Of a stretch of DNA of 64,000 nucleotides, positions 1-64,000 are shown piece by piece. The DNA is taken from positions 135,793 to 199,792 of the forward strand of contig JBGAOY010000001.1 in assembly GCA_044221555.1 (NCBI GenBank). Direction: 5' to 3'. Position 1 is the stretch's first letter. Each line of letters opens with the position of its first letter. Under the pieces are notes generated by a model. It was not told the origin of the DNA. It did not search any database and worked only from the letters and a program-made list of their open reading frames with translations. The DNA is from Acidimicrobiales bacterium. GTDB taxonomy: Bacteria > Actinomycetota > Acidimicrobiia > Acidimicrobiales > DATDAH01. The translations under genes and the position numbers were made by a program.

Positions 1-696
1 CCGGTCGCCGGCGAACCACACGGTGGGCAGCACCACCAGCGGCAGCAGGAAGGCCGACTCGGCCCGGGCGAGGATGGCCAGCCCGCACAGGGCCCCGATG
101 AGGGCGAGGTGGCGGGCGGTGTAGCGGCCCTGGAACCGGTAGAGGGCCAGGAACACCGCGACCAGGAGGAGGGTGGCCAGCGACTCGGACATCACCACGC
201 CGTCGTTCAGCCACAGGTTGGGATAGACCGCGGCCAGGCCCGCGGCGATCAGCCCCACCCGGCTGCTGGCGGTGACGGTGCGGCCGAGCACGCCGATGGC
301 GGCCACCGTGAGGGAGCCGATGAGGGCCATGGCCAGGCGTTGCACCAGCAGGCCCTTGCCGAAGATCAGCACCACCGGGGCCATGGCCAGCGCGGTCAGC
401 GGTGGGTGATCGGCAGCGGGGCCGCCGGCGAAGGGGTGCACGAACCCCCGGCCCTCGGCCAGCCGGATGGCCTGGTTGCTGTAGTAGATGGCGTCGCCGA
501 TGGCCGGCTCGTCGCGCTTGAACACCAGGATGTACGCGATCCGCAGGGCCAGGGCGCCCAGGGCGATGAGGGCGAGCCGGCGGAAGAACGTGGCCCGCTC
601 GGCCGGGGCCGGGGCCGTCGCCGAGGGGCCCGGATCGGGGACGCGTGCGGGTTCGGGCTCGCCGACGTCGGTGCTGCTCGATGGCCGGTCGCTCAA
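1..696 (-). CDS. GT-C fold membrane glycosyltransferase, family 39 / ArnT-PMT-like (5' part only; the gene runs off the left edge)
   Basis: This ORF is absent from the track because it is open at the window edge. My own minus-strand translation reads ...SSTDVGEPEPARVPDPGPS..FFRRLALIALGALALRIAYILVFKRDEPAIGDAIYYSNQAIRLAEGRGFVHPF..DHPPLTALAMAPVVLIFG... That is a typical N-terminus of polyprenyl-phosphate-sugar dependent GT39/GT83 enzymes. The candidate TTG start at 696 overlaps the upstream stop (TTGA). The start is uncertain. Confidence 0.6.
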   Translation of the reverse strand, partial: MSDRPSSSTDVGEPEPARVPDPGPSATAPAPAERATFFRRLALIALGALALRIAYILVFKRDEPAIGDAIYYSNQAIRLAEGRGFVHPFAGGPAADHPPLTALAMAPVVLIFGKGLLVQRLAMALIGSLTVAAIGVLGRTVTASSRVGLIAAGLAAVYPNLWLNDGVVMSESLATLLLVAVFLALYRFQGRYTARHLALIGALCGLAILARAESAFLLPLVVLPTVWFAGDR

Positions 697-3600
697 CCCG
701 CCTCGCCTCCTGGCTCGGGCGCGGACCTGGGGAGGGTAGCGGCGACCACGAGTGCCAGCATCGCCAGCGTCGGCCGGTGGGCCGCGGAGACGGTGTCGAC
801 CCACCCGAAGCCGGCCGGGTTGTGCTGGATCGCCTGGCGCACGACGATCGCCGCGGTCACGAGGCCGAGACCGGCCAGGCCCGCCAGGCCCGCCAGCGTG
901 GAGCGTCGGGCCAGCACGAGGGGCAGCGACACCGCGACGGCCACGACGCCCCACACGGGCGCGACCAGCAACGCGGCCGCCACCCCAGCGGCGACCCACA
1001 CGACGTGGTGGCGCCGATCATCGACCCGCCAGGGGGCGGCGAGGACGGTGGCGCCGCTCACGGGGTGGGCGTCGGTTCGGCGGCGCCGGTCGAGCACGGC
1101 GAGCGCGATGCAGGCAAGGACCGCGACCATCGAGAGCGCCAGGCCCACCCACGTCCAGCGCTGGGGTCGCCAGCGCAGGTCGACGGTGGTGGCGGTGGGC
1201 GACGGATCCAGGAACCACCCGTTCATCCCGCCGCTGATGGCCTCGGGGTCGCCCAGCGACCGACCGTCCACGGTGGCCGACCACCCCGGGTTCCAGCCCA
1301 CACCCTGATCGAGCCAGCACCCGTCGGGGCACGGCCCCACGGTCACGGTCTGGTGGTCGCGCCCGCCGTGGACGGTGACCTCGGGCGGCGCCGGCGCAGT
1401 CGATGCCAGCACCTCCTCGGCCGCGGCGTTGGTGAGCACGAGCCGATCGAGGTCGAGCCCGGTGTCGGCCCCCGCCGCCGCGACCACCCGGTGCCGGCCG
1501 CCGTCGAGGTCGAGGGGCCGATCGGCGTGGTCGCCGCAGCGCTCGACCGTCAGCGTGTCGCCGGCCAGCGCGGCTGCGGTGCTCCCAGAGAAGCGCAGCG
1601 GGACGGCCTCGCCGTCCACCTCGAGCAGGTCGGCGCGACACCCCGAGTCGAGGGAATCCGGGAGGGGCTCGCCGGCCAGGCCCCGTCCGGCGACCTCGGC
1701 GATGCCGGCGGGCAGCAGGGTGACCTCGCCGTAGCGGCGATCGACCGTGGTGGCGCCGTCGGTGGCCGTGATGGTGAGCGTGAGCGGGCCACTGGCCCCC
1801 GCCAGCGCGGCGAGGTCCACCGTCTGGACCGCTTCGTCGGGGTCGACCTGGACGGCGACACGACGGTCGCCCCGGGCCACGTCGAAGGCCGTGACCCGGG
1901 CCAGGTGCGGTCCGGTGGCGACCCGGACGGCGAGCGGCCCCAACCGGGCGCCGTCGTCCACCGGGACGGTCAGGCGCGCGCCGGCGCCCTCCCCGAAGGG
2001 CGTGAGCCAGGCCGTGGCGGGATCCCCGTCGACCGCGGCCCAGCCGCCCGCGGCCGGGTCACCCGCGAGGTGCTCACTGGACTCCGCGGTGTCGACCTCG
2101 AAGAGCGCGGCGAGCACCGCGTCGGAGGCCCGCCGGTCGAGGCGGCCCGTGGGTGCCAGCGACAGCTCCTGGGGGCTGTCGAGGGTGAACGAGCGCACGA
2201 GCGACGCCTCGGGGTCGTGCCGCCAGCGGTTCAGCGGGTCGGCGCGCAGCCGGGTGAGCACGATCGCCGTGGGGGTCTCGCTGCCGACGTGGGAGAGCAC
2301 GTCGGTGGGGAGCACCACGACCTCGCGGCTCGGGCCCAGCGCGGTGCTCACCTCGGCGAAGCCGACGGGTGACTGGCCGGGATACGCGGCGGCGCGGGGC
2401 ACGTTGGTGGCGGTGATCTCCAGTTGCCACCAGTCGGCCGGTGCCCCGAGGTCGACGGGCTGGCCCTCGCCCGTCCTCGAGGACTCCGTGAGTGCGATGG
2501 TGCGGTCCTCCCCCGACGAGGTGGTGAGGCGCACCTCGGTGATCCACCGATTGGCCCGCGGCGCCTGGTCCTGCAGCACGGAGATGGCATCGACCGGCTG
2601 CTCCGCGTCGATGCGCAGGCGCTGCCCCACCGGCTCGGCCCGGTCGGCGACCACCCACGAGGTGCGCGGGTCGCCGTCGACCGCCATCGCGGCCCGTGCT
2701 TCGGGACGGTAGGCGTTGGGCTCTCCGTAGGCGCTGGCGGTGGCCCGCACCGGCCCGTCGGCCACCGCCACCGTGACGTCGTCGTCGGTCTGGTCGGGGA
2801 ACACGTCGAGGCGGTGATCGGCTGGGTCGTCGTCGAGCAACCCGGCGTGGCGGCCGTCCTCGGTGAACCCCCACACGTCCTGGCTGCCGCGCCACTGCCG
2901 CGCCCGGACACGGTTGGTGTCGGTGACCACGTTCAGGTCAGAGGTGGCCACGGCGTCGGCCACGTCGCCGGTGGCCGCCGGGTACCGGATCGTCTCGGAG
3001 CCGTCGATCAGACCGGCGGCGGCGGCGTCGACGGTGCCGTCTCCGCTGCCCGACAGCAACACCACCCGCCCGCCGGCCCGCACGATGGGTCGCGGGTCCT
3101 CGACGGGCACCAGGACCACGGGAGGGACCGCCTCGCCGATGTCGTCGAGGGCCAGCGCTCGCTCGTCCACCATGGCGGCCGCGGGCACGTCCGCGGGCGG
3201 GAGGTTCGGTGCGGGCGTGCCGTAGGCGCGGGGGTCGCCGAGGCCGTCGGCACCCCTGCGGAACAGGTCCCAGGTGGGCTCGGGTCGCGGTGTCTGGTAG
3301 CGCTCGAAGGCGACCTCGGGTGCGACGAGCACGGTGTCGGCCCCGAGGAGCCGGGCGATGGGGGCCACCGCGTCGGGCTCGGCGACGCCGGCCTGGAAGC
3401 GGTCGTCGAGCGCGTAGAGCGTGTCCATGGCCGCGGGGCTGCCCAGTGGCAGCAGGTCGCGGGTGACCAGCGGGCGATTGGTGATCCCCGGTAGCACCGG
3501 GTCGACGGTGTGACCCCAGCGATAGGTCGAGAACTCCATCCCGGGGACCTGCAGGACCCGGTAGCCCGAGGGCAGGGCGTCGAGGTCGCGACCCACCTCG

Positions 3601-4937
3601 GTCCACCAGGTGGGGAGCGACTCGGGGCGGTCGAGGTCGGGGTCGACGAAGCCACCGGTCCAGGCGGCGGGCAGGTTGGCCAGCGCGATCAGCACCACGC
3701 CGACCGCCGCGAAGGTGGCGACCCGGGGCCGCCAGCGGTGCAGCGAGGTGACGAGGGCGCCGATGCCCAGGGCCAGTCCGAACACCACCATCGGCACCGC
3801 CCGCGTGCTGCTGCGCAGGGCCAGCACGAGGGTCGAGCGCGACGACCCGGCCAGGGTGGCGCCGAGCGGTGACGGGTCGTCGATCGGGTAGGCGCCGACC
3901 GCCAGGATCACGCCGGCCGCGAGGCAGAGCGCGGCGAAGCGCCGATGGGCCCACCGCACGAGCACCAGGCCGGCGACGCCGCCGAGCACGAGCAGGAAGC
4001 CGGCGGCGATGAGGAGGGGCTGCTCCTGGTAGGCGCGTGAGGCGGTGGTAGCCGCCGTGACGGGGTCGCCCACGTAGAAGAGCCAGTAGCCGAGCCCCCG
4101 CAGCACCTCGCTTCCCACCGCGGTGGAGCTCACGGCCTCGAGCGTCTCGCTGAACGACAGCGCCGCCGCGCCGTAGCGGGCCTGGACCGCGAGCGCGGTC
4201 ATCCACCAGAGCGAGACCGCGAGCGACAGCCCGCCGAGCGTCAGGACGGTGCGCGCCGCCCGCCGCCAGCTGATGACGTCGCGCGCCGCGGCATCGAGCA
4301 GCCAGAGGAGCGGGACCGGCGCCACCATCAACAGGGCGGTGGCGTTGATGCCACCCACGGTGGCGACGACCAGGGCGAACAGGGCGGCGTCGCGCCCCGG
4401 TGCACGCGTGGCGGGCGTTCGGGTGGCCGCGCCGATCGTGAGGCCCACCAGCCAGCCCAACGCGGCCCAGGGGAGCAGCAGCACCGACGTCCGCGACAGG
4501 TAGGCGAGCACGTACGGCGACAGCTGGTAGACGACGGCCGCGACCAGCGCCGCCCCTCCGGCGAGCCCCAGCCGCCGGGCCGCCCAGCGCAGGCCCGCGC
4601 CGGCGAGGAACAAGATGGTGCCGAGCCAGAGGCGGTGGGCCACCCAGTCGGGCACGCCCAGGCGATCGAAGACCCAGAACCACGGTCCGCTGGGCCACAG
4701 GTAGCCGATGATCTGGTGGGGCACCCAGCCGGCGAACTGCCGGGTGTCGAACGACCACAGGGCATCGGCCATCTGACGGCCCGGGTCGAGGTACAGGTAC
4801 AGCTTGGTGTCGGCCGGGAGACGACCCGCCGCCGCGGTGAGGGCAGGGACGTAGGCGAGCGCGGCCAGCAGGGCCAGTTCGAGGGCGTTGCGTGACCGGC
4901 GGGAGGCGACGTTGGCGAGCCGGCGGCGCCCGGTCAC
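693..4937 (-). CDS. AftD-like (DUF3367-type) giant GT-C glycosyltransferase, paralog 1, with C-terminal discoidin/F5-8-type-C-like modules
   Basis: The ORF is 1414 aa. Its N-terminus reads ..LPADTKLYLYLDPGRQMADALWSFDTRQFAGWVPHQIIGYLWPSGPWFW.. and is followed by many TM helices. The long extracytoplasmic C-terminal half carries repeated DGDPxTxW motifs (AVDGDPRTSWVV, AAVDGDPATAWLT), and a terminal TM cluster follows. This architecture matches mycobacterial AftD. Confidence 0.75.
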   Translation of the reverse strand: MTGRRRLANVASRRSRNALELALLAALAYVPALTAAAGRLPADTKLYLYLDPGRQMADALWSFDTRQFAGWVPHQIIGYLWPSGPWFWVFDRLGVPDWVAHRLWLGTILFLAGAGLRWAARRLGLAGGAALVAAVVYQLSPYVLAYLSRTSVLLLPWAALGWLVGLTIGAATRTPATRAPGRDAALFALVVATVGGINATALLMVAPVPLLWLLDAAARDVISWRRAARTVLTLGGLSLAVSLWWMTALAVQARYGAAALSFSETLEAVSSTAVGSEVLRGLGYWLFYVGDPVTAATTASRAYQEQPLLIAAGFLLVLGGVAGLVLVRWAHRRFAALCLAAGVILAVGAYPIDDPSPLGATLAGSSRSTLVLALRSSTRAVPMVVFGLALGIGALVTSLHRWRPRVATFAAVGVVLIALANLPAAWTGGFVDPDLDRPESLPTWWTEVGRDLDALPSGYRVLQVPGMEFSTYRWGHTVDPVLPGITNRPLVTRDLLPLGSPAAMDTLYALDDRFQAGVAEPDAVAPIARLLGADTVLVAPEVAFERYQTPRPEPTWDLFRRGADGLGDPRAYGTPAPNLPPADVPAAAMVDERALALDDIGEAVPPVVLVPVEDPRPIVRAGGRVVLLSGSGDGTVDAAAAGLIDGSETIRYPAATGDVADAVATSDLNVVTDTNRVRARQWRGSQDVWGFTEDGRHAGLLDDDPADHRLDVFPDQTDDDVTVAVADGPVRATASAYGEPNAYRPEARAAMAVDGDPRTSWVVADRAEPVGQRLRIDAEQPVDAISVLQDQAPRANRWITEVRLTTSSGEDRTIALTESSRTGEGQPVDLGAPADWWQLEITATNVPRAAAYPGQSPVGFAEVSTALGPSREVVVLPTDVLSHVGSETPTAIVLTRLRADPLNRWRHDPEASLVRSFTLDSPQELSLAPTGRLDRRASDAVLAALFEVDTAESSEHLAGDPAAGGWAAVDGDPATAWLTPFGEGAGARLTVPVDDGARLGPLAVRVATGPHLARVTAFDVARGDRRVAVQVDPDEAVQTVDLAALAGASGPLTLTITATDGATTVDRRYGEVTLLPAGIAEVAGRGLAGEPLPDSLDSGCRADLLEVDGEAVPLRFSGSTAAALAGDTLTVERCGDHADRPLDLDGGRHRVVAAAGADTGLDLDRLVLTNAAAEEVLASTAPAPPEVTVHGGRDHQTVTVGPCPDGCWLDQGVGWNPGWSATVDGRSLGDPEAISGGMNGWFLDPSPTATTVDLRWRPQRWTWVGLALSMVAVLACIALAVLDRRRRTDAHPVSGATVLAAPWRVDDRRHHVVWVAAGVAAALLVAPVWGVVAVAVSLPLVLARRSTLAGLAGLAGLGLVTAAIVVRQAIQHNPAGFGWVDTVSAAHRPTLAMLALVVAATLPRSAPEPGGEAG

Positions 4938-6184
4938 GGGATCGCGCCGTACACCCCGTACAGCGCGGTGAGCGTGACCAGACCGGCACCGCAGAGTGCC
5001 AGCAGCAGCGTCCAGCCGTCACGGGACCAGCTGTTGGCGTCGTCGTCCGGCCACCACGCACCGGCGGCCATGAAGAGCGGGAAGGCCGTGTACACGAACC
5101 GGGGTCGGGCCGTCACGGTCGCGGGGATGAGCATCAGGGCCAGCACGACCGCGACGTAGGCCACCATCGGCCAGGGCAGCCGCTTCTTCCAGCCGCACCA
5201 CAGCAGGGCGAACATGGCGAAGAGCGACGCGCTGGTGAGCACGTCGGTGGGCGAGTTCAGCGGATGGGTGAGGAAGCCGAACGTGTCCTGGACCGCCGTG
5301 GCGCCGAAGCTGGTGCCCTCGGCCCACGCCTCGGTCTGCACCCGGAACCAGGCCCACGGCTCGTCGGTGTGGACTCGCAGGTACCACTGGAAGGCGATGA
5401 ACCCGAGGGGTGCCAAGGCGGGGGCGATCAGGGCGCGCCACTCCCTGCGCTGCCAGATGGCCATCAGGGCGGCGACGCCACAGGCGGCGGCCACGGCCAC
5501 CCCGTTGGGGCGGGTGGCGGTGGCCAGCGCGGCCACCAGGCCGGCGATCAGCCACTGCCGCCGGTAGAGCGCCAGCAGGCAACCGGCGGCCAGGAAGATG
5601 AGCATCGCCTCGCTGTAGGCGAAGCTGAGCACGAAGCTGCCCGGGAAGACCGCCATCAGGATCATGGTGCGCTCGGCGGGCCGGATGCCGAACACCTCGC
5701 GGGCCAGGAGGCCCACCATGTAGACGGCCAGCGCGCCGAGCAGGGCGTTCACGAAGATGCCCGCGAACACCTCGCTGCCCGGCAGCACACGGTCGAAGGC
5801 GCCGACGAGCATCGGGTACAGGGGGAAGAAGGCGGCGCGCGCCTCCACCTGGTGGTAGGTGATCGGGCGGGGGATCGACTGCGGGTACCCCCGCCGGACG
5901 ATCTCCATGTACCAGTTGCCGTCCCAGGAGTCGAGCACCTGGACGATGAACGTGCTGGCCCCCTCGGGACGGGGGATGTTGTTGACGTTGGCGTCGACGC
6001 CTCGCTGGGCGGCCACGATGCCGCTGCCGGCGATCACCATCAGGCGCGAGGCCACGTAGGCGATGCCGCCCTTCAGGAGCGCGAGCCGCCAGCGCTTGCG
6101 GTCGTCGGGACCGGCCCGGTCAGGGGTGACCGCCTCGGTAGGGGTCGTCACGGGAGCGTCGGTCTCGGTGGCGGTGGGGGTCAT
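4934..6184 (-). CDS. Polytopic membrane glycosyltransferase, PIG-V/GT-C-like mannosyltransferase family
   Basis: The ORF is 416 aa and multi-TM. The motif DSWDGNWYMEIVRRGYPQ is characteristic of PIG-V-like integral membrane mannosyltransferases. Its stop overlaps the AftD-like start by 4 nt (ATGA). Confidence 0.55.
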   Translation of the reverse strand: MTPTATETDAPVTTPTEAVTPDRAGPDDRKRWRLALLKGGIAYVASRLMVIAGSGIVAAQRGVDANVNNIPRPEGASTFIVQVLDSWDGNWYMEIVRRGYPQSIPRPITYHQVEARAAFFPLYPMLVGAFDRVLPGSEVFAGIFVNALLGALAVYMVGLLAREVFGIRPAERTMILMAVFPGSFVLSFAYSEAMLIFLAAGCLLALYRRQWLIAGLVAALATATRPNGVAVAAACGVAALMAIWQRREWRALIAPALAPLGFIAFQWYLRVHTDEPWAWFRVQTEAWAEGTSFGATAVQDTFGFLTHPLNSPTDVLTSASLFAMFALLWCGWKKRLPWPMVAYVAVVLALMLIPATVTARPRFVYTAFPLFMAAGAWWPDDDANSWSRDGWTLLLALCGAGLVTLTALYGVYGAIP

Positions 6185-6274
6185 CAGGGAGCGGGCCCCC
6201 GGAGCGTGCGGGGCCGGGTGAACCTACCACGGCCACCTCCGGACGAGACCGCAGCGGCGGTGCCGCCGACGGCG

Positions 6275-6481
6275 TCAGGCCGCGGGCTCGGCGACGGCCC
6301 GACGGATGATCAGGATCTCGGAGGTGCGGAAGCTGGCCACCCGGGTCGCCCAGCTGTCGACCACCTGGCGACCGCCGTCACGGCGGAAGAAGGTGGTCAT
6401 CTGCCCTTCCTGCTGGTAGGCGTCGGCGCCGTCGATCCGCTCGACGGTGCGGTCGGTGAGGGTCACCTCGTAGCTGGTCAT
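6275..6481 (-). CDS. Small hypothetical protein (68 aa)
   Basis: The internal ATG at 6481 (MTSYEVTLTDRTVERIDGADAYQQEGQMTTFFRRDGG...) is preceded by GGAGGA about 9 nt upstream. The composition looks like normal coding sequence. I did not recognise a family. Confidence 0.45.
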   Translation of the reverse strand: MTSYEVTLTDRTVERIDGADAYQQEGQMTTFFRRDGGRQVVDSWATRVASFRTSEILIIRRAVAEPAA

Positions 6482-6557
6482 CGTCTCGTCCTCCGGGCAC
6501 GACGCTACGACGCGGCCCCTGTGCATCGCTAGGGCCACAACCCTGTGGATAACTGTC

Positions 6558-7487
6558 TCAGCGCTCGCGGAAGTCGTTGAGCCCCATGCGGGGGCCCTTG
6601 CGCTCGGGACCCAGCCGGGCCGACGTGATCAGGCGGATGACCCGCCCGCGGTGGCCGCGGAACGGCTCGAGCAGCTCGAGCATGCGCTCGTCGGTGGCCC
6701 GCTCCTCGCTGGCCAGGGCCCAGGCCACCTGGTGGGGGATGTGGTAATCGCCCACGCTGACCGCGTCCGGGTCGCCGAACGCGATGAAGGCCACCTCGCC
6801 GGCGCTCCACGGGCCGATCCCCCTGATCTGGGTGAGCTCGCGTTGCGCCTGCGCGGACGGAAGCGCCAGCAACGACTCGAGCCGGTGGGCGCGGGCGGCG
6901 ACCCGCCGGAGGGTGTCGGCCCTGTTGCGCTCGACGCCGAGCAGGTGGAGCTCGTAGTAGGGGGTTCCCGCGATGGCGCCCGGGTCGGGCGGCAGCGTGA
7001 GCCCGGCGGGTCCGGGCGCCGGCTCACCGAGCTTGGCCACCAGTTGCCGGTAGGCCCGCCGGGACTCGAAGCCCGTCACCTTCTGCTCGAGCACCGTGGG
7101 GACGAGCGTCTCGAACACCGCGTTCGCCCGGCTCACGCGCAAGCCGGGCATGCGCCGGTTGAGGCGGGCGACGAGGGGGTGGTCGGTGTGGAAGTCCTCG
7201 GGGTGGTCGTCGGCGCCCAGCAGGGCGGGCGCGTGCTCGAGCGCCCACTCGGCGCCGGGCCCCCACGCCCGCGCATCGAACGACGCGCTGTGCGTGCGAC
7301 TGGGCCCGTCGCGGCCGACCACGGCCAGCGTGGCCGGGCCCTCCGGGGTGCGGCTGGCGCGCCACAGCCCCGAGGATCCCAGCTGGGTGGCCGGGTCGTA
7401 CTTGCCGCGCCGGAGGGGTGCCAGCGTGAGCACGAGGTCGACGGGCTCGGCGAAGGTGATGGTGCGGGACCGCTCGTCGGGGCTCAG
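6558..7487 (-). CDS. DNA-3-methyladenine glycosylase II (AlkA-like, HhH-GPD superfamily)
   Basis: The C-terminal region RELTQIRGIGPWSAGEVAFIAFGDPDAVSVGDYHIPHQVAWAL is a helix-hairpin-helix/GPD motif with the catalytic Asp context. The 5' part of the 380-aa track ORF overlaps the upstream gene and is rejected. The start is uncertain: either CTG at 7487 overlapping the upstream stop, or GTG at 7433. Confidence 0.7.
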   Translation of the reverse strand: MSPDERSRTITFAEPVDLVLTLAPLRRGKYDPATQLGSSGLWRASRTPEGPATLAVVGRDGPSRTHSASFDARAWGPGAEWALEHAPALLGADDHPEDFHTDHPLVARLNRRMPGLRVSRANAVFETLVPTVLEQKVTGFESRRAYRQLVAKLGEPAPGPAGLTLPPDPGAIAGTPYYELHLLGVERNRADTLRRVAARAHRLESLLALPSAQAQRELTQIRGIGPWSAGEVAFIAFGDPDAVSVGDYHIPHQVAWALASEERATDERMLELLEPFRGHRGRVIRLITSARLGPERKGPRMGLNDFRER

Positions 7488-9157
7488 CGGGCCGGGCCCT
7501 CCTCGGCGCCGGCCGCCGTGTCGCGCGCCCAGCGGTAGTCCGCCTTGCCGCTGGGACTGCGCTCGATGTGGTCGAGCCGCAGGATGGCCTTGGGCAGCTT
7601 GTACCGGGCGATGTGGAGGCCACAGGTGGCCAGGAGCTCGTCGTCGTCCACGTCGGCGCCCGGGCGCAGGCGCACCAGGGCGACCACCTCCTGACCCCAC
7701 CGCTCGCTCGGGCGACCCACCACCACTGCGTCGAACACCTGGGGATGGGCCTTGAGGGCGTGCTCCACCTCCTCCGCGAAGATCTTCTCGCCGCCGGAGT
7801 TGATGGTGACCGACTCCCGCCCGTGCAGCTCGATCAGGCCGTCCTGGTCGTAGCGGGCGCGGTCACCGGGGACGGCGAAGCGCTCGCCCTCGATGGTGGG
7901 GAAGGTCGCCGCCGTCTTGGCGGGGTCGCCCAGGTAGCCGAGCGGCACCCGGCCCCGCTGCGCCAGCCACCCCTCGTCGTGGCAGTCGCGATCCAGCACG
8001 TGGCGCAGATCAGCGCTGACGATGGCCGTGCTGGGGGTGGGCGCGAACCGCCCCTGCGCGGCGCCGGCGGACGTGCTGTGCCCGGCATTGGTCGACGTGA
8101 CGCCCTGGCGGCCCGACTCGGACGACCCGAGGATGTCGACGATGGTCACGCCCGGCACGAGCTCGAGGAGCTCGGCCTTCGTCGACGCGCTCAGGACGGC
8201 CCCGCCCGTCAGCACGAAGCGAAGCGACGACAGGTCGTAGCCGGTTCGGCGCAGCTCGTCGGCGAGGGGCCGGGCGAAGGCATCGCCGACGATGAGCAAG
8301 GAGGTCACCTGCTCACGCTCACAGGTGCGGAACACGTCGGCCGGGTCGAGGTGGTGGGGCTCGTCCTGGACCACGACCGTGCCGCCCGCCAACCAGGCGC
8401 TCAGCGCGTTCCAGTGGGCGGCGCCGTGCATGAAGGGCGCCGCGGGCAGCGCTCGCACGCGCCCGGGTCGGGCGTCGTCGATCGCCTCCCCGAGGTCGTG
8501 GTGCTCCGACCCGTCGCGCCGGCGGAAACCGAGCGCAGCCGGCAGGAAGTCACCCTGGCGCCACAGCACCCCCTTGGGCATCCCCGTGGTGCCGCCGGTG
8601 TAGAGCAGGTAGCGGTCGTCGGGTGACCACGACGACACCAGCGTGGCGTCGAGGTCCGGGTCGGCGCCGGCCAGCGAGGTCTCGTAGTCGAGTGCGCCGG
8701 GCAGCAGGTCGTGGCCGGACCCGTCCTCCACCTGCAACAGCAGCGGCGGTCGGTCGAGGCGGCCCAGCACCTCGGCCAGGGTCGGGGCGAACGATGCGTG
8801 GTAGACCACGGCGCCGGTGCCGGCGTCACGCAAGAGGTAGGCGAGCTCCTCGGCGACGTAGCGGTAGTTGACGTTGAACGGCGCGGCGCGTGCCTTGAAC
8901 GACCCCAACATGGCCTCGAGGTACTCGTTGCCGTTGTGCAGGTACAGCGCCACCTGGTCGTGCGGGGAGACCCAGGGCTCGACGGCTGCCGGATCGGCCC
9001 GGAGGCCGACACCGTTCGCGACGAGTACGGCGGCGAGGCGGCGCGTGCGGTCGTTGACCTCGGCCCACGTGAGCCGACGGTCGCGGAACACGATGCACTC
9101 CCTCTCGGGCACGACCGCCGCGATGGCCTCGTGCAGGGCCGCCAGGTTGAATTCCAC
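7484..9157 (-). CDS. Acyl-CoA synthetase / AMP-dependent ligase
   Basis: The ORF is 557 aa. It carries the AMP-binding signature LLYTGGTTGMPKGVLW and C-terminal ...GKADYRWA typical of the ANL superfamily. Confidence 0.85.
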   Translation of the reverse strand: MEFNLAALHEAIAAVVPERECIVFRDRRLTWAEVNDRTRRLAAVLVANGVGLRADPAAVEPWVSPHDQVALYLHNGNEYLEAMLGSFKARAAPFNVNYRYVAEELAYLLRDAGTGAVVYHASFAPTLAEVLGRLDRPPLLLQVEDGSGHDLLPGALDYETSLAGADPDLDATLVSSWSPDDRYLLYTGGTTGMPKGVLWRQGDFLPAALGFRRRDGSEHHDLGEAIDDARPGRVRALPAAPFMHGAAHWNALSAWLAGGTVVVQDEPHHLDPADVFRTCEREQVTSLLIVGDAFARPLADELRRTGYDLSSLRFVLTGGAVLSASTKAELLELVPGVTIVDILGSSESGRQGVTSTNAGHSTSAGAAQGRFAPTPSTAIVSADLRHVLDRDCHDEGWLAQRGRVPLGYLGDPAKTAATFPTIEGERFAVPGDRARYDQDGLIELHGRESVTINSGGEKIFAEEVEHALKAHPQVFDAVVVGRPSERWGQEVVALVRLRPGADVDDDELLATCGLHIARYKLPKAILRLDHIERSPSGKADYRWARDTAAGAEEGPAR

Positions 9158-9178
9158 GATGCGCCCGCAGGCCTGCTC

Positions 9179-9655
9179 TCAGTCGCGCGCTCGCTGCGTG
9201 ACCGACACCGAGTCCATGGTGTCGCCCACCGCGATGGCCTGGGCCACCTCGATCCCGTCGACCACGTAGCCGAAGAGGTTGTAGAGCGGCTGGAGCTTCT
9301 GCTGGCAGTCGTCGATGCAGATGAAGAACTGGGAGCCGTTGGTGTCGGGGCCGGCGTTGGCCATGGCCACCGCCCCGAGGGTGTACGCACCCTTCACCGG
9401 CTCGTCGGCGAACCGGTAGCCGGGGCCACCGGTGCCGCGGCCGTCGGGGTCGCCACCTTGGATGACGAACCCGGGAACGACCCGGTGGAAGGTGAGGCCG
9501 TCGTAGAAGCCGTTGCGGGCATTGACCACGAAGTGGTTGACGGTGGTGGGCGCGAGCGCGGGGTCGAGCTCCATGGTGATCTCACCCTTGGGAGTGCTGA
9601 TCACCACCTGGTACACGGCGTCGAGGTCGATCTCCATCGCGGGGGGGTTGGCCAT
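9179..9655 (-). CDS. Peptidyl-prolyl cis-trans isomerase, cyclophilin type
   Basis: FHRVVPGFVIQGGDPDGRGTGGPGYRFADE and NAGPDTNGSQFFI are cyclophilin signatures. I trimmed the 311-aa track ORF to the ATG at 9655 (MANPPAMEIDL...). Confidence 0.9.
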   Translation of the reverse strand: MANPPAMEIDLDAVYQVVISTPKGEITMELDPALAPTTVNHFVVNARNGFYDGLTFHRVVPGFVIQGGDPDGRGTGGPGYRFADEPVKGAYTLGAVAMANAGPDTNGSQFFICIDDCQQKLQPLYNLFGYVVDGIEVAQAIAVGDTMDSVSVTQRARD

Positions 9656-9704
9656 GGGGCCATGTTGGCACCTCCCGGCGACGGAGCCGAACTCGGGCGC
9701 CCTG

Positions 9705-11408
9705 CTACTGCTCGACCCAGATCTGGGCCACCTGGTGGATGCTGGTGCGCATGCCCAGGTTCTCGCCGCCGTCGGGCAGGTTGTAGCCGGTGGCGATCTG
9801 GTGCACGTCGGTCTGGCTGGCGATGGCCCACTCACCCCAGGTGAGCCACACGTTGTAGACCTTCTTGGCGAAGCGCCGGTTGATGGCCTCGGCGGCCGCG
9901 GTGCGCTCGTCGGGGTCGTCGCTCTCACGGATGATGTCGAGGTTCTGGTCGATGACCGGGTCTTGGATGCGCCCGAAGTTGATCGCCAGCGATCCGACAG
10001 GTGCCGAGGTGTCCGAGCCCCAGAACACGTTGTTCTGGTCGGGGTCCTGGGTGGCCAGGTTCCGGTAGAGGAAGATGTCGAACTCGCCCTTGGCCGCCGA
10101 CAGCACCAGCTCACCCTGCTCCTGCTGGTCGACCGAGACGTCGATGCCGATCTCGCCCATGAACTGCTGGAACAGCTGGGCGCTCAGCAGGTTGAACTGG
10201 TCCGACGTGGTGCGGATGCCAAGCTCGATGGGCCCGTTCTCGTTCTCGTACTCGTCGACCAGCTCCCTCGCCTTGTCGGGGTCGTAGGTGGGGAACCCGG
10301 TGTCCTCGAGGTAGCCCGGCGTGCCCGGAGGGAACGGCCCGTTCGCGATCCGCGCCGCCCCCGCGAACCGGGCCCGGTTCACCGTGTCGTAGTCGACGCC
10401 GAAGGCGATGGCCTTGCGCACCCGGACATCGGCCAACGGCGAGTCGGGGTCACCCTGGTTCAGCATCAGGTAGTTGGTCTCGGCGTTGTTCGAGTTCTCG
10501 ATCAGGTTGATCTGGCCGGCATCGGCCTGCTCGCGGAGCTGGACGATCGAGTCGAAGTTGGCCGTGTGCATGAGGTCGATCTGGCCGGACTCGAGGGCCG
10601 CGGTGCGCGACTGCACGTCCTCGAAGATCTTGAATTCGATCTGGTCGAGGTAGGGGAGCTTCCGGCCCTCGGCGTCGGTGCGCCAGTAGTCGGGGTTGGC
10701 GGTGGCCACGAAGCTGCCGCCCGGTGTGTACGAATCGAAGACGAAGGGCCCGGTGCCGACCGGCTCGTCGGACTGGGCGGTGCCGGCGGCGGTGGCCTCG
10801 AGCCAGTCGCCCGAGGCGACGAACCCGACCTGGGTGGTGAGCACGTAGTCGAACGCCGTCCACGGGCGCTTCAGGTTGTACTGGATCGTGTACTCGTCCA
10901 CGACCTCGGTCGAGTCGAGGTCCTTGGTGGCGATGGCCAGGGTGGGGCTGGTGGACACCCGGTCGGAGTTGATCTTGAGGTCCTCGGCGGTTAGCGGGGT
11001 GCCGTCGTGGAAGGTGATCCCCTCGCGCACTTTCACCGTCCACACCGTGAAGTCGTCGTTGTGCTCGATGCTCTCGGCGAGCACGGGCTGCACGCTGCCG
11101 TCCTCGCCGATCTCGGCGATGGGGTCGTACACGGCCCGCAGGATCTCGGAGCAGCTGGGCGCGCACAGCACCTTCTGGGGCTCCCACGGGTTCGAGGTGT
11201 CGGCCTCGATGCCGTACACCACGCTGCCGCCGTACTGGGGCTCGGCGGTGTCGGGCTCCAGGTCGGTCTGGCCGATGGCCACGGTGTCGGCGGAGCTCTC
11301 GCCGCCCGACGAGGAGCCACCGCCGCTGCCACATGCGCCGGCCACCAGGACCAGGGCCAGAGCCGCGGCGAGGAGGCGGGAGGAGCGGACGGCGGAGCGG
11401 GTGGACAT
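9705..11408 (-). CDS. ABC transporter substrate-binding lipoprotein, family 5 (peptide/nickel/opine type), copy 1
   Basis: The ORF is 567 aa. It has a lipoprotein signal LALVLVAGACGSGG and family-5 SBP sequence (GGSVVYGIEADTSNPW...FHDGTPLTAEDLK...). GAGGAGA lies upstream of the ATG. Confidence 0.85.
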   Translation of the reverse strand: MSTRSAVRSSRLLAAALALVLVAGACGSGGGSSSGGESSADTVAIGQTDLEPDTAEPQYGGSVVYGIEADTSNPWEPQKVLCAPSCSEILRAVYDPIAEIGEDGSVQPVLAESIEHNDDFTVWTVKVREGITFHDGTPLTAEDLKINSDRVSTSPTLAIATKDLDSTEVVDEYTIQYNLKRPWTAFDYVLTTQVGFVASGDWLEATAAGTAQSDEPVGTGPFVFDSYTPGGSFVATANPDYWRTDAEGRKLPYLDQIEFKIFEDVQSRTAALESGQIDLMHTANFDSIVQLREQADAGQINLIENSNNAETNYLMLNQGDPDSPLADVRVRKAIAFGVDYDTVNRARFAGAARIANGPFPPGTPGYLEDTGFPTYDPDKARELVDEYENENGPIELGIRTTSDQFNLLSAQLFQQFMGEIGIDVSVDQQEQGELVLSAAKGEFDIFLYRNLATQDPDQNNVFWGSDTSAPVGSLAINFGRIQDPVIDQNLDIIRESDDPDERTAAAEAINRRFAKKVYNVWLTWGEWAIASQTDVHQIATGYNLPDGGENLGMRTSIHQVAQIWVEQ

Positions 11409-11472
11409 GAAGGGGGGTCTCCTCGGTGCGGACGGCGGGGATCAGGGACGGGGCGGAACGGGAGCCGGTGGC

Positions 11473-12900
11473 TCAGGACCTGTCGGAGGCCTCGAGGGCG
11501 AAGTGGCAGGCGACGAAGTGGTCCTTGCCGACCTGGCGCATCTGAGGCTCCTCCTGCGCGCAGCGGTCCTGCGCGAGGGGGCAGCGGGTGCGGAAACGAC
11601 AACCGCTGGGGGGCTGGACCGGCGAGGGCAGCTCGCCGGTGAGCCGGGCGTCGGGGTCGGGCTGGACCGTCGGGTCGGGCACGGGGATGGAGTTCAGCAG
11701 CGCCTGGGTGTACGGGTGGGCGGGGCTGCGGTACAGGTCGTCGGGCCGGCCCACCTCGCAGAGCTTGCCCAGGTACATCACCGCGACCCGGTCGCTGACG
11801 TTCTTGACGACCGCCAGGTCGTGGGCGATGAACACCAGGGTGAGCTGGTAGCGGTCCTTCATGTCCTCGAGCAGGTTGAGGATCTGAGCCTGCACCGACA
11901 CGTCGAGGGCCGACACGGGCTCGTCGCAGATGATCACCTTCGGCTCGAGCACGACGGCCCTGGCGATGGCGATGCGCTGGCACTGCCCGCCCGAGAACTC
12001 GTGCGGGCGCTTGCTCATGGCCACGTCGGGATCGAGTCCGACCGCGTCGAGCACCTCGGCCACGCGGCGGCGCTCGTCCTCCCCGGTCCGGGGGAAGTCG
12101 CCGCGCGTGGTGGGCAGGTAGAGAAGGCCCATGGCCAGCAGTGGCACTGCGGCCATCGCCAGCAGCACCGGCTCGTGGAACAGGAAGACGAACGTCAGCG
12201 CGGGGAACGCGACCAGCAGGCCGAACGACAGCAGTCCTGAGTCGCGGGCCGAGTCGTCCCGACGCCAGAGGCCCACCCCGACCCGCAGGAGCCAGATGCC
12301 GAAGGCGCCCAGGATGGTGCCGAGGAGGATCCCCAGCAGCGCCGACGAGGCACCGAACGCGGCCAGGTCGGGCAACGCGATGATGGACAGGACGGCCAAC
12401 AGGCTGCCGAGGAACGCGAAGGCGCTGTACACGGCGCTGACCGCGCCGATGACCAGGGCGATGACGGCCGCGACCGCGGTGGAGATCGCCCGGCGCTCGC
12501 GGGCCCGCGGGGCCCAGATCTCGAGGGGCTCGCCCACGATGTCGCCGATCGTGCGCCGCGGGTTCAGCGACGAGATCGGGTCCTGGAAGATCATCTGCAT
12601 CTGCGTGCGGGTACGCCGCAGTTCCTCGCCGCTCAACTCGGTGAGGTCGGTGCCGTCGAAGAGCACCCGGCCCGCGGTGGGCTTCGGGAACTGCATGATC
12701 GCCCGGCCGGTGGTGGACTTGCCGCACCCCGACTCGCCGACGAGCCCGAGCGTCTCGCCCCGCCGGATGTCGAGGCTCACATCGGTGACGGCGTTGACCT
12801 TGAGCCCGGTGCGCCCCACCGGGAACTCGACGACGAGGTGCTCGACCCGCAGCAGGGCGTCGTCGTCGGCACTCAGGTGGGCGGTGCCGCTACCGGCCAT
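11473..12900 (-). CDS. Oligopeptide/dipeptide ABC transporter ATP-binding protein (OppF/DppF-like) with a roughly 135-aa hydrophobic insertion
   Basis: Motifs present are Walker A GESGCGKST, Q-loop MIFQDP, signature FSGGQCQR, Walker B IICDEPVSALD and the C-terminal Cys motif GCRFRTRCPLAQDRC..ACH. I trimmed the start to the ATG at 12900 (MAGSGTAHL...), which overlaps the OppD stop. Residues about 136-272 are four to five hydrophobic helices not found in normal OppF. Confidence 0.85.
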   Translation of the reverse strand: MAGSGTAHLSADDDALLRVEHLVVEFPVGRTGLKVNAVTDVSLDIRRGETLGLVGESGCGKSTTGRAIMQFPKPTAGRVLFDGTDLTELSGEELRRTRTQMQMIFQDPISSLNPRRTIGDIVGEPLEIWAPRARERRAISTAVAAVIALVIGAVSAVYSAFAFLGSLLAVLSIIALPDLAAFGASSALLGILLGTILGAFGIWLLRVGVGLWRRDDSARDSGLLSFGLLVAFPALTFVFLFHEPVLLAMAAVPLLAMGLLYLPTTRGDFPRTGEDERRRVAEVLDAVGLDPDVAMSKRPHEFSGGQCQRIAIARAVVLEPKVIICDEPVSALDVSVQAQILNLLEDMKDRYQLTLVFIAHDLAVVKNVSDRVAVMYLGKLCEVGRPDDLYRSPAHPYTQALLNSIPVPDPTVQPDPDARLTGELPSPVQPPSGCRFRTRCPLAQDRCAQEEPQMRQVGKDHFVACHFALEASDRS

Positions 12901-14024
12901 CAGGCACCCACCGGCTGGTCGGCGCCCGTCTGGACGGCGAGCGCGGCGGCCGACTGGCCGGCCGCGAGGTTGTCCTCGAGCGCCTTGCGGCCCTCCGGGG
13001 TGCCGACCGGGTACCAGCAGGCGAATTGGTGGCCGGGGGTGTCGCCGTCGCGCAACGGTGGCTCCTCTTCGGAACAGCGGGGCTGGGCGTACGGGCAGCG
13101 GGGGCTGAAGTTGCATCCCTTGGGGGGGTTGATCAGGTTGGGGGGCCGGCCCCCGATGATCTGCAGGCGGGTGTGGCTGGCGTCCTCGAGCTTGGGGATC
13201 GACTTCAGCAACGCCTCGGTGTAGGGCATGCGCATCTCGCGGAACAGCACCGGTGTCGGGGCCTTCTCGACCACCTTGCCGGCGTACATGACCGCGATCT
13301 CGTCCGTGCGCCCGGCCACGACGCCGAGGTCGTGGGTGACCAGGATGATGGCCATGTGGCGCTCGGTCTGTTGGGCCTTCAGCAGGTCGAGGATCTGGGC
13401 CTGCACCGTCACGTCGAGGGCGGTGGTGGGCTCGTCGGCGAAGAGCAGGCGGGGGCCACAGGCCAGCGCCACGGCGATCATCACCCGCTGGCGCATGCCG
13501 CCCGAGAGTTGGTGGGGGTACTCGTCGACGCGCTGGGCCGGCTCCGGGATCCCCACCGACGTGAGCAGCGCGATGGCGGTCTCCCGGGCCTCGCCCTTGT
13601 CCATGTCGAGGTGGTAGCGCAGCGACTCGGTGATCTGCTTGCCGACCTTCATCACCGGGTTGAGCGAGGTCATGGGGTCCTGGAAGATCATCCCCATCTC
13701 GGTGCCCCAGATGCTGCGCATCTGCTGCTGGTTGTAGTCGGAGATCGAGTGGCCCTGGTAGCGGATCGCGCCCAGGCGGACCACGTTCCGCGTCGGCAAC
13801 AGGCCCATCAGCGAGCGGGACAGGACGGTCTTGCCCGAGCCTGACTCACCGACGACGCCGAGCGTCTTGCCACGATCGAGCGTGAAGCTCACGCCGTCGA
13901 CGGCGCGCACGGTGCCCGCCGGGGTGAGGAAGTGGGTGCGGACGTCCTCGACCTCCAGCAGGGGGCCGTCGAGCTTGTCGCCCGCTGCGGTGGGGCTGGT
14001 GAGGACCACCTTCTTGCGGGCCAT
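12900..14024 (-). CDS. Oligopeptide/dipeptide ABC transporter ATP-binding protein (OppD/DppD-like)
   Basis: Motifs present are Walker A GESGSGKTV, signature LSGGMRQR, Walker B LFADEPTTALD and the C-terminal motif GCNFSPRCPYAQPRC..ACW. I trimmed the start to the ATG at 14024 (MARKKVVL...), which overlaps the permease stop. Confidence 0.9.
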   Translation of the reverse strand: MARKKVVLTSPTAAGDKLDGPLLEVEDVRTHFLTPAGTVRAVDGVSFTLDRGKTLGVVGESGSGKTVLSRSLMGLLPTRNVVRLGAIRYQGHSISDYNQQQMRSIWGTEMGMIFQDPMTSLNPVMKVGKQITESLRYHLDMDKGEARETAIALLTSVGIPEPAQRVDEYPHQLSGGMRQRVMIAVALACGPRLLFADEPTTALDVTVQAQILDLLKAQQTERHMAIILVTHDLGVVAGRTDEIAVMYAGKVVEKAPTPVLFREMRMPYTEALLKSIPKLEDASHTRLQIIGGRPPNLINPPKGCNFSPRCPYAQPRCSEEEPPLRDGDTPGHQFACWYPVGTPEGRKALEDNLAAGQSAAALAVQTGADQPVGA

Positions 14025-15046
14025 CAGAGGCGCACTTCCTTCACGTCGAAGCGTCGGCGGAGTTGGTCGCCCGCGTAGTTGAACGCCAGCAGGGTGAGGA
14101 ACATCACCGCACAGGGGATGAGCGCGATGTGCGGGGCCTCCTCGAGCGCGGTGCGACCCTCGTTGATCATGTTCCCCCAGGTGGCCGTCGGTGCCGACAC
14201 GCTGAGGCCGAGGAAGCTGAGCGCACCCTCGGCCACGATCACGATGGCGATGGCGATGAGCGAGAACGACACCATCGGCGGCACGACGTTGGGCAGGATC
14301 TCCCGCAGGATGATCCGGCCGTTCCGGGCGCCGAGGGTCCGCGAGGCCTGCACGAACTCGCGCTGCGAGAACGTCAGCGTGCTGGCCCGCGTGATGCGGG
14401 CCAGCGCGGGGATCGACAGGATCGTGAGCGTGAGTGTGATCGTGCGCAGGCTGGCCTCCTGCGTGTTGGGCGGGCTGAGGAAGGTGACGATGCCCAGGGC
14501 GAGGATCAGCGCCGGGAAGGCCAACATGATGTCCATGGCCGACATCACGATCTTCTCGAAGCGGCCGCGGAAGTAGCCGGCGGTGAGGCCGATGCTGCCG
14601 CCGAGGAGGAAGCCGAGGGTCACCGCGGCGACGCCGACGAACAACGACACCCGGGCGCCCCAGATGACCCGGGAGAACACGTCGCGGCCGAGGTCGTCGC
14701 CGCCGAAGAGGTGGAACGTCGGCGACAGGGCGCCGTTCCAGCTGCCCCCGGACGCCCAGGCCGGGGGTTGGCGCAGGGCCAGCGCGTCGATCTTGGCGGG
14801 GTCCTGCACGAACGGCAACCACGGCGCCAGCACTGCCAGCAGGATCAGCACGCCCAGCCACGTGACCGCGAGCCAGAACCCGATGCCGAGCTTGCGCACC
14901 TCGAGTTGGCCGCGGGCCTCGTCGGCCGAGACGTCGGCGGTGACCGCGTCGAACCGGATCTCGCCGGGGGCCTCGGTGAGCAGGTCGTCACCGGGCCGCT
15001 CGCTGAGCGACGGGGCGTCGTACGGTCTACGCGATGGCGCGGGCAT
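14024..15046 (-). CDS. ABC transporter permease (OppC/DppC-like)
   Basis: The ORF is 340 aa with six predicted TM segments. It has a BPD_transp_1-like EAA region (..SRTLGARNGRIILREILPNV..). Confidence 0.85.
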   Translation of the reverse strand: MPAPSRRPYDAPSLSERPGDDLLTEAPGEIRFDAVTADVSADEARGQLEVRKLGIGFWLAVTWLGVLILLAVLAPWLPFVQDPAKIDALALRQPPAWASGGSWNGALSPTFHLFGGDDLGRDVFSRVIWGARVSLFVGVAAVTLGFLLGGSIGLTAGYFRGRFEKIVMSAMDIMLAFPALILALGIVTFLSPPNTQEASLRTITLTLTILSIPALARITRASTLTFSQREFVQASRTLGARNGRIILREILPNVVPPMVSFSLIAIAIVIVAEGALSFLGLSVSAPTATWGNMINEGRTALEEAPHIALIPCAVMFLTLLAFNYAGDQLRRRFDVKEVRL

Positions 15047-15965
15047 GGCGGATCCTCGGGTCCAGGAGGGCGTAGATCAGGTCGACCGCGAAGTTGATGA
15101 TGACGAAGCCGGCGGCCACCACGACCACGACCCCCTGCACCACCAGGTAGTCACGCTGGAAGATCGAGAACACCAGCAGCTTGCCGATGCCGTTGATCGC
15201 GAAGATCTGCTCGATGATGACGGTGCCGCCGATAAGGTTGCCGATGGTGATGGCGGCCACGGTGAGCAGCGAGAAGCTCGACGGTCGGAAGGCGTGGCGG
15301 AACAGGATGCGCCGGGTGGTCATGCCCTTGGCCTTGGCCACCCCGATGTAGTCCTCCTGCAGCGTGGCGATCATGTCCGTGCGCAGGAGGCGCATGAACA
15401 CCGCGACCTGCCCGACCGCCAGCGAGACCGCGGGTAAGAAGAGCGTGTAGAGGTCCTCGTCGCCCTCCTTCACCGTCGCGGGGAACCAGTCGAGGGTGAG
15501 CGCGAACACGTAGACGAGGATGGTCGCCATGATGAAGTTGGGGACCGACAACAGGCCGAACCCCACGGTGCCGGTGATCTTGTCGAAGCGGGTGTCGGCC
15601 TTGTAGGCGGTGGCGATCCCGAGCGGTATCGCCACCACCAGGGCCAGCAGCATCGAATAGGCCATCAGCATCAGCGTCACCGGCAATCGGTCGACCAGCA
15701 GCTCCGACACCGACGAGCCGTTGACGTAGGACTCACCCAGGTCACCCTGCACCGCGTCGCCCAGCCAGCTGGCGTAGCGGACCGGGATGGGGTCGTCCAG
15801 GTTGAGGTCGGCCCGCAGCGCGGCGATCGACTCCTGGTCGGCCCCGAAGCCGAGGATGGCTGCTTCGGGGCCGCCCGGCAGCAGGTTGATCAGCATGAAG
15901 GTGAGGAACGTGACGATCAACAGCACCGCCACGAGCTGCACCAACTTGCCTCCTACGTAGCGCAC
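15027..15965 (-). CDS. ABC transporter permease (OppB/DppB-like)
   Basis: The ORF is 312 aa. Its N-terminus MRYVGGKLVQLVAVLLIVTFLTFMLINLLPGGP is the canonical OppB/DppB start, and the EAA-like motif AKAKGMTTRRILFRHAFR is present. Confidence 0.9.
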   Translation of the reverse strand: MRYVGGKLVQLVAVLLIVTFLTFMLINLLPGGPEAAILGFGADQESIAALRADLNLDDPIPVRYASWLGDAVQGDLGESYVNGSSVSELLVDRLPVTLMLMAYSMLLALVVAIPLGIATAYKADTRFDKITGTVGFGLLSVPNFIMATILVYVFALTLDWFPATVKEGDEDLYTLFLPAVSLAVGQVAVFMRLLRTDMIATLQEDYIGVAKAKGMTTRRILFRHAFRPSSFSLLTVAAITIGNLIGGTVIIEQIFAINGIGKLLVFSIFQRDYLVVQGVVVVVAAGFVIINFAVDLIYALLDPRIRHARAIA

Positions 15966-15996
15966 GTCGTGTCTGCTCCCCGGTCCGCCGCCGGCC

Positions 15997-17709
15997 TCAG
16001 TTCCCGGACTCGTCGATCCAGATCTGGCTGACCTGGTGGGCGCCGCCGATGCCGAGGACGTCGAGGACGGGATCGCCCTCCTCGGTGATGCCGCCGAGCA
16101 CGTTGTGCACGGTGGGGCTGTGCCCGATGCTCCAGATGGGCCACTCGAACCAGATGTTGTAGACCTGCTCGGCGAAGCGTCGGTTGATGGCCTCGGCCGC
16201 CTCCGTGCGGGTGTCGGGGTCGGGGTTGGTGCGGATGATGTCGAGGTTCTCGTCGATCACGTCGTCACGGATCCGGCCGAAGTTCAGGCCGAAGTCACCC
16301 GGCGCCACGGCGTTCTCGGAGTTCCACCAGATGTTCTGCTGATCGGGGTCGAAGCCGGCGTGGTTGCGCCAGCCGAACGCCTCGAAGTCGCCGGTGAGCG
16401 CGAGGCCGATGAACGAGCCCTGCTCCACCTGGTCGATGGTGACGTCGATGCCGATCGCCTCCCAGAACTGCTGGTACAGCTGGGCGGTGACCACGTTGAA
16501 CTGGTCGTTCGTCGTCTTGTAGGCGATCTCGATGGGACCGTTCTCGGCCTCGTACTCGTCCACGAGATCTCGGGCCTTGTCGGGGTCGAAGGTCGGGAAG
16601 CCGGTGTCCTCGAGGTAGCCCGGCGTCCCCGGCGGGAACGGGCCGTTGGCGATCTCGGGCACACCGCCGGATCGGGCGTCGAGGCGCGTCTGGTAGTCGA
16701 AGCCGTAGGCCAGCGCCTGGCGCACGCGGAGGTCGCTGGTGGGCAGGCTGTCGTCGCCCACGTTCAACAGGACGTAGCCGGTCTCGAGGTTGTTGGTGAT
16801 CTGGTCGACCTCGATGGTGCCGTTGTCGACCTCGGCGGCGAGCCGGTTGGTGGTGTCGCCGTTGGAGGTGTGCATGATGTTGGTCTCACCCGAGATCAGG
16901 GAGTTGAACCGGGTCTGGTCCTGCTCCTGCACCACGTACTCGATCGCGTCGAGGTAGGGCAGCGCCCGGCCCTCGGCGTCGGTGCGCCAGTAGTCGTCGT
17001 TGCGGGTGGCCCGGAAGGTGCCGCCCGGGTCGTAGGACTCGAAGACGAACGGTCCGGTGCCCACGGGCTCGGCGGCGTCGGCGGTGCCGGCCTCGACCGC
17101 GTCCAACCAGGTGGGGGAGGCCTGGTAGCCGAGCTGCCCGGTGAGGAAGGCCGGGAAGGAGACCCACGGGCCCTTGGCGGTGACCGTCACGGTCATGTCG
17201 CCGTCGGACTCGATCGTGTCGATGTAGGCGAAGGCCTTGCCGGTGAGCGGGCTGGCCTTGTCGGCCTCGAGGTTGGCGGCGATGGCGTCACCGTCGAAGG
17301 GCGTGCCGTCGTGGAACGTGATGCCGTCGCGCGCCACCAGCGTCCAGACCGTGAAGTCGTCGTTGTGGTCGAACGACTTCAGGAGGTTGGGCTGCACCTC
17401 GCCGTCGGAGTTGGCGAGGGTCAGGGGATCGAACACCGCGTGCATGATCATGTGGCACGAGATCGCGCAGACCGCGTTGGCCGGCGTCCAGGGCGACGAG
17501 GTGTCGGCCTCGATGCCGTAGCGCAGCGTGCCGCCGGTGACGGGCTCGAGGTTGGCGTCGGGGTTGGTGGTGCTGGTGGCCACGTTGGCCCCACCCCCGG
17601 ACGAGCCGCCGCCGCCGCTGTTGCCGCCGCTGCCGCAAGCCCCGCCCACCAGGACCACCGCGACGAGTAGGACGAGCAGGCGACGCCAATGCGCCGAGCA
17701 GTTCAACAC
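15997..17709 (-). CDS. ABC transporter substrate-binding lipoprotein, family 5, copy 2 (paralog of 9705-11408)
   Basis: I trimmed the 697-aa track ORF to the GTG at 17709 (VLNCSAHWRRLLVLLVAVVLVGGACGSGG..), which is preceded by GGGGGAA. The protein is colinear with copy 1 (GGTLRYGIEADTSSPW..FHDGTPFDGD..). Confidence 0.8.
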   Translation of the reverse strand: MLNCSAHWRRLLVLLVAVVLVGGACGSGGNSGGGGSSGGGANVATSTTNPDANLEPVTGGTLRYGIEADTSSPWTPANAVCAISCHMIMHAVFDPLTLANSDGEVQPNLLKSFDHNDDFTVWTLVARDGITFHDGTPFDGDAIAANLEADKASPLTGKAFAYIDTIESDGDMTVTVTAKGPWVSFPAFLTGQLGYQASPTWLDAVEAGTADAAEPVGTGPFVFESYDPGGTFRATRNDDYWRTDAEGRALPYLDAIEYVVQEQDQTRFNSLISGETNIMHTSNGDTTNRLAAEVDNGTIEVDQITNNLETGYVLLNVGDDSLPTSDLRVRQALAYGFDYQTRLDARSGGVPEIANGPFPPGTPGYLEDTGFPTFDPDKARDLVDEYEAENGPIEIAYKTTNDQFNVVTAQLYQQFWEAIGIDVTIDQVEQGSFIGLALTGDFEAFGWRNHAGFDPDQQNIWWNSENAVAPGDFGLNFGRIRDDVIDENLDIIRTNPDPDTRTEAAEAINRRFAEQVYNIWFEWPIWSIGHSPTVHNVLGGITEEGDPVLDVLGIGGAHQVSQIWIDESGN

Positions 17710-17954
17710 GATGTTCCCCCTGGTTGGTGAAGCCGGTGCTCCGGACAGTATCCCGGTTCGGTCGGCTGTGACGGTCGACACACCCGAGACCGCGCAAGGT
17801 AGCAGGCCTGGCTCGGGGCGTGGTCGCATCCCCGACCGGAGACGGTCGGCGTCGACGCGCCGGGCCAGGCCACGCCGGCCCGCGGTGGCGGGTCGACACC
17901 GGGACCGGACGGTGGGCGGGCCAGTCGGCCCGACGCACGCGCCGCGGTGCCGGG

Positions 17955-19172
17955 TCAGTCCAGCGGGACCGCGCGCTGGTAGCCGCGCGCGAAGCCGAGC
18001 ACCTGGGACACGTAGGCGTCGGAGTGGTTGTAGCTGAAGTAGGCCCGACGCAGGCCGGCGTCGCTCTCGAGCCCGGGTCCGCTCGCGCACAGGTAGTCGG
18101 CGGCGCTGAGCGCGGCGTCGTACAGGTTCTGGGGGTTCGCCACACCGTCACCGTTGCCGTCCCGGCCGTAGCGGGCCCAGGTGGAGGGGATGAACTGCAT
18201 GGGGCCGACGGCATGGTCGACGGTGGGGTCGCCGTCGAGCAGGCCGCCGTCGGTCTCGCCGATCGCCGGCAGCGGGATGCCGAAGATGGGTCGGCTCACG
18301 TCCCCGGCCGCGTCGAGCTCGGCGCCGCCGAACGTGCCGTGGCGGCCCTCGACGCGGGAGATCCCGGCCAGCGCCCACCACCGGACGCCGCAGGCCGGCT
18401 GCTCGTCGGCGAGCGTCTCCGCGGCCCGGTAGTAGGCGTCGAGCGCCACGAGGGGGAAGTCGACACCGTCCACCGGGGCGAGGACGCGTGCCGCCGCGAC
18501 CCGGGGAGCCAGGTCGAGCTCGTCGTCGGCGGCCTGGGCCTGCGTCGCCTTGGCCGAGGCGATCCGCTCGGTCACGTTCTCCAGCAGGGCCGTGCTCAGC
18601 ACCTGCTCACGGATCGCGGCGTCACGGGCGTCCTCGGCCTCGTCGCGCTCCGCGGACTGGGCGGCGTTCACCGTCGATGCCATCACCTCGCGCTGCTGGC
18701 TGGCGTTGGCGGCTTCCGGGTCGAGCAGGGGCACCGGGGGCTGGCCGCTCTCGGTGTAGCTGGCCACGGCCAGCGCGCTCATGGCCGCCTCGATGTACGC
18801 CAGCCGCTTGGCGGTGCGGTGGCGGTTGTGCTCCGCCCGCTGCACGCGGTGCTCGAGCTCGACCTTGGCCGGCCGCAACTCGGCCAGCTCCGCGGTTGCC
18901 TGCTCCCGGGCCTCGCGCGCCGCGGTCAGCGCCGCATCGAGCGAGCGGAACTCGGCGCTGTCCACCGGGACGCCCTCGAGCGCGGGGGACAGCTCGACCG
19001 TCGCGGCGACCGGCTCGTCCGCCTCCTGCGCCCCCGACGCGCGCGTGAGCGCGCCCATCGTCGTGGCGACGGTGAGCAGGGTGGCGAGCAGGCGGGTGCG
19101 GTGGGGGCGCAGGGCGGGCTCTCGGGCTCGGGGGTCGGGTCCAGGCGGTGGGGCGCACGGGTGCGGCCCCAC
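17955..19172 (-). CDS. Secreted lytic transglycosylase (MltB/SLT_2-like) with a long N-terminal helical/coiled-coil region
   Basis: The C-terminal region reads GISRVEGRHGTFGG...GPMQFIPSTWARYGRDGNGDGVANPQNLYDAALSAADYLC. A signal-like segment LLATLLTVATTMGALTRASGAQEA is present. The start (GTG at 19172) is uncertain. Confidence 0.75.
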   Translation of the reverse strand: MGPHPCAPPPGPDPRAREPALRPHRTRLLATLLTVATTMGALTRASGAQEADEPVAATVELSPALEGVPVDSAEFRSLDAALTAAREAREQATAELAELRPAKVELEHRVQRAEHNRHRTAKRLAYIEAAMSALAVASYTESGQPPVPLLDPEAANASQQREVMASTVNAAQSAERDEAEDARDAAIREQVLSTALLENVTERIASAKATQAQAADDELDLAPRVAAARVLAPVDGVDFPLVALDAYYRAAETLADEQPACGVRWWALAGISRVEGRHGTFGGAELDAAGDVSRPIFGIPLPAIGETDGGLLDGDPTVDHAVGPMQFIPSTWARYGRDGNGDGVANPQNLYDAALSAADYLCASGPGLESDAGLRRAYFSYNHSDAYVSQVLGFARGYQRAVPLD

Positions 19173-19221
19173 CCGGTACCCGTCGGCGCACCCGGTGGTG
19201 TCCTTGAGGTGTCCCCCTGCG

Positions 19222-20415
19222 TCAGCGGCGGCGAGCGGCGTCGTCGGCGAGCGCCTGGAGCACCGTCTGCGCGCTGGCCGCCCACGTGAACCGGGACGCG
19301 TGCTTCACGGCCCCGGTGCCCAGGTCGGCGAGCAGCGCCGGGTCGTCGAGCAGGCGCCCGATGGCATCGGCCATCTCGACCTCACCCTCGACGAGCAGCC
19401 CGCTGACACCATCGTCGACGGCCTCGGTGTGCCCGGGGATGCGCGACGCGACCGCCGGCGTGGCGCACGCTCCGGCCTCGGTGAGGGTCATGCCCCACCC
19501 CTCCAGCAGCGAGGCGTTGGCCACGAACCACGCCTCCTGGTAGGCGGCCACCAGCCCCTCGTCGCTCACCCGGCCGCGGAACTCGAGCCAGTCGCTCATG
19601 TCGAGGTCGCGGGCGAGCCGCTCGAGATCGGCCCGCGACGGGCCGTCGCCCACGACGACGGCCCGCAGCTCGGGGTGCTCGCGGTGGGCGCGGGCGATGG
19701 CCCGCAGCGTGGTGTCGAAGCCCTTCTGGGGCATGAGCCGACCGACCGCCGCCACCAGCGGGGTGGGGGAGCGGCGGCCACCCGGTCGGAAGCGGGGATC
19801 GACCCCGTTGGGGGCCACACGGATGTCGGCGTGGGTGAGGCCGAGGCGCTCGATGACCTCGGTGCGGGTGGACTCCGACGGGGTGACGAGGGTGGCGTTG
19901 CGATACACGACGGGGATGGCGTAGCGCTCGAGCACGTGGCCGACCTGGGCCAGTCCCGGCGGGAGGAGGAGGTGCCAGGCCCCGAGGTGGACGTGGTGCA
20001 CGAACCCCACCCGGGGACCGCGGGCCCACAGCGGCGAGAAGAACGCCACGCCGTGGAACACGTCGACCAGCCCGTCGCGGGGCCCGGCCCGGCCCGACAC
20101 CTCGCGGGCGATCGTGCGGGGGAACACGGTGAGGCGCCCACCGTGGCGGACCACCGAGTACCCGTCGCGGGTGGCCGTGGCCGGGCGGCCCGCGGCGGCG
20201 GAGGTGTGGATGGTGACCTCCAGGCCGGCGTCGGCCCAGTGCCGGGCCAGCTGCGACGCGTGCTCCTCGGACCCCCCGGCCTCGGGATCGTCGTGGTCGC
20301 GCCACGCCACGACGTGGATCCGCCGGATCCCGGCGGCGTCAGCGGTCCGGCGGAGGGTCTCGGCGGAGGGTGGCGGGGGAGGGTCGCCGGGAGGAGGCGC
20401 TGCCGGGTCGGTCAC
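19222..20415 (-). CDS. Glycosyltransferase family 4 (GT-B, group 1)
   Basis: The ORF is 397 aa. The C-terminal motif EGWGMTLTEAGACATPAVASRIPGHTEAVDDGVSGLLV is the GT1/GT4 E-x7-E region. The start is a GTG at 20415. Confidence 0.85.
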   Translation of the reverse strand: MTDPAAPPPGDPPPPPSAETLRRTADAAGIRRIHVVAWRDHDDPEAGGSEEHASQLARHWADAGLEVTIHTSAAAGRPATATRDGYSVVRHGGRLTVFPRTIAREVSGRAGPRDGLVDVFHGVAFFSPLWARGPRVGFVHHVHLGAWHLLLPPGLAQVGHVLERYAIPVVYRNATLVTPSESTRTEVIERLGLTHADIRVAPNGVDPRFRPGGRRSPTPLVAAVGRLMPQKGFDTTLRAIARAHREHPELRAVVVGDGPSRADLERLARDLDMSDWLEFRGRVSDEGLVAAYQEAWFVANASLLEGWGMTLTEAGACATPAVASRIPGHTEAVDDGVSGLLVEGEVEMADAIGRLLDDPALLADLGTGAVKHASRFTWAASAQTVLQALADDAARRR

Positions 20416-20435
20416 TCTTCTACTATCGCCTCTCC
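20416..20435. promoter_or_regulatory. 20-bp divergent spacer between the GT4 and GT2-MT start codons; possible leaderless-transcript promoter core
   Basis: The sequence tcttctactatcgcctctcc is a locally AT-richer patch. A TACTAT hexamer ends 9 nt before the ATG at 20436. No room is left for separate leaders with Shine-Dalgarno sites. Confidence 0.25.
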
Positions 20436-21977
20436 ATGGCCCCGGCCCGGACGCTCGTCATCCCGATGTACCGAGAGGCGGCGCGCATCGGGTCCACCTT
20501 GGCGGCCCTGGCCGCGTCCGCGCTCAACGAGCGGGGCACCGAGATCCTGCTGGTCGACGACGGGAGCGACGACGGCACGCCCACCATCGCCAAGTCGGTG
20601 GCCGCCGACCTCGGGCTGGCCGTCACCGTCGTCGAGTTGGGGGTGAACCAGGGCAAGGGTGCGGCGGTGCGCGCCGGGATGCTCGCCAGTCGGGGTGCGG
20701 TGGTCGCGTTCGCCGACGCCGATCTGGCCAGCGACGCGGTGGACATCGAGGCGTGCTTCCGCCGTGTCGAGGCCGGGCCCGACGACGTGGTCGTCGCGAC
20801 CCGCTCCCACCCGGACAGCACGATCACGGTGGCGGCACCCCGTCACCGGGTGGTCATCGGTCGCACCTACAACGCCTTCCTCCGTCGCCTCGACCTCACC
20901 GACAGCCTCGACACGCAATGCGGGTTGAAGGGCTTCACCGCCGACGCGGCCCGGCGCCTGTTCGGCCCGCTGCGCACCACGGGGTTCGCGTTCGACATCG
21001 AGGTGCTGGCTCGGGCGCGCCAGTGCGGGCTCTCGGTCGGCGAGATGCCGATCGCCTGGGGCCACGTGGAGGGGAGCCGGGTGGGCATGCGCAGCGGGCT
21101 GCGCTCGTTCACCGACGCGGTGGCGATCCGTCGGGCGCTCGGGCCGAGCCGGCCCCGTCACGAGCCCCCGGGTGACCGCGCCCCCACCGCCATGAGCGAG
21201 GGCAAGTACGACGTCATGGCCGCAACCGAGCGGGACCACTGGTGGTTCCGGGCCAAGCGGTCGCTGGTGGTGCAGGAGGCCCTCCGCTCCGGGGTGGACC
21301 GTTGTGGCCTGGCGGTCGACGTGGGGTGTGGCACCGGGGCCGTGCTCGACACCTTGTCGCACCGGTTCGCCAGGGTGGTGGGCACCGACCTGAGCCCTCG
21401 TGCGGCGGCGCTGGCGGCACGCCTCGTGGGGCCGGCCACGGGGCCCGTGCTGGCCAGGGCCGAGGCGTTGCCGCTGCCGTCGGCGTCGGCCTCGCTGGTG
21501 ACCAGCCTCGACGTCCTCGAGCACCTCGACGACGACGTGCAGGCACTGCGGGAGCTGCGGCGGGTCACGGCCCCGGGTGGACTGCTGGTGCTGGCGGTGC
21601 CGGCGTACGAATGGGCGTGGAGCGATCACGACGACGTGCTCGGGCATCGCCGGCGCTACACCGCCCCCCGCCTGCGCAGGGTGGTCGAGGACGCCGGCCT
21701 CGAGTGCGTCCGCGTGACGTACTTCCACTCATGGCTGGCTCCGATCGCCTTCCTCCTGCGCCGCACACCGCTGCGGCGCCTGGTGGGCGGCGACCAGGAG
21801 GAGGCCAGCTACGTCAGCCCTGCGGTCAACCGCGCCTTCGTGGCCGTCACCACCCTCGAGCGGTGGCTCATCCGGTGGCTGGCGCTTCCGTTCGGTCTGT
21901 CGATCCTGCTGGTGGCGCGGCGCCCGGCTTCGGGCGGAGCCACGGAAGGCCGGGCCACGACGCGGGCACCAGGCTGA
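20436..21977 (+). CDS. Fusion protein: GT2 polyprenyl-phosphate glycosyltransferase (dolichyl-phosphate glucosyl/mannosyl-transferase-like) plus class I SAM-dependent methyltransferase with a C-terminal TM
   Basis: The N-terminal half reads LVIPMYREAARI..ILLVDDGSDDGT..FADADL..QCGLKGF..FAFDIEVL (GT2, DXD). The C-terminal half reads VDVGCGTGAV..LVTSLDVLEHLDDD..LRELRRVTAPGGLLVLAVP (Methyltransf_11/23-like), followed by the hydrophobic tail WLALPFGLSILLVA. I trimmed the start to the ATG at 20436. Confidence 0.8.
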   Translation: MAPARTLVIPMYREAARIGSTLAALAASALNERGTEILLVDDGSDDGTPTIAKSVAADLGLAVTVVELGVNQGKGAAVRAGMLASRGAVVAFADADLASDAVDIEACFRRVEAGPDDVVVATRSHPDSTITVAAPRHRVVIGRTYNAFLRRLDLTDSLDTQCGLKGFTADAARRLFGPLRTTGFAFDIEVLARARQCGLSVGEMPIAWGHVEGSRVGMRSGLRSFTDAVAIRRALGPSRPRHEPPGDRAPTAMSEGKYDVMAATERDHWWFRAKRSLVVQEALRSGVDRCGLAVDVGCGTGAVLDTLSHRFARVVGTDLSPRAAALAARLVGPATGPVLARAEALPLPSASASLVTSLDVLEHLDDDVQALRELRRVTAPGGLLVLAVPAYEWAWSDHDDVLGHRRRYTAPRLRRVVEDAGLECVRVTYFHSWLAPIAFLLRRTPLRRLVGGDQEEASYVSPAVNRAFVAVTTLERWLIRWLALPFGLSILLVARRPASGGATEGRATTRAPG

Positions 21978-24900
21978 CCAGCACGGCGGCCACCGCCTGC
22001 ACGGCCAGGATCTGGGTGGCGGCACCGAAGGCGTTGCCGCCCGGCCCGGCGCTCAGGGCCACCAGGACGCCGGCCAGGAGGTACGACGCCGCCGCCAGCA
22101 CGGGCAGCGAGTCGTCCCTGCCCGGCAGCAGGAGCAGCAGGGGCACGAGCACGGCGAGCGGGCCACCGATCACGAAGCACAGGGCGACGGCCAGGACGAA
22201 CGTGACGAGGGGGGGCAGCACGCGTCCGTCGGCCGGCGCCGGTGCGCGCGCGTGGCGGCGTCTCACGAACGCGAGCACGAAGAGCACCGCCACGAAGACG
22301 GTCCCGAGCGCCAGCGCGCCGCGGTAGTCGCGGTCGGGCGCGAACGACATGGCGACGGTGCCACCGTCGCCCGCCGGGATCACCCAGCCCTGGCGCCAGC
22401 CGTCGAGGCGCACCGGCTCGAGAGCGTGGCCGTCCAGCGTGGCCTCCCACCCCTCGTTGAAGTTCTCGGCCACGGCCAGGTAGGCCTCGTCGCCCGCCGC
22501 GACCGTGGCGGTGCGCTCGACCGTGCCCCACGAGCCGATGTCGACGGCGCGTGGCGCGGCGGCCTCGGCGCGGTCCTGATCGGTATCGGTGGCGTCACGA
22601 AGGCTGAGTCGTGACGGGTCGAACAGGGGCACCGGTGGGGCGTCGATCTCGTGGCGCCCGGCGGTGATGGCGACGGGCTCGCCGCAGCCGGTCATGGTCA
22701 GCGGTCGCGCCTCGAGCAGGTCGCGGACGCGACCCGAGAGCGAGGTCTGGACGACCTGGTCATCGATCGTGATGGCGGGCCCCTCGCCGCAGGGGCGGCG
22801 GAAGGTGGCATCCGGGTCGAGCGATGACACCCCGAGGTCGTCGAGGGCGGCGAACTCCAGCTCGGCGATGCCGACGGCCCGCGACGCGTTCGAGAGCGGG
22901 TCGACCGACGTCGGGAACGAGATCGTGACCTCGTTGGTGACGAGGGCGCGGAACGATCCCTGGCCGGCTCGCCCGATCACGACGTCCCGGTCACCGGCGG
23001 GGCTCTCGAGTCGCAGGCTGCTGGGCCGCTCGGTGGGTGCGCCGGTCGCGGTGAGCAGCACCTGCGACAGCGACCGCGGCTCGTCCCACCGGAGGGTCAC
23101 CGTGGGCACGGGGTTGGAGGGGTCGGAGATCCACGACGTGCTCGGATCGCCGTCGAGCAGTCGTCGAGCCGAGAAGTTGGGTAGGCCGCCCCATGTGGAG
23201 GTGGTGGTGACGGACACCTGGGCGGGCTCGCCCAGCGAATCCACCAGCCGGATGAGGTTGTCGCCGGGAACCGGTGCGGCAGTGCCGCTGAGGGCGAACG
23301 TGGCGGCATCGGGCAGGCGCACGACGCGGCGCAGGCCCACCTCCTCGTCGTGACGGGTCAGGTCGAAGGGGTCGGCCCGGGGGCGGTCGAGCACGACGAG
23401 CGGCGCCGCCGAGCCATCGAGCGCGTCGGGGCGGTCGGCCGGGGTGACGAGGGGCCGCTGCACCTCGAGGCCCGGGATGGTGACCTCGCTGATGCCGGGG
23501 CCCTCGAGGGCGTTGGTGCCGCCCAGCACGTCGGTGATGGTGATGCGGATGAACGAGGTCTCGCCGGACGGGAGCGACACGCCGTTGGCCCCGGCACTGG
23601 CGGCCAGGCTGCTCTCGCGGCGCCCGGCCTCGGTCGCTATCTGCACGGCGGCGACGCGCCCTCGCCCGACCCGTGCCGGAGGGATCTCGATGCCGATGCG
23701 GTCGATCTCGACGGGCTCGTCGAGTCGGAGCTCGATCCACTGGCCGACCGCGCTGCCCGTCCGGGACGGGCGCCAGACGGTGGCGGCGTCGCCGTCGAAC
23801 GCCGCGAACGGCTGCGCCTCGGGGAGGCGGGCGAGGCCGAGGGCGTAGGAGGACGAGGACAGGTCGGCGGCGCCGCGGTTGCGGGCGGTCGTCTGGTGCT
23901 CGATGCCGGGGACCACGAGGCGGTCGTGGGGTGGGCGACCGGTGTTCGGCGAGTCCTCGTCCGGGGTGAGCACGTAGGACGCGTTGGTGTGGACCCGGCC
24001 GAAGTTGACGTCGCGGCGTCCCAGGTCGTCGGTGAGCACCCACCGGTCGTCGGCACCGAGGGGCGCCCGCTCGTCGCCGGAGAGCACGACGGCCCGGTCG
24101 TCCAGTGACTCGGTCTCGTCGACCGGCAGCATGGCCTCGGGGCCGCCGCTCAGCACCTGGGTGTCGGTGGTCGGGTAGGTGACCAGGCGCGACGCCTCGG
24201 GGGCGACCTCGTAGATCTCCACCGCCTGCAGCGGGTTCGCGGCGGCCGCGGCGACGTCGGGCACGAGGCGGGTGGTGACCGCGAGGGGCTCGACCTCGGG
24301 GCCGAACCGCGCGACCCGCTCGATCCCTGGCGTGCCCGCCAGCACCGCCCGCACGATCTGTGGGCGTGGCGACGTGACGCGCCGGACGTCGAGGTCGTTG
24401 CGCACCACCAGGTACCGGACACCGGCACGGGCCAGGTACGGCGCCAGCGCCGGTGAGCGGGTGCCGGTCGTGAGGAGGTTCTCGACCCCGTCCAGGAGGC
24501 GGACGGCGCCCACCGACCCCAGCGGGATGAGGTCGCGCACCGCCCACGGATCCTCGGCGAGCGGCTGCAGCGGCTCGTTGAACGTCCGGCCCCAGTCGTA
24601 CTCGCCGAAGGACGCGCCAGGGAGGATCAGGGTGCGTTCGCCGTCACCGTGGTCGGCCAACCAGTCCGCGGTGTCCTGCCAGTAGCCGGGCAGGTGCTCG
24701 AAGGACCCGAGGGTGGCGACCCGGCCGGACACGACGGGGAACGCCGCCATGCCGATCAGCACGAGGGCGAGGGCGGCGGCGACCGGTCGGGCCCAGACCG
24801 GTCGCGGCCGGCCGGTGCGCTGCCACGATCGCCGCGTCCAGGCGGTGAGGGCGCTGGTGCCGTGGGCGACGCCGAGAGCGATCGTGAGCGCGATGACCGG

Positions 24901-25998
24901 GCTGAACTTGTGGAGGTTGCGGAAGGCCGCGAGGGGCCCGTCGAGCAGGTCGCGCACCTGGCCGGCGGCGCCACCGCCGAACGGGCCGGTGTAGCCCGAG
25001 GCCATCACCGCGGCGCCCACGCCCAGCGTGAGCGCCAGCATGGTGCGCTCGGGCATGTCCCGCCGGGCCAGGCCACCGAGGCCGAGGGCGGTGAACAGCG
25101 CGGTGGCGATCACCGCGGCGGGCAGGGTGATGAGCGACCAGGCGCCCTGCAACCAGGGTCGCCCGCCGACCACCAGGTACCCCACCCAGTTGCCGGTGCC
25201 GCGGAGCACCTCGACCGCGGAGGTGGTGGCGGTGGTGATCGACGCGGTCTCGGTGTACGCCGAGAAGGCCAGGCCGTAGCGACCCTGGAGGAGCAGGGGG
25301 ACGGCCCACCACGTGGTCGCGAGCACCACGGCGAGGGCCCACCAGCCCATCAGCGCCCGGCGCCGTGGTCCGGGCGAGCGGGTGAGCAGCCACAGCGCCG
25401 GGAAGACGAGCACGGCGATGGTGGCGGCCGCGTTGACGCCGCCCATCGCCACGATGGCCAGGCCGGACAGCGCCGCGGCCCGTCGTGTCGACCCGCGCGT
25501 GGCGCCCACGACGAGCGGGAGGACCACCCAGGGGAGCAGGGCGTGGGGCAACTCGACGCCTGACTGGAACCCCACGAGGGTGAGGATCGACGGGCTGAGG
25601 CCGTAGACCGCGGCGCCGACGACGCGGGCGCCGGGGCGGCCGATGTCGAGGGCCTCGAGCAGGCGCAGCGCGCCCCACAGCCCGATCAGCAGCAGCGACG
25701 CGAACCACACCCGCTGCAACACCCAGCCGGGCACACCGATGGCATGGCCGATCGCGAAGTACGGCCCGATCGGGAAGAGGTACCCCGCCGCCTGGTTCTG
25801 GAGCTGGCCGAACGAGGCCGATGGGTCCCAGAGGTGCAGCGTGCGACTCAGGAAGCCGACCGGGTCGACGACCAGGTCGAGCTTGGTGTCGCGCACCAGC
25901 CGGCCGGGGGCCTGCAGGAAGCAGCCGACGACCACGATCGCCGACAGCACGAGCGGCTGGGCGCGCCGGTGGGCCCAGGCCGTGAAGGTGGCGGTCAC
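21868..25998 (-). CDS. AftD-like (DUF3367-type) giant GT-C glycosyltransferase, paralog 2
   Basis: The ORF is 1376 aa. Its N-terminus reads ..GRLVRDTKLDLVVDPVGFLSRTLHLWDPSASFGQLQNQAAGYLFPIGPYF.., followed by a multi-TM core. Discoidin-like motifs are FDGDAATVWRPS and LLDGDPSTSWISD, and C-terminal TMs follow. The start is a GTG overlapping the upstream stop (GTGA). Confidence 0.75.
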   Translation of the reverse strand: MTATFTAWAHRRAQPLVLSAIVVVGCFLQAPGRLVRDTKLDLVVDPVGFLSRTLHLWDPSASFGQLQNQAAGYLFPIGPYFAIGHAIGVPGWVLQRVWFASLLLIGLWGALRLLEALDIGRPGARVVGAAVYGLSPSILTLVGFQSGVELPHALLPWVVLPLVVGATRGSTRRAAALSGLAIVAMGGVNAAATIAVLVFPALWLLTRSPGPRRRALMGWWALAVVLATTWWAVPLLLQGRYGLAFSAYTETASITTATTSAVEVLRGTGNWVGYLVVGGRPWLQGAWSLITLPAAVIATALFTALGLGGLARRDMPERTMLALTLGVGAAVMASGYTGPFGGGAAGQVRDLLDGPLAAFRNLHKFSPVIALTIALGVAHGTSALTAWTRRSWQRTGRPRPVWARPVAAALALVLIGMAAFPVVSGRVATLGSFEHLPGYWQDTADWLADHGDGERTLILPGASFGEYDWGRTFNEPLQPLAEDPWAVRDLIPLGSVGAVRLLDGVENLLTTGTRSPALAPYLARAGVRYLVVRNDLDVRRVTSPRPQIVRAVLAGTPGIERVARFGPEVEPLAVTTRLVPDVAAAAANPLQAVEIYEVAPEASRLVTYPTTDTQVLSGGPEAMLPVDETESLDDRAVVLSGDERAPLGADDRWVLTDDLGRRDVNFGRVHTNASYVLTPDEDSPNTGRPPHDRLVVPGIEHQTTARNRGAADLSSSSYALGLARLPEAQPFAAFDGDAATVWRPSRTGSAVGQWIELRLDEPVEIDRIGIEIPPARVGRGRVAAVQIATEAGRRESSLAASAGANGVSLPSGETSFIRITITDVLGGTNALEGPGISEVTIPGLEVQRPLVTPADRPDALDGSAAPLVVLDRPRADPFDLTRHDEEVGLRRVVRLPDAATFALSGTAAPVPGDNLIRLVDSLGEPAQVSVTTTSTWGGLPNFSARRLLDGDPSTSWISDPSNPVPTVTLRWDEPRSLSQVLLTATGAPTERPSSLRLESPAGDRDVVIGRAGQGSFRALVTNEVTISFPTSVDPLSNASRAVGIAELEFAALDDLGVSSLDPDATFRRPCGEGPAITIDDQVVQTSLSGRVRDLLEARPLTMTGCGEPVAITAGRHEIDAPPVPLFDPSRLSLRDATDTDQDRAEAAAPRAVDIGSWGTVERTATVAAGDEAYLAVAENFNEGWEATLDGHALEPVRLDGWRQGWVIPAGDGGTVAMSFAPDRDYRGALALGTVFVAVLFVLAFVRRRHARAPAPADGRVLPPLVTFVLAVALCFVIGGPLAVLVPLLLLLPGRDDSLPVLAAASYLLAGVLVALSAGPGGNAFGAATQILAVQAVAAVLVSLVPASWPGLPWLRPKPGAAPPAGSTDRTEAPATG

Positions 25999-26726
25999 GG
26001 GGCCGCCAGCAGCTGGTCGTGGAGGGAACGGGCCTGGTCCACCAGGGCCTGCTGGCGCGGCTCGGCGAGACGGGCACTGAGCCGGGCGCGGGCCTCGGCC
26101 CGGCTGGCGTCGGGTCGGGCGACGGCTTCCCGGTAACGCGCTCGGCCGTGCACCGCCAGCTGCTTGTCGTCGATGACCGCGAACACCCGCGCGACGTTGT
26201 CGGGCGTGTGGTCGAAGCGGGCGAAGGAGGTGCCGAACCGGGTGTTGAGCCGATCGACCACCGGGCCGAAATCGGTCGTGGCCTCGTCGAAGGTGACGAG
26301 CAGCAGGTCACCGAGGAGTGGCTGGATCTGGCGGTGGTAGTGGATCCAGTACCGCACGAGGTGCTCGACCCGGTGGTGCGGGTCGGCGATGGCCATCGAC
26401 ACCGCGGCGTCATGCGGGTCGCGCAGCAGCACCATGGTCGGCACCCCCCGGCGGGTCGCGAGCTTCACCTGGGCCGGCAGGTGCACGTGGCTCGCGACCA
26501 CGACGGGTCGCGGCTGGCTGAAGGCGAAGGCCTTCGCCGCGAAGGTGTTGCCCGAGCGGGGGAAGCCCTCGATCACCAACTCGGTGCGCGCCGTGATGGC
26601 GCGTTCGCGAGCGCTCTCCGGGGTCAGGGCCCGCTGGAGCGGGAGGAACGCCGGGGCATCGCCGAGCAATTCGTGGGCGCGGCGGACGAGCCGTCGTCCG
26701 TGCACCCGGGCGGCCGCGGTGCTCAT
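25995..26726 (-). CDS. Sulfotransferase-family protein (putative, PAPS-dependent)
   Basis: The ORF is 243 aa and soluble. LVIEGFPRSGNTFAAK resembles the 5'-phosphosulfate-binding loop (PxSGTT type). VLLRDPHDAAVSMA resembles the 3'-phosphate-binding RxPxDxxxS motif. Confidence 0.5.
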   Translation of the reverse strand: MSTAAARVHGRRLVRRAHELLGDAPAFLPLQRALTPESARERAITARTELVIEGFPRSGNTFAAKAFAFSQPRPVVVASHVHLPAQVKLATRRGVPTMVLLRDPHDAAVSMAIADPHHRVEHLVRYWIHYHRQIQPLLGDLLLVTFDEATTDFGPVVDRLNTRFGTSFARFDHTPDNVARVFAVIDDKQLAVHGRARYREAVARPDASRAEARARLSARLAEPRQQALVDQARSLHDQLLAAP

Positions 26727-28099
26727 CGGTCACCTCCGAGCGCCGCGCCCGCCTGCTCGGTCGAAGGCGACGGGTCGGGTGCCATCCGCCGGCTGACGGC
26801 GGCTGCCGCGCCGACGGCGACCAGGGGCCCGAGGACGAACCACAGGTTGCGGTCGCCGACGGTCACGACGGCGAGACCGGCTGCCAGCACCGGGACCGCG
26901 AGCCACGGCAGGTGCCGCCGCCAGGACTCGCCGAGCGTCGCGCGGCGGGCCCAGAGCTCGTCGACGGCGAGCGCGACGACGACCCCGTCGACCGCGAGCC
27001 TCAGCACCATTCCCGGCCCGCTGCCGACCGTCGCCGGCCAGGTCGCCGCAGCCGACCACCACCCATCGACGGCGTCGTCGACCCCCGAGGCCCAGAGCCA
27101 CAGCCCGAGGACGGCGGCGCCCAGGACCGTCCCGGCCCGAGCCAGTGTCGTGCCCGAGGACACCGGGGCGGGCCAGACGATGATCCACACGACGGCCACG
27201 GGGAGGACGATGAGCGCCTCAGGGCGGGCCAGCGTGCCCACCGCCAGCAGCGCGCCCGCCGTCACCGCTCTGGCCGCGGTGAGCCGGTCGGGCCAGGCGA
27301 GCAGCAGCGCGGTGACCACGGTGAGGCCGGCCAGGGCGCCCGGGAGCGGTTGGGCCCAGACGAGCGGCAGAGCCGCCACGACGAGCCCGGCGAGGATGCC
27401 GGTGCGGCGGCCGCCGAGGCGGGTGCCCAGCACGAGGGTGGCGGCGGCGGTGGCCGCGGTGGTGGCCGCGAGGGCCGCCCCGAGGGCGGAGGGGAACGCG
27501 GCCGCCACCACCAGTGCGGCCGGCGGGTACCGGGTGGCACCGGGGGCGTGCAGGAAGCCCTGGCCGGCCCGCAGCGCCTCGGCGGCGGCCCGTGCCCCAT
27601 CGGGTAGGGCGGCGGGCGCGACGGCCAGCGACACGGCGCCCGCGAGCACGGTGACGGCGGCACACGGCAGCCAGGGGCCGATCCGCTCACGCAGGGCGGC
27701 GTGGTCGGCCGGCTGGGGCGCGGCGGGGCTGAGTGCCCGATCGGAGCGGGCGGCGCGTGCGACCGCGACGAGCAGGCTCACGCCCGCGGCCAGACCAGCA
27801 GCCGCACCCCACGGCCGGTCGGCGGCGAAGCTCTGACGGAGGCTGTCGGGGCCCGGCCAGGCGCCGAGCACCGACCCGACGGCCGCGGTCGCCAGGAGGC
27901 CCACCGTGAGCGCGCCCAGCCAGTCGGGGTGACGCCGCCACACCAGCACCGCGAGGGCGGCGATCACGAGGCCGAAGGGGCCGCCGATCAGGAAGCCGCC
28001 GGCGACGACGAGCGTGATCGTCAGCGGCCCTGGTGGGGTGTCGCGTCCGGGCTGCGGTGCGGGGTCGAGCTCGTCTCGGGGGATGGGGGTGGCGGTCAC
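26723..28099 (-). CDS. Polytopic Ala-rich integral membrane protein, possibly GT-C/ArnT-like
   Basis: The ORF is 458 aa with 10 or more hydrophobic segments. It is translationally coupled on both sides by 4-nt overlaps. The family was not recognised with confidence. Confidence 0.5.
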   Translation of the reverse strand: MTATPIPRDELDPAPQPGRDTPPGPLTITLVVAGGFLIGGPFGLVIAALAVLVWRRHPDWLGALTVGLLATAAVGSVLGAWPGPDSLRQSFAADRPWGAAAGLAAGVSLLVAVARAARSDRALSPAAPQPADHAALRERIGPWLPCAAVTVLAGAVSLAVAPAALPDGARAAAEALRAGQGFLHAPGATRYPPAALVVAAAFPSALGAALAATTAATAAATLVLGTRLGGRRTGILAGLVVAALPLVWAQPLPGALAGLTVVTALLLAWPDRLTAARAVTAGALLAVGTLARPEALIVLPVAVVWIIVWPAPVSSGTTLARAGTVLGAAVLGLWLWASGVDDAVDGWWSAAATWPATVGSGPGMVLRLAVDGVVVALAVDELWARRATLGESWRRHLPWLAVPVLAAGLAVVTVGDRNLWFVLGPLVAVGAAAAVSRRMAPDPSPSTEQAGAALGGDR

Positions 28100-31000
28100 G
28101 CGGGCCGTCTCGGGGAGGTGGTCGGACGGGGGGCCCGAGCCCGGAGTGCCGGGCGCAGCAGGATGGCGACACAGAGGACCACCCCGACGAGCGTGGCCAC
28201 CAGCGCGCCACGGTACGTGCGCTCAGGAGCGTAGGTCAGGTCGACCACGTGCTCGCCCGCGGGGAGGGACCACGTGGCCAGGGTGCCCACGGGCCGTGCC
28301 GGGCCCAGGTCGGCGCCGTCGGCCGTGGCCCGCCAGCCGGGGTCGAAGGACTGCCCCGTGGACACGAGCGTGTCACCCGCGCTCTCCACGCGGAGCCGCA
28401 GGTGACCGGCGTCGCGTGCGAGCACCTCGACCGACGGCTCGTCCACGGCGGCAGCGGGAGCGATCGATCCGGAGGCGAGACCGACGGCGTCGACGATGGC
28501 GTCAGCGGTCGCCAGCACGTGGCGGCCGGCGGGCACGGTGATGCCATCACAGCCGGTGAACGGGACCTGCTCGCCGTCGAGGGCGCGGTCGAGATCTCCC
28601 GGTGCCAGCCGGATGCCTCTGGGGCGACCGTCCACCGTGAGCACCGTGTCGTTGCACGCGGTGCCGTCGACGTCCCCGTCGGCACGGACCGGAGGGCCGT
28701 CGCCGTCGCTGACGGCCACTTCGCTGAGGCGTGCGGGGCGGTTGCCGTTGGCGCCGCCCGCGACGGTGCTGGCCAGGCGGACGACCACCTTGTCCGCCTC
28801 GGTCGGCGGTATTTCGAGCGTGCCGGTCTGCTCGCAGTCGGTGTCGTCGCACCCTTCGGCGGTCTCGAGATCGAGCGACTCCTCCCGCCCCCCGACCAGG
28901 ACGTCGACCCGGTTGACCGGCGAGCTCTCCGCGTCGGCGGGGCTGGTCACCTGGATCCGGCTGACGGTCTGGGTCGGGAACAGGATGGTCAGCTCCTCAC
29001 CGTCGCGGGGCGGCACGGCCCAGGCGGTGGCGGGGTCGCCGTCGATCGCCGCGAGCCCACGGTTCTCGAGTGCGCCCTGCGCTCGGGTCGAGCCGTGGGC
29101 CGAGACGCCGTCGTCCCGGAACCCGGAAAGGAAGCGGTCGAGCTCGAGGTCGGTCGTGCGCACGTCGAGGCCGAGACGGCCCGAGAGATCGAAGGTGCGC
29201 GGTGCGGCCACGCGGAAGCTCCGCCGCACGACGACCTCCTCGTCCTGGGCGCCTGTGCCCTGTACACGGTCGAACAGGTAGCGCAGCGGCGCGTCGGCCA
29301 GCGCGGCGCGCAGGCGGCCGTCGGATGCGGCCGCGGTGGCGACGTCGTCGGGAATGGCGATCACCTCGGTGAGGTCGACGCCGGGGATGGCGATCTCGCG
29401 GAACCCGACCGCCGCCGTGCCGGCGCGGCTCACGTCGTCGATGCGGAGCTCCAGGAAGGTGGTCTGCCGGGCCGGGATGCGGACCTCGGTGGTGCCGCCC
29501 TCCTCGAGGTGGACGGGGACCGGCTCGCCGGAGGAGAAGTGAAGGCTGACATCGGTGACCCGGCGACCGGCGTCGCTGGGGAGAAAGGGCAGGAGCGAGA
29601 GGCGGTCGATCGTCTCCGGCTGCGCGAACTGGACACGGAGGAAGGCGCCGGTGGGGTCCTCGAGGCCGCCGGTGAGCCAACTGGTGGTGTAGTTGCCGTC
29701 GAACGCGTTCGCGGGCCGCAGCCAGGGCTGGAAGCCGGTGATCCGTGTGCCCGACGACGATGCCTCGATCGCGGTCGCATCCTGGAACTCGGCCACCGAC
29801 TGGGTCCCCGGCCGCCCGAAGAGGTCCTGGGCCGGCTGGTCGAGGTCCTGGCCTTCGCTCAGCGTGTGCGACTGGGTGGGGACGGCCCCACGGATGCGGG
29901 TGAGGCGCCGGCGGTTCGTGTCGGTGACGACGAGCGGTGATCCGTCATCGAGGGCCTGCAGCAGGGACGCGGCATCGAGGTCGCCCGTGTACGCCACCGG
30001 CCGCTGGCCGTCGAGCACGCCGGCAGCCGCGGCCACGGGCCAGGCGCCACCGTCGCCGGACACCAGCAGCGGCGGCACGTCCGGGCGGGCGAGGCCCGGG
30101 GGTGCGGTGGTGGGCGCGGCGTCGCGCACGGTGTAGATCTCGACGGGCGGGAGCGAGCGCTCGGTGGTGCCCGCGTAGGACCGGTCGGCCGGGTCGACGA
30201 CCGACTGGCCGGCGTCACCGAAGCGCCGGTCGAGCTCGAGGTCGGGGTCGTGGCGGACGAGGTCGAGGTCGCCCGGCCTGACCACCTGCGACTGCTCCCA
30301 GTCGAGGTCGTTGCGGATCAGCACCCGATCGACCCCGAGCGCTCTCGCGATCGGGCCGAGCTCGCCGGGGCCGAGCGTGCCGTCGGCGATCCTCGCCTCG
30401 AGCGCGTCGACCAGGTTCGCCGACTGCGGGCCGCTCAGGGGGAAGGCGTTGGAGATCACGTTCGGGTGGCGGTGCAGGTAGGTGTCGAAGATGTCGTCGC
30501 CCGGCTCGCCCCACCGGTAGGCGGTCTTGGTCGTGCCGGGAAGCACCAGCACGCGCCCGGAGCCGGGTCGGGCGTCGAGGTACGACAAGGCGTCCTGCCA
30601 GTACGTGGGCACGTCGCTGAGGTGGTTGCGCTCGGGGTAGAGGCCGCCGTTCCAGAACGGCAGCGACACGGCGAGCACCACCACCACGGCGACCGCGCCC
30701 GGCAGCGCCCGCCACCCGGGTCGGGTGCGTTCGAGGCGGGGGGCGGCGATGGCGACACCGACCCCCACGAGCGCGGCGACGGCCATCATCAGGCCCGAGC
30801 CGGCCTTGTAGGTGTTCCGCAGCGACGCCAGCCCCGGCACCGCGTCGTAGGCGCGGAGCAGCAGCCAGCCGGTGGGTGGTGGGTCGGACGGCGGGTACGA
30901 GCCCACCATCAGGACCAGGCTGACGAGGGCGAGGGCGCCGAACAGCGAGCGGGCGCGCCACCGTGACTTCCACAGCACCACCGCGGCGGTGACGGGAGCG

Positions 31001-31968
31001 ACGAACGTGACCAGCACGCCCAGGGCGGTCTCGTAGTAGTAGGTGCCGCCGGGCAGGCGCTCTGCGCCCGACGCGTCGCTGAAGTAGCTGAGCCAGAACC
31101 CGAGCCCCCGCCACGACTCCGCCCACGACGACGTCTCGTTGACCCGTTCGGGCAACTCGGTGAACTGCAGCCGCTGGGCCAGGGGGTCGCTGCCGAGCAG
31201 GGTCTTGGCCAGGGCCGCGGCCGTCGTGAGCACGGTGAGCGCAGCGGCGCGTGCCAACCATCCGGCCACCTGGCGCCAGGTGGCCCGACGGTCCACGACG
31301 ACGAGCCAGATCGCCGCGGGCACGAGCCACAGCACGGCGAAGAACGTGCCGGGGGTGTCGGCGTTGCCGGCCGAGAACACGAGGAGCGCGAAGCCGGCGG
31401 CCCACCGCCACGGGCGCGTGCTGCCGACGCCGCGCAGGAACATGACCAGCAGCCACGGCGCGATCGCGTAGTTCCAGAAGAGCACCGACGGCAGCAGGAA
31501 CGTCGCGGTGAAGGGGTTGAACATGTAGAGCAGGCCGGCGAGCAGCGCGGCCGGCCCGACCCTGCCCAGGAAGACCCGCAGCAGGCTCACCATGCCGAGC
31601 CCGGCGATCACCAGCACCCCGGCGTGCCAGACGTGCTCGGTGAGCGGCGCGGAGAGGCCGAGCCCGCGCAGCACGGCGATGGGGTAGCTGACGGGCCAGA
31701 ACTCCTCGCCCACCCGCCCGATCCCGCGGCTGGCGTCCCACAGGCCCGACTCGCGCAGGAGTCGGGCGGCAGGCCCCCAGAACTGCTCGAAGCGGTTGTC
31801 GCCGACGTAGTCGCCGGGGTCGTTGGTGAGGGTGGCGACGAGGGCCAGCGCCGCGAACAGCAGCCCGGTCGGCCAGAGTCGGTCGCGGGTCACGTCGGGC
31901 AGGATCCAGCCGGTCCCGGTGGACGCGGGCGCGCGCAACTGGTCGGGGGTGTCGCGCTCGTGGCTCAT
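28096..31968 (-). CDS. AftD-like giant GT-C glycosyltransferase, divergent paralog 3
   Basis: The ORF is 1290 aa with the same overall architecture: an N-terminal polytopic domain, a large extracytoplasmic region with NAFDGNYTTSWLTG and AAIDGDPATAWAVP discoidin-like motifs, and a C-terminal TM. The first loop is divergent (DYVGDNRFEQFWGPAARLLRESGLWDASRGIG). Confidence 0.6.
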   Translation of the reverse strand: MSHERDTPDQLRAPASTGTGWILPDVTRDRLWPTGLLFAALALVATLTNDPGDYVGDNRFEQFWGPAARLLRESGLWDASRGIGRVGEEFWPVSYPIAVLRGLGLSAPLTEHVWHAGVLVIAGLGMVSLLRVFLGRVGPAALLAGLLYMFNPFTATFLLPSVLFWNYAIAPWLLVMFLRGVGSTRPWRWAAGFALLVFSAGNADTPGTFFAVLWLVPAAIWLVVVDRRATWRQVAGWLARAAALTVLTTAAALAKTLLGSDPLAQRLQFTELPERVNETSSWAESWRGLGFWLSYFSDASGAERLPGGTYYYETALGVLVTFVAPVTAAVVLWKSRWRARSLFGALALVSLVLMVGSYPPSDPPPTGWLLLRAYDAVPGLASLRNTYKAGSGLMMAVAALVGVGVAIAAPRLERTRPGWRALPGAVAVVVVLAVSLPFWNGGLYPERNHLSDVPTYWQDALSYLDARPGSGRVLVLPGTTKTAYRWGEPGDDIFDTYLHRHPNVISNAFPLSGPQSANLVDALEARIADGTLGPGELGPIARALGVDRVLIRNDLDWEQSQVVRPGDLDLVRHDPDLELDRRFGDAGQSVVDPADRSYAGTTERSLPPVEIYTVRDAAPTTAPPGLARPDVPPLLVSGDGGAWPVAAAAGVLDGQRPVAYTGDLDAASLLQALDDGSPLVVTDTNRRRLTRIRGAVPTQSHTLSEGQDLDQPAQDLFGRPGTQSVAEFQDATAIEASSSGTRITGFQPWLRPANAFDGNYTTSWLTGGLEDPTGAFLRVQFAQPETIDRLSLLPFLPSDAGRRVTDVSLHFSSGEPVPVHLEEGGTTEVRIPARQTTFLELRIDDVSRAGTAAVGFREIAIPGVDLTEVIAIPDDVATAAASDGRLRAALADAPLRYLFDRVQGTGAQDEEVVVRRSFRVAAPRTFDLSGRLGLDVRTTDLELDRFLSGFRDDGVSAHGSTRAQGALENRGLAAIDGDPATAWAVPPRDGEELTILFPTQTVSRIQVTSPADAESSPVNRVDVLVGGREESLDLETAEGCDDTDCEQTGTLEIPPTEADKVVVRLASTVAGGANGNRPARLSEVAVSDGDGPPVRADGDVDGTACNDTVLTVDGRPRGIRLAPGDLDRALDGEQVPFTGCDGITVPAGRHVLATADAIVDAVGLASGSIAPAAAVDEPSVEVLARDAGHLRLRVESAGDTLVSTGQSFDPGWRATADGADLGPARPVGTLATWSLPAGEHVVDLTYAPERTYRGALVATLVGVVLCVAILLRPALRARAPRPTTSPRRPA

Positions 31969-33197
31969 GCAGTCGGCCGTACGGGCTGGCTGGCGCCGGC
32001 CGGCGTGCCGGGACGCTTGGGCAGCGTGGGCAGGCCGAGGTTGCGGAGGCGGGAGGTCGGGCGCTCGACGGTCAGGTAGGTGACCGCGGAGGCGGTGATG
32101 GAGAGCACGAGCGCGATGTAGAGGGTGGGCCAGAAGGCCGCGACCTCCTTGCCGCCGAGCCAGTCGGCGGCGTGGATGAGGAACAGCATGTGCCAGAGGT
32201 AGATGCCGTAGCTGAGCTCGCTCATGACCCGCAGCGGTCTACTACCGAGGGCGCGGTGAGAGAGCGCGGCCTCCCGTCCCAGCACCGCGGGGATGAAGAC
32301 GAACAGCGCCGCGAGGGTGTAGAGCAGGTAGCGGGCCATCTGGTCGGACGGGGTCAGCTTGAAGGCGTCGATCGGGTTGATACGCGACAGCGGCAGGTGC
32401 AGCTGGCCGAGGAGCACGAACATCCCCAGCGCCGCGCCGAAGCACACCGCGGGGCGGTCGGCGAGCCAGCGCGCCGCCCGGGGGACACCGCCGCCCTGCT
32501 CCGCCCAGGTCACTCCCACCGCGAAGGCCATGCCGAGCCCGAAGAAGTCGGCCTGGGACGGCAGCCAGATGTCGACGAGGCGCGTGGTGCCCTGGAGCAA
32601 CCAGAAGCACCGCCACACCGGTCCGATCAGGGCGAACAGGGCCACCATCATGATCTCGCCGTTGAGCCGGGCCCGCCGTGAGGTGCCGAGCCGCTTGGCG
32701 ATGGCCCGTGCCGCCAGTGCCAGGAGCGGCACGACCAGGTAGTAGCTGACGTCCACCGCGAGCGTCCACGCCGCGAGGATGCCCCGGCCGAAGGTGGCGG
32801 GGGAGTAGATCTGGAAGAGGGCGTAGACCCGGATGTAGCCCCAGAGCCCCGGCACGTTCTGGTTGCCCTGCAGGAAGTAGACGGTGACGACCACCCAGTA
32901 CAGGGGGTAGATCCGCAGCAGTCGCTGCCACAGGAACCGCCGGGTGGCGGGGGCCGGCCGGTTCTGGAGATGGCGGGCGACGAAGGGCCGGTACACGAGG
33001 AATCCGGACATGGTGAAGAAGATGACCACCGCGAAGTAGCCGGTGAAGTTGGCGCCCAGCACCGGATGGTCTTCGACGACGCGCAGCCCCTCGGCGGCGT
33101 GGCACACCACGACCAGCAGGCACGCCAGTGCGCGGTACCCGTCGAGCGGCGCGAAGCGGCCGGCCCGGCTGAGCTTGAACGGGGCCAGCGCGTTCAC
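31965..33197 (-). CDS. Acyltransferase family 3 (OafA/YrhL-like membrane O-acyltransferase), copy 1
   Basis: The ORF is 410 aa. FAPLDGYRALACLLVVVCHA and the 10-TM pattern are typical of Acyl_transf_3. Confidence 0.8.
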   Translation of the reverse strand: MNALAPFKLSRAGRFAPLDGYRALACLLVVVCHAAEGLRVVEDHPVLGANFTGYFAVVIFFTMSGFLVYRPFVARHLQNRPAPATRRFLWQRLLRIYPLYWVVVTVYFLQGNQNVPGLWGYIRVYALFQIYSPATFGRGILAAWTLAVDVSYYLVVPLLALAARAIAKRLGTSRRARLNGEIMMVALFALIGPVWRCFWLLQGTTRLVDIWLPSQADFFGLGMAFAVGVTWAEQGGGVPRAARWLADRPAVCFGAALGMFVLLGQLHLPLSRINPIDAFKLTPSDQMARYLLYTLAALFVFIPAVLGREAALSHRALGSRPLRVMSELSYGIYLWHMLFLIHAADWLGGKEVAAFWPTLYIALVLSITASAVTYLTVERPTSRLRNLGLPTLPKRPGTPAGASQPVRPTA

Positions 33198-34525
33198 GGC
33201 GGCGGCCCACCGTTCGACGGGGCGGGAGCCACCTCGGCGACCGTCGCCTGGTCCGACGTCGCCACGTCAGCGATCGCCTCGTCAGCGGTCGCGTCGTCAG
33301 CCGTCGCCGCCTGCGAGCGGCCGTGGCTCGACGACGGCAGGACGCGCGAGGTGGCCGAGAGGAGGCCGCCGAGCCGCACGCGCTGGATCGGTCGCTCGAG
33401 CAGGACCCAACTGGCCGAGGCGATGACCGCGGTGATCGCCAGCGTGGCGCCGAACAGCGGCCAGTACGAGACCGAGTCCCCTCGGTCGATCCCCTTCGTG
33501 AGCAGGTAGAGCACGAGCAGGTGCCAGAGGTAGATCCCATAGGACACCTCGCCGGTCCATCGGACCGGGACCGACCGCAGGGCGCGGCGGTACCACGTGC
33601 GCTGCTGGTTCCCGAAGACCAGCGGGGCGAGGAGCAGGAAGCCGACGAGCCCGTAGCAGACGTGGCGGGCGAGCTCGTCGCCGAGGCTGCGCGGGGCGAA
33701 GCCGGTGGGGACGTCGAGCATCGCGACCACCCACACCAGCTCGAGGGCGATGGCCACCCCGAGCAACGGGTAGCGCCCCAGGTAGCGGAAGACGGCGGGG
33801 AGCGGCCCACCGGCCTTCTGGCGGGCACGCACCACGGCGATCACCATGCCCATCGCGAAGAGGTCGGTCCAGGCCAGGAAGCCGGCCAGGGCGCCCGGGT
33901 ACACCTTGTCGGTGACGAGCCACCGGGCGGTCACCCCCACCGCGTACAACAGGACCAGGCCGAGCCATTCGGCGCTCAGCCGGCCGTCGCGCCCGATCAG
34001 GGTGCCGAGGCGGCGGATGCCCCAGGCGTACAGCGGCAGCACCACGTAGAAGGTCAGCTCGATGGTGAGGGTCCAGGCGACCGCGATGCCGGTGAGGCCG
34101 AGGGACCGCGAATACCCCTGCAGCAGCGAGACCCGGAGCAGGAGGTGGTCGGTGATCGAGGCACGGATCGCCGGCGAGGCCAGCAGGATGAACGCCGCCA
34201 GCGCCAGCCAGTAGGCGGGGAAGATCCGGAGGAACCGGCGCCGGAAGTAGGGGCCGAGGGCCGGCGCCGGGCGCCGGCCGAGGTGGGCGACGACGAAGGG
34301 CCGGTAGAGCAGGAACCCGGAGATGGCGAAGAAGATCGAGACGCCGAGCCGGCCGAGCTGGTTGGTGTAGTCGGCCACCCAGCTGTCGCCGGCGTTGACG
34401 CCCGTGGCCGGCCCCGCGACGTGGAACGCCACGACCATGATCGCCGCGGCGGCCCGCAGGCCGTCGATGCACGGGAAGTAGCGGTCGGGCTGCGAGCGCG
34501 ACGGGGCAGCGCCCGACGGTGTCAC
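33194..34525 (-). CDS. Acyltransferase family 3, copy 2
   Basis: The ORF is 443 aa. FPCIDGLRAAAAIMVVAFHV is present and the protein is colinear with copy 1. It has an acidic, Ala/Thr-rich C-terminal tail. Confidence 0.8.
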   Translation of the reverse strand: MTPSGAAPSRSQPDRYFPCIDGLRAAAAIMVVAFHVAGPATGVNAGDSWVADYTNQLGRLGVSIFFAISGFLLYRPFVVAHLGRRPAPALGPYFRRRFLRIFPAYWLALAAFILLASPAIRASITDHLLLRVSLLQGYSRSLGLTGIAVAWTLTIELTFYVVLPLYAWGIRRLGTLIGRDGRLSAEWLGLVLLYAVGVTARWLVTDKVYPGALAGFLAWTDLFAMGMVIAVVRARQKAGGPLPAVFRYLGRYPLLGVAIALELVWVVAMLDVPTGFAPRSLGDELARHVCYGLVGFLLLAPLVFGNQQRTWYRRALRSVPVRWTGEVSYGIYLWHLLVLYLLTKGIDRGDSVSYWPLFGATLAITAVIASASWVLLERPIQRVRLGGLLSATSRVLPSSSHGRSQAATADDATADEAIADVATSDQATVAEVAPAPSNGGPPP

Positions 34526-35715
34526 GGCGCCGAGGTCGTCGTCGACGAGCCCCCCGCTCCCGAACCCGAGCCGTTGCCCCCGCCACCGCCACCGCCACCG
34601 CCACCGGTGATCGGCACCCCGCCGGGCAGGCCGGCGACGAAGTCGTCGAACCGGGCATCGGTGGAGTCGGGCCCGCGAGCGGTGATGCCGACCTTGCCCG
34701 CGTCGACCTGGAAGTCGTCCACGATGGTCTTGCGGATCCGGCCGTTGATGATCACCTCGATGGTGTCGCCGCGGAGGCGCACACCCACCGTGGTGCCGTC
34801 GGCGGTGGGTGACTGGCCGGTGTTGCCCACGACCTCCTGGTCACCGTCGACGACCTTGATCACGTTCCAGGTGGCGACGTCGGGGACGGCGACGACCGCC
34901 CAGTAGTTGTACGGGCCGACGTAGCGGAACACGAGGCCCGAGTTGGTGACGACCTTGTCGAGCCGGACCTGCGCGCCCCCGTCGCCCTGGCCCAACCCGA
35001 TCACGGCGTGGTTGCGGAACTCGCCGCCCCGCACCAGGTACGCCTCGTCGGCGTCGATGCCCCAGGTGCCGGTCTCGGGGCTCCACGGCCGTCCGGGGGC
35101 GAAGTCGCCGAGCGTCGTGTCGGAGTCGGCCCGGTCGAACTGGTCGGTGGTGCCGAAGATGCCCACGTCGGTGCGGGCGTCGGCTGCGGTCGAGTCGTTG
35201 CCGCCGCCACCGCCGCCGCCACCTCCACCGTCACCACTGGTGGCGATGAGGACGCCGACGATGGCGATGGCCACGAACGCCACCACCGCCCCGACGACGA
35301 GCATCACCCGGCTGGGCCCCTCGTCGTCGAGGTCGTCGTCGTAGTCGCCCTCACCGTGGTCGAGGTCGCCGTCGCCGTCTCCCTCGGCGTCGCCGGTGTC
35401 CGTGGCCGCGTCCTTGCCGCCGACGTCGGCGTGCACGTCGAACGGCTCGGCCAGCGGTGGCAACTCGTGTGGAGCGTCCTCGTCGTCGGCCGCGTCGGTG
35501 GCGTCTGGCGTGTCGTCGTGGGCCAACCCGCCGGCGTCGGCCGGCTCGCCGGCGTCGCCCGGCCCGTCCGAGCCGTCGGTCTCGTGCCCCTCGGGGGGCG
35601 CGTCGGGCCCCTCGTCGGCCTCGTTGTCGGCGGTGGTCGCTGCACCGGGGGCGTCGCTGCCGTCGAGATCGGGGTCGGTGGCCTCGTCGTCGGCCTCGGT
35701 CTGGTTCGAAGTCAC
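34522..35715 (-). CDS. Single-pass membrane protein: acidic disordered N-terminus, TM, Gly10 linker, ConA/LamG-like jelly-roll domain, Gly10 linker
   Basis: The ORF is 397 aa. Residues about 1-135 are extremely Asp/Glu/Gly/Ala-rich. The TM is VMLVVGAVVAFVAIAIVGVLIA. The folded region reads ..WGIDADEAYLVRGGEFRNHAV..VTNSGLVFRYVGPYNYWAVV..GVRLRGDTIEVIINGR..GITARGPDSTDARFDDFV, which resembles DUF1080/LamG-type lectin folds. Confidence 0.6.
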   Translation of the reverse strand: MTSNQTEADDEATDPDLDGSDAPGAATTADNEADEGPDAPPEGHETDGSDGPGDAGEPADAGGLAHDDTPDATDAADDEDAPHELPPLAEPFDVHADVGGKDAATDTGDAEGDGDGDLDHGEGDYDDDLDDEGPSRVMLVVGAVVAFVAIAIVGVLIATSGDGGGGGGGGGGNDSTAADARTDVGIFGTTDQFDRADSDTTLGDFAPGRPWSPETGTWGIDADEAYLVRGGEFRNHAVIGLGQGDGGAQVRLDKVVTNSGLVFRYVGPYNYWAVVAVPDVATWNVIKVVDGDQEVVGNTGQSPTADGTTVGVRLRGDTIEVIINGRIRKTIVDDFQVDAGKVGITARGPDSTDARFDDFVAGLPGGVPITGGGGGGGGGGNGSGSGAGGSSTTTSAP

Positions 35716-35840
35716 AGTGGAACTATCCTAGGTTGGTCCACGTGCCCGGACGGGCCGCGCCCGCCGAAGTGTCGGCCCGGCGCCAGGTCCGTCCCCGGTC
35801 GTTCGCCCGTCCCTGTCCTCGGCCACCCCGGATCCCTTCC

Positions 35841-36644
35841 ATGAGCAACGACGCCGCCGCCACCTCGTCCCTCGAGCCCCGATCCGACGCGGTCGAGGGG
35901 CCGGCCCGACGGTTCTCCGACGTGCTGGCGTCGGTCGCCCACGTCGAGGGGTGGATGACGCCCGCGCAGGCGCGTTGGCTGTGGGACCGGGCATCGGTGC
36001 TGCGGCCTCCGGCCACCGTGGTCGAGATCGGCAGCTACCGGGGGCGGTCGGCAATCATCCTGGCCAGCGCCGCGGCACCCGGGGTGGACGTCATCGCCAT
36101 CGACCCCCACGGCGGCAACGACCGCGGCCCCCAGCAGATCAAGGCCGTCCCCGAGGAGGGCCAGCGCGACAACGACGCGTTCAACGCCAACCTCGAGGCG
36201 GCCGGGGTGGCCGACCGCGTGCGTCATGTGCGGCGGCCCAGCCAGGAGGCCCTCGACGCGGTCGAGGGGCCCGTCGACCTGCTCTACATCGACGGCGCCC
36301 ACCGGTACGGCCCCGCCCGAGACGACATCCGCCGCTGGGGCGACCGGGTGGCCGACGGGGGCACGCTGCTGATCCACGACTCGTTCAGCTCGGTCGGCGT
36401 CACCCTCGCCATCGTCACGTCGCTGTTCTTCGGGGGACGCTTCCGCTACCTCGGTCGCACCACGTCGATGACCGCCTACCGCTGCGAGCGACTGGGCGCG
36501 GCCGACCGGGCCCGGAACGCGCTGGCGCAGGCCGCGCAGCTGCCCTGGTTCGTGCGCAACGTGATCGTCAAGACGCTGATCCTGGCCAAGCTCGACTCGG
36601 TGGCCCGTCTGCTCGGCCACCACGACCAGGTCTGGCCCCACTGA
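35841..36644 (+). CDS. Class I SAM-dependent methyltransferase (Methyltransf_24-like)
   Basis: I trimmed the track ORF to the ATG at 35841 (MSNDAAATSS..). Motifs are VVEIGSYRGRSAIILA, IDPHGGND, LLYIDGAHRYGPARDDIRRWG and GGTLLIHD. Confidence 0.65.
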   Translation: MSNDAAATSSLEPRSDAVEGPARRFSDVLASVAHVEGWMTPAQARWLWDRASVLRPPATVVEIGSYRGRSAIILASAAAPGVDVIAIDPHGGNDRGPQQIKAVPEEGQRDNDAFNANLEAAGVADRVRHVRRPSQEALDAVEGPVDLLYIDGAHRYGPARDDIRRWGDRVADGGTLLIHDSFSSVGVTLAIVTSLFFGGRFRYLGRTTSMTAYRCERLGAADRARNALAQAAQLPWFVRNVIVKTLILAKLDSVARLLGHHDQVWPH

Positions 36645-36681
36645 GCCCCGCCGCGGTGAGGCAGACCCCGAGCCGGCGGCG

Positions 36682-38040
36682 GTGACCACGACCGGGGGTC
36701 GGGCGCCGCGTTCGCGACCCGGGTCCCTGGTGGAGGACCACGGTCACCTGCTCCGCGGCTCCGCGTGGCTGTTGGTCAGTGTGGCGGCCAACGCCGTCGG
36801 GGGGTTCGCCTTCTGGCTCATCGCCGCTCGCATCGACTCGAACGACGACGTGGGGCGGGCCGCCGCCCTGTTCACCTCGGTGATGTTCGTCAACTACGCC
36901 ACCAACATGGGCCTCCCGGTGGCGGTCGCCCGCTATTCGCCCGACGACGGGGCCCCCTCGACGGTCCTGTTCAACTGGTCCATCCTCTACACGGCCGCCT
37001 CGTCGCTCGTCGGCACCGCGCTGTTCCTCGCGTTCCTGCCCGACTCGGTGGCCGACACGCTGTGGCAGTGGGGGCTCCCGGCCGGTGTCCTGATCTTCCT
37101 GTCCGTCGTGTTCGGGATGTCGTGCGCGGTCCTGGTCGAGGTGCGCCTGATGGCGCTGCGCCGGTGGGGATGGGTGTTCACCCGGGTGGCGGTCGTAGGG
37201 CTCGTGCGGTTCGCGTTCGTGCTGGTGCACCCGCTCGACGACGAGGCGCTGTGGCTGTTCCTCGTGGTGGCCGGCATACCGGCCCTGTCCGGGATGGTCG
37301 GTTACGTGGTGCTGCTGGCCCGGCGCCGTTCCCCGCACCCGCTCCGGCCGCTCCCCGCCAACTGGCGAGCGGGCCTGCGCTACTCGTGGGTCAACTACCT
37401 CGGCGTCCTCGCGGTGCAGGCTGCCACCTTCGCGCTGCCCCTGCTGGTGTCCATCGAGGTCGCCTCCGGTGACTACGCCGCGTTCTACGTGGCGTTCAGC
37501 ATCACCAGCGTGATCTTCCTCGTCCCGCACACCCTCGGCCAGGTGTTGCTGGTGGAAGGGGGCAAGGACGGCGCCGACCTGGGCCACCAGGTGCGCCTGG
37601 CGCTGGTGCTGGCCCTCGGCTTCATGGTCGTCGTGGCCGTCGGTGGCCGGGTGGCAAGCGGCTTGGTCACCGACATCTACGGGCCCGACTACGCCCCGGC
37701 GGCCAGGATCCTGCCCACCCTCGTGCTGGCGGGCGTGGGCTGGGCGATCACGTCGATCTGCCTCACCAAGGCACGCGTGCAGGAGCGCGTCGGGGCCATC
37801 GTCACCATCGCCACGGCGCTGGCCCTCGGCATCCTGCTCCCGGCGCTGGTGTTGGTGGCCGACGACGGCATCGACGGTGCCTCCCGGGCCTGGCTGGTCG
37901 GGAACGCCATCGCCGCGGTCACGGCGGTGGTGGTGACGGCGCGCAACAGCCGTCAGGGGGCGTTGGCCGCCGACGCGGCGTGGCTCGACGCGTCGGACGG
38001 CGACGAGACGAGCGCGTCCCGTGCCCTCAGCCCCGGCTGA
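36682..38040 (+). CDS. Polysaccharide/oligosaccharide flippase-like membrane protein (MOP/Wzx superfamily)
   Basis: The ORF is 452 aa with about 12-14 TM. The N-terminal LLRGSAWLLVSVAANAVGGFAFWLIAARI pattern is typical of polysaccharide biosynthesis (Wzx-like) proteins. The start is a GTG. Confidence 0.5.
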   Translation: MTTTGGRAPRSRPGSLVEDHGHLLRGSAWLLVSVAANAVGGFAFWLIAARIDSNDDVGRAAALFTSVMFVNYATNMGLPVAVARYSPDDGAPSTVLFNWSILYTAASSLVGTALFLAFLPDSVADTLWQWGLPAGVLIFLSVVFGMSCAVLVEVRLMALRRWGWVFTRVAVVGLVRFAFVLVHPLDDEALWLFLVVAGIPALSGMVGYVVLLARRRSPHPLRPLPANWRAGLRYSWVNYLGVLAVQAATFALPLLVSIEVASGDYAAFYVAFSITSVIFLVPHTLGQVLLVEGGKDGADLGHQVRLALVLALGFMVVVAVGGRVASGLVTDIYGPDYAPAARILPTLVLAGVGWAITSICLTKARVQERVGAIVTIATALALGILLPALVLVADDGIDGASRAWLVGNAIAAVTAVVVTARNSRQGALAADAAWLDASDGDETSASRALSPG

Positions 38041-39901
38041 CGCCGCCGCGGCGCGTCACCGCGTCCGAGCGACGTGGCCGTGGGTCGCCGGCGTGGCCGT
38101 CGGCCTGCTCGTGCTCGGGCCCGCGCTGGCCCCGGGCGCGCTGTTCAACCTCGACCTGGTGCTGACCCCGGTCATCCCCGTGCCCCAGGGGGTGTGGGGC
38201 CTCGGTCCCGAATTGCCGCGGCGCCTCCCGTTCATGGTGCCGCTGGCGTGGCTGTCCTCGGTGGTCGACGGGGCCGCGGCCGCCAAGGTGGCGCTCGTGG
38301 CCCTCTTCGCGGCCGCGTTCGTTGGGGCGCAGCGCCTCGTCGGCGATCGCGAGGCGCTCACCCGCCTCGGTGCCGGGCTGCTCTACGCCTCCAGCCCCTT
38401 CCTGGTCACCCGGGTGGCCACCGGCTACCTGGGCGTGGCGTTGGTGGCGGCGGTGCTGCCGTGGGTGCTGCCGCGCCTGCTGCGGCCCTCGTCGTCCGGC
38501 CGGCGCACCCTGCTGGCGGCCGCGGCGCTCGGGATGTGCGGGGTCACCGGCGGCATCGTGGCCGTGCTCGCGGTCGTCGCCGGTCTGGTCGCCGAGCGCG
38601 AACGGCGTCCCCTGATCGTGGCGGTCGGGGTGCTGGTGGGCCAGCTGCCGTGGTTGGTGCCCGGGATCGTCGTGTACTCGCAGGGGATCAGCCCCGCTGC
38701 CGCCGCCGACTTCGCCACCCGCGCGGACGGGGTGGGCGGGCCGTTCCGTGTGCTCGCGGGCCACGGGTTCTGGCAGGACACGTTCCAGGTCGGCCACGGA
38801 TGGGCCGGCGTGGCGGTCGTCGGTGCCGCGTTGTCGGCCCTGGCCGTGCTCGGCCACGGCGACCTGCCCGCAGCCTGGCGCCGTCCGGCCGGATGGCTGG
38901 CGGTGACCGGTGTGGTCGTCTCGCTGGCCAGCGTGGTGCCGGGCGCCCGGTCGGTCTACTCGGAGCTGGCCAGCACCTCCTTCGGTGCCCCACTTCGCGA
39001 GGGGCATCGGCTCCTGGTGCTCTACCTGGTGTGGATGGCGCCGGCCGCGGCCCTCGGCGCCCGTCGCCTGGCCACCGGGCAGACCGGCGCCCGGCGGCTC
39101 GCCCTCCTCGCCGCCCCGGCGGTGGTGGCGGCCTGGCTGGCCCTGCCCGGCCTGTGGGGGGCGGGCGGCCAACTCGATCCCGTTCAGATCCCTGCCGAGT
39201 GGGCCCAGGCGCGGTCCGTCGTGCACGACGCTCCCGGCCCGGTGGTGTCGCTGCCGTGGGCCCAGTACTTCAACCTCAACGTGGCCGGGGGCCGGCGGGT
39301 CAACGACGTCATGCCGCTCTACCTGGGGGGTGACGTGCTCACCGCGTCGGACCCCAACCTGGCCGAGCCCGCCCGTGAGCGGACCGACCGCCGCGAGCGG
39401 GAGATGGACCTGCTGGCACTGCGGATCCACGCCGGCGAGCCCGTCGGGGCCCAACTGGCCGACCTGGGCGTGCGCTGGGTGGTGCTCCAGCACGACATCG
39501 ACTGGCAGACCTACCTCTCGCTGCGCGACGACCCGGGCCTCGAGCGGGTCGTCGACGGGCCCACCCTGGAGCTGTTCGAGGTGACCGCCTGGCGCGGGCC
39601 GGTGGTGACCGACGACGGCGCCACCCTCGCCGCCGGCGGCCCGGCGGCACCGGTGGCCGACGTGGCCGCGTCGGGCGCCGCCACCTGGGCGCGGCCCGGC
39701 GCCCGTGGCTGGTTGCGGGGCCTGGAGCCGGCCGCCGTGGGTGCCGACGGGCAGCTCCGCCTGCCCGCCGGACGGGGCCTCGTCTGGTACTGGCCGACCC
39801 TGCTCGTCCTGCTCGGTGACGCGCTGTTCGTGGTGGCGGTGGCCCTCGCCGCGGCCGGGCGCTCACGGGAATCCACGTCTCGGTCGACAGACGTGCTATA
39901 A
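38021..39901 (+). CDS. Polytopic membrane protein with extracytoplasmic C-terminal domain and terminal TM; possible additional GT-C-type enzyme
   Basis: The ORF is 626 aa. The first loop GALFNLDLVLTPVIPVPQGVWGLGPELPRRLPFMVPLAW is followed by about 10 TM, a soluble roughly 200-aa region and a final TM LVWYWPTLLVLLGDALFVVAVALAAA. It ends in a rare TAA stop. Confidence 0.5.
   Translation: MPSAPADAAAARHRVRATWPWVAGVAVGLLVLGPALAPGALFNLDLVLTPVIPVPQGVWGLGPELPRRLPFMVPLAWLSSVVDGAAAAKVALVALFAAAFVGAQRLVGDREALTRLGAGLLYASSPFLVTRVATGYLGVALVAAVLPWVLPRLLRPSSSGRRTLLAAAALGMCGVTGGIVAVLAVVAGLVAERERRPLIVAVGVLVGQLPWLVPGIVVYSQGISPAAAADFATRADGVGGPFRVLAGHGFWQDTFQVGHGWAGVAVVGAALSALAVLGHGDLPAAWRRPAGWLAVTGVVVSLASVVPGARSVYSELASTSFGAPLREGHRLLVLYLVWMAPAAALGARRLATGQTGARRLALLAAPAVVAAWLALPGLWGAGGQLDPVQIPAEWAQARSVVHDAPGPVVSLPWAQYFNLNVAGGRRVNDVMPLYLGGDVLTASDPNLAEPARERTDRREREMDLLALRIHAGEPVGAQLADLGVRWVVLQHDIDWQTYLSLRDDPGLERVVDGPTLELFEVTAWRGPVVTDDGATLAAGGPAAPVADVAASGAATWARPGARGWLRGLEPAAVGADGQLRLPAGRGLVWYWPTLLVLLGDALFVVAVALAAAGRSRESTSRSTDVL
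39874..39895 (+). promoter_or_regulatory. Inverted repeat at the extreme 3' end of the upstream CDS, about 40 nt before the LAxTG gene start
   Basis: cacgtct-cggtcgac-agacgtg is a 7-bp perfect stem or half-site pair around a GTCGAC core. A low-GC patch with TATAAC follows immediately. Confidence 0.25.
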
Positions 39902-39935
39902 CTTCGTCTTGTTCATCTGTCTTGGGAGGACATCC

Positions 39936-40535
39936 GTGACGAGTACGGCACTGCGCAACATTTTCCGAGCAGTCCTTGGTGGGCTGTTCCTCAGCGGCAT
40001 GTTGCTTGTCGCGACCCTCGGCCCGGCGTCGGCGCAAGCCGGCGGGCAGGAGGACCAGGACCCCGGCGCCTTCGTGGACGACCAGGGCAACTTCGACATC
40101 GACGCGTACATCGCGGCGTCCACCGGCTCGGACGACGGCTGTTCACCGGCCAGCGCCGCGGTCGGCGACACCGTGACCTGCACCGTGCACGGCTACAACG
40201 CCGGCGACACGGTCACCGCCACCCTCACCTGCGGCCCGACCGTCGTGTTCGAGGGCCCGTCCACCGGCACCACCTTCACCTTCTCGTTCGTCGTCCCCGA
40301 CGTGCCGGCCGGTGACTGCGGAGTCGAGGTGTGCGGGACCGACACCGGGGGTGAGGCCTTGTGCCGTGTCCTCGGCTTCGAAGTGGTCGGCAACGAGGTC
40401 ACCACGGGCTCGCTGGCCCGCACCGGTTCCAACAACACGGGCACGCTCGTCGGCGTGGGCGCGGCCCTCGTGGTGCTCGGCGGGGCTGCCGTGTTCGGCG
40501 CCCGTCGTCGCTTCAAGACGACGACCACCGCCTGA
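39936..40535 (+). CDS. Cell-wall-anchored surface protein with LAxTG (class E sortase) sorting signal
   Basis: The GTG at 39936 is preceded by GGGAGGA. The signal peptide is ..LFLSGMLLVATLGPASAQA. The C-terminal sequence LARTGSNNTGTLVGVGAALVVLGGAAVFGARRRFK gives motif, hydrophobic span and a positively charged tail. Confidence 0.75.
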   Translation: MTSTALRNIFRAVLGGLFLSGMLLVATLGPASAQAGGQEDQDPGAFVDDQGNFDIDAYIAASTGSDDGCSPASAAVGDTVTCTVHGYNAGDTVTATLTCGPTVVFEGPSTGTTFTFSFVVPDVPAGDCGVEVCGTDTGGEALCRVLGFEVVGNEVTTGSLARTGSNNTGTLVGVGAALVVLGGAAVFGARRRFKTTTTA

Positions 40536-40552
40536 TCCCCGACAGATCAGCT

Positions 40553-40586
40553 GAACCAGCCGCCCCCCTTGTGGGGCGGCTGGTTC
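40553..40586. terminator. Bidirectional intrinsic-terminator-like hairpin between convergent genes
   Basis: gaaccagccgcccc-ccttgt-ggggcggctggttc has a perfect 14-bp GC-rich stem and a 6-nt loop. gcgttcggg follows it. Confidence 0.6.
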
Positions 40587-40684
40587 GCGTTCGGGCAACG
40601 GTCCGGGCGCACACCGACCGCGAGTGTGCGCCCCCTCGACGGGGAGCACGGCTGCGGGCGGCCCGCGGTGAGCCCCTGTGACCG

Positions 40685-42184
40685 CTACTGCGAGCGGCGC
40701 AACTGATCCTTGCGGACCTTGCCGGTACCGCTCCGGGGCAGGTCCCCCACGATCTCGACCGATCGAGGGGCCTTGAAGTGGGCGAGGCGGTCCCGGACGA
40801 AGCGGCGCAGGTCGTCGGGGTCGGCCGATCGGCCCGCCCGCAGCACCACGTAGGCCTTGGGCACCTCGCCCCATCGCTCGTCGGGCACGCCGATGACCGC
40901 AGCCTCGAGGACGTCGGGGTGCGCGGTGAGCGCCTTCTCCACCTCCACGCTCGAGATGTTCTCGCCGCCCGAGATGATGACGTCCTTGGTGCGGTCGACG
41001 ATGGTGAGGTAGCCGTCGGCGTCGACCGTGGCGACGTCGCCGGTGTGCAGCCAGCCGTCGCGCAGCACCTCGGCGGTGGCCGCGGGCGCGTTCCAGTATC
41101 CCTGCATCACGTGGTTCGAGCGGGCCCGCACCTCACCGCGTGCGGTGCCGTCGTGGGCGACCTCGACGCCGCGGTCGTCCACCACCGAGAGCTCGACGCC
41201 GAGGATGGGGAGGCCGGTGGTGGCGCGTCGGGCCGGGTCGGACGGCTCGCCGGGCTTGTCGAGGGCCCGTGTGAGGGTGGGCGACGACTCGGTCATGCCG
41301 TAGCCGCAGATACAGGGGCAACCGAGGCGGTGCTCGAGCTCGCCGAGCAGCTCGCGCCCGAGCGGTGCCCCGCCCACCGAGATCTGGCGCAGGGACGGCC
41401 ACGGCCCCGCGGCCAGGTCGGGGTGCTCGAGGATCGCCGTGGCCATCGCGGGTACCAGGAACAGCCGGGTGACGCGCTCTGCGGCGATGAGGCGCAGCAC
41501 CTCGCCGGCGTCGAAACGGGGGAGCATGACGTGCACGCCGCCGAGGCCCGTGACGTAGTGGGGGGTGCCCCACCCGTTGACGTGGAACAGGGGAATGGTG
41601 TGCAGCACCACGTCGTCGCCCGTGATGGCGTTGGTGAGGGCCGAGTGCACGGCGTGCAGGTAGAGGTTGCGATGGGTGAGCACCGCGCCCTTGGGCAGGC
41701 CGGTCGTGCCGCTGGTGTAGAAGATCTCGGCCGGTGCCCGTTCGTCGATGTCGGGCACCGCCGGGCCGGTGGCGGGCTGAGCCGCGAGGAGCGACTCGTA
41801 GGGCCCACCGAGGACCACCTGTGGCGTCGGGTGCCCCGGGTCGGCCTGGTCGGGGTGGCGGACCAGCACCGCGGGGCGGCAGTCGTCGAGGATCGTGGCC
41901 AGCTCGGCGGGGGCGAGACGGATGTTTAGCGGCACCAGGACGGCGCCGGCCAGCAGCACGCCGTAGTACGCCTCGAGCAACTCGTGGGTGTTGCCGCCCA
42001 GCCACGCCACCCGGTCGCCGGGTGCCACCCCGTGGTCGCGCGCCAGCGCGTGGGCAAGACGGTCGCAGCGCTCGGCGAACTCGGCGTAGGTGAACCGCTG
42101 ATCGCCCTGCACGACCCCGACCCGGTCGGGGAACAGCGATCGGGCCCGGGCCAGGAAGTCCAGCGGGGTGAGCGGGACCTCCAT
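40685..42184 (-). CDS. Fatty-acid/acyl-CoA ligase (AMP-binding, ANL superfamily)
   Basis: I trimmed the track ORF to the ATG at 42184 (MEVPLTPLDFLARARSLFPDR..), which overlaps the upstream stop. The AMP-binding signature IFYTSGTTGLPKGAVL is present. Confidence 0.85.
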   Translation of the reverse strand: MEVPLTPLDFLARARSLFPDRVGVVQGDQRFTYAEFAERCDRLAHALARDHGVAPGDRVAWLGGNTHELLEAYYGVLLAGAVLVPLNIRLAPAELATILDDCRPAVLVRHPDQADPGHPTPQVVLGGPYESLLAAQPATGPAVPDIDERAPAEIFYTSGTTGLPKGAVLTHRNLYLHAVHSALTNAITGDDVVLHTIPLFHVNGWGTPHYVTGLGGVHVMLPRFDAGEVLRLIAAERVTRLFLVPAMATAILEHPDLAAGPWPSLRQISVGGAPLGRELLGELEHRLGCPCICGYGMTESSPTLTRALDKPGEPSDPARRATTGLPILGVELSVVDDRGVEVAHDGTARGEVRARSNHVMQGYWNAPAATAEVLRDGWLHTGDVATVDADGYLTIVDRTKDVIISGGENISSVEVEKALTAHPDVLEAAVIGVPDERWGEVPKAYVVLRAGRSADPDDLRRFVRDRLAHFKAPRSVEIVGDLPRSGTGKVRKDQLRRSQ

Positions 42185-42945
42185 CAGTCCACCCAGGCGC
42201 CGCGCCGTTCGAGGACCTCGCGCAGCACCGCGGGCCGGTCGGTCATGATGCCGTCCACCCCGAGGTCGAGCAGGCGGTCCATCTCGGCGGCCTCGTCGAT
42301 GGTCCAGACGTGGACCTGCAGGCCCCGGCGGTGGGCGAACCGCACGAGGCGCTGGTCGACGACGGTCAGTGGCCCCTGGCGGACCGGCACCTGCAGGCAG
42401 GGGACGGTGATGGTGCCGACGGGCACGCCGAGGCTGCCGATGCGGGCCCGAGCGGTGCCCATGGGCCCGGCCGACGAGCACAGGCGCTCGCCCAGCCGGC
42501 GACGGAGGCGCTTCAGGCGCCGGTCCGAGAACGAGCCCACGCACACCCGGTCGATCGCGCCCGTGCGCTCGATCGCCGTGGCGAGGGCCTCGACCGCGCC
42601 GTCGTGCTTCGGGTCGATGTTGACCCGGAGGTCGGGCCAGGTGCCCAGCAGGTCCTCGAGCAGGGGGATGGGCTCGGTGCCGTCGACACGGGCCTGCCGG
42701 ACCTCTGACCACGGCAGATCGGTGACGGTGCCGGCACGGTCGGTGACCCGGTCGAGCACGGAGTCGTGGAACGCGAGCAGCACGCCGTCGGCGGTGACGT
42801 GGACGTCGGTCTCGATGTAGCGGTAGCCGAGCTCGACCGCCCGAGCGAACGCCGGCATCGTGTTCTCGGGGGCGTCACTGGCGCCGCCGCGGTGGGCGAA
42901 GGCGAGCGGCCCCGGGTGGTCGAGGTACGGCCAGCGGGGTTGCAC
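42184..42945 (-). CDS. Glycerophosphodiester phosphodiesterase
   Basis: FAHRGGASDAPENTMPAF and IETDVHVTADGVLLAFHD are GDPD signatures. I trimmed the start to the GTG at 42945. The start is uncertain. Confidence 0.8.
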   Translation of the reverse strand: MQPRWPYLDHPGPLAFAHRGGASDAPENTMPAFARAVELGYRYIETDVHVTADGVLLAFHDSVLDRVTDRAGTVTDLPWSEVRQARVDGTEPIPLLEDLLGTWPDLRVNIDPKHDGAVEALATAIERTGAIDRVCVGSFSDRRLKRLRRRLGERLCSSAGPMGTARARIGSLGVPVGTITVPCLQVPVRQGPLTVVDQRLVRFAHRRGLQVHVWTIDEAAEMDRLLDLGVDGIMTDRPAVLREVLERRGAWVD

Positions 42946-43006
42946 GGTGGTCGACGCTACCTGCCAGGCCCCCGGGCGGCCCGCCCGTGTGTGCGACCCT
43001 GACCTG

Positions 43007-44215
43007 ATGCAGGCAGCACGCGCACCCCGTGCCCGCTGGTCGGTGGGACGGCGTCGGTCGGCTCGGGTGCTCGCCGCCGGCATGGGGGCGGCCACGGCGT
43101 CGGCGTTGCCGCCGTTCCTCGTGGGCGGTCTCGCCGTGCAACTGCGCGACGACCTGCGGTTCGACACCGCGGGCCTGGGCCTGGCGATCAGCGCGTACTG
43201 GCTGTCGTCGGCGCTCTGCTCGGCGGTGCTCGGGCGGGTCGCGGAGCGCATGGGCGCGCGACGGGCCCTGCGCGCCGGCCTCTACGCCAACGTGGCCGTG
43301 CAGTTGTCGGTGGCCACCATCGCCCGGTCGTGGACGGCGCTGGTCGTGGTGATGCTCGTGGGTGGTGTGGTCAACGCGCTCATCCAGTTGGCGGTCAACG
43401 TGCTGCTGGCCCAGGAGATGCCGGCACACCGGCTCGGCGTCGCGCTGGGGGCCAAGCAGTCGGCCATTCCCATGGGCACGTTCCTCGCCGGCCTGGCCGT
43501 GCCGGCACTCGCGCTCACGGTCGGGTGGCGGTGGGCGTTCGTGGTCGGCGCCGCCCTCGGCCTGGCGGCCCTCGCCGTGCTGCCCGCGCTGGGCCATCCA
43601 CCGGTGCGGGCCGCCGATCGCCCCCGCCTCGGCGACCGGCCGGTGTCGGCGCTGGTGATCCTGGGCCTCGGCGGCGTGTTCGGCGCGGCGGCCGCTGGTG
43701 CGCTGGCCGGCTTCCTGGTCAGCGGCGGGGTGGAGGCAGGACTCGCGGAGGGCCCGGCGGGCCTTCTGCTCACCGCCGGCAGCGCCTGCGGGATCGCCGT
43801 GCGCATGCTGGCCGGCGTGCGGGCCGACCGGCGCACCGGCGGGCATCTCCGGGTGGTGGCCCTCATGCTGGGAGGTGGCGCCATCGCCTACCTGGCGTTC
43901 GCCTCCGGCCGGCCATGGGCCTACGTGCTGGCCACGCCCCTGGCCTTCGGCGCCGGCTGGGCGTGGCCCGGCCTGTTCAACCTGGCTGTCGTGCGTGACA
44001 ACCCGGACAGCCCCGGTGCCGCGACGGGTGTCACCCAGACGGGCATCTACCTCGGGGCCCTGCTCGGTCCGCTCGCGTTCGGCACGGTGGCGGAGCACTT
44101 CTCGTACGGCCCGGCGTGGATGATGACTGCGGGCTGGTCGGTGCTCTCCGCCGTGATCATCACGGTCGGCCGTCGACGGCTGCGCCGGCGCTCGGAGGCC
44201 CCGGCGGTACGGTGA
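43007..44215 (+). CDS. MFS transporter
   Basis: The protein is about 400 aa with 12 hydrophobic segments and a typical MFS layout. The ATG at 43007 was chosen over the longer track ORF. The start is uncertain. Confidence 0.7.
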   Translation: MQAARAPRARWSVGRRRSARVLAAGMGAATASALPPFLVGGLAVQLRDDLRFDTAGLGLAISAYWLSSALCSAVLGRVAERMGARRALRAGLYANVAVQLSVATIARSWTALVVVMLVGGVVNALIQLAVNVLLAQEMPAHRLGVALGAKQSAIPMGTFLAGLAVPALALTVGWRWAFVVGAALGLAALAVLPALGHPPVRAADRPRLGDRPVSALVILGLGGVFGAAAAGALAGFLVSGGVEAGLAEGPAGLLLTAGSACGIAVRMLAGVRADRRTGGHLRVVALMLGGGAIAYLAFASGRPWAYVLATPLAFGAGWAWPGLFNLAVVRDNPDSPGAATGVTQTGIYLGALLGPLAFGTVAEHFSYGPAWMMTAGWSVLSAVIITVGRRRLRRRSEAPAVR

Positions 44216-44219
44216 CGCT

Positions 44220-45005
44220 GTGGACGTGTTCGGCCGGTTCGAGGACATGGTCACCGGCCCCGAGGCCGAGATCCCGCTCGACGAGGCCATGCTGCTGGTG
44301 GCGGCCCAGGCCGAGGCGGGGGTCGACGTCGAGCGCTCGCTCGTCGCACTCGACCAGATCGCCGAATCGTGCCGCACGCCGACGCTCGATGCGCTCGTCC
44401 GCCACCTGTTCGTCGATCTCGGCTTCGCCGGGAACCGCGAGCACTACTACGACGCTCGGAACTCGTACCTCAACCGCGTGCTCGAGCGCCGGCTCGGCAT
44501 CCCCATCTCGCTGGCGGTGCTGGTCATCGTGGTGGGGCGGCGGCTCGGGGTGCCGCTCGCCGGGGTGGCGATGCCAGGGCATTTCCTCCTGCGCGACCGG
44601 GTGGACCCGGAGGTGTTCGTCGATCCGTTCGCCGGCGGCACGCTGCTCGACGTCGCCGGGTGCGCCGCGGTCTTCCGGCGCCTGCACGGGCCGGGCGTCC
44701 CCTTCGACGAGCGGTTCCTCGAGCCCGTCGGTTCCCGGGCCATCCTCAGCCGGGTGCTCGCGAACCTGAAGGCGATCCACCGCCAGGCCGGGGACCGTCG
44801 GGCCCTCGTCGGCGTGCTGCGCCTGCGGGTGGCCCTTCCGGGGGCGGGGGAGGAGGAGCATCGCGAGCTCGCCGCCGCCCTGGCCGCCGCCGGTCAGTTC
44901 GGCGACGCCGCCGACGAGCTCGAGGCGCTGGCGGCGGACGCGGGCGGCGAGCGGGCCGAGGCCGACCTCACGGCGGCAACACGCTTTCGGGCCCGGCTGA
45001 ACTGA
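44220..45005 (+). CDS. Transglutaminase-like/TPR protein of the SirB1 (UPF0162) family
   Basis: The ORF is 261 aa. The sequence reads ..LFVDLGFAGNREHYYDARNSYLNRVLERRLGIPISLAVLVIVVGRRLGVPLAGVAMPGHFLLR.., followed by a TPR-like C-terminus. Confidence 0.65.
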   Translation: MDVFGRFEDMVTGPEAEIPLDEAMLLVAAQAEAGVDVERSLVALDQIAESCRTPTLDALVRHLFVDLGFAGNREHYYDARNSYLNRVLERRLGIPISLAVLVIVVGRRLGVPLAGVAMPGHFLLRDRVDPEVFVDPFAGGTLLDVAGCAAVFRRLHGPGVPFDERFLEPVGSRAILSRVLANLKAIHRQAGDRRALVGVLRLRVALPGAGEEEHRELAAALAAAGQFGDAADELEALAADAGGERAEADLTAATRFRARLN

Positions 45006-45102
45006 TGACCGACGCCGGCTGCGAGCGGTCGCTCGGCGAGATCACGACGGGCACATCCGTCGGCGGTGCGCGGTCGGCCCGGCCGGTGGGCACGGCGGGC
45101 TG

Positions 45103-45513
45103 ATGGCCTGGCTGCTCATGGGAGCGGTGGCACTCGTGGGCACCGCCGTGTTCCTGGCGTGGATGCAGTCGGCCCGCGAGCAGCGGTTCGCGGCGGCGAC
45201 CACGACCGAGCTCCACGTCGACGACCACGGGGTCGAGCGGCGGATGGCCGACGGGCGGGTCGAGGCGATCGCGTGGGCCGAGCTCACCGAGGTGGAGGTG
45301 ATCACCACCGCCACCGGGGTGCATCGAGAGGACGGCGCGCTGGTGGTGCTGGCGGTCGACGACACCCGCGGCTGCCTGGTGCCGAGTCGCCTGGCGGCGC
45401 AGCGCGGTGTGATCGAGCGGCTCAGCCGGCTCCCCGGCTTCGACGCCCGCCGGCTCGCGGCGGCACTCGAGGAGCCCCCTCCGTCGCGCACCACCTGCTG
45501 GACCCGTCGCTAG
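45103..45513 (+). CDS. Hypothetical protein with N-terminal TM helix
   Basis: The ORF is 136 aa and starts MAWLLMGAVALVGTAVFLAW. The composition looks like normal coding sequence. No family was recognised. Confidence 0.45.
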   Translation: MAWLLMGAVALVGTAVFLAWMQSAREQRFAAATTTELHVDDHGVERRMADGRVEAIAWAELTEVEVITTATGVHREDGALVVLAVDDTRGCLVPSRLAAQRGVIERLSRLPGFDARRLAAALEEPPPSRTTCWTRR

Positions 45514-45576
45514 GTCGCGCCACCCCGCCCGGTGGCCCGGTGCCCGATCCGCCCCGCCCTCGCCCGACCGGGTCGC

Positions 45577-46161
45577 TCAGGGTCGCAGGTGGCCGGTCTC
45601 GTTGATGCTGACGATGGATCGCGGCCCCGAGCGGGCGGCGCGCACCCTGCTGATGCCGGTGTAGTCCGGGTGGAAGAACATGGGGTCGGCCAGACCCAGG
45701 ACATGGGCCAGGTACACGTTGATCACACCGCCGTGGCACACCACCGCCACCTCACCGCCCGGATGCGCGGTGATCACGCGCTCCATGGCGGCCACCAGAC
45801 GGTGGGCGAAGGCCGCTCTGGCGTCTTCGCCGGCCCAGGTGCCGTCCACCAATTCCTGGTACCGGGGGTCGCCCTCGGCCTTCAACTCCTCCAGCGGGAT
45901 GTAGAAGTCGGCGTCGCGATCGAACTCGGCGAGGTCGTCGTCGATCTCGGTCTCGACCCCCAGCGCGCGCGCCAGTGGCGCAGCGGTCTCCAGCGCCCGG
46001 CGCAGGGGGCTGGACCAGACCGCGTCGAGGGGTGCGTCGTGCAGCCAGGCGGCGAGGCGCTCGGACTGGGCCAGGCCCTCGGGCGACAGCCCGGGGTCGG
46101 CGCCGCTCGCGACACCCTCGACCCGCAGCGGCAGGGCGTGGCGGATCAACCAGAGCTGCAT
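45577..46161 (-). CDS. Histidine phosphatase family protein (phosphoglycerate mutase-like)
   Basis: I trimmed the track ORF to the ATG at 46161. MQLWLIRHALP is a variant of the RHG motif, and ..VVCHGGVINV.. supplies the second catalytic His. Confidence 0.8.
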   Translation of the reverse strand: MQLWLIRHALPLRVEGVASGADPGLSPEGLAQSERLAAWLHDAPLDAVWSSPLRRALETAAPLARALGVETEIDDDLAEFDRDADFYIPLEELKAEGDPRYQELVDGTWAGEDARAAFAHRLVAAMERVITAHPGGEVAVVCHGGVINVYLAHVLGLADPMFFHPDYTGISRVRAARSGPRSIVSINETGHLRP

Positions 46162-46294
46162 CGGAGGACGGTCCTTTCGCGGCGATCGGCGGTGGCGGCG
46201 CCCCGGGCGCGGCCTGGACGGGGGGGCCGGCCGGTGGCGGTGGCCGTGCGTCGAAGTCGGACGAAAGCTACCAAGGCCCCGTAGCGTGTGTGGC

Positions 46295-47725
46295 ATGGCC
46301 CGCCGGACCAAGATCGTCGCCACCATCGGCCCGGCGTCCGAGTCGCCCGCGATGATGCAGCGGATGGTGGAGGCGGGCATGGACGTGGCCCGCCTGGGCC
46401 TGGCCCACGACACGCTCGATCTGCAGATCGAGCGCTACTTCCGGCTCCGGGCTGCGGCCGAGGCGGTCGGTCGCCCCCTCGGGATCCTCGTCGACCTCCC
46501 CGGCCCCAAGGTGCGCGCCGGTGCGTTCCCCGAAGGCGGCCTCGACCTGGTGGAAGGCCAGCGGCTGCGCCTCGCCCCGGGATCGGGCTCGAGCACGGCC
46601 GAGGTCGTCGAGGTCGACTACGCGGGGCTGCTCGACGACGTCGAGGTGGGCGACACACTCCTGTTCGGCGACGGCTCGGTGGTCGTCGCCGTCCGCGACC
46701 GCGACGGCGGCGGGCTGGCGGTCGAGGTGGACCACGGCGGGCACCTCGAGGGCCGTCCGGGGGTCCACGTGCCGTCCGACCGGTTGCGCACGCCCACGCC
46801 CACGCCTGCCGACCTGCGCATGCTCGATGCGTTCGTCGAGGTGGGGGTGGACATGGTGGCGGTGTCGTTCGTGCGATCGGCCCACGACGTGCGCCGCGTC
46901 GGCACCGAGCCGCACCCGCGCGGTCCGCTGGTCATCGCCAAGGTCGAGACGCGCGCCGCGGTCGAGAACCTCGAAGGGATCGTGGCGGAGTCGGGGGCCA
47001 TCATGGTGGCTCGTGGCGACCTGGGTGCCGAGTTCCCGATCGAGGAGCTGCCCCACCTCCAGAAGAAGATCATCCGCCAGTGCATCTCGCTCGGGCGCCC
47101 GGTCATCACCGCCACCCAGATGCTCGAGTCCATGATCCACGCCGCCACGCCCACCCGCGCCGAGGCCTCCGACGTCGCCAACGCGGTGTTCGACGGCTCC
47201 AGCGCGGTGATGCTCTCCGGCGAGACCGCCATCGGACACGACCCCGTGGGCACCGTGCGCACGATGGCGCGCATCGCCGGGAGGGCCGACCAGGAGTTCG
47301 ACTACAACGGCTGGGCACCGCAACTCTCGCAGCTGAACGCGACCGGGCAGGCTGCCGGCGACGCCCAGGTCACGGACACGATGACCATGGCGGCGTGGCG
47401 GGCCGCCACCGAGATGCGGGCGGCGGCGATCATCTGCCTCTCCCGCAGTGGCTTCACGGTGCGGGCCATCGCCCGGTTCCGACCCCAGACGAAGATCCTG
47501 GGGTTCTCGGCCGACGAGCGCACGGTTCGCCAGCTCACGCTCAGCTGGGGCGCCACGCCCATCGCGCTCGACCCGCACGGTGACCCCGCCGATCAAGTCG
47601 AGCTGGCGATCGAGTCGGCACGGGCCCTCGGTCACATCCGATCCGGTGACACCGTGGCCGTGCTCGCCGGCGCGCACGGGCGGTCGAGGGCCACCGATCA
47701 GCTGCGCCTGGTCCGCGTGCCCTGA
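46295..47725 (+). CDS. pyk: Pyruvate kinase
   Basis: MARRTKIVATIGPASESP.., ..MVARGDLGAEFPIEE.. and ..ATQMLESMI.. are canonical pyruvate kinase motifs. Confidence 0.93.
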   Translation: MARRTKIVATIGPASESPAMMQRMVEAGMDVARLGLAHDTLDLQIERYFRLRAAAEAVGRPLGILVDLPGPKVRAGAFPEGGLDLVEGQRLRLAPGSGSSTAEVVEVDYAGLLDDVEVGDTLLFGDGSVVVAVRDRDGGGLAVEVDHGGHLEGRPGVHVPSDRLRTPTPTPADLRMLDAFVEVGVDMVAVSFVRSAHDVRRVGTEPHPRGPLVIAKVETRAAVENLEGIVAESGAIMVARGDLGAEFPIEELPHLQKKIIRQCISLGRPVITATQMLESMIHAATPTRAEASDVANAVFDGSSAVMLSGETAIGHDPVGTVRTMARIAGRADQEFDYNGWAPQLSQLNATGQAAGDAQVTDTMTMAAWRAATEMRAAAIICLSRSGFTVRAIARFRPQTKILGFSADERTVRQLTLSWGATPIALDPHGDPADQVELAIESARALGHIRSGDTVAVLAGAHGRSRATDQLRLVRVP

Positions 47726-47732
47726 ACCGGCG

Positions 47733-48638
47733 ATGGGGCTCTTCGACCGTCTCCGGAGCGGCAAGGTCGCGTTCGTGCTCAGCGGCGGCGGCAACCTCGG
47801 TGCCATCCAGGTGGGCATGCTGCGGGCCCTGGTGGAGCGGGGGATCCGTGCCGACCTGGTGCTGGGGTGCTCGGTGGGCGCGTTGAACGGGGCCGCCTAC
47901 GCCGCCGACCCCACACCCGCCGGCGTGCGGCGGCTCGAGGCCCTCTGGAACGGCATCGACGACGACGAGGTCATGCCCAGCGGCTGGTTGCCCCCGTCGG
48001 TGATGCTGGCCCGTCGACGGGAGGCGGTCCACGACAATTCCGGCCTGCGGCGCCTGATCCAGGACGCGCTCGGTGTCGAGCGATTCGAGGAGCTCCGGGT
48101 GCCGTTCCACTGTGTGGCCACCGCGGTCGAGCCGGCGGCCGAGGCCTGGTTCAGCAGCGGGCCGCTCATCGACCCGATCCTGGCGTCGGCGGCGCTGCCC
48201 GGGATCTTCCCGCTCGTGCGCATCGGCGACCTGCGGTACATGGACGGCGCAGTGGTGAACGACGTCCCGGTGACCAAGGCGGTGGCACTGGGGGCTCGGA
48301 CGATCTACGTGCTGCACGTCGGCACCCTCGACCGGCCGTGGCTGGACCCGAAGCGGCCGCTCGACGTGATCGTGCAGGCGTACTGGATCGCCCGCCGGCA
48401 TCGCTACCACGAGGACCTCGAAGCCCTGCCCCGCCGTGTGAAGGTGGTGGTGCTTCCCCCGGGTGCACCACCGCGCCTGAAGTACAACGACTTCAGCCAC
48501 AGCGACGAGTTGATCACGCAGGCGTTCGCGGCCACGGCCGCCCACCTGGACGCCCGTCACGGCCGCGAGCTCCCCAGCGACGGGATGCTGCCGGCGCCAC
48601 CGCTCACCGTCGCGCCCGATGCCGACGACGAGCGATAG
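47733..48638 (+). CDS. Patatin-like phospholipase
   Basis: The ATG at 47733 was chosen. FVLSGGGNLGAIQVG is the oxyanion hole, GCSVGALNG is the GxSxG motif and DGAVVNDVP carries the catalytic Asp. Confidence 0.85.
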   Translation: MGLFDRLRSGKVAFVLSGGGNLGAIQVGMLRALVERGIRADLVLGCSVGALNGAAYAADPTPAGVRRLEALWNGIDDDEVMPSGWLPPSVMLARRREAVHDNSGLRRLIQDALGVERFEELRVPFHCVATAVEPAAEAWFSSGPLIDPILASAALPGIFPLVRIGDLRYMDGAVVNDVPVTKAVALGARTIYVLHVGTLDRPWLDPKRPLDVIVQAYWIARRHRYHEDLEALPRRVKVVVLPPGAPPRLKYNDFSHSDELITQAFAATAAHLDARHGRELPSDGMLPAPPLTVAPDADDER

Positions 48639-48647
48639 GTTCGGGGG

Positions 48648-49082
48648 GTGTCCAGCGTCCAGTTCTCGAGTGGCCTCCCGGAGACGGTGCTCGACGCCGA
48701 GCCCGTCGAGCTGCTGACCGCCCTCGACTCGGCCCTGGGCCGGCCCGAGCCCGACCGGCGGGCCGCCGTCGCGGCGGTGGTGGCCGACCACCCCCGCTTC
48801 CTCGACGGCTGGGCGCGGCTCGGCGACCTCGGCCGCGACGACGTGGAGTCCTACGCCGCCTACCGGGTGGGGTACCACCGGGGCCTCGACCGGTTGCGCC
48901 AGAGCGGATGGCGCGGCTCGGGCTATGTCCGCTGGCAGCACCCCGAGAACCGCGGGTTCCTCCGGGCGCTCGAGGGGCTCCGCCGTACCGCGGGCGCCAT
49001 CGGCGAGCTCGACGAGGAGGAGCGGTGCGCGCTGTTCCTGCGCCAGCTCGACCCGTCGTGGCCCCCGTCCGACCTGGGCTGA
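48648..49082 (+). CDS. DUF3151-family protein
   Basis: The ORF is 144 aa. ..HPRFLDGWARLGDLGRDDVESYAAYRVGYHRGLDRLRQSGWRGSGYVRW..NRGFLRAL.. matches my memory of this conserved actinobacterial family. Confidence 0.6.
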   Translation: MSSVQFSSGLPETVLDAEPVELLTALDSALGRPEPDRRAAVAAVVADHPRFLDGWARLGDLGRDDVESYAAYRVGYHRGLDRLRQSGWRGSGYVRWQHPENRGFLRALEGLRRTAGAIGELDEEERCALFLRQLDPSWPPSDLG

Positions 49083-49259
49083 CACCGCGCCGGCACTGAA
49101 GAGCGACCGATCGCTGCGCAGCTCCGGGCGCGCGGCTGGCCCTGCACGTGCCGCGCGGTGCAACCCCGGAGAGCTTCGACCTGACCCGCGCCCGAGCGTC
49201 TCGGTCGGGCTCGGGCGCCGGCGGCGACCGTGAGGCTGCGTGGGCGGCCGGCGATGGAC

Positions 49260-49287
49260 AACCCCGCGACGCAGAACCCCGCGACGC
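49260..49287 (+). repeat. Perfect 13-nt direct repeat (aaccccgcgacgc x2, 15-nt period) in the long upstream region of the first secreted paralog
   Basis: The copies lie at 49260-49272 and 49275-49287. Both fall inside a possible 22-codon sORF (49254-49322). Confidence 0.5.
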
Positions 49288-49347
49288 CCGTTCTGTCGGT
49301 GCAGGTGTCGGTGGATAGGTAACCGGCACCCGGGGTCCCGGAAAGAC

Positions 49348-49362
49348 GAGTAGCCGCTACTC
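49348..49362. promoter_or_regulatory. Perfect 7-1-7 palindrome, candidate operator
   Basis: gagtagc-c-gctactc sits in a relatively low-GC stretch about 100 nt upstream of the ATG at 49465. Confidence 0.3.
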
Positions 49363-49464
49363 ACGACACAAGGGCACCCGTCGCGGACACTGGGCGGGTG
49401 CCGTCCACCCTGACGGCGCTCGCCGGTGGATGACCCGCCAGCCGATCCCTCAGGAGACAACGCA

Positions 49465-49989
49465 ATGCCCAAGAGTTCCGTTCGTACCCTCGCCTCGCAA
49501 CTGAGCATCGCGATCGCCGGCGCGGTCGTCGCCATCGCGCTGACCAGCGGCGGCTTCGCCTTCGCCCAGGACGCCCCGGCGGCCGGCGCCGGCGTGGCCG
49601 AGACCCTGGCCGGCCCCAACACCGTCAACGGCGCCGCCATCATCAACGGCAGCGTGGGCCGAGCCGACATCAAGCCCGGCGTGGCGCCCCTCTACGCAAG
49701 GATCGACGCCGATGCTGGGTCGGCGACGCTCCTGTCGGGCAAGGGAGTCACCGCCGTGGGCGGTGGAGGTGGCTTCTACACGGTGACCTTCGTCCGTTCG
49801 GTGGTCGGGTGCGCCTGGGTCGCCACGCTCACCGACAACGATGCCGGTGCGAGCTCAGCCGGTGAGATCTCGATCGACCGCAACCTGCCTGGGGACGCGT
49901 TCACGCTCCGGATCAAGACCTACAACAGTGCCGGAGCGTCGGCCTCGCCCGCCGACGACGACGGCTTCACCGTGATGGTGACCTGCTAG
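49465..49989 (+). CDS. Secreted protein of unknown family, tandem paralog A (C-terminal Cys)
   Basis: The ATG at 49465 is preceded by CAGGAGA. The signal peptide is ..IAIAGAVVAIALTSGGFAFAQDA. The mature protein contains NGAAIINGSVGRADIKPG, a conserved internal Cys (VVGCAWVATLTDND) and ends DGFTVMVTC*. Confidence 0.7.
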   Translation: MPKSSVRTLASQLSIAIAGAVVAIALTSGGFAFAQDAPAAGAGVAETLAGPNTVNGAAIINGSVGRADIKPGVAPLYARIDADAGSATLLSGKGVTAVGGGGGFYTVTFVRSVVGCAWVATLTDNDAGASSAGEISIDRNLPGDAFTLRIKTYNSAGASASPADDDGFTVMVTC

Positions 49990-50020
49990 CGCGGCCGGTC
50001 AGCAGCTCACGCGCACGGTT

Positions 50021-50056
50021 CGCCCACCCCGTCGCCTCCGGGCGAGGGGGTGGGCG
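50021..50056 (+). terminator. Terminator-like hairpin after paralog A
   Basis: cgcccaccccgtcgcc-tccg-ggcgagggggtgggcg pairs 15 of 16 bp. ttcgccgttctg follows it. Confidence 0.55.
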
Positions 50057-50155
50057 TTCGCCGTTCTGGGAGCGCCTGCACGCCGTGGAGCCACCACTTA
50101 AGGTGCTCGGGTCAAGAGCAGGGCGGCAGCGTGCCGTCACGAACCAGGAGAACCC

Positions 50156-50704
50156 ATGAGCAAGAGCCCTCTTCGTACCCTCGGCACCCAGGTGGTGTCG
50201 GCTGCGGTCGGTGCCGCGGTAGCCGTCGCCCTGGTGGGCGGAGGCTTCGCCTTCGCCCAGTCGGCGCCCGAGACCGGTGCGGCCGTCGCCGAGGTGGCCG
50301 CGGCCAACTCGGTGGACAGCGCCGCGATCATCAACGGCAGCGTCACCGGCACCGACATCGCCAACGGCACCGTCGGCCGCAACGACCTGAAGTCGAACGT
50401 CGTCCCCCGCTGGGCCAAGGTGAACGCCGGCATCGCCACCGCTCTGCTGCGTGGGCGCGGGGTCGAGTCGGCCTTCCGCGCCTCGGCCGGTGTGTACCGG
50501 GTCTCGTTCACCGACTCGGTGGCGAACTGCGGCTGGACCGCCACGTTGAACGACAACGGCAACGGCACCAGCACACCGGGCGAGCTCTCGGTCGAGAGCA
50601 GCGTCTCCAACCCGACCGACCTGATCGTGCGCACGTACAACAGCGCGGGTGCGGTCGCCGACACGGGCGAGACCGACGGGTTCACCGTCACCGTCGACTG
50701 CTAG
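50156..50704 (+). CDS. Secreted protein of unknown family, tandem paralog B (C-terminal Cys)
   Basis: The ORF is 182 aa, with AGGAGAA upstream of the ATG. The signal peptide is ..AVAVALVGGGFAFAQSA. The protein is colinear with paralog A (SAAIINGSVTGTDIANGTVGRNDLKSN; VANCGWTATLNDNG) and ends DGFTVTVDC*. Confidence 0.75.
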   Translation: MSKSPLRTLGTQVVSAAVGAAVAVALVGGGFAFAQSAPETGAAVAEVAAANSVDSAAIINGSVTGTDIANGTVGRNDLKSNVVPRWAKVNAGIATALLRGRGVESAFRASAGVYRVSFTDSVANCGWTATLNDNGNGTSTPGELSVESSVSNPTDLIVRTYNSAGAVADTGETDGFTVTVDC

Positions 50705-50719
50705 GAGCCCCGTTCGGCG

Positions 50720-50760
50720 CCGTGTGCGCCTCGCCCCGCGTCGGGGCGGGGCGCACACGG
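50720..50760 (+). terminator. Terminator-like hairpin after paralog B
   Basis: ccgtgtgcgcctcgccccg-cgt-cggggcggggcgcacacgg pairs 18 of 19 bp. No clear U-tract follows. Confidence 0.45.
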
Positions 50761-50792
50761 TGTGGCACCCCCCGGCGCTCTACCATCGGCCG

Positions 50793-52028
50793 ATGACCAC
50801 CGAGCACTTTCCCGCCACGGGCGTCTCCACCGAGGAATTGCTGGCCGAGGTCCGGGCCATGCGGGGCGGCGACCTCGACTGGCGGGGCGGCAAGGCGTTC
50901 AGCCTCGTCTACAACGTCGCCGACGAGGGCCTCGAGCACGTGCTGCACGAGGTCGCCACCGCCTTCCTGCACGAGAACGCGCTGAACCCGTTCGCGTTCC
51001 CCAGCCTGCTGCAGATGGAGCAGGAGATCGTGGCCATGGCCGCCGACCTGCTGGGTGGACCACAGCGAGCCGGCGCGCTCACGTCCGGCGGCACCGAGAG
51101 CATCTTCCTCGCGGTGCAGACGGCGCGTGAGCACGCCCGCCACGGGCGGGGCATCGCCGAGCCGCAGATCATCACCGCCAACACCGCCCACCCGGCGTTC
51201 GCCAAGGCGTGCCACTACCTCGACATCGAGCGGGTCGTGGTCGATGTCGGGGACGACCTGCGGCTCGACCCGGCCGATGTCGAGGCGGCCATCGGGGCGC
51301 GCACCGCCCTGATCGTGGGCTCGGCACCCTGCTACCCGTACGGGGTCATCGATCCCATCGCCGACCTGGCCGCGTTGGCCTCCGATCGAGGGGTGCTGTG
51401 CCACGTCGATGCCTGCCTCGGCGGGTGGCTGCTGCCGTTCTGGGAGAGCATCGGCGAGACCGTGCCGCCGTGGGACCTGCGGGTGCCAGGGGTGACCTCG
51501 CTGTCGGCCGACGTGCACAAGTACGGCTACACCTTCAAGGGCGCGTCGGTGCTGCTCTACCAGTCGCGTGACCTGCTGGAGCGACAGTTCTTCCTGTTCG
51601 ACGAGTGGCCCGGCGGGCTCTACGGCTCGGCCACGGCCGCAGGGACCCGGCCCGCCGCCCCCATCGCCGGCGCCTGGGCGGCGATCCGCTTCCTGGGCCG
51701 CCCGGGGTACGAGCGACTGGCCCGCACCGTCCGCGACACCACCCGTGCCTTCCAGGAGGGAATCGCCGCCATCGACGGACTCACCGTCACCGGCGACCCC
51801 GATCTGTCCGTCTTCGAGTTCTCGTCGGCCACCGGCGACATCGCCGCGATCGGTGACGCCATGGACGACAAGGGCTGGAAGTTGGACCGCCAGCAGGGCG
51901 GGCTGCACGTGATGGTCTCGCCGGGCCATGCCGCAGTGACCGAGCGGTTCCTCGCCGACCTGGCCGAGGCCGTCGCCCACCACGGCGAGTCACGCGGCAC
52001 CGACGCGGTGTACGGGGGCATCGTCTGA
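50793..52028 (+). CDS. Pyridoxal-phosphate-dependent decarboxylase/lyase (group II decarboxylase, sphingosine-1-phosphate-lyase-like)
   Basis: I trimmed the track ORF to the ATG at 50793 (MTTEHFPATG..). Motifs are ..GGTESIFLAVQTARE.., ..HVDACLGGW.. and the PLP-lysine context SADVHKYGYTFKGASVLLY. Confidence 0.75.
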   Translation: MTTEHFPATGVSTEELLAEVRAMRGGDLDWRGGKAFSLVYNVADEGLEHVLHEVATAFLHENALNPFAFPSLLQMEQEIVAMAADLLGGPQRAGALTSGGTESIFLAVQTAREHARHGRGIAEPQIITANTAHPAFAKACHYLDIERVVVDVGDDLRLDPADVEAAIGARTALIVGSAPCYPYGVIDPIADLAALASDRGVLCHVDACLGGWLLPFWESIGETVPPWDLRVPGVTSLSADVHKYGYTFKGASVLLYQSRDLLERQFFLFDEWPGGLYGSATAAGTRPAAPIAGAWAAIRFLGRPGYERLARTVRDTTRAFQEGIAAIDGLTVTGDPDLSVFEFSSATGDIAAIGDAMDDKGWKLDRQQGGLHVMVSPGHAAVTERFLADLAEAVAHHGESRGTDAVYGGIV

Positions 52029-52042
52029 GCTTCTCGGGCGCG

Positions 52043-52591
52043 GTGCTCACGGGTGGGGCCAGCCGCCGCATGGGCCGCGACAAGGCCTTGCTGGTGGTCG
52101 ACGGGCAGGCCCTGGCGGCGACGGCCGCCCGAGCGCTCACCCGAGCGGGGGCGGCAGAGGTCTTCTGCGTCGGTGGCGACGAGGCGGCGCTCGTCGCGCT
52201 GGGGCTCACCGTGGTGGCCGATCGTCACCCGGGGGAGGGCCCGCTGGGCGGGCTGGTCACCGCGTTGCGCCACGCCCGGGAGGACCTGGTGGTGGTGCTC
52301 TCGTGCGATCTCCCGGCGGCGTCGCCCCGGGCCGTCGAGGCCGTCGTCCGTGCGCTGCGCTCCGAGCCGGGGTCGGCGCTGGCCGTCCCCGTCCAGGACG
52401 GGCGCCGCCAGTTCCTGCACGGGGCCTATCGCCGTCGGTCACTGCCGGACTGGGAGGCCGCCTTCGCGTCCGGCGAGCGGTCGCTGCACCGGCCTGCGTC
52501 GCGGCTGTCCGTCGTCGAGGTCGCGGGCCTGGACCCGGCGTGGCTGCACGACGCCGACGCGCCCGAGGATCTGCCCGACCCGCCGGGGTGA
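52043..52591 (+). CDS. mobA: Molybdenum cofactor guanylyltransferase
   Basis: LTGGASRRMGRDKALL is the MobA N-terminal signature. The protein is about 180 aa. The start is a GTG at 52043. Confidence 0.75.
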   Translation: MLTGGASRRMGRDKALLVVDGQALAATAARALTRAGAAEVFCVGGDEAALVALGLTVVADRHPGEGPLGGLVTALRHAREDLVVVLSCDLPAASPRAVEAVVRALRSEPGSALAVPVQDGRRQFLHGAYRRRSLPDWEAAFASGERSLHRPASRLSVVEVAGLDPAWLHDADAPEDLPDPPG

Positions 52592-52634
52592 CCGGTACGC
52601 TCGGCCCCACCCAGACGAGCACCAGGAGGCGCCC

Positions 52635-52958
52635 GTGGACCCGCAGGTACCCGAGATCGACGTCGAGGCATTGGCCCAGCAGCGAGAGGTGCCGCTGGTC
52701 GACGTGCGCGAGGTCGCCGAGTACCAGGAGTTCCACGTGCCGGGCGCTCAGCTCCTGCCGCTCAGCGAGCTCACCGAGCGGGTGGCCGAGCTCCCGTCCG
52801 ACGGGCAGGTGTTCCTGATCTGTCGCACCGGCGCCCGCAGCCATCGGGCCGCCGAGTACCTGCGCCAGCAGGGCATCGACGCGGTGAACGTGGCCGGCGG
52901 CAGCGTCGCGTGGGTCGAGGCGGGCCATCCCGTGGCCTCGGGCCTCGAGCCGGGCTGA
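52635..52958 (+). CDS. Rhodanese-domain sulfurtransferase (single domain)
   Basis: The GTG at 52635 is preceded by AGGAGG. The active-site loop is LICRTGARSHRAA (CRxGxR). Confidence 0.8.
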   Translation: MDPQVPEIDVEALAQQREVPLVDVREVAEYQEFHVPGAQLLPLSELTERVAELPSDGQVFLICRTGARSHRAAEYLRQQGIDAVNVAGGSVAWVEAGHPVASGLEPG

Positions 52959-52968
52959 GGTCCGGCGC

Positions 52969-54135
52969 GTGGCCGACCCCCCGCTGGAGCTCGTCGACGA
53001 CGAGGCGGCGTGGCGTGAGATCCTCGATCAGCTCGTGGACGAGCCCCGGTACGGCGTCGACACCGAGTTCCATCGTGAGCGCACCTACTTCCCCAAGTTG
53101 GCGCTGGTGCAGATCGTGTGGCGGGGCGGCATCGTCCTCATCGACCCCCTTGCCGTCGACCTGGGCCCGATGGCCAAGATCCTGGAGGGCCCCGGGACCG
53201 CGGTGATGCACGCCGCGGGCCAGGACCTCGAGGTGTTGCACCACGCCTGCGGTGCGGTTCCCTCCCGGCTGTTCGACACCCAGCTGGCGGCCGGGTTCGT
53301 GGGCATGTCGTCACCGTCCCTGGCGTCGCTGGTCGAGCGTGAGCTGGGCGAGAAGCTGGAGAAGGGCGATCGCCTCACCGACTGGCTGCGCCGGCCGCTG
53401 TCGGCCGACCAGCGCCGGTACGCCGCGCTCGACGTGGCGCACCTCTTCGCCCTGCAGGACCAGCTCACCGAGCAGCTGGCCGAGGCGGGTCGGGTCGAAT
53501 GGGCCGCGACGGAGTGCGAACGCCTGCGCACCAGCAACCCGTGGGACCGCGACCCGGCCGAGGCGTGGCGCCGCATCAAGGAGGTCCGACAGCTCCGCGG
53601 CCGGGCACTGGCGGTGGCCCAGTCGCTCGCCGCGTGGCGGGAGCGCCGGGCCGCGGCCATCGACCAGCCGGTCCGGTTCGTGATGCCGGACCTGGGCATC
53701 GTCGGCGTGGCCCAACGGGCACCGCGCACGATCGACGAGCTGCGCAAGGTGCGCGGCATCGACGATCGCCACACCCGTGGCGCCGCGGCCGAAGGGATAC
53801 TGGCGGCGGTGGCCGAGGGCCTGGAGCGCCCACCACCGCCCCCGCGCACCGACCTGCCCGGGGAGCTGGCGCGCGAGCTGCGGCCCGCGGTGGGGCTGGT
53901 GTCAGCCTGGGTGAGCCAGTTGGCCCGCGACCTGCGGATCGACACCGCCATCCTCGCCACCCGCGCCGACCTCGAGGCCCTGCTTCGGGGCGACCCCGAT
54001 GCCCGGCTGGCCCATGGCTGGCGGGCCGAGGTGGCCGGCGGTCCCATTCGGCAGTTGGTGGACGGGCGGGCGGCGCTGGCCTTCGACGGCAAGGGCGGGC
54101 TGCTCCTCGAGCGGCGCTCCAACCAACCCCTGTAG
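52969..54135 (+). CDS. rnd: Ribonuclease D (DEDD 3'-5' exonuclease plus HRDC)
   Basis: Motifs are YGVDTEF (ExoI), HAAGQDLEVL (ExoII) and YAALDVAHL (ExoIII), followed by an HRDC-like region. The ORF is 388 aa. Confidence 0.85.
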   Translation: MADPPLELVDDEAAWREILDQLVDEPRYGVDTEFHRERTYFPKLALVQIVWRGGIVLIDPLAVDLGPMAKILEGPGTAVMHAAGQDLEVLHHACGAVPSRLFDTQLAAGFVGMSSPSLASLVERELGEKLEKGDRLTDWLRRPLSADQRRYAALDVAHLFALQDQLTEQLAEAGRVEWAATECERLRTSNPWDRDPAEAWRRIKEVRQLRGRALAVAQSLAAWRERRAAAIDQPVRFVMPDLGIVGVAQRAPRTIDELRKVRGIDDRHTRGAAAEGILAAVAEGLERPPPPPRTDLPGELARELRPAVGLVSAWVSQLARDLRIDTAILATRADLEALLRGDPDARLAHGWRAEVAGGPIRQLVDGRAALAFDGKGGLLLERRSNQPL

Positions 54136-54250
54136 ACGGGCCGTGTCTGCCCGACCGGCCGAACCGCAGGCCCGGTGACCGGGGAGGGCGAGGGGCGCTG
54201 GCGTCGGCCGAGTGCGAAGAGACGCACCCTCCGGGCGAACAGGTCCCCGC

Positions 54251-54535
54251 TCAGCGTCCGAGCACGGCGCCGGCCGACACGATAAGGCCGAGCAGCAGCG
54301 CCACCAGGGCGAAGCGCCGATCGCCCTTGCGGAGCCAGCGCCGGGCCAGCCAGCCCAGGCGGATCAAGGGCACGGCGACCAGCACGGCCACCATCGCCAC
54401 GCCCAGCGCGGTGCCGAGGCGGCCGGGCATGACCAGCGCGGCGACGGCCACCGCGAACGCCGTCGTCACACCCACCCGCAGGAAGCGGGCCAGGCGACGC
54501 TGGCGGTCGGCGCGTGGGTCGAGGGGTGCGCTCAC
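54251..54535 (-). CDS. Small two-TM membrane protein (DUF1634-like partner of TauE exporters)
   Basis: I trimmed the track ORF to the GTG at 54535, which overlaps the TauE stop (GTGA). The protein is 94 aa with two hydrophobic helices. Confidence 0.5.
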   Translation of the reverse strand: MSAPLDPRADRQRRLARFLRVGVTTAFAVAVAALVMPGRLGTALGVAMVAVLVAVPLIRLGWLARRWLRKGDRRFALVALLLGLIVSAGAVLGR

Positions 54536-55353
54536 GATCGAGCGAAGAGGATGATCGACACGGTGGCCAGTAGGGCGCTGATGGCCAGTCGAACCAGCGG
54601 TGCCGGCAGGCGGCGCTGCGCGAGCACACCGACCGTGCCGCCGAGCAGGCCGCCGACCACCACCGCCGCGCCCGCGTCGACGTCGAGGCGGCCCTGGGTG
54701 GCGAAGATCACCAGGCCGGTGGCCGCGGTGAAGCCGGTGGTGAACGTGGAGGTGGCCGCCGACACCTTGACCGGCACGTGCATGATCTCGCTCATGATCG
54801 GCGTCTTGATGAACCCGCCGCTCACGCCGGACAGGCCCGACACCAGGCCCGCTCCCACCATGGCCAGCAGACCCGCGGGCACCCGACGGGCCGCGTACGG
54901 GACGACCCCACCGGGTGCCTGGTAGGCGCCTGAGAGGGTGCCGGGCCACTCGCCTGCGACCTCGGCGTCGAACGTCGGCTGGGGGAGGTTGCGCATGCCC
55001 TTGCGGAGGCCCGCAGCCAGGGCCGACGACAGGGCCACGGCGGCGAGGATGCGGCTGAGGGTCGAGGCGGACAGCGAATCGGACAGCAGGGCACCCCCGA
55101 GCACGCCGAGGCTGGCCGTGGTCTCCATGGTGACCCCGAGACGGTGGTGCACGAGCCCGGCCTCGAGCTGTGGGACCGCCGCGGCCAACGACCCGGCCCC
55201 TGCCGAGAGCAGCCCGAGCGGTGCCGCCAACGCCGGCTCCGCCCCCAGGAGCACCAGGACCGGCACCAGGAGCACGGCGCCGCCCAGCCCGCCGAGGGCC
55301 CCCAGGCCCGCGGCGAAGAAGCTCAAACCGACCAGCGCGGCCTCCGGCGGCAT
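54532..55353 (-). CDS. Sulfite/anion exporter TauE/SafE family
   Basis: I trimmed the track ORF to the ATG at 55353 (MPPEAALVGLSFFAAGLGALGGLGGAVLLVPVLVLL..). The second half repeats the motif (GLSGVSGGFIKTPIM). Confidence 0.8.
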   Translation of the reverse strand: MPPEAALVGLSFFAAGLGALGGLGGAVLLVPVLVLLGAEPALAAPLGLLSAGAGSLAAAVPQLEAGLVHHRLGVTMETTASLGVLGGALLSDSLSASTLSRILAAVALSSALAAGLRKGMRNLPQPTFDAEVAGEWPGTLSGAYQAPGGVVPYAARRVPAGLLAMVGAGLVSGLSGVSGGFIKTPIMSEIMHVPVKVSAATSTFTTGFTAATGLVIFATQGRLDVDAGAAVVVGGLLGGTVGVLAQRRLPAPLVRLAISALLATVSIILFARS

Positions 55354-55354
55354 G

Positions 55355-56893
55355 TCAGCGCGTCGGATCGACCACGACGGCCTGGTCCGGCGCCAGCGAA
55401 CCGGCGAACGGAAGGCCCTCCGCATGGCCGTCGGAGGACACCACCACCGCACCGGTGACCGCGGACGGTCGTTCGGTGCCGGTGAAGTTGACCAGCACCA
55501 CGCGCCGGTCGCCGTCGGGTGCCGTGCGCTCGAACCCCAGCACGCCGGGGTCGGTGTCGAGGGGCTGCCAGCTGCCCAGGTGGAGCGCGGTCGACCGGCG
55601 GCGCTCGGCGAGCAGCCGCCGGTACAGGTGCAGGATCGAGTCGGGGTCGGACGCCTCGGACTCGACGCTGTGCGGCACGGGATCAGGAGGCCAGGGCAGC
55701 CAGGGCTCGGCGTCGGCCCAGCCGTGCGGGGGGCGCGCCGTCCACGGGATGGGTGCCCGGCAGCCGTCGCGGCCTCCGGGGTCGACCCGCCGATCCTCGG
55801 GGACGTCGGCGTCCTCGAGCCCGAGCTCCTCGCCGGCGTAGAGGAACGGGGTGCCCCGCAGCGTCAGGAGCAGCACGGCCGCGGCCCGCGCCCGCGCCTC
55901 GGTGCCGTAACGGGTGCGGTGGCGACGGTTGTCGTGGTTGGACAGCACCCAGGTGGGCCACGCACCTCGGGGCCCGTGCTCGGCCTCGGCCCTGCGGATC
56001 TGGTCGAGCCAGGCGTCGCGCTCCCACGGGCAGTAGAGCGGTGGGAAGTTGAACGCGAGGTGCAGGCCGTCGTTCTGGCCGTAGTACTCCGCGACCAGCC
56101 GGGTGTCGAGCAGGTACACCTCGCCCACCATCATCCGGTCGTCCGGGTAGCCGTCGAGCAGGCGGCGCAGGTCGCGAAGGATCGCGTGGGTGCGAGGGTC
56201 GTGGTTGAGCGCCGAGTGGGGGATGGGCACCAGATCGGCCGGGTCGTCGGGCAGGGCCGGGTCCTTGCCGAGGGCGTGGACCACGTCGATGCGGAGGCCG
56301 TCGACCCCGCGGTCGAGCCAGAAGCGCACCACGTCGTGCATCGCCTCACGTACGTCAGGGTTGCCCCAATTCAGGTCGGGCTGGGCCGGGAGGAACAGCC
56401 GCAGGTACCACTGACCGGTTGCGTCGTCGAAGGTCCACGCCGGCCCGCCGCCCCAGGTCTCGACCCAGTTGTTCGGCGGGCCACCGTCGGGAGCGGGGTC
56501 GCGCCACACGTACCAGTCGCGCTTCGGGTTGTCGCGGCTCGAGCGGGACTCGACGAACCACGGGTGCTGGTCCGAGGTGTGGTTCGGCACCCAGTCGATG
56601 ATCACCCGCACCCCGCGGGCGTGGGCCGCGGCCACCAGGGCGTCGAAGTCGGCCAGCGTGCCGAACAGCGGGTCGACATCGCAGTAGTCGGACACGTCGT
56701 AGCCGAAGTCGGCCATCGGCGAGCGGTAGAACGGTGAGAGCCAGATGGCGTCGACGCCGAGCCACACCAGGTGGTCGAGGTGGGCGAGGACACCCGGGAG
56801 GTCGCCCACGCCGTCCCCGTCGGTGTCCGCGAACGATCGTGGGTATATCTGGTACACCACCGCTGATTTCCACCACGGGACGCCGCCGGTCAT
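55355..56893 (-). CDS. GH13 alpha-glucosidase / oligo-1,6-glucosidase family
   Basis: I trimmed the track ORF to the ATG at 56893. Motifs are WWKSAVVYQIYPRSFAD, LGVDAIWLSPFY, VIIDWVPNHTSDQHPWF and GLRIDVVHAL. Confidence 0.88.
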   Translation of the reverse strand: MTGGVPWWKSAVVYQIYPRSFADTDGDGVGDLPGVLAHLDHLVWLGVDAIWLSPFYRSPMADFGYDVSDYCDVDPLFGTLADFDALVAAAHARGVRVIIDWVPNHTSDQHPWFVESRSSRDNPKRDWYVWRDPAPDGGPPNNWVETWGGGPAWTFDDATGQWYLRLFLPAQPDLNWGNPDVREAMHDVVRFWLDRGVDGLRIDVVHALGKDPALPDDPADLVPIPHSALNHDPRTHAILRDLRRLLDGYPDDRMMVGEVYLLDTRLVAEYYGQNDGLHLAFNFPPLYCPWERDAWLDQIRRAEAEHGPRGAWPTWVLSNHDNRRHRTRYGTEARARAAAVLLLTLRGTPFLYAGEELGLEDADVPEDRRVDPGGRDGCRAPIPWTARPPHGWADAEPWLPWPPDPVPHSVESEASDPDSILHLYRRLLAERRRSTALHLGSWQPLDTDPGVLGFERTAPDGDRRVVLVNFTGTERPSAVTGAVVVSSDGHAEGLPFAGSLAPDQAVVVDPTR

Positions 56894-57012
56894 CGGGCCG
56901 ACTGTAGGGGGTGGGAGACGTTGGGGGAGGCGCTGGCGGCGATGCGTGGTCGCGGCGGTCGCAGGCGCTAGAGTAAATGGACCGAACAGCGGCCTCAATG
57001 GGGAGCTGGCCC

Positions 57013-57210
57013 GTGAAAAAGGGTCGACACCGTCGCTTCGAAGAAGCGCGAGCACTGAAGCGAACAGAGCTGGATTTCGATCGGCTACTCGATCTCAAAG
57101 ACGAACAACCCTGCGCGGAGTGCGGCGCAGATCCTGGTCATGACCACGCCTCGTGGTGCCTGGCCGAAGAAAACCGCGAAGACGACGACGGAGAGCTCTG
57201 GGTTCAGTGA
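57013..57210 (+). CDS. Small acidic Cys/His-containing protein (65-77 aa depending on start)
   Basis: Candidate starts are the ATG at 56977, the ATG at 56998 and the GTG at 57013, which has GGGGAG upstream. The protein reads [65 protein letters not shown]. The gene sits in a visibly lower-GC patch. Confidence 0.4.
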
Positions 57211-57286
57211 GTTGAGTTGACCCGGCCCGGCCCCCACGGGGGCGGAGCCGTTCGTTGCATCTTCGTTCATCCGCGCCCGCACAACC

Positions 57287-59101
57287 ATGACTGCCACCTT
57301 CCGCAACGTCGCGCTCGTCGCCCACGTCGACCACGGCAAGACCACCCTCGTCGACGCCATGTTGCGCGCCACCGGTGTCTTCTCGGCCCACGAGAAGGTG
57401 ACCGAGCGCGTGATGGACTCGGGTGACCAGGAGCGCGAGCGGGGCATCACGATCCTGGCCAAGGCCGCGTCGGTGGAGTGGAAGGGTGTGCGCATCAACC
57501 TGGTGGACACACCGGGCCACGCCGACTTCGGTGGCGAGGTCGAGCGGGCGCTCGCGCTGGTCGACGGCGTGGTGCTGCTGGTCGATGCCGCCGAGGGGCC
57601 ACTGCCCCAGACGCGCTACGTGCTGTCGAAGGCACTGGCCGCCCACCTGCCCGCGGTCGTGGTGCTGAACAAGGTCGACCGGTCCGATGCCCGCACCGCC
57701 GAGGTGCTCGACGAGATCTACCAGCTGTTCTTCGACCTCGAGGCGGCCGACCACCACATCGAGTTCCCCATCGTCTCCACGATCGCCCGAGAGGGCCGCT
57801 CGATGGAGGGCGTGGGCCAGCCCGCCGAGGACGACGACCTCACCGCCCTGTTCGAGGCCATCGTGGCCACGGTGCCGGCGGCCACCGGCGATCCCGACGC
57901 CCCGCTGCAGGCCATCATCACCACGCTGGACGCCTCCGAGTACATGGGGCGCCTCGCCATCGGCCGCGTGATCCAGGGCACGCTCGACGCGAGCCGGCCG
58001 GTGACCCTGTTGGGCGACGTCGACGACGCACCCGTCACCCGCAAGGTGTCGCAGTTGATGGGCTTCGAGGGCGTCAGCCGGGTGGACGTCGAGCGGCGTG
58101 TCGCCGGCGACCTCTTCGTGATGGCCGGGTTCCCCGAGGTCGAGATCGGCGACACCATCGCCAGCCCCGAGCACCCGGTGGCGCTGCCACGGCTCGAGGT
58201 CGACGAGCCCGTTCTGCGCATGACCTTCGGCGTGAACACGTCGCCGCTGGCCGGCAAGGACGGCAAGTACCTCACCTCGCGCCATCTCATCGACCGGCTG
58301 GAGCGCGAGGTGCTCGGCAACGTGTCGATCAAGCTGGCCCCCACCGAGTCACCCGATCAGATCGACGTGGCCGGCCGTGGTGAGCTGCAGCTCGCGGTGC
58401 TCATCGAGGCCATGCGCCGCGAGGGCTTCGAGATGCAGGTCAGCCGCCCGGTCGTCGTCACCAAGGAGATCGACGGGCAGCTCCACGAGCCGCTCGAGCG
58501 GGGTGTGGTCGACGTGCCCGAGGAGTACGTCGGCACGGTCACCCAGGCCCTGGCCCCCCGCCGGGGGATCGTCTCCGACCTGCGCCCCGGCGACGCCGGT
58601 CGCAGCATCCTCACCTTCGAGGCCCCCACCAGAGGCCTGCTCGGCTTCCGCTCGATGCTGCTCACCGCCACCCGCGGCACCGCCATGTTGCACCAGCACA
58701 ACCACGGTTGGGTGCGCTGGGTGGGCGAGCTGCCCGGACGGCGCGGTGGCGCCATCCTCGCCGACCGCAGCGGCGTGGCCACCGCCTACGCGCTGGACAA
58801 GCTGCAGTCGCGTGGCGAGCTGTTCATCAAGCCCGGCGACGAGGTGTACGAGGGCATGGTGGTGGGGGAGAACTCCCGGGTCGACGACATGTCCGCCGAC
58901 GTCACCCGGGCCAAGCAGAAGACGAACATCCGCACCCACGCCGCCGACGACGCCGTGAAGCTGCCGCCGCCCCGCGAGATCACCCTCGAGGTGGGCATCG
59001 AGCTGATCAAGGACGACGAGCTGGTCGAGGTCACGCCCAACAGCATCCGTCTCCGCAAGCGCCTCCTCGCCGAGGCCGATCGGCGGCGGGCCAGCCGCTA
59101 G
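57287..59101 (+). CDS. typA: Translational GTPase TypA/BipA
   Basis: [32 protein letters not shown] and NKVDR are the G1-G4 motifs. The ORF is 604 aa with the typical BipA C-terminus. Confidence 0.95.
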
Positions 59102-59120
59102 ACCGGCGCGCCTCGCGCTG

Positions 59121-59245
59121 GGCCCCTCCTTCGTCGGGGCGCCTTCGGCATCCGGTTCGTCGGCGCCGCTGCTCCGCTCGGCGGCCTGACATTGGCCCCT
59201 CCGTCGTCGGGGCGCCTTCGGCATCCGGTTCGTCGGCGCCGCTGC
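59121..59245. repeat. Two-copy tandem direct repeat (52-nt core, 73-nt period) in the convergent intergenic region
   Basis: ggcccctcc[t/g]tcgtcggggcgccttcggcatccggttcgtcggcgccgctgc lies at 59121-59172 and 59194-59245, with 51 of 52 positions identical. Each copy contains two GGCGCC palindromes. Confidence 0.85.
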
Positions 59246-59271
59246 ACCGCTCCGCGGCGCAGCCTCCGGGG

Positions 59272-60294
59272 TTACGCGGTCTGCTGCTGCTGAGCTCTCG
59301 CCACCTCGACCGCGACCTGGATGGCCCGGTCGACGTCCGACGGCTCCAGCACGACGACGGTCGGCAGTCCGCCGGAGCGCTCGGCCAGTGCGTACTCCGC
59401 CCGCTCGCGGTTGTCCTCGCGCACCCGCTCGGGCACGTCGACCAGCACGCCGCCCAGCATCACCCCGTGCGGTCGGCTGCGGTCGCCCAGCCGGCGCGGG
59501 TGGTTGTAGCGGATGGGGCCCGAGTACAAGATCCCCTCGAAGGCGCGGAACTGCGGCAGATCGACCCCCCTGGCCTCGAGGCGCTCGACGAGGGCCATGA
59601 TCAGCGCATGCTGGGCCCGGGTGCGCCGGTCGCAGAACGGCAGGATGTCGTCGGCGGTCAGCGGGTCGGCGGCCCGGTCGAGCATCTGGAGGGCCGGCTG
59701 GTAGGTCTGGCGGCGGCTCCCTGACCGCGTGCGCTTGAAGGCCCGCGGCGTGGGCTTGTCGCGGCTCACTGCGGCCATGGTGCGGTGCTCGAGGAACCGG
59801 ATGGCCCGCATGCCGTTGTGGCGGGCGCGGCGCAGCGTGTCGTCGTCGTAGGCCTGGGCCGACATCGAGTCGACGCCGCGCCCGGCGTCACGGATGCTGA
59901 CGAGGGCGGCGGCCAGCACCTGGTTCTCGGGGATGTCGTAGGCGCGCTGTGGCGACGAGCACACGTAGATGTCCTGGCTGCCGTGGCTGGACGACCGGGC
60001 CGACATGGTCTCGCTCCACAGCACCGGTCCCCGCAGCTCGCCGCGGCACTGCTCGGGGGAGCTGGTGGTGGACATGGCCAGCGAGCGCAGGGTGTGGGGC
60101 ATGATCGCCAGCAGGGCCTCGGCCTCGGCGCTGGTGGCCAGCATCGTGCCTGCCAACTGGCGCACGACGTTGGGCGACAGCCCGAGCACGGCGTCGACCA
60201 TGGCCACCACGTCGAACGGGCGCCGGATGCGTCCCCACAGGGCGCGGGTGGCGTCCGGCGGCCCGCTGCCCTGGAACTCGGCGGCGGCGGCCAC
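59272..60294 (-). CDS. Hypothetical protein, possible divergent McrC/DUF2357-like partner of the upstream AAA+ protein
   Basis: The ORF is 340 aa. Its GTG start lies 1 nt after the AAA+ stop. YDIPENQVLAAALVSI is reminiscent of the xxxENRxLK motif of McrC-type proteins. I could see no clear PD-(D/E)xK triad. Confidence 0.4.
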   Translation of the reverse strand: MAAAAEFQGSGPPDATRALWGRIRRPFDVVAMVDAVLGLSPNVVRQLAGTMLATSAEAEALLAIMPHTLRSLAMSTTSSPEQCRGELRGPVLWSETMSARSSSHGSQDIYVCSSPQRAYDIPENQVLAAALVSIRDAGRGVDSMSAQAYDDDTLRRARHNGMRAIRFLEHRTMAAVSRDKPTPRAFKRTRSGSRRQTYQPALQMLDRAADPLTADDILPFCDRRTRAQHALIMALVERLEARGVDLPQFRAFEGILYSGPIRYNHPRRLGDRSRPHGVMLGGVLVDVPERVREDNRERAEYALAERSGGLPTVVVLEPSDVDRAIQVAVEVARAQQQQTA

Positions 60295-60295
60295 G

Positions 60296-61231
60296 TCAGA
60301 GCGTGAGCTCGACGCCCAGCACCCCTTGGATGGTGCGCTGGGCCTCGGCCTGCTCCTCGGGGTCGAACAGGTTCTCGACGGTCCGATAGAGCTTGGTGGC
60401 CCGGAGGTCGTCGAAGCCCTCGAACTGGGGCAGGAAGTAGGCGTAGAACACCTCGTACAGCAGGCGCGAGTCGGTGGCGCCGTCCTGGCGGCGCCGGGCC
60501 GCGTAGCGGGCCGCGTCGAGGTACACCGCGGGCCCCAGGTCGCTGAAGTTCCGCAGCGGCAACAGCTTGTTGACGATCTCGCCCGGACCCTGCAGCAGCC
60601 GCTGGTAGGACGCCTCGTCGGGCGTGCCCACCTCGATGAACGCGAAGCGCCGCATGAGCGCGTACGACATCTCGAACAGCAGGTTCTTGTCGAACACGTT
60701 CATGGTGGCGATGATGCGCCAGCGGCTGGGCAGCCGGATCACGTCGGTGTCCCGCGGCGCCTCGACACCGGTCGGCACCAGTGAGAGGGGGTTGGGCTGG
60801 CCCTTGCGCTTGAAGGGGAGCACCACGGGCTGGCCGGACAGGACCGTGAACAGCTGCCCGAACGCGCGGTCGAAGTTCGAGCGGTTGAGCTCGTCGATGA
60901 CCAGCCAGCGCCCGGACTCGATGGCCTCGACGAACAGACCGGGACGGTAGATGAGGCCTTCGGCCGTGGGCTGGAGGCCGCCGATGGTCTCGAAGGTCGT
61001 CCACTCGGTGGTGGCCGTGGTGGGCAGGTAGCCGGTGCACAGCATCGCCTGCTGGGCGACCTCGGCGGCCATGTAGGCCAACGTGGTCTTTCCGGTGCCC
61101 GGGGGCCCCGTCAGGATCACGTGCTTGCCCGCGTCGATCGCCGCGACCAGCTGATCGAGCACGTGAGTGGGGAAATACATGCCGGCGCTGTCGGCCGCGC
61201 TCTTCAGCTCTGCTGCGGTGAAGGACCTCAC
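60296..61231 (-). CDS. McrB-like AAA+ NTPase (AAA_5 core only, no N-terminal DNA-binding domain)
   Basis: The ORF is 311 aa. Motifs are Walker A ILTGPPGTGKTT, Walker B with the McrB signature LVIDELNRSNFDRAFGQLFTVLSG, then WRIIATMNVFDKNLLFEMSYALMRRFAFIEV. GAGGAGA lies upstream of the ATG. Confidence 0.7.
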   Translation of the reverse strand: MRSFTAAELKSAADSAGMYFPTHVLDQLVAAIDAGKHVILTGPPGTGKTTLAYMAAEVAQQAMLCTGYLPTTATTEWTTFETIGGLQPTAEGLIYRPGLFVEAIESGRWLVIDELNRSNFDRAFGQLFTVLSGQPVVLPFKRKGQPNPLSLVPTGVEAPRDTDVIRLPSRWRIIATMNVFDKNLLFEMSYALMRRFAFIEVGTPDEASYQRLLQGPGEIVNKLLPLRNFSDLGPAVYLDAARYAARRRQDGATDSRLLYEVFYAYFLPQFEGFDDLRATKLYRTVENLFDPEEQAEAQRTIQGVLGVELTL

Positions 61232-61324
61232 GGTCTCCTCGTCGGTCGCTCCGGCGTGGTTGCTTAGGCCCTGGGACCCAATCAGTCGCCGCGCCCGAGC
61301 CGGCCGAGCGCCGGGCGCCGGGCG

Positions 61325-62080
61325 CTAGCGGTCTGCCGGTCGCCTGGCGAGTGCGGGATGGGGGAGCAGCACCGGTTGCCGGTCGGCGTCGGCGCGCGCG
61401 TCGAGCACCTCGACCAGGTGGTCGTACGCCACCTGGCCGACCAGCGCGACGATCTCGTCCCGCAGGGCGCGGTACACGGGACGGTCGCCCACGAAGGCGA
61501 GTGGGTCCTCGGTGCACCACCAGTGGAACTCCTGGCCACCCTCGCCCCAGTCGCGACGCTTCCACTCGCGCAGCGTGGAGGTGACGTGGCCGTTCTCGTC
61601 CACGTGGTCGACGAGGCGCAGCGGCAACTGCCAGCAGACCTCGGGCTTCCAGTCCAGCGGGCGCTCGCCCCGGGCCAGGGCGGCCTGATGGAGCGAGCAC
61701 CCGGCGCCCGCGGGGTGACCGGGGCGGTTCAACATGATGCAGGCGTCGTCGGCCTGGCGGGTGACGGTGTCGCCCGCCTCGTCGACGTGGACGGCCCCGC
61801 CGGCGGCCGCGGCCTCGCCGTGGAACTGCCACTCGTCGGGGCCCAGCTCGGCGATGCGCCGCTCGACTCGGGACCGGTCGGCCTCACCGGTGAAGTGGGC
61901 ACCGTAGGAGCAGCAGCCCTGCTCGGCGTCGGCCGCAGGCCCCGTGAGCACCCCCGGACAGCCCCGGCCGAAGATGCAGTCCCAGTTGCTGGTGAGGAAG
62001 GTGAGATCGAACAGCCAGGTGCGGTGCTCGTCGTCGGCGTCGAACGACAGCCACTCGTGCAGGTCGTCCGGGGCCGTCAC
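61325..62080 (-). CDS. Conserved Cys-rich hypothetical protein (about 250 aa)
   Basis: Only the 3' 756 nt of the 809-aa track ORF looks coding (VTAPDDLHEWLSFDADDEHRTWLFDLTFLTSNWDCIFGRGCPGVL..GCCSYGAHF..ACIMLNRPG..GCSLH..EVCWQLP..). The rest is antisense to glcD. The start is a GTG at 62080. Confidence 0.6.
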   Translation of the reverse strand: MTAPDDLHEWLSFDADDEHRTWLFDLTFLTSNWDCIFGRGCPGVLTGPAADAEQGCCSYGAHFTGEADRSRVERRIAELGPDEWQFHGEAAAAGGAVHVDEAGDTVTRQADDACIMLNRPGHPAGAGCSLHQAALARGERPLDWKPEVCWQLPLRLVDHVDENGHVTSTLREWKRRDWGEGGQEFHWWCTEDPLAFVGDRPVYRALRDEIVALVGQVAYDHLVEVLDARADADRQPVLLPHPALARRPADR

Positions 62081-62128
62081 AGGCAGCGACCGTATCGGGC
62101 GGCGCCGGCGGTGGGGCACACTGACCGG

Positions 62129-63574
62129 GTGCACGCCCCTCACGCGGCCGACGCCGACGCCGGCCTGGTGGGCGAACTGCGCCGGGTGCTCGGCGACGAG
62201 GCGGTGCACGCGTCGGCCATCGACCGTGCGCTGTACGGCCGCGACGCCTCGACCATCGACGTGGGTGATGCCGCCGCGGTGTGCTTCCCCGTCGACACGG
62301 AGGGCGTGGCCGGCTGCGTGCGAGTGGCCGTGGCGCACGGTCGGCCGTTCGTGGCCCGGGGATCGGGGACGGGCCTGGCCGGTGGCGCGGTGCCCGTCGA
62401 CGGCGCGGTCGTGATCTCGACCACCCGGATGAACCGCATCCTGTCGGTGGACGTGGAGCACCACCTGGCCTGGGTGGAGCCCGGCGTGATCAACCTCGAC
62501 CTGACTCGGGCACTGGCCCCGCTCGGCGTCCACTTCGCCCCCGACCCGTCGAGCCAGCAGGCGTGCTCGATCGGCGGCAACGTGGCCAACAACGCCGGTG
62601 GCCCCCACTGCCTGGCCTACGGGGTCACCAGTGCTCACGTGGTGGCCCTGGAGGTGGTGCTGGCCGACGGCACCGTCACCCGGCTGGGCGACCCGGGCGG
62701 CGTGGCGGGCTACGACCTCCGGGGCGCCTTCGTGGGCTCGGAGGGCACCTTCGGCGTCACCACCGCGGTGGCGGTGCGGCTCACCCCGAACCCGCCGGCG
62801 GTGCAGACGATGCTGGTCGACTTCGAGCGCGTGGAGGACGCCGCCGCGGCCGTGAGTGCGGTGATCGCCGCCGGTGTGGTGCCCGCGGCCCTGGAGATGA
62901 TGGACGCCCGCATCACCCGGGCGGTGGAGGACTTCGTCCACGCAGGGTTCCCCACCGACGCGGCCGCGGTGCTGCTCGTGGAAGTGGACGGGCTGCCCGG
63001 CGGCGTGGCCGTCGATGCGGCCACCGTCGACCGGGTCGTCCGGGAGCACGGGGCGCGCACGGTGCGGGTGGCCGCCGACGAGGCCGAGCGGGCGCTGCTG
63101 TGGAAGGGGCGCAAGACGGCCTTCGGTGCCGTGGCCCGCATCCTGCCCAACTACTACCTGCACGACACGGTGGTGCCCCGGTCGAGGCTGGTGGACGTGC
63201 TGGCCGAGATCTACGCCATCGCCGAGCGTCACGACCTGCTGGTGATGAACGTGTTCCATGCCGGCGACGGCAACCTGCACCCCCTGCTGGTGTTCGACGC
63301 CAGGGTGCCGGGCACGATGGAACGGGTGCACGCGGCCGGCGCCGAGATCGTCGCCGCGTCCCTCGCCGCGGGTGGGGTGCTGTCGGGCGAGCACGGCATC
63401 GGCCTCGAGAAGCGCGACTTCATGCCCCTGTTGTTCGGGCCCGACGACCTGGACGCCCAGGCCCGCCTGCGGGCGGCGTTCGACCCGGTCGGGCTGGCCA
63501 ATCCCACCAAGATCCTTCCCAGCGGCTCGCGCTGTGCCGACCTGCAGTCGGTGCCCGAGGGGCTGTGGGTGTGA
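62129..63574 (+). CDS. glcD: FAD-linked oxidase (glycolate oxidase subunit GlcD / D-lactate dehydrogenase family)
   Basis: I trimmed the track ORF to the GTG at 62129. Features are the PCMH-type FAD-binding region FVARGSGTGLAGGAVP.., ..GPHCLAYGVT.. and the C-terminal ..SGEHGIGLEKRDFM... Confidence 0.85.
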   Translation: MHAPHAADADAGLVGELRRVLGDEAVHASAIDRALYGRDASTIDVGDAAAVCFPVDTEGVAGCVRVAVAHGRPFVARGSGTGLAGGAVPVDGAVVISTTRMNRILSVDVEHHLAWVEPGVINLDLTRALAPLGVHFAPDPSSQQACSIGGNVANNAGGPHCLAYGVTSAHVVALEVVLADGTVTRLGDPGGVAGYDLRGAFVGSEGTFGVTTAVAVRLTPNPPAVQTMLVDFERVEDAAAAVSAVIAAGVVPAALEMMDARITRAVEDFVHAGFPTDAAAVLLVEVDGLPGGVAVDAATVDRVVREHGARTVRVAADEAERALLWKGRKTAFGAVARILPNYYLHDTVVPRSRLVDVLAEIYAIAERHDLLVMNVFHAGDGNLHPLLVFDARVPGTMERVHAAGAEIVAASLAAGGVLSGEHGIGLEKRDFMPLLFGPDDLDAQARLRAAFDPVGLANPTKILPSGSRCADLQSVPEGLWV

Positions 63575-64000
63575 GCGGTGGCGGCGGAGGGGGCGGTGGG
63601 GGCGTGAGCGGTGGGGAAGTCCGTGGGGCAGACGACGTTCTGGTCGCCTTCGCCGACGAGGTCGGCCCGGACGGGCCGGTGGCGGTGGTCGGCGGCCGGA
63701 CGCACTGGGCGGAGGGCGGCCTGCCTGACGACGGGGTGCGACTCGTGGCCGCACCGGCCGGGGTGGTCGAGCACGAGCCCGCCGAGATGACGGTGCGGGT
63801 GCGGGCGGGCACGACGATCGAGGACCTCGACGCGGTGCTGGCCCGGTCGGGCCAGGCCGTGGCGTTGGCCCCGCGCCCGGCCTCGACGGTGGGCGGCGCG
63901 CTCGCGGTCGGCCACAGCGGGCTCACCCAGTTGCGTGACGGAGCCGTGCACGACGCGCTGCTCGAGGCCCGCTACGTGTCGGCCGAGGGCCGGCTGGTCA
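63571..64000 (+). CDS. FAD-binding oxidase subunit, GlcE-like (5' part; the gene runs off the right edge)
   Basis: This ORF is absent from the track because it is open at the edge. My translation reads VSGGGGGGGGGVSGGEVRGADDVLVAFADEVGPDGPVAVVGGRTHWAEGG..MTVRVRAGTTIEDLDAVLARSGQAVALAP..VGGALAVGHSG.. The GTG at 63571 overlaps the glcD stop (GTGA). An alternative GTG lies at 63604. Confidence 0.65.
   Translation, partial: MSGGGGGGGGGVSGGEVRGADDVLVAFADEVGPDGPVAVVGGRTHWAEGGLPDDGVRLVAAPAGVVEHEPAEMTVRVRAGTTIEDLDAVLARSGQAVALAPRPASTVGGALAVGHSGLTQLRDGAVHDALLEARYVSAEGRLV

Follow-up and report, generated by a model that had tools for sequence, protein, structure and literature searches.

Three AftD-type paralogs of separate clades and their gene neighbourhoods in a mycolate-free Acidimicrobiales bacterium

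Mycobacteria have one AftD. The related GT-C enzymes EmbA, EmbB and EmbC and AftA-C share out the linkages and acceptors of one or two envelope polymers. Their likeness to the locus described here is a functional analogy, namely the presence of several GT-C enzymes in one organism, whereas those enzymes belong to different GT-C families (GT53, GT85, GT87, and GT89) and the expansion seen here lies inside the AftD family. AftD is essential in mycobacteria and might serve as a drug target, and its exact reaction is debated; residues K39, D41, E251, K361, and D474 are essential in M. abscessus AftD. According to two preprints of July 2026, arabinogalactan synthesis and mycolate export are coupled at a node formed by TmaT-bound AftD. 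In mycobacteria, AftD and the AT3 protein TmaT bind each other in a 1:1 complex. This interaction is functionally required, and M. smegmatis also needs AftD to be catalytically active. The tmaT-aftD locus of Mycobacteriales comprises tmaT, lmcA, mmpA, cgp_3166, cgp_3167, mtrP, and aftD. The MmpA family has been described as confined to corynebacteria and mycobacteria, and an anchoring role has been proposed for its AftD-like membrane domain. In the literature, we found no activity, substrate or product for AftD homologs outside Mycobacteriales, nothing on Acidimicrobiia in connection with arabinofuranosyltransferases, cell-wall sugars or DprE1, and nothing relevant on DUF3367.

The window, i.e., the whole stretch of 64,000 nucleotides that was analysed, comes from an Acidimicrobiales bacterium of Microthrixaceae type and contains no Rfam or tRNA features. 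A first-pass annotation, made from the letters alone, had placed three AftD-like paralogs in it, and this is borne out: A1 (693-4937, 1414 aa), A2 (21868-25998, 1376 aa), and A3 (28096-31968, 1290 aa) are correctly delimited and all lie on the minus strand. The GT-C_AftD profile (PF11847, DUF3367) matches A1, A2, and A3 with 257.8, 754.6, and 215.2 bits, respectively, for a Pfam cutoff of 26 bits, and each match runs from profile positions 2-5 to 637-654 of 661. All three also match the M. abscessus AftD structures 6W98/6WBX (A2 with 6W98, E=1e-169; A1 with 6W98, E=3e-43; A3 with 6WBX over residues 37-1286, E=4e-32). Pairwise BLASTP alignments between the paralogs cover nearly their full length at 26-29% identity (E=9e-69, 8e-74, and 1e-56), so their similarity goes well past low-complexity or transmembrane composition. 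The conserved acidic residues of the first GT-C loop are present, as are the AftD-specific soluble domains. The three copies have uniform GC content and codon bias, with a strong codon-position GC bias (GC3 0.91-0.93).

The proposal that the three proteins share one architecture stands for the N-terminal GT-C core, the carbohydrate-binding modules and the motifs, but not for the C-terminus. From hydropathy, the N-terminal block of each paralog comprises about 9-11 TM-like segments and ends near residue 440; the extracytoplasmic region behind it is about 800 aa long. The CBM_AftD family (PF24607) is above the Pfam cutoff in all three, and F5_F8_type_C passes its 28.2-bit cutoff in A2 and A3 and falls below it in A1 (22.7 bits). 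Where two or more DG(D/N)xxTxW motifs per protein had been expected, each protein has exactly two, at residues 754 and 970 in A1, 735 and 949 in A2, and 757 and 976 in A3, both A1 motifs being of the DGDxxTxW form. Mycobacterial AftD (Rv0236c; 6W98, 6WBX, 6WBY) is similarly built of a GT-C module with about 11 N-terminal TM segments and a large extracytoplasmic domain that bears discoidin-like carbohydrate-binding modules, and has PF11847, PF24607, D37, E251, and W272 in common with A1-A3. It ends in a bundle of about five C-terminal TM segments, whereas hydropathy alone gives about four such segments for A2, about three for A1, and just one for A3. As 80 of 97 A3-family proteins have zero or one C-terminal segment, this difference is clade-wide, and the ACP-binding bundle is probably absent from A3.

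The occurrence of three copies had been put down to a triplication. However, A2 aligns with mycobacterial AftD at 570 bits and with A1 or A3 at just 203-242 bits; A2 is thus far nearer to the mycobacterial enzyme than to its neighbours, and the copies did not arise by a triplication in place. The phylogeny, a neighbour-joining tree only, with saturated distances in a few bootstrap replicates, separates four AftD clades with bootstrap support of 74-96%. The A2 clade (93%) includes M. abscessus AftD and proteins from Streptomyces, Actinoplanes, and Patulibacter. The A1 (95%) and A3 (96%) clades are both separate from the canonical AftD orthologous group, and all their named members are Acidimicrobiia. 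The fourth clade is that of A0, a paralog sister to A1, which close relatives encode about 8 kb outside the left boundary of the window, this flank being read from the nearest genome, a Microthrixaceae MAG at 93% identity. Relatives thus have four paralogs, of which three are in the window. On the basis of these comparisons, A1, A2, and A3 are best described as anciently diverged paralogs and not as recent duplicates, and A2 alone is assigned to the canonical AftD orthologous group.

A2 and A3 belong to a seven-gene operon on the minus strand, which runs from unk397 to A2 and in which six (A/G)TGA overlaps couple the genes translationally. The first gene, unk397 (34522-35715; GC3 0.92), encodes a protein with an acidic low-complexity N-terminus and one TM segment, and has orthologs in loci L045, L043, and L044 (E=5e-137 to 1e-30). 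It is followed by two genes for membrane acyltransferases of the Acyl_transf_3 family, AT3b (33194-34525; PF01757, E=8e-31) and AT3a (31965-33197; PF01757, E=2.7e-28), both with an R-x10-H motif (R24 to H35 and R22 to H33, respectively). AT3b has orthologs in L043, L044, and L045, and AT3a is coupled to A3 by an ATGA overlap. The association with A3 is general: all eight A3-type loci examined contain at least one AT3 gene. In L045, L046, and L047 it lies directly upstream of the A3-type gene, and in L043 a single gene intervenes. An orthology of AT3a and AT3b with TmaT was considered. BLASTP and the family profile gave no counterpart of either in the Actinomycetia AftD loci L040 and L041 (Allosaccharopolyspora and Streptomyces), and we limit the claim to membership of the AT3 family.

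Downstream of A3, unk458 (26723-28099, minus strand) encodes a polytopic protein of about 13 TM segments without any Pfam or NCBIfam match. The family is rare, with 67 relatives among 1.84 billion representatives. The top 25 PDB matches that Foldseek returned for its AlphaFold2 model (pLDDT 86.5) are all GT-C enzymes (probability 0.99-1.00, TM-score 0.34-0.48, best E=9e-4), and a GT-C membrane-domain fold is accordingly predicted. Natural A3::unk458 fusion proteins exist in other genomes. The idea that unk458 is a split-off C-terminal AftD bundle was rejected, as BLASTP found no significant similarity to the A1 and A2 C-termini (E >= 0.039) and the predicted fold is that of a full GT-C membrane domain. 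The last gene before A2, unk243 (25995-26726, minus strand), encodes a conserved soluble protein with the motifs EGFPRSGNTF and RDPxDAxxS, which were picked out by eye as PSB-like and 3'PB-like. Orthologs 48-76% identical occupy the same position in L043, L044, and L045, and in L047 a 241-aa protein without Pfam family fills this slot. Sub-threshold Sulfotransfer_1 matches were obtained for two of four orthologs (best E=3.4e-4); the PDB profile search gave chance hemagglutinin matches only, and the single-sequence AlphaFold2 model was unusable (pLDDT 36). The protein is possibly sulfotransferase-like. The gene order of the operon is the same in L045, where A2 is 77% identical, and in L047, where A3 is 50% identical, and variants of it occur in L043, L044, and L046 at 42-47% identity.

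Several genes around the operon have relatives near AftD elsewhere. The product of the GT4 gene (19222-20415, minus strand; PF00534/PF13439), a cytoplasmic glycosyltransferase of GT-B fold also found in L045 and L047, matches GT4 proteins encoded near AftD in Allosaccharopolyspora (E=6e-51) and Streptomyces (E=3e-42). Adjoining it, a lytic-transglycosylase-like SLT_2 gene (17955-19172, minus strand; PF13406, E=1.2e-07) is kept in position in L045 at 77% identity and is possibly associated with the cluster. A gene convergent to A2 (20370-21977, plus strand; probable start ATG 20436) encodes a GT2 domain fused to a class I methyltransferase domain (PF00535 and PF08241). Its 3' end overlaps that of A2 by 110 nt, and L045 and L047 have this fusion in convergent position as well. 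Among NCBIfam models, its GT2 domain comes nearest to PpgS, AglJ, ArnC, and Dol-P-hexose transferase, all below cutoff, and the domain resembles polyprenyl-phosphate-sugar synthases; its methyltransferase domain weakly matches AftD-adjacent methyltransferases (E=1e-9 to 1e-11). Divergent from the operon is a Methyltransf_24 gene (35841-36644, plus strand; PF13578, E=2.6e-22), the product of which is 84% identical to its L045 counterpart and 42% identical (E=9e-49) to that of a gene divergent from AftD in Allosaccharopolyspora. A minus-strand reading frame over the same region (unk325, 35712-36689) was considered as an eighth operon gene and dropped: its codon bias resembles that of an antisense frame (GC3 0.74), and the true gene at this place is the plus-strand methyltransferase. 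A candidate Wzx/MurJ-type flippase gene follows (36682-38040, plus strand; about 12 TM segments; PF01943, E=6e-06, sub-threshold), with a 42%-identical ortholog beside an A3-type gene in L044.

The next gene (38021-39901, plus strand) encodes a 626-aa MmpA-family protein, a truncated and distant relative of the AftD GT-C domain (E=2.9e-11 with the AftD GT-C profile). Like MmpA itself (C. glutamicum NCgl2761/M. tuberculosis Rv0226c), it resembles the N-terminal membrane part of AftD, and it fits the MmpA model NF053599 nearly end to end (positions 2-506 of 543; E=3.9e-52). Its score of 177.6 bits is below the 210-bit equivalog cutoff, and it occurs outside corynebacteria and mycobacteria. A relative is encoded beside AftD in Allosaccharopolyspora (567 aa; E=3e-25) and a 46%-identical ortholog in L044. 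GT4, Methyltransf_24, and MmpA relatives thus also flank canonical AftD in Actinomycetia, and A2 keeps part of this canonical neighbourhood (the GT4, the methyltransferases and the MmpA-family protein). The likeness to the tmaT-aftD locus is one of gene kinds, i.e., AT3 proteins with R-x10-H, a GT4, a class I methyltransferase domain and a member of the MmpA family; we identified no homolog of LmcA. In contrast with that locus, the mycolic acids and trehalose mycolates to be acetylated or transported are absent here, it is the A3 paralog to which the AT3 genes are coupled, and the methyltransferase forms one protein with a GT2. It is implausible that the MmpA-family protein takes part in trehalose-lipid transport.

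A1 lies in a second cluster, together with PMT_2-type GT-C genes. One of them (4934-6184, minus strand, 416 aa; PF13231, E=6e-06, 27 bits for a cutoff of 26.1 bits) is coupled to A1 by a GTGA start/stop overlap and has orthologs in L001 and L039. The other (1-696, minus strand; PF13231, E=2.3e-10) lies directly downstream of A1 and is cut by the window edge, so that its N-terminal part is seen; in L039 and L001, the gene after the A1 ortholog is its full-length ortholog (479 aa). Between this cluster and the A2/A3 operon, about 13 kb are taken up by unrelated transporter genes, so that the two may serve different polymers. Each cluster contains a GT2 gene of the polyprenyl-phosphate-sugar-synthase-like kind.

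The reading that we prefer, with a probability of roughly 0.6, is that A1-A3 are transferases of three ancient clades, each adding a different sugar or linkage to one or several cell-envelope glycans. All three would be active, polyprenyl-phosphate-sugar-dependent enzymes working at the outer face of the membrane, and the adjacent GT2, GT4, and flippase would supply lipid-linked precursors. A3 would form a working unit with the small GT-C-fold protein unk458 and the two AT3 O-acyltransferases encoded with A2 in one operon, and A1 would work with the PMT_2-type GT-C enzymes of the second cluster. The product is most likely an acylated envelope glycan with different sugars or linkages contributed by each enzyme, and the polymer may also be methylated or sulfated.

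The active-site residues, in the numbering of M. abscessus AftD, are consistent with the different specificities that had been suggested for the copies, since each of the three clades (bootstrap 93-96) has its own invariant residues. The A1 signature, D37-K39-Y41-E251-W272-R361-D474-P475, is invariant in 43 A1-clade members. At the same positions, A2 exhibits D-K-D-E-W-K-N-E, its D474N substitution being lineage-specific, and A3 exhibits D-R-E-E-W-K-D-D. With regard to mycobacterial AftD, the differences are therefore Y41, R361, and P475 in A1, R39, E41, and D475 in A3, and N474 in A2. Because the essential D41 has become Tyr in the A1 and A0 clades, and the equally essential D474 has become Asn in A2 of the window, some copies could be catalytically altered or inactive. 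E251 and W272 are kept in A1, A2, and A3; together with D37, which is replaced by E in 9 of 49 A2-clade members, they are invariant or nearly so in all clades. Positions 39, 41, 361, and 475 carry residues that are fixed and clade-specific, a pattern that speaks for distinct active pockets under purifying selection. The invariant replacements of D41 by Y or E, of K361 by R, and of E475 by P or D constitute a natural mutational series from which the residues that determine donor or linkage specificity could be identified.

A rival reading, in which A1-A3 are all true arabinofuranosyltransferases that use decaprenyl-phospho-arabinose (DPA) and build different Araf linkages of a mycobacteria-like arabinan, as EmbA/B/C and AftA-D do, appears rather unlikely. 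The family name and the source annotation speak for it, as do the orthology of A2 with the characterised AftD, the conserved core of D37, E251, and W272, and the retention of CBM_AftD modules. Nevertheless, pocket residues differ between clades, we found no report of arabinan in Acidimicrobiia, and the GT2 gene present in each cluster is not needed by the DPA route. UbiA-type, DprE1, and DprE2 genes are absent from the window and from all annotated flanking loci, which leaves arabinofuranosyl transfer by A1-A3 unproven; this is a weak argument, as the DPA genes are not linked to aftD in mycobacteria either.

It is distinctly improbable that A2 is the sole enzyme and that A1 and/or A3 are non-catalytic scaffolds or regulators organising other envelope enzymes such as the AT3, unk458, and PMT_2 proteins. 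Such a role would be analogous to the anchoring proposed for the AftD-like membrane domain of MmpA and to the regulatory TmaT-AftD node. The changes of D41 to Tyr and of K361 to Arg shared by the A1 and A0 clades, the missing C-terminal bundle of A3, the anchoring proposed for MmpA and the requirement for the TmaT-AftD interaction itself would fit it. However, the A1, A0, and A3 clades keep D37, E251, W272, and D474 with few or no exceptions, and each clade is uniform at the positions that have changed, which suggests a retuned and not a decaying pocket. Moreover, M. smegmatis needs the catalysis of AftD as well as its interaction.

Although a stretch of about 55 kb contains three or four members of the family, the possibility that they are redundant recent duplicates or horizontal transfers without distinct roles is effectively refuted by the pairwise identities of just 26-29% and by the tree, each copy having hundreds of orthologs and its own clade, and also runs against an arrangement kept where orthologs are just 42-50% identical and the uniform GC content and codon bias.

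A mycolate-free, deep-branching class has thus retained an AftD ortholog together with neighbouring GT4, methyltransferase, and MmpA-family genes, and tightly couples AT3 genes to AftD-type paralogs, which gives a comparative handle on the role of the module before mycolic acids. The GT4, Methyltransf_24, and MmpA-family parts of the gene set appear to predate the mycobacterial envelope, and with the MmpA-family homolog a family reported from corynebacteria and mycobacteria only reaches beyond these two groups. We tentatively propose, as a possibility and not as the probable course of events, that an AftD-type GT-C protein, an AT3 protein and MmpA, methyltransferase, and GT4 components formed an ancestral, pre-mycolate actinobacterial machine for the assembly and O-acylation of an envelope glycan. 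Mycobacteriales would have co-opted it as a link between the synthesis of arabinogalactan and the export of mycolates. In Acidimicrobiia it would have given rise to four AftD clades, with A3, having lost the C-terminal bundle, forming a two-GT-C unit with unk458, and the machine would there produce a cell-wall heteropolysaccharide that is acylated and perhaps also sulfated or methylated. The preferred reading predicts an undescribed envelope glycan in Acidimicrobiia, which are abundant in soils, waters, and activated sludge.

As regards the other GT-C-type enzymes, a PIG-V-like protein annotated in the first pass has no Pfam match in the window even at permissive thresholds. The estimate of up to seven GT-C-type enzymes agrees with our count of seven GT-C-type proteins, i.e., A1, A2, A3, the PMT_2 protein 4934-6184, the truncated PMT_2 protein 1-696, the MmpA-like protein 38021-39901, and unk458 (26723-28099). 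The GT2 donor synthase could supply either the PMT_2 enzymes or unk458 in place of the AftD paralogs.

The window (G+C ~73%) carries three AftD-like genes on the minus strand, A1 (693-4937, 1414 aa), A2 (21868-25998, 1376 aa), and A3 (28096-31968, 1290 aa), as the first-pass annotation had proposed. All three exhibit a strong coding bias (GC3 0.91-0.93) and match PF11847 (GT-C_AftD) in Pfam with 258, 755, and 215 bits for A1, A2, and A3, respectively, against a cutoff of 26 bits, the matches taking in essentially all of the 661-position model. CBM_AftD is above its cutoff in the three proteins, and the F5/8-type-C cutoff is passed by A2 and A3, A1 remaining under it. The cryo-EM structures of Mycobacterium abscessus AftD are matched by A2 (E=1e-169), A1 (3e-43), and A3 (4e-32, aligned over residues 37-1286). 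When aligned pairwise by BLASTP, the proteins share 26-29% identity over nearly their full length (E 1e-56 to 8e-74), and each contains exactly two DG[DN]xxTxW motifs. As the Pfam, structure, and pairwise matches and the shared motifs all agree, the resemblance is real and far beyond chance. The common architecture previously described for the three proteins holds for the GT-C core, with 9-11 N-terminal TM-like segments each, the last one near residue 440, and for the two motifs. The C-terminal membrane part varies among the copies, with about four TM segments in A2, about three in A1, and only one in A3; 80 of the 97 members of the A3 clade have 0-1 such segments.

To determine whether the copies are recent or ancient, the GT-C domains were placed in a neighbour-joining tree (140 sequences, 660 columns), the M. 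abscessus AftD residues being drawn from its alignment with A2 in the structure search. Four clades are observed, namely the A3-type (bootstrap 96), the A1-type (95), the A2-type (93), and a second-copy clade, A0 (74), which is the sister of A1 (A1+A0, 93). Mycobacterial AftD and the sequences from Actinomycetia fall in the A2-type clade, and the score of A2 reaches 570 bits with mycobacterial AftD versus no more than 203-242 bits with A1 and A3. On the basis of these supported clades and of this contrast in scores, A1, A2, and A3 are ancient paralogs and A2 is the AftD ortholog. A recent redundant duplication is excluded by the low pairwise identity and the separate old clades. The proteins most similar to A1 and A3 bear Acidimicrobiia names (Acidimicrobiales, Ilumatobacteraceae, Iamia), the nearest genome being an uncultured Microthrixaceae MAG (93% identity). 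At ~38-42% identity, the relatives of A2 reach Actinomycetia (Streptomyces, Actinoplanes, Phytohabitans, Actinophytocola, Allosaccharopolyspora) and Thermoleophilia (Patulibacter). An Ilumatobacter homolog was already listed in the AftD structure paper; as duplicate sequences per species were dropped there, paralogy was never looked at. What is new here is the expansion of the AftD family to four clades in a class without mycolates, and the new partners found with it.

In six close relatives, the A1 ortholog is followed ~8.4 kb downstream by the A0 gene (~1511 aa), for instance at 22653-24245 of locus L039 and 22708-24272 of L001, a position past the left edge of the window. In these relatives, the interval between the two genes comprises PMT_2, GT2, DUF2304, methyltransferase, polysaccharide deacetylase, and two further PMT_2 genes. 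The fragment at 1-696 of the window is a PMT_2 gene, cut by the window edge, and corresponds to the first of them. Based on this fragment and on the six relatives, four genes of the AftD family are very probably present within ~55 kb of the source genome.

The residues K39, D41, E251, K361, and D474 were previously identified as essential in AftD, and W272 as invariant; we located these positions on the GT-C-domain alignment of the paralogs. At positions 37, 39, 41, 251, 272, 361, 474, and 475, the canonical A2 clade exhibits D, K, D, E, W, K, D, and E. The A1 and A0 clades exhibit D, K, Y, E, W, R, D, and P, and the A3 clade exhibits D, R, E, E, W, K, D, and D. D37, E251, and W272 vary little or not at all in any of the clades. 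In the window's A2, as in the five orthologs closest to it, the D474 equivalent is an asparagine; the aspartate is kept in 42 of the 49 A2-clade members sampled. In a main but less probable rival explanation, to which the replaced essential residues could point, A1 and A3 would be scaffolds devoid of catalysis. Among 50 sequences, the A1/A0 signature shows little or no variation, and that of A3 is nearly invariant among 41. As the substitutions are fixed per clade, they indicate differently tuned pockets under purifying selection rather than decaying ones. The clades would then differ in donor, acceptor, or linkage specificity, and the earlier interpretation of the triplication as different linkages or acceptors in one polymer, or as three polymers, is supported with refinements.

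A2 and A3 belong to a set of seven minus-strand genes in which each of the six junctions is an (A/G)TGA overlap of stop and start codons. Read along the minus strand between 35715 and 21868, the order is unk397, the two Acyl_transf_3 acyltransferase genes AT3b and AT3a, A3, unk458, unk243, and A2. It is kept at L045 (77% identity of the A2 or A3 ortholog) and L047 (50%), and variants of it occur at L043, L044, and L046 (42-47%). At least one AT3 gene is present at all eight A3-type loci examined. A minus-strand ORF at 35712-36689 was rejected as an eighth operon gene, being an antisense artefact over a plus-strand Methyltransf_24 gene; ORF lists mislead at 73% G+C. On the side of A2, a GT2 domain-methyltransferase fusion lies convergent to it, together with a GT4 gene. 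The 3' ends of the fusion gene and of A2 overlap by 110 nt (21868-21977), comparable overlaps being found at L045 (134 nt) and L047 (86 nt). The GT2 domain best resembles polyprenyl-phosphate sugar synthases, PpgS, ArnC, and AglJ among them.

The gene unk458 (26723-28099, minus strand), located between A3 and unk243, encodes ~13 TM segments and has no Pfam or NCBIfam match. The family is rare, with 67 relatives among 1.84 billion representative proteins. An AlphaFold2 model built from 35 sequences is confident (pLDDT 86.5), and its top 25 Foldseek PDB matches are all GT-C enzymes (TM-scores 0.34-0.48), including STT3, AglB, ArnT, AftA, AftD, ALG9, Pmt4, DPY19, and ALG3. According to this model, unk458 has a GT-C-type fold. 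In seven A3-type proteins of 1430-1801 aa (P0155, P0229, P0186, P0164, P0138, P0158, and P0413), unk458 is present as a C-terminal extension, giving two GT-C modules per polypeptide; none of the A1-type and A2-type proteins examined has it. As A3 and unk458 occur fused in these proteins and are translationally coupled in the window, there is good reason to regard them as one functional unit made of two GT-C modules.

In Mycobacteriales, aftD is in or near a conserved locus comprising tmaT, lmcA, mmpA, two putative glycosyltransferase genes, and mtrP. In M. tuberculosis, TmaT is Rv0228, MmpA is Rv0226c, and MtrP is Rv0224c. TmaT, an AT3 protein, forms with AftD a 1:1 complex needed for mycolate transport and arabinogalactan completion, in whose structure TM8' and TM11' of AftD take part in the interface. 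Comparable kinds of genes, though no identified LmcA homolog, are present in the window. The window's GT4 (E=6e-51, 3e-42), Methyltransf_24 (E=9e-49), and MmpA-like (E=3e-25) proteins are homologous to those encoded beside canonical AftD in Actinomycetia. Both window AT3 proteins contain the R-x10-H motif described as catalytic in TmaT; no TmaT orthology could be demonstrated for them with a profile against two Actinomycetia AftD loci (L040 and L041). The Methyltransf_24 gene leads a unit divergent from the operon, followed by a flippase candidate and the 626-aa MmpA-like protein (38021-39901, plus strand). The latter matches NCBIfam MmpA NF053599 with E=3.9e-52, below the equivalog cutoff, and can also be aligned with the GT-C profile of AftD (E=2.9e-11), with D as the counterpart of E251 and W272 kept. 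In the MmpA paper, the family is described as lacking homologs outside corynebacteria and mycobacteria; these matches indicate that it extends to Acidimicrobiales. Some A2-clade proteins (P0334 and P0357, e.g. from Actinoplanes sp.) carry a fused methyltransferase domain of class I, which supports a functional tie of AftD with methyltransferases such as MtrP.

We propose that the AftD paralogs are putative extracytoplasmic transferases using polyprenyl-phosphate sugars, with specificities divided among them, and that their product would be one or more envelope glycans carrying O-acyl groups. One unit, encoded by the operon, would consist of A2 and the A3/unk458/AT3 group; a second would consist of A1 and the PMT_2 enzymes. 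The other main rival, also less probable, is that all copies are true DPA-dependent arabinosyltransferases; otherwise, the adjacent GT2 enzymes could make a polyprenyl-phosphate hexose or HexNAc donor. Neither the window nor the annotated flanks showed a gene of the DPA pathway, such as a UbiA-type, DprE1, or DprE2 gene, and no literature on arabinan or AftD in Acidimicrobiia was found.

The conserved, soluble protein unk243 (25995-26726, minus strand) exhibits PAPS-binding-like motifs, with sub-threshold Sulfotransfer_1 matches only, and a Sulfotransfer_3 (PF13469) protein adjoins a distant fused A3-type gene (P0190 locus); the glycan product may be sulfated. The A1 cluster is parted from the A2/A3 operon by a minus-strand block (9179-18090) encoding an Opp/Dpp-type ABC transporter (two SBP_bac_5 proteins, two permeases, and two ATPases), a cyclophilin, and an acyl-CoA synthetase, and this interruption is kept in L001, L039, and L045. 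At L042, two ORFs (891-1820, 309 aa, and 2770-3300, 176 aa) match separate parts of A3 and apparently represent an A3-type paralog that has decayed; an AT3 gene and a canonical AftD are close by. Beside the distant A3-type gene of L046, the genes at 13357-17411 (MBOAT, a PP-binding carrier protein, Acyl_transf_1, and a DltD-like gene) look like a carrier-protein-dependent O-acylation system, which is of note because mycobacterial AftD binds ACP.

Follow-up and report, generated by a model that had tools for sequence, protein, structure and literature searches.

A predicted four-helix membrane module nested within the nucleotide-binding domain of an OppF-type ABC ATPase from Acidimicrobiales

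The 64,000-nucleotide stretch of Acidimicrobiales DNA analysed here (the window) encodes an OppF-type ABC ATPase whose ABC domain is split by an in-frame insert, 141-143 amino acids in length, that is predicted to form four transmembrane (TM) helices. The insert is genuine, translated and selectively maintained, and we consider it reasonably likely that it serves as a built-in membrane anchor and an extra contact with the transmembrane domains (TMDs) of the transporter. A multi-helix, membrane-type insert within the helical subdomain of OppF had been proposed in a preliminary description made from the nucleotide sequence, and the proposal is corroborated by split Pfam and NCBIfam matches, by AlphaFold2 (AF2) modelling, by charges that obey the positive-inside rule, and by dN/dS values.

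The opp operon and its split ATPase

The OppF gene lies last in an operon encoding a substrate-binding protein (SBP), two permeases and two ATPases, and is followed by a second SBP gene:

15997..17709, minus strand: upstream family-5 substrate-binding protein (Pfam SBP_bac_5)
15027..15965, minus strand: OppB permease (Pfam BPD_transp_1_N and BPD_transp_1)
14024..15046, minus strand: OppC permease, the TMD subunit expected to pair with OppF (Pfam BPD_transp_1)
12900..14039, minus strand: OppD partner ATPase, without insert (NCBIfam OppD/DppD match in one stretch)
11473..12900, minus strand: OppF-type ABC ATPase with a nested, predicted membrane domain (open reading frame translation; 475 aa plus stop)
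9705..11408, minus strand: second family-5 substrate-binding protein, downstream of OppF (Pfam SBP_bac_5)

The ATG of OppF overlaps the stop codon of OppD (TGATG), and an Rfam scan reported no RNA families in the window. The window gene order is also present in L001, L086 and L087, and L084 matches only in the order of the SBP-OppBCDF operon; the insert-bearing homologs share an SBP-OppBCDF-cyclophilin locus. The downstream substrate-binding protein carries a lipobox-like sequence, LVAGAC, at its N-terminus.

The subdivisions of the OppF product are as follows:

12514..12900, minus strand: N-terminal part of the nucleotide-binding domain (NBD), aa 1-129 (Pfam stretch aa 39-133; invariant columns)
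12085..12513, minus strand: nested insert with four predicted TM helices, aa 130-272, DUF7144/DUF2127-like (hydropathy, AF2, profile matches, hhalign)
12391..12486, minus strand: predicted TM1, aa 139-170, a single long helix (AF2 DSSP; Kyte-Doolittle values up to 2.35)
12262..12354, minus strand: predicted TM2, aa 183-213, ending in a GLWRRD motif (AF2 helix 183-213)
12250..12261, minus strand: short, putatively cytoplasmic loop, aa 214-217, RRDD (R214 conservation, K+R enrichment)
12178..12249, minus strand: predicted TM3, aa 218-241 (AF2 helix 218-241)
12118..12171, minus strand: predicted TM4, aa 244-261 (AF2 helix 244-261)
12085..12117, minus strand: C-terminal linker of the insert, aa 262-272 (alignments; (R/K)xDF motif with near-invariant D268)
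11476..12084, minus strand: C-terminal part of the NBD, aa 273-475 (NCBIfam profiles, PDB alignments)
11506..11601, minus strand: cysteines C434, C440, C447 and C465 (invariant in 71 sequences)

Pfam ABC_tran (PF00005) matches the protein in two stretches with 113 bits, the best of them covering aa 39-133 (profile positions 2-80 of 137), and the NCBIfam OppF/DppF profile matches restart at aa 274-276, beyond the insert. The N-terminal part of the NBD includes Walker A (55-63), the Q-loop (Q106) and the first helical-subdomain helix with N113 and E124, and the C-terminal part includes the signature FSGGQ (302-306), Walker B and E327, H360 and the oligo_HPY domain (PF08352, aa 382-447, 70 bits in a Pfam scan). 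All of the ATPase motifs (Walker A G55-T63, Q106, SGGQ 303-306, D326/E327 and H360) are present and are invariant in the family, as assessed, like the cysteines, over 71 insert-bearing sequences; they are common to the canonical E. coli OppF (8Z21_D) and DppF (8Z1V_D) and to M. tuberculosis OppD (8J5Q_D). Together with a GC3 of 0.90-1.0 throughout the insert in the OppF frame, this agrees with the earlier statement that the reading frame is continuous and the motifs intact.

With the insert removed in silico, OppF aligns colinearly to E. coli OppF (8z21_D) with an E value of 1.5e-100. Subtracting a 141-aa insert renumbers the four cysteines to 293, 299, 306 and 324, and the [4Fe-4S] ligands of E. 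coli DppF are C293, C299, C306 and C323 (PMC12136057); we infer that C434, C440, C447 and C465 are likely to be [4Fe-4S] ligands as well. The scores fall below the curated NCBIfam equivalog cut-offs (389 versus 540 bits for NF011659 OppF, and 353 versus 408 for NF008453), and because the insert splits the profile match we regard the window protein as a member of an OppF-type subfamily that does not rank as an equivalog at NCBI's threshold. Its ABC_tran motifs, from Walker A through to the D-loop and H-loop, its oligo_HPY domain with four cysteines matching those of canonical OppF/DppF proteins, N113/E124, and its place at the end of an SBP-OppB-OppC-OppD-OppF operon are those of the OppF/DppF type.

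Extent, predicted topology and authenticity of the insert

The distance between FQDP of the Q-loop and SGGQ of the signature is 198 residues in the window OppF, as against 56-61 in the other 156 NBDs of 81 fetched loci, and where the insert has its 141-143 residues and four predicted TM helices the canonical OppF/DppF proteins have a loop of about 10 residues. The earlier assertion that ordinary OppF/DppF proteins have only a short linker at this position thus holds (a standard spacing of 56-63). The insert had been assigned to 12085-12495 (aa 136-272); we retain the end at aa 272 and move the start to aa 130 (12513). The junctions read from W into APRA and from PRT into GEDE.

Four peaks of 2.35, 2.04, 1.97 and 1.91 (19-residue Kyte-Doolittle means) lie along the insert, and AF2 modelling of the full protein returns four helices at high confidence, supporting their TM character. 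The pLDDT of these helices is mostly 90-98 both in the full protein and in the insert modelled alone (overall pLDDT of 87.6 and 90.8, respectively). Four to five helices had been proposed initially; four are recovered and a fifth is not, since the first two segments then listed form one 32-residue helix in the AF2 model. Across 72 inserts the two putative outer loops average 0.17 and 0.0 K+R per sequence, compared with 1.1-1.6 for the linkers and the central loop. Because these charges obey the positive-inside rule both ends of the insert would be cytoplasmic, and the insert is accordingly modelled as four TM helices with an N-in and C-in topology. The putative outer loops, aa 171-182 and 242-243, are only 12 and 2 residues long and are poorly conserved, and in one homolog (P0099) an additional polar segment of ∼70 aa is tolerated in the TM3-TM4 loop. 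R214, in the central loop, is near-invariant, being conserved in at least 90% of the 71 sequences.

The oddity of such an architecture a priori favours the explanation that the insert results from misassembly, or from a frameshift joining two genes, or is an intein-like or mobile element that is excised from the mature protein, and a direct repeat of 9 nt (CGAGCGCCG, which encodes E-R-R) does flank the insert at both borders; however, a 9-mer border repeat is estimated to be near chance level in GC-rich sequence. The architecture recurs across many independent assemblies and at loci that share the opp operon order; an identical database protein is on record (P0121), and four close variants of the window OppF derive from NCBI, ENA and Logan assemblies. 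Comparison with the 96% ortholog in L001 gives a dN/dS of 0.20 for the insert (27.5 synonymous and 14.5 non-synonymous changes) and 0-0.03 for the flanks, and with a value well below neutrality purifying selection acts on the insert. This selection, the continuous frame and the GC3 all speak against an artefact or an excised element, as does the normal packing of the two NBD halves around the insert in the AF2 model (pTM 0.80). Moreover, the composition of the insert is TM-like and unlike that of inteins, and no Pfam match to Hint, intein, homing-endonuclease or transposase families was found at E≤0.1. On the grounds of the independent assemblies, GC3, dN/dS and the absence of such Pfam matches we reject misassembly, frameshift and intein, an explanation that we consider extremely improbable; there is no sign of any of the three, which the preliminary description had named as outcomes that would undo its proposal.

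Relatives and history of the insert

Word-indexed protein searches, whether queried with the isolated insert or with its profile, were empty. We take this outcome to be a false negative that arises at the candidate step with hydrophobic queries, as P0001 scores 257 bits locally. In an exhaustive HMMER search of 1.84 billion representatives the insert profile matched 230 proteins at E≤1e-3, and the best 150 of these are nearly all 120-250 aa long and matched over their full length. Sixty free-standing matches were scanned against Pfam, of which 26 are DUF7144 and 20 are DUF2127 proteins. Alignment of the insert with the free-standing proteins by hhalign gives a probability of 99.3% and an E value of 1e-20 over 138 columns with common motifs, and in the reciprocal direction an HMM of the free-standing proteins matches the window insert with 68 bits and low bias. 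Compared directly with the DUF7144 and DUF2127 models of Pfam, the window insert gives no match and falls short of the gathering score, and for 22 inserts compared with Pfam the best E values are 0.0014 (DUF7144) and 0.088 (DUF2127), each in one insert; the relation thus runs via intermediates, with scores that hydrophobic composition can inflate. Judged from these comparisons, the insert is homologous to free-standing, predicted four-TM proteins, many of them DUF7144 or DUF2127. A search with the insert by itself had been suggested at the outset; profile search and hhalign give the insert an identifiable origin among small DUF7144/DUF2127-like membrane proteins.

The likeness to DUF7144/DUF2127 proteins extends to length (∼130-150 aa), to the four helices, and to a full-length profile-profile match. 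Motifs in common are an N-terminal R..TT.AA.L, G.GLW(R/K)..WAR after TM2 and LL.P..(R/K).(D/A)F after TM4, and both GLWRRD at the end of TM2 and (R/K)xDF in the linker recur in free-standing homologs. These proteins are free-standing, however, whereas the module in OppF is nested within an enzyme domain, and some of them carry Pro/Gly-rich tails, or zinc-ribbon or DUF2510 N-termini. No ABC transporter genes neighbour the free-standing homologs in five retrieved contexts, which are mostly very short contigs, and a literature search, with most subscription-journal papers outside its reach, yielded no characterization of DUF2127 or DUF7144.

Of the 120 best homologs, at least 71 have an insert at the same site; these are clusters formed at 90% identity, and they span ∼75% flank identity. 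Their Q-loop-to-signature distance is 171-275 residues as opposed to the standard 56-63, and insert length, helix number and motifs are conserved. The inserts are mutually homologous, with phmmer scores of up to 56 bits compared to no more than 8 bits for shuffles, and with transitive jackhmmer links. Inserts diverge faster than their flanks, such that insert identity is ∼19% where flank identity is 75%, and between the window protein and P0001 there are 13 amino acid differences in the 143 residues of the insert and 2 in the ∼330 residues of the flanks, a rate about 15 times faster. The architecture had been called highly unusual, and this stands in that no solved Opp/Dpp structure has an equivalent insert; it is, though, a conserved family trait and not private to this genome.

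In a syntenic ortholog, P0029, the insert is cleanly absent and an 11-residue linker occupies its place, although core identity is 85% and the operon proteins are 82-91% identical; the insert is therefore dispensable, and it was probably lost in the P0029 lineage. Alignment of OppC from the P0029 locus and the window shows, within one periplasmic loop, an indel of 13 aa, and beyond this no compensating partner change. The absence of the segment from relatives had been named as an outcome that would refute the proposal; such a relative exists, yet what it shows is dispensability and not an artefact. Further nested clades of standard length are also without the insert. L008 has a different, two-helix insert in the same loop, and because this insert and length variants found elsewhere occupy the same loop we take the site to be permissive. 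In a scan of GTDB genomes, which recovered mostly fused OppDF genes, L008 alone had any insert, and the nearest relatives are Acidimicrobiales/Acidimicrobiia MAGs.

Recent acquisition by recombination was considered and rejected, as a mosaic signal is absent: in nearly every segment compared, those adjacent to the junctions included, the window flanks are closer to orthologs lacking the insert than to the other proteins that carry one. The divergence of the insert is compatible with vertical descent. The deep branching order is poorly supported, the sister group being insert-bearing in only 43 of 100 bootstraps, and loss of the insert is favoured over regain. As far as these comparisons indicate, the insert is ancient in a probably acidimicrobial lineage, evolves fast, and has been cleanly lost in at least one sister lineage, from which it follows that it is accessory and non-essential.

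Possible roles of the nested module

Within ABC NBDs, the helical subdomain is the part that varies and that couples to the TMDs (PMC6906923). In E. coli DppC pairs with DppF, and N113 and E124 of DppF, which have the same numbering in the window protein, bond to DppC (PMC12136057). Both residues are invariant in the insert-bearing family and the insert begins six residues after E124. The module, with its four predicted TM helices, is nested in the surface loop between helices one and two of the helical subdomain, and because it leaves the NBD so close to the DppC-contacting residues its helices would be expected to lie beside OppC and to span the membrane alongside this permease. Since both ends of the module are predicted to be cytoplasmic, the NBD halves could fold together as usual. 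The module would keep OppF at the translocator at all times, and it might provide a mechanical link between the membrane part and the movements of the helical subdomain. That the helices insert into the membrane, that they lie next to OppC and that they serve in anchoring or coupling are all deduced from position and predicted topology. The fast evolution of the insert fits a loosely constrained anchor, but would fit a weakly selected passenger too.

That the insert is such a passenger, an ancient and accidental small membrane-protein fragment in a permissive loop that adds nothing to transport and that selection merely keeps hydrophobic and foldable, misfolding being toxic, is a proposal to which the insert-less syntenic ortholog and the other standard-length clades, the fifteen-fold faster evolution, and the L008 insert and length variants at the same site all lend weight. 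However, the insert has been kept in at least 71 clusters with its length, helix number and motifs, and its dN/dS is well below neutrality; because four TM helices are costly to make and insert, pure neutrality over such divergence seems improbable, and we think this proposal unlikely. Somewhat unlikely, too, is a regulatory or sensor module that responds to lipid state, a ligand, a partner or membrane potential and gates ATP hydrolysis or transport. The insert is wired into the subdomain that transmits NBD-TMD coupling and that rotates during the ATPase cycle, its dN/dS points to constraint, and its conserved charged motifs at the cytoplasmic face (R214 of the WRRD loop and D268 of (R/K)xDF) suggest a specific interaction over plain hydrophobic anchoring; the module also exists as an independent protein family and so presumably has a function of its own. 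Yet a ligand-binding feature is not evident in the insert, its outer loops are tiny, its TM sequences diverge very fast, it has been lost without visible compensation, and the DUF7144/DUF2127 family has no known function.

A Rosetta-stone fusion is a more adventurous possibility, and we think it a long shot. DUF7144/DUF2127 proteins would then be accessory subunits of ABC importers or other membrane machines, one of which was fused into OppF as an active third membrane component. The module might, for example, pass the rotation of the helical subdomain directly to the helices of OppC, or it might keep OppF assembled upon loss of a redox-sensitive [4Fe-4S] cluster; assembly of E. coli Dpp relies on an oxidation-sensitive Fe-S cluster (PMC12136057). 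If true, two DUF families would gain their first function and a new mode of NBD-membrane coupling would be defined.

With a predicted polytopic membrane domain nested right next to the residues that contact the coupling helix, the family offers a natural experiment on how much freedom the helical subdomain needs in the ATPase cycle, on how NBD-TMD assembly is secured, and on how new membrane-protein architectures arise by domain insertion, and it places relatives of the uncharacterised DUF7144 and DUF2127 families in a functional context for the first time. The practical impact is modest, the organisms being uncultured and the insert dispensable in relatives. The insert-less syntenic ortholog with 85% core identity is a ready-made control.

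The NBD of an ABC importer is by textbook account a soluble subunit, docked non-covalently via the coupling helix. In CFTR, the regulatory insertion of NBD1 is soluble, disordered and located elsewhere in the NBD, and the TMDs of exporter half-transporters are fused at a terminus and make up the translocation pathway. The window OppF resembles these in having an extra segment in a variable NBD region or an NBD linked covalently to TM helices; unlike the half-transporters, its operon keeps a complete OppB/OppC pair and its predicted TM module sits within the NBD fold. The nested architecture is absent from the structure and family libraries searched: Foldseek against the PDB finds standard NBDs only with the whole model, and nothing significant with the insert alone (best E 0.95). 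The literature search, with most subscription-journal papers outside its scope, found no description of a TM insertion within the NBD of an Opp or ABC system. Large insertions may nonetheless be tolerated in Opp NBDs more widely, a lead that comes from comparing profile lengths: the mollicute OppF/OppD profiles NF043078 (MMSYN1_0168, 649 positions) and NF043079 (MMSYN1_0167, 561) are ∼230-320 positions longer than standard. The window protein lies far below the NF043078 cut-off (287 versus 800 bits), but the C-terminal half of its NBD aligns to positions 473-605 of the 649, and the extra material in the mollicute profile would therefore be ahead of that stretch.

The split ATPase domain of the OppF protein

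To judge from its domains, motifs and operon, the 475-residue window protein is an OppF-type ATPase. Its ABC_tran domain is matched by Pfam in two stretches, of which the best covers residues 39-133 (profile positions 2-80 of 137), the Opp/Dpp-specific oligo_HPY domain lies at residues 382-447, and the NCBIfam OppF/DppF profiles pick up again at residues 274-276; because the insert splits the match, the protein scores under the NCBIfam equivalog cut-offs.

Features of the opp region of the window
11473-12900, minus strand: OppF-type ATPase gene, 475 residues, with an ATG overlapping the upstream OppD stop (TGATG)
12085-12513, minus strand: insert between the two halves of the nucleotide-binding domain (NBD), residues 130-272, as located by the split domain matches
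12499-12491 and 12076-12068: copies of a 9-nt repeat, gene positions 402-410 and 825-833
9705-11408 and 15997-17709: family-5 substrate-binding protein (SBP) genes, one on each side of the permease and ATPase genes

The hydrophobic insertion that the preliminary description had proposed within the NBD is borne out by these split matches, by hydropathy peaks of 2.35, 2.04, 1.97 and 1.91 (Kyte-Doolittle, 19-residue), and by the 198 residues separating the Q-loop FQDP from the signature SGGQ, as compared with 56-61 in 156 other NBDs from 81 fetched loci. The boundaries first proposed, 12085-12495, correspond to residues 136-272 and are correct at one end, but the full insert begins at residue 130. 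The ATPase motifs had been read as intact, and Walker A, Q106, the signature, Walker B/E327 and H360 are indeed all present and invariant across the family; four cysteines (C434, C440, C447 and C465), putative ligands of a [4Fe-4S] cluster, are also kept. A sharp plus-strand AT-skew spike (0.545) at 12150-12449, over the insert, reflects the T-rich second positions of hydrophobic minus-strand codons and is a compositional signature of the transmembrane (TM) segment, not a separate feature.

GC3 in the OppF frame is 0.90-1.0 all through the insert, the same as in the flanks, and a public collection holds an identical protein (P0121), whose 90%-identity cluster also includes four variants drawn from separate NCBI, ENA and Logan assemblies. 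Relative to the 96%-identical ortholog at locus L001 (P0001), 27.5 synonymous and 14.5 non-synonymous differences fall in the insert, and because its dN/dS is 0.20, against 0.03 and 0 in the flanks, selection on it is relaxed compared with the catalytic core yet clearly purifying. The GC3, the independent assemblies and the dN/dS rule out an artefact; nor was the intein-like element that had been entertained borne out, as Pfam finds no intein, Hint or transposase domain in the protein at E<=0.1.

AlphaFold2 modelling of the full protein from a 71-sequence alignment (mean pLDDT 87.6, pTM 0.80) predicts an ordinary NBD and, in addition, four long helices (139-170, 183-213, 218-241 and 244-261), mostly at pLDDT 90-98, and the insert modelled alone gives the same four (pLDDT 90.8). 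Of the four to five helices suggested at the outset the helical character stands, but the first two segments form a single helix, which brings the count to four; an insert whose two ends must both be cytoplasmic requires an even number. Across 72 inserts, K+R average 0.17 and 0.0 per sequence in the two putative outer loops, the first of which averages 1.75 D+E, and 1.1-1.6 in the linkers and central loop, a positive-inside pattern that predicts an N-in/C-in topology. One 564-residue homolog, P0099, carries an extra polar segment of ~70 residues, rich in Thr, Val and Asp, in the TM3-TM4 loop, which is consistent with that loop facing outward; the segment is presumably exposed outside the cell. 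The insert is missing from all solved Opp/Dpp ATPases, and a Foldseek search found no solved structure resembling it (best E 0.95).

Distribution and history of the insert

An insert is present at the same position in 71 of the 120 best homologs, with Q-loop-to-signature distances of 171-209 (275 in one case), the others being ~22 standard proteins of 336-354 aa, one of 423 aa, and fused OppDF proteins. The inserts are recognisably homologous to one another: that of the window reaches 56 bits in its best comparison with another insert and shuffled copies no more than 8 bits, and the sequence types are joined transitively by jackhmmer. The inserts agree in length, in the number of helices and in a few motifs, among them a W-R-R-D loop containing R214 and an (R/K)xDF motif containing D268, both residues being near-invariant, and insert identity drops to ~19% at a flank identity of 75%.

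Insert-bearing genes of different sequence types occupy the same conserved locus, ordered lytic transglycosylase SLT_2, SBP, OppB, OppC, OppD, OppF and cyclophilin. SLT_2 upstream and cyclophilin downstream are constant neighbours in the window (9179-21977) and at loci L001, L082, L086, L087 and L088; L084 has only the SBP-OppBCDF order in common, without the flanking genes. The second family-5 SBP, before cyclophilin, occurs in the window, L001 and L082 and is absent from L084, L086 and L087. Among named genomes, those most closely related in the flanks are Acidimicrobiales/Acidimicrobiia MAGs. Envelope genes (AftD, GT4 and PMT_2) lie near the opp locus, as does a GT2-methyltransferase among the cell-envelope glycosyltransferases; the best NCBIfam match for OppF is the murein-tripeptide/oligopeptide OppF, and the system may recycle cell-wall peptides. 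P0001 ends in an extra 35-residue Cys-rich, zinc-ribbon-like tail (ERVCPSCSTPITGDPSFCRSCGLSFEKG...; L001 9380-9533), and the window protein differs from it from residue 462 on and ends earlier (window 11476-11520). At L088 (3354-6997), where a related locus encodes a standard OppF, gene calling joins OppC and OppD into a single 707-residue product and the substrate-binding gene is apparently down to 178 residues; this could reflect a fusion together with gene decay, or faulty gene calls.

Outside the insert, the insert-less ortholog P0029 (336 aa, locus L082) has 85.5% identity with the window protein; it shares its gene order exactly, with the other operon proteins 82-91% identical, and has an 11-residue linker, NRGTKAERSAR, at the insert site. 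The window protein, P0001 and the P0029 group are recovered as a clade in 100/100 bootstraps, and in nearly every window along the gene the window protein's flanks resemble the insert-less group more than they do other insert-bearing proteins, this windowed comparison giving no mosaic near the insert junction. The window insert has diverged from other inserts as expected under vertical descent. The simplest history suggested by these comparisons is an old insertion, inherited vertically, which the P0029 lineage then deleted cleanly; the insert may also have been lost from a further group of standard-length proteins encoded at a similar locus. Because the deeper branching order lacks resolution, regain of the insert is a possible alternative to vertical retention.

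The 9-nt direct repeat CGAGCGCCG (E-R-R) stands at both insert borders, and excision between its copies would yield a protein colinear with E. coli OppF; we estimate that such a repeat is at about chance level in GC-rich DNA. OppC (window 14024-15046) has 13 extra residues in its first periplasmic loop (residues 96-110, WASGGSWNGALSPTF region) in the insert-bearing window and L001 relative to insert-less L082, the only length difference or accompanying change in the OppC alignment.

Relationship to small membrane proteins

An exhaustive search of 1.84 billion representative proteins with a profile of 22 inserts recovered 230 at E<=1e-3, and among the best 150, OppF fragments aside, nearly all are free-standing, 120-250 aa long, and match over the whole length of the profile. 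Pfam assigns DUF7144 to 26 and DUF2127 to 20 of 60 scanned. Alignments of inserts and of free-standing proteins match with hhalign at 99.3% probability (E 1e-20, 138 columns), and the window insert is recovered, at 68 bits and with low bias, by an HMM made from free-standing proteins only. Shared hydrophobic composition may contribute part of the profile score, but true homology is favoured by agreement in three motifs: R..TT.AA.L at the N-terminus, G.GLW(R/K)..WAR following helix two, and LL.P..(R/K).(D/A)F following helix four. The insert is a relative of DUF7144/DUF2127, and a remote one since inserts barely reach these Pfam models. We found no described function for either family, and no ABC transporter neighbours of free-standing members in five contexts, mostly very short contigs.

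Possible role of the insert

In ABC NBDs the helical subdomain is the part that varies and that couples to the TMDs (PMC6906923), and in the E. coli DppBCDF structure N113 and E124 of DppF are bonded to the DppC coupling region (PMC12136057). The window protein is in register with DppF from residue 34 (alignment not inspected per residue), both residues are invariant in its family, and the insert begins six residues past E124, in the loop joining the subdomain's first two helices. We take this loop to be equivalent to that containing MalK K106, which in work by Hunke et al. in 2000 reportedly cross-linked to the EAA loops. As the linkers are only 9 and 12 residues long, the four helices would lie close to the membrane-facing surface of OppF, adjoining OppC. 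This position beside TMD-contact residues, with such short linkers, leads us to infer that the insert is probably a built-in membrane anchor and an extra TMD contact, keeping OppF at the translocator. Since assembly of E. coli Dpp collapses once its [4Fe-4S] clusters are mutated or oxidised (PMC12136057), a speculative benefit is that a covalent anchor could make assembly less dependent on the cluster. The insert could instead be a sensor or regulator working via the helical subdomain, or a tolerated passenger. Its significance is limited in that it is dispensable in relatives, the hosts are uncultured and any function, including that of membrane anchor, is putative; the insert-less ortholog provides a natural control.

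A membrane domain nested in OppF would surprise an ABC-transporter specialist, and the searchable literature, PDB, Pfam and NCBIfam yielded no ABC importer NBD described as having a polytopic membrane domain nested in it. Mollicute OppF and OppD have NCBIfam profiles much longer than standard (compared by profile length alone), a hint that Opp NBDs elsewhere tolerate large insertions. At L008 (7001-8356), in the Acidimicrobiia MAG Dino_bin48, an OppF carries a different insert of ~122 residues in the same loop, with a Trp/Arg-rich lead-in and two hydrophobic helices that have an acidic segment between them, so that the loop looks like a hot spot for insertions of membrane type.

Follow-up and report, generated by a model that had tools for sequence, protein, structure and literature searches.

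Background

The tmaT locus of Corynebacterineae comprises aftD, tmaT/Rv0228, lmcA/Rv0227c, mmpA/Rv0226c, cgp_3166/Rv0225, cgp_3167 and mtrP/Rv0224c. In C. glutamicum, TmaT, MmpA, Cgp_3166 and MtrP are required for the formation and transport of acetyl-TMM (PMC8698533; bioRxiv 10.64898/2026.07.31.741767), and an interaction of AftD with TmaT has been reported (bioRxiv 10.64898/2026.07.15.738315 and 10.64898/2026.07.31.741767). Mycobacterial AftD (PDB 6W98/6WBX/6WBY) combines a GT-C domain at its N-terminus with periplasmic CBMs and a TM bundle at its C-terminus, and its residue D474 is essential (Tan et al. 2020). An earlier note on the DNA described here held that AftD is characterised only in mycolate actinobacteria, but Tan et al. 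(2020) had already described homologs from 11 further orders. Other GT-C enzymes work in polyprenyl-phosphate pathways (PpgS/Rv3779 in GalN addition, Ppm1 with PimE/MptA/MptB in mannan synthesis, ArnC/ArnT), whose common logic is that the donor is made inside and used outside. Here, we describe a cluster from an uncultured Microthrixaceae bacterium of the class Acidimicrobiia, a mycolic-acid-free actinobacterium. The gene set aftD-tmaT-mmpA, which tuberculosis researchers at present associate with the export of mycolic acids, is matched in this organism.

Organization and conservation of the cluster

The cluster spans about 21 kb (19222-40535) of the window, by which we mean the whole 64-kb stretch of DNA analysed (73% GC). 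All genes listed in the earlier note were present at their coordinates (Table 1), in agreement with third-position GC (frame plot) across the window. The proposed arrangement of two divergent operons was borne out by the gene starts: the leftward operon (35715 to 21868) has seven genes with a 4-bp stop/start overlap at every junction, and the rightward operon begins with ATG at 35841 (protein start MSNDAAAT). No sigma-70-type consensus was found in the region between them. AMP-binding ligases flank the cluster on both sides.

The whole gene order is collinear in five Microthrixaceae loci, and three or four distant Acidimicrobiales MAG loci share the core in a rearranged order; the grouping of these genes is therefore beyond chance. 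The rearranged loci L010, L011 and L013 keep AftD2, AftD3, AT3, the domain of the acidic protein, Wzx, u458, the MmpA-like protein, GT4, GT2 and Methyltransf_11.

Table 1. Features of the cluster and its surroundings (positions within the window)
Feature	Position	Strand	Evidence or remark
PMT_2-type GT-C genes bordering AftD1	1..999 and 4934..6184		PMT_2 3e-10 and 6.5e-6 (Pfam)
AftD-like 1 (AftD1), third paralog, outside cluster	693 to about 4937-5018	-	PF11847 2.1e-76; CBM_AftD 3.8e-8
AMP-binding ligases	7484..9157 and 40685 to ~42180		Pfam
SLT_2/Rpf-like lytic transglycosylase	17955..19172	-	PF13406 1.2e-7; adjoins GT4 in L005-L009
GT4, cytoplasmic, resembles Rv0225/Cgp_3166	19222..20415	-	Glycos_transf_1 2e-31; Glyco_transf_4 4.5e-15 (Pfam)
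GT2 (DPM1/ArnC/PpgS-like) fused to Methyltransf_11	20370..21977	+	Glycos_transf_2 9e-26; Methyltransf_11 1.6e-22 (Pfam)
AftD-like 2 (AftD2), 1376 aa	21868..25998	-	PF11847 (GT-C_AftD) 8.8e-227, 754.6 bits
Sulfotransferase-fold protein, cytoplasmic, 243 aa	25995..26726	-	AF2 fold and motifs; large family without Pfam model
Polytopic membrane protein u458, 458 aa	26723..28099	-	About 12 hydrophobic segments
AftD-like 3 (AftD3), divergent paralog, 1290 aa	28096..31968	-	PF11847 1.6e-63; CBM_AftD 4e-12
AT3 membrane O-acyltransferase a	31965..33197	-	Acyl_transf_3 2.7e-28; translationally coupled to AftD3
AT3 membrane O-acyltransferase b, TmaT-like	33194..34525	-	Acyl_transf_3 8e-31
Single-pass membrane protein, acidic	34522..35715	-	One hydrophobic segment, 139-157
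Leftward junctions	34522/34525, 33194/33197, 31965/31968, 28096/28099, 26723/26726, 25995/25998	-	4-bp overlaps
Divergent intergenic region	35716..35840	.	125 bp between gene starts 35715 (-) and 35841 (+)
Class I SAM methyltransferase (Methyltransf_24), cytoplasmic	35841..36644	+	PF13578 1e-22; frame plot
MOP/Wzx-like polytopic membrane protein, tentative	36682..38040	+	Polysacc_synt E 6.4e-6, 26.2 bits (cut-off 28.2)
MmpA/Rv0226c homolog u626, 626 aa, GT-C "mini-AftD" without CBMs	38021..39901	+	NCBIfam, hhalign, AF2/Foldseek
Small secreted sortase substrate	39933..40535	+	LARTG, TM segment, RRRFK tail

Match to the tmaT locus of Corynebacterineae

We compared the cluster with the tmaT locus of Nocardia sp. 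CS682, and four genes matched it gene by gene: AftD2 (E 1e-84), the adjacent TmaT-like AT3, an MmpA-like protein and an Rv0225-like GT4. The GT4 is 32% identical to its Nocardia counterpart over the full length (E 1.5e-49, 162 bits); the closest solved GT4, MshA, aligned with 82.8 bits over the C-terminal half only. AT3b is 33% identical to Nocardia TmaT over the full length (E 2.9e-35) and AT3a 29% (E 1.7e-24). By pairwise scores and synteny, the GT4 and the AT3 are putative orthologs of Rv0225 and TmaT, respectively.

The MmpA-like protein, u626, had been listed as another polytopic membrane protein. It matched the NCBIfam model for MmpA (NF053599) with E 3.9e-52 and 177.6 bits, under the cut-off of 210, and aligned with Nocardia MmpA over 508 columns (hhalign Prob 99.7, E 2.9e-25) and with the N-domain of AftD (Prob 99, E 6e-18). 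In its AF2 model (pLDDT 91), the best Foldseek match was AftD (6WBY, E 4.8e-10), followed by DPY19, STT3, EmbA and PglB. By sequence and predicted structure, u626 is a homolog of MmpA/Rv0226c and resembles GT-C enzymes.

The two loci share a full-length AftD, an AT3 beside it, an MmpA-type GT-C without CBMs, a related GT4 and a Methyltransf_11 domain, which is fused to GT2 in the Acidimicrobiia cluster. They differ in that the cluster has two AT3 genes and two AftD paralogs (a third lies close by), and in its additional sulfotransferase, Methyltransf_24, MOP-like protein, polytopic protein of unknown family, acidic single-pass protein and sortase substrate. A counterpart of LmcA/Rv0227c was not found in the cluster by comparison with the Nocardia locus or by hhalign, and the host is a mycolate-free member of the Acidimicrobiia with no CmpL/MmpL or mycolate genes in view. 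In evolutionary terms, the cluster is probably the counterpart, in a mycolate-free host, of the aftD-tmaT-mmpA-Rv0225 locus. The earlier note held that the polymer is probably something other than arabinogalactan/LAM and may be undescribed; it missed the four-gene match, by which the locus does have a known counterpart. No DPA or Emb genes lie in the window.

Since TmaT, MmpA, Cgp_3166 and MtrP serve acetyl-TMM in C. glutamicum, the product of the cluster could be an exported envelope glycolipid, acylated and possibly also sulfated and methylated, rather than a polymer, as has been proposed for corynebacterial tmaT/mmpA/mtrP. The AMP-binding ligases on both flanks would fit, as would the cytoplasmic sulfotransferase, by comparison with Stf0, which serves sulfolipid-1. 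However, the ligases are not retained in the distant related loci, RND/MmpL transporter, Pks and trehalose genes were not found in the window, and the CBMs on two giant AftD paralogs argue for a glycan acceptor. We consider a glycolipid product unlikely. Our preferred reading, held with moderate confidence, is that this conserved Acidimicrobiia locus assembles and decorates a cell-envelope glycan, be it a wall polysaccharide or a lipoglycan.

AftD-like proteins and the transferred sugar

The three giant proteins indeed belong to the AftD/GT-C family, as had been proposed, with strong matches to Pfam GT-C_AftD (Table 1). AftD2 is the one nearest to mycobacterial AftD: it matched M. abscessus AftD (PDB 6W98) with E 1e-169 over residues 14-841 and 924-1343 and has the same order of N-terminal GT-C domain, CBMs (F5_F8_type_C and CBM_AftD in Pfam) and C-terminal TM bundle. 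Four of the five essential residues (K39, D41, E251 and K361) are retained, but D474 is replaced by Asn, a feature of AftD2 across this clade. AftD3 is only 25-27% identical to AftD2; in its active-site motif, DNRFEQ, K39 is changed to R and D41 to E, and E251, K361 and D474 are retained. In AftD1, D41 is changed to Y and K361 to R. Because of D474N in AftD2 and the deviations at K39/D41 in AftD1 and AftD3, some of the paralogs may have a regulatory instead of a catalytic role. The ACP-binding region of mycobacterial AftD aligned poorly here.

The likeness of AftD2 to M. abscessus AftD, in architecture and in four of five essential residues, would also be expected if the cluster were an ordinary arabinan locus (AG/LAM-like) and AftD2 a true arabinofuranosyltransferase, supplied with decaprenyl-phospho-arabinose by genes at another place in the genome; in mycobacteria, too, the DPA genes are unlinked to aftD. 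As the earlier note had stated for DPA, Emb/AftA-C and mycolate genes, however, profile searches of the 64-kb window and of the sequences flanking nine related loci found no UbiA, DprE1/2, Emb, AftA-C or mycolate genes. Moreover, the D474N exchange speaks against this function, and the cluster has its own candidate for a donor synthase in GT2. A cultured Acidimicrobiia strain of a different family contained rhamnose, ribose, mannose and galactose as whole-cell sugars but no arabinose (PMC12263773). An arabinan locus thus appears improbable, and the transferred sugar is probably not arabinofuranose.

Proposed assembly and decoration of the glycan

The inventory agrees with the pathway suggested earlier, of a lipid-linked donor, a flippase, extracytoplasmic GT-C enzymes and decoration enzymes, with the reservation that the flippase scored below the Pfam cut-off. 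In the first step, the GT2 domain would transfer sugar from a nucleotide sugar to polyprenyl phosphate at the cytoplasmic face. Its top NCBIfam GT2 match was PpgS and its top PDB GT2 matches were ArnC, PcManGT, GtrB and DPMS, in line with the polyprenyl-phosphate-sugar synthase type named before, but with scores far under every equivalog cut-off. The fusion protein, which may start at about 20436 according to homolog alignments, is a candidate polyprenyl-phosphate-sugar synthase and methylase, although it had no strong TM segment in a hydrophobicity scan, which speaks against this class. As in known pathways, the GT2 adjoins GT-C genes, but it is fused to a methyltransferase and lacks a TM anchor, and the putative flippase resembles MOP rather than GtrA or SMR proteins. 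The GT4 may build or extend a membrane-bound primer.

The earlier note had methylation and sulfation act on the finished polymer. However, neither the methyltransferases nor the sulfotransferase had a signal peptide or hydrophobic segment in sequence scans, and they need SAM or PAPS; therefore, they should act in the cytoplasm before the flip. Methyltransf_11, Methyltransf_24 (kept in L005, L007, L009 and L011) and the PAPS-type sulfotransferase would thus modify lipid-linked sugars prior to export, and O-acylation would probably occur outside. The sulfotransferase call proved sound despite the lack of a Pfam match above threshold (best 14 bits): in its AF2 model (pLDDT 94.7), the top 50 Foldseek PDB matches were all PAPS sulfotransferases, and the motifs FPRSGNT and RxPxDxxxS are invariant among its relatives. 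It shares the fold and both PAPS-binding motifs with Sulfotransfer_1/3 (and, by analogy, mycobacterial Stf0) but is a member of a distinct, large family of proteins of about 250 aa, with 3053 representatives. Fusions to GT2, GT4, Methyltransf_11, Wzy_C and Sulfotransfer_3 occur in this family and tie it to glycan synthesis.

The intermediates might then be flipped by the MOP-like protein, which has 11 hydrophobic segments and is kept in L005-L013. Outside, AftD2, AftD3 and the MmpA-like mini-AftD would transfer polyprenyl-phosphate-linked sugars to a glycan held by the AftD CBMs; these proteins have the fold and most of the catalytic residues, which points to transferase activity. Finally, the two AT3 enzymes encoded beside AftD3 would O-acylate the product. 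AT3-AftD adjacency is retained even in rearranged loci and parallels the reported AftD-TmaT interaction, and the AT3s could likewise be part of AftD-AT3 complexes. A MOP-like protein, GT2, GT4, AT3 O-acyltransferases and methyltransferases are also common to Wzx/Wzy-dependent polysaccharide loci, but here the candidates for polymerisation are GT-C enzymes, and the window yielded no phosphoglycosyltransferase for initiation, no Wzy and no chain-length regulator.

Membrane and surface proteins

Most earlier family assignments (AftD, AT3, GT4, GT2-methyltransferase, Methyltransf_24, sulfotransferase, LAxTG) held; that of Wzx is tentative, and the ConA-like label of the acidic protein found no support, since family searches returned no family. 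This protein has an acidic cytoplasmic N-terminus, one TM segment and an extracytoplasmic domain of about 190 aa between Gly runs, and the C-terminal domain is kept in L006-L013. The polytopic protein u458 had no Pfam or NCBIfam match; its 19 homologs were found in Acidimicrobiales only, and its gene lies downstream of AftD3 in L005-L011. Kinship of u458 with AftD, PMT_2, the Rv0227c-like protein or Wzy_C was also considered, but hhalign gave no link.

The predicted LAxTG surface protein was confirmed by LARTG, a TM segment and RRRFK and by a TIGR01167 score of 18.6 (cut-off 15.9), along with matches to LAETG/LAXTG models (NCBIfam). The GT-C enzymes could in principle act like those of the PMT/STT3 type and glycosylate this protein or others that are secreted, since the LARTG protein is Thr/Ser/Gly-rich and co-encoded in L005-L009 and L011 and PMT_2-type genes flank AftD1. 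However, L010 and L013 retain the core but lack the LARTG gene, enzymes of the AftD lineage bear CBMs and have glycans as their known substrates, and nothing in the cluster points to a peptide acceptor, which makes protein glycosylation very unlikely. In alignments of the LARTG protein, its homologs set in only at residues 73-84 of the longest open reading frame, which starts at 39705; hence, its true start is probably at about 39933.

Gene inventory of the locus

The genes between positions 19222 and 40535 make up a locus of the AftD lineage for an envelope glycan that depends on GT-C enzymes, and the core of this locus is homologous to the tmaT-aftD locus of the Corynebacterineae. The window has a GC content of 73%, and real genes were told apart from shadow open reading frames (ORFs) by third-position GC. 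Together with Pfam searches, this bore out the gene list drawn up for the region in an earlier note. Seven genes make up the leftward operon, with a 4-bp stop/start overlap at every junction, and the rightward operon begins with an ATG directly after the divergent gap. Scans for promoters, terminators, Rfam families and tRNAs gave nothing relevant.

Pfam identified both acyltransferases (AT3a and AT3b) as Acyl_transf_3 proteins and the SAM methyltransferase as Methyltransf_24, and it supported the GT4 as well as the fusion of a GT2 and a Methyltransf_11 domain in one protein. The proposed Wzx-like flippase fared less well: it does resemble Polysacc_synt (E = 6e-6), but the match is weak, with only 26.2 bits against a cut-off of 28.2. 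The surface protein was said to have an LAxTG motif, and indeed, LARTG is followed by TLVGVGAALVVLGGAAVFGA and then by RRRFK; thus, the C-terminal sortase motif, hydrophobic segment and basic tail of LPXTG-type proteins are all present, and TIGR01167 scored 18.6 (cut-off, 15.9). In the acidic protein, a single transmembrane (TM) segment is accompanied by an extracytoplasmic domain of ~190 residues that is conserved. Neither Pfam nor PDB searches gave any support for its "ConA-like" label.

Coordinates of features in the window (blank cells, nothing recorded)
Feature	Position	Strand	Remark
PMT_2-type GT-C gene	1-999		runs off window edge
AftD1	693-4937	-	
PMT_2-type GT-C gene	4934-6184		also weak match to NCBIfam "cell surface glycopolymer formation protein"
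AMP-binding (FadD-like) ligase	7484-9157		
Opp/Dpp-type ABC transporter	9705-18090		two SBP_bac_5, two permeases, two ATPases
GT4	19222-20415	-	
GT2-Methyltransf_11 fusion	20370-21977	+	
Leftward operon	35715 to 21868	-	
AftD2	21868-25998	-	
u243	25995-26726	-	243 aa
u458	26723-28099	-	458 aa, polytopic
AftD3	28096-31968	-	
AT3a	31965-33197	-	
AT3b	33194-34525	-	
Acidic single-pass protein	34522-35715	-	
Divergent gap	35716-35840		125 bp
Methyltransf_24	35841-36644	+	first gene of rightward operon
MOP/Wzx-like	36682-38040	+	
u626	38021-39901	+	626 aa
LARTG protein	to 40535	+	start probably nearer ~39933
AMP-binding (FadD-like) ligase	40685 to ~42180		start probably near 42180, since listed ORF start (42712) overlaps GDPD gene
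Glycerophosphodiester phosphodiesterase (GDPD)	42184-43251		
Patatin-like phospholipase	47448-48638		
MobA-like NTP-transferase ORF	52043-52591		
Rhodanese-domain ORF	52053-52958		overlaps MobA-like ORF in other frame
TauE/SafE sulfite exporter	54532-55452		

Three AftD paralogs with deviating active sites

The assignment of the three giant proteins to the AftD family was upheld by PF11847 (GT-C_AftD), which scored 754.6 bits for AftD2, 215.2 bits for AftD3 and 257.7 bits for AftD1, against a cut-off of 26. AftD2 matched the AftD of Mycobacterium abscessus (PDB 6W98) with an E value of 1e-169, with residues 14-841 and 924-1343 aligned. The architecture of AftD was also found, that is, an N-terminal TM domain, matches to CBM_AftD and F5_F8_type_C, and C-terminal hydrophobic segments. 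K39, D41, E251, K361 and D474 are essential in the mycobacterial enzyme (Tan et al.). AftD2 keeps four of these five residues and has Asn in place of D474; in AftD3, K39 is replaced by Arg and D41 by Glu; and in AftD1, D41 is replaced by Tyr and K361 by Arg. The Asn (residue ~476 of AftD2) is present in all AftD2 orthologs of the Microthrixaceae (loci L005 to L009), and the distant Acidimicrobiia (L010 and L013) keep the Asp. The complete five-residue signature is found in none of the three paralogs; their donor or acceptor specificity, and even their catalytic competence, may differ from those of mycobacterial AftD. Mycobacterial AftD binds ACP via a C-terminal helical bundle (R1389); the C terminus of AftD2 aligned weakly with 6W98, and the alignment stops short of the position of R1389.

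A second GT-C sub-cluster lies at the left edge of the window (1-6184), where AftD1 is flanked on both sides by PMT_2-type GT-C genes.

u626, an MmpA-like GT-C protein

The product of the third gene of the rightward operon, u626, had been listed simply as another polytopic membrane protein. It is polytopic, but profiles and a structural model indicate that it is more than that, namely, a GT-C homolog of MmpA (Rv0226c/NCgl2761). It matched the NCBIfam model for MmpA (NF053599) with an E value of 3.9e-52 and 177.6 bits, which is under the equivalog cut-off of 210. A profile of its homologs aligned by hhalign with MmpA of Nocardia over 508 columns (Prob 99.7) and with the N-terminal domains of AftD (Prob 99), and its topology agrees with that given for MmpA (PMC8698533). 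The AlphaFold model (pLDDT 91) had AftD (6WBY) as its best match, followed by DPY19, STT3, EmbA and PglB. An invariant Asp lies in an NLDL motif that resembles the TKLDL of AftD. Searches of PDB sequences with the single sequence or a profile gave no match, and the link to AftD was seen solely by hhalign and the fold search. Since the profile alignments reach both MmpA and AftD and the best match of the model is AftD, u626 is a GT-C "mini-AftD" that has no carbohydrate-binding modules (CBMs). The other polytopic protein, u458, was negative in hhalign comparisons with the AftD N-domain, a PMT_2 protein, the Rv0227c-like protein of Nocardia and a Wzy_C fusion.

Relation to the tmaT-aftD locus of the Corynebacterineae

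The tmaT locus has been described as conserved in corynebacteria and mycobacteria and MmpA as being without homologs outside these groups (PMC8698533). For comparison, the M. abscessus AftD sequence from the 6W98 alignment was used to find aftD of Nocardia sp. CS682, and its neighborhood was retrieved; the aftD locus of M. simiae was left out, as it has no tmaT within 10 kb. The Nocardia neighborhood comprises aftD, a DinB gene, an AT3 gene (TmaT), PorA, genes for proteins of 413, 101 and 678 aa (the last being MmpA), a GT4 gene and, running off the locus end, a methyltransferase gene. The reference record gives the Nocardia aftD itself (CP029710.1, 10001-14493) as two ORFs (1028 and 479 aa) with an overlap at 13054-13087, owing to a frameshift or an error of assembly.

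The GT4 of the window matched the Nocardia GT4 over its full length (residues 30-390) with 32% identity (E = 1.5e-49), longer and more strongly than any solved GT4. AT3b matched Nocardia TmaT over its full length with 33% identity (E = 2.9e-35), AT3a matched the same protein with 29% identity (E = 1.7e-24), and AftD2 was 34 to 49% identical to Nocardia AftD. The AT3 genes abut AftD3. The window locus thus shares AftD, a TmaT-type AT3, an MmpA homolog and a GT4 of the Rv0225/Cgp_3166 type with the Corynebacterineae, reproducing four genes of the tmaT locus with no mycolate genes in view: neither MmpL, Pks13 nor other mycolate genes were found in the window. The two loci differ in LmcA (Rv0227c/NCgl2760), the 413-aa protein of Nocardia, which has no counterpart among the window proteins. 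As for the methyltransferase MtrP (Rv0224c), the window encodes a Methyltransf_11 domain in the GT2 fusion; an 88-aa fragment of the Nocardia MtrP, which was used for the comparison, had no significant match.

Conservation in the Acidimicrobiia

With AftD3 as the query and one genome per species, nine loci were found, the best of them 95% identical, and all nine are from uncultured metagenome-assembled genomes of Microthrixaceae, Acidimicrobiales or Actinomycetota. When synteny was compared by tblastn with all window proteins, as the earlier note had proposed, five loci were fully collinear from an SLT_2 transglycosylase to an AMP ligase. The gene order was rearranged in three distant loci (42 to 44% identity), which still co-localize two AftD paralogs, AT3, the domain of the acidic protein, a MOP-like gene, u458, u626, GT4 and GT2. 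The adjacency of AT3 and AftD is retained in two of them (L010 and L013), and Methyltransf_11, fused to GT2 in the window, is a standalone protein in all three. Conserved as it is in collinear and rearranged loci alike, the locus is a genuine functional cluster, and the class that carries it is separate from the mycolate bacteria. Horizontal transfer from Mycobacteriales would offer another origin for the shared genes, but the base composition is uniform along the window and homologs of the MmpA-like protein in the Acidimicrobiia number in the hundreds; this explanation was set aside.

u243, a member of a large sulfotransferase-fold family

u243, called sulfotransferase-like from the sequence alone, had no family match above threshold, and searches of PDB sequences with the single sequence or two profiles gave no match. 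Its AlphaFold model (pLDDT 94.7) has the fold of PAPS-dependent enzymes: each of the best 50 PDB matches by Foldseek was a sulfotransferase in complex with PAP or PAPS (prob 1.0). Both PAPS-binding motifs, FPRSGNT (5'-PSB) and RxPxDxxxS (3'-PB), are invariant in the relatives of u243, 10 of 62 of which also had a weak match to Sulfotransfer_1. The call thus holds, with Pfam below threshold. The locus thereby exposes a sulfotransferase-fold family tied to glycan synthesis that has 3053 representatives and neither a Pfam nor an NCBIfam model. Its members are often fused to GT2, GT4, Methyltransf_11 or Wzy_C, and also to a canonical Sulfotransfer domain.

Sulfur-related genes, encoding rhodanese-domain, MobA-like and TauE/SafE proteins, are present ~12 to 15 kb to the right of the locus end.

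Proposed pathway and donor

What is said here on product chemistry, on the donor sugar and on what each paralog does is inferred. The nearest characterized relatives of the GT2 domain are the polyprenyl-phosphate glycosyltransferases PpgS, ArnC, PcManGT, GtrB and DPMS, all with low scores (53.5 bits for PpgS, with a cut-off of 370, and 33 bits for ArnC), and the protein has no hydrophobic segment or TM anchor. It had been proposed that the glycan is polymerized and then methylated and sulfated. This order had to be corrected: since the methyltransferases and u243 have no export signal and their cofactors are cytoplasmic, their most likely substrates are lipid-linked intermediates that have yet to be flipped. 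AT3 enzymes move acyl groups across the membrane; therefore, O-acylation could take place outside the cell. It is also outside that the AftD paralogs, which bear CBMs, and the mini-AftD would attach sugars. Of the parts of a Wzx/Wzy-dependent pathway, the MOP-family flippase has a candidate in the Polysacc_synt match below the Pfam cut-off; neither an initiating phosphoglycosyltransferase nor a Wzy polymerase was found among the window proteins, and u458 showed no kinship with a Wzy_C-containing protein. Arabinofuranosyl transfer by AftD draws on decaprenyl-phospho-arabinose (DPA). The lack of the DPA genes UbiA, DprE1 and DprE2 and of Emb and AftA-C genes noted earlier was confirmed for the window and extends to the flanks of the related loci. 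In one cultured strain of the Acidimicrobiia, arabinose was not among the whole-cell sugars (PMC12263773).

Implications for the tmaT-aftD module

The locus bears on the origin and primary function of the tmaT-aftD module. What MmpA, Cgp_3166/Rv0225, MtrP and the AftD-TmaT complex do is under active study in the field of the mycobacterial envelope: two preprints of July 2026 (10.64898/2026.07.15.738315 and 10.64898/2026.07.31.741767) reported that AftD interacts with TmaT and assigned MmpA, Cgp_3166 and MtrP to mycolate transport. In the Acidimicrobiia, a deeply branching class with no known mycolic acids, this set of genes is both conserved and enlarged, which points to an ancestral function centered on a glycan. 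We tentatively propose, as an idea with somewhat less than even chances, that the aftD-tmaT-mmpA-Rv0225 module is an ancient machine of the actinobacteria, older than mycolic acids, that assembles glycans outside the cytoplasm and couples this to O-acylation, and that its product in the Acidimicrobiia is an envelope glycan, as yet undescribed, with O-acyl, O-methyl and sulfate groups. If this is true, the requirement for the module in acetyl-TMM and mycolate transport in the Corynebacterineae would either have been acquired later, as an adaptation, or stem indirectly from a glycan that the module makes. The Acidimicrobiia locus also offers a comparative system to separate glycan function from mycolate transport. 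It also points to an uncharacterized wall polymer in the Microthrixaceae, which probably make an undescribed decorated glycan; the best-known member of this family causes bulking and foaming of sludge.

Neighboring genes

Genes for an Opp/Dpp-type ABC transporter lie to the left of the main locus, after the sub-cluster around AftD1. Its position beside the GT4 end is kept in the distant loci L011 (80-4463) and L012 (12843-14156), and this gene order hints that the transporter may be functionally linked to the locus. The region is bracketed by two genes for AMP-binding (FadD-like) ligases, the right-hand one of which also adjoins the locus in three relatives (L005, L007 and L009). The right flank further encodes an MFS transporter and two enzymes of lipid turnover, the glycerophosphodiester phosphodiesterase and the patatin-like phospholipase.
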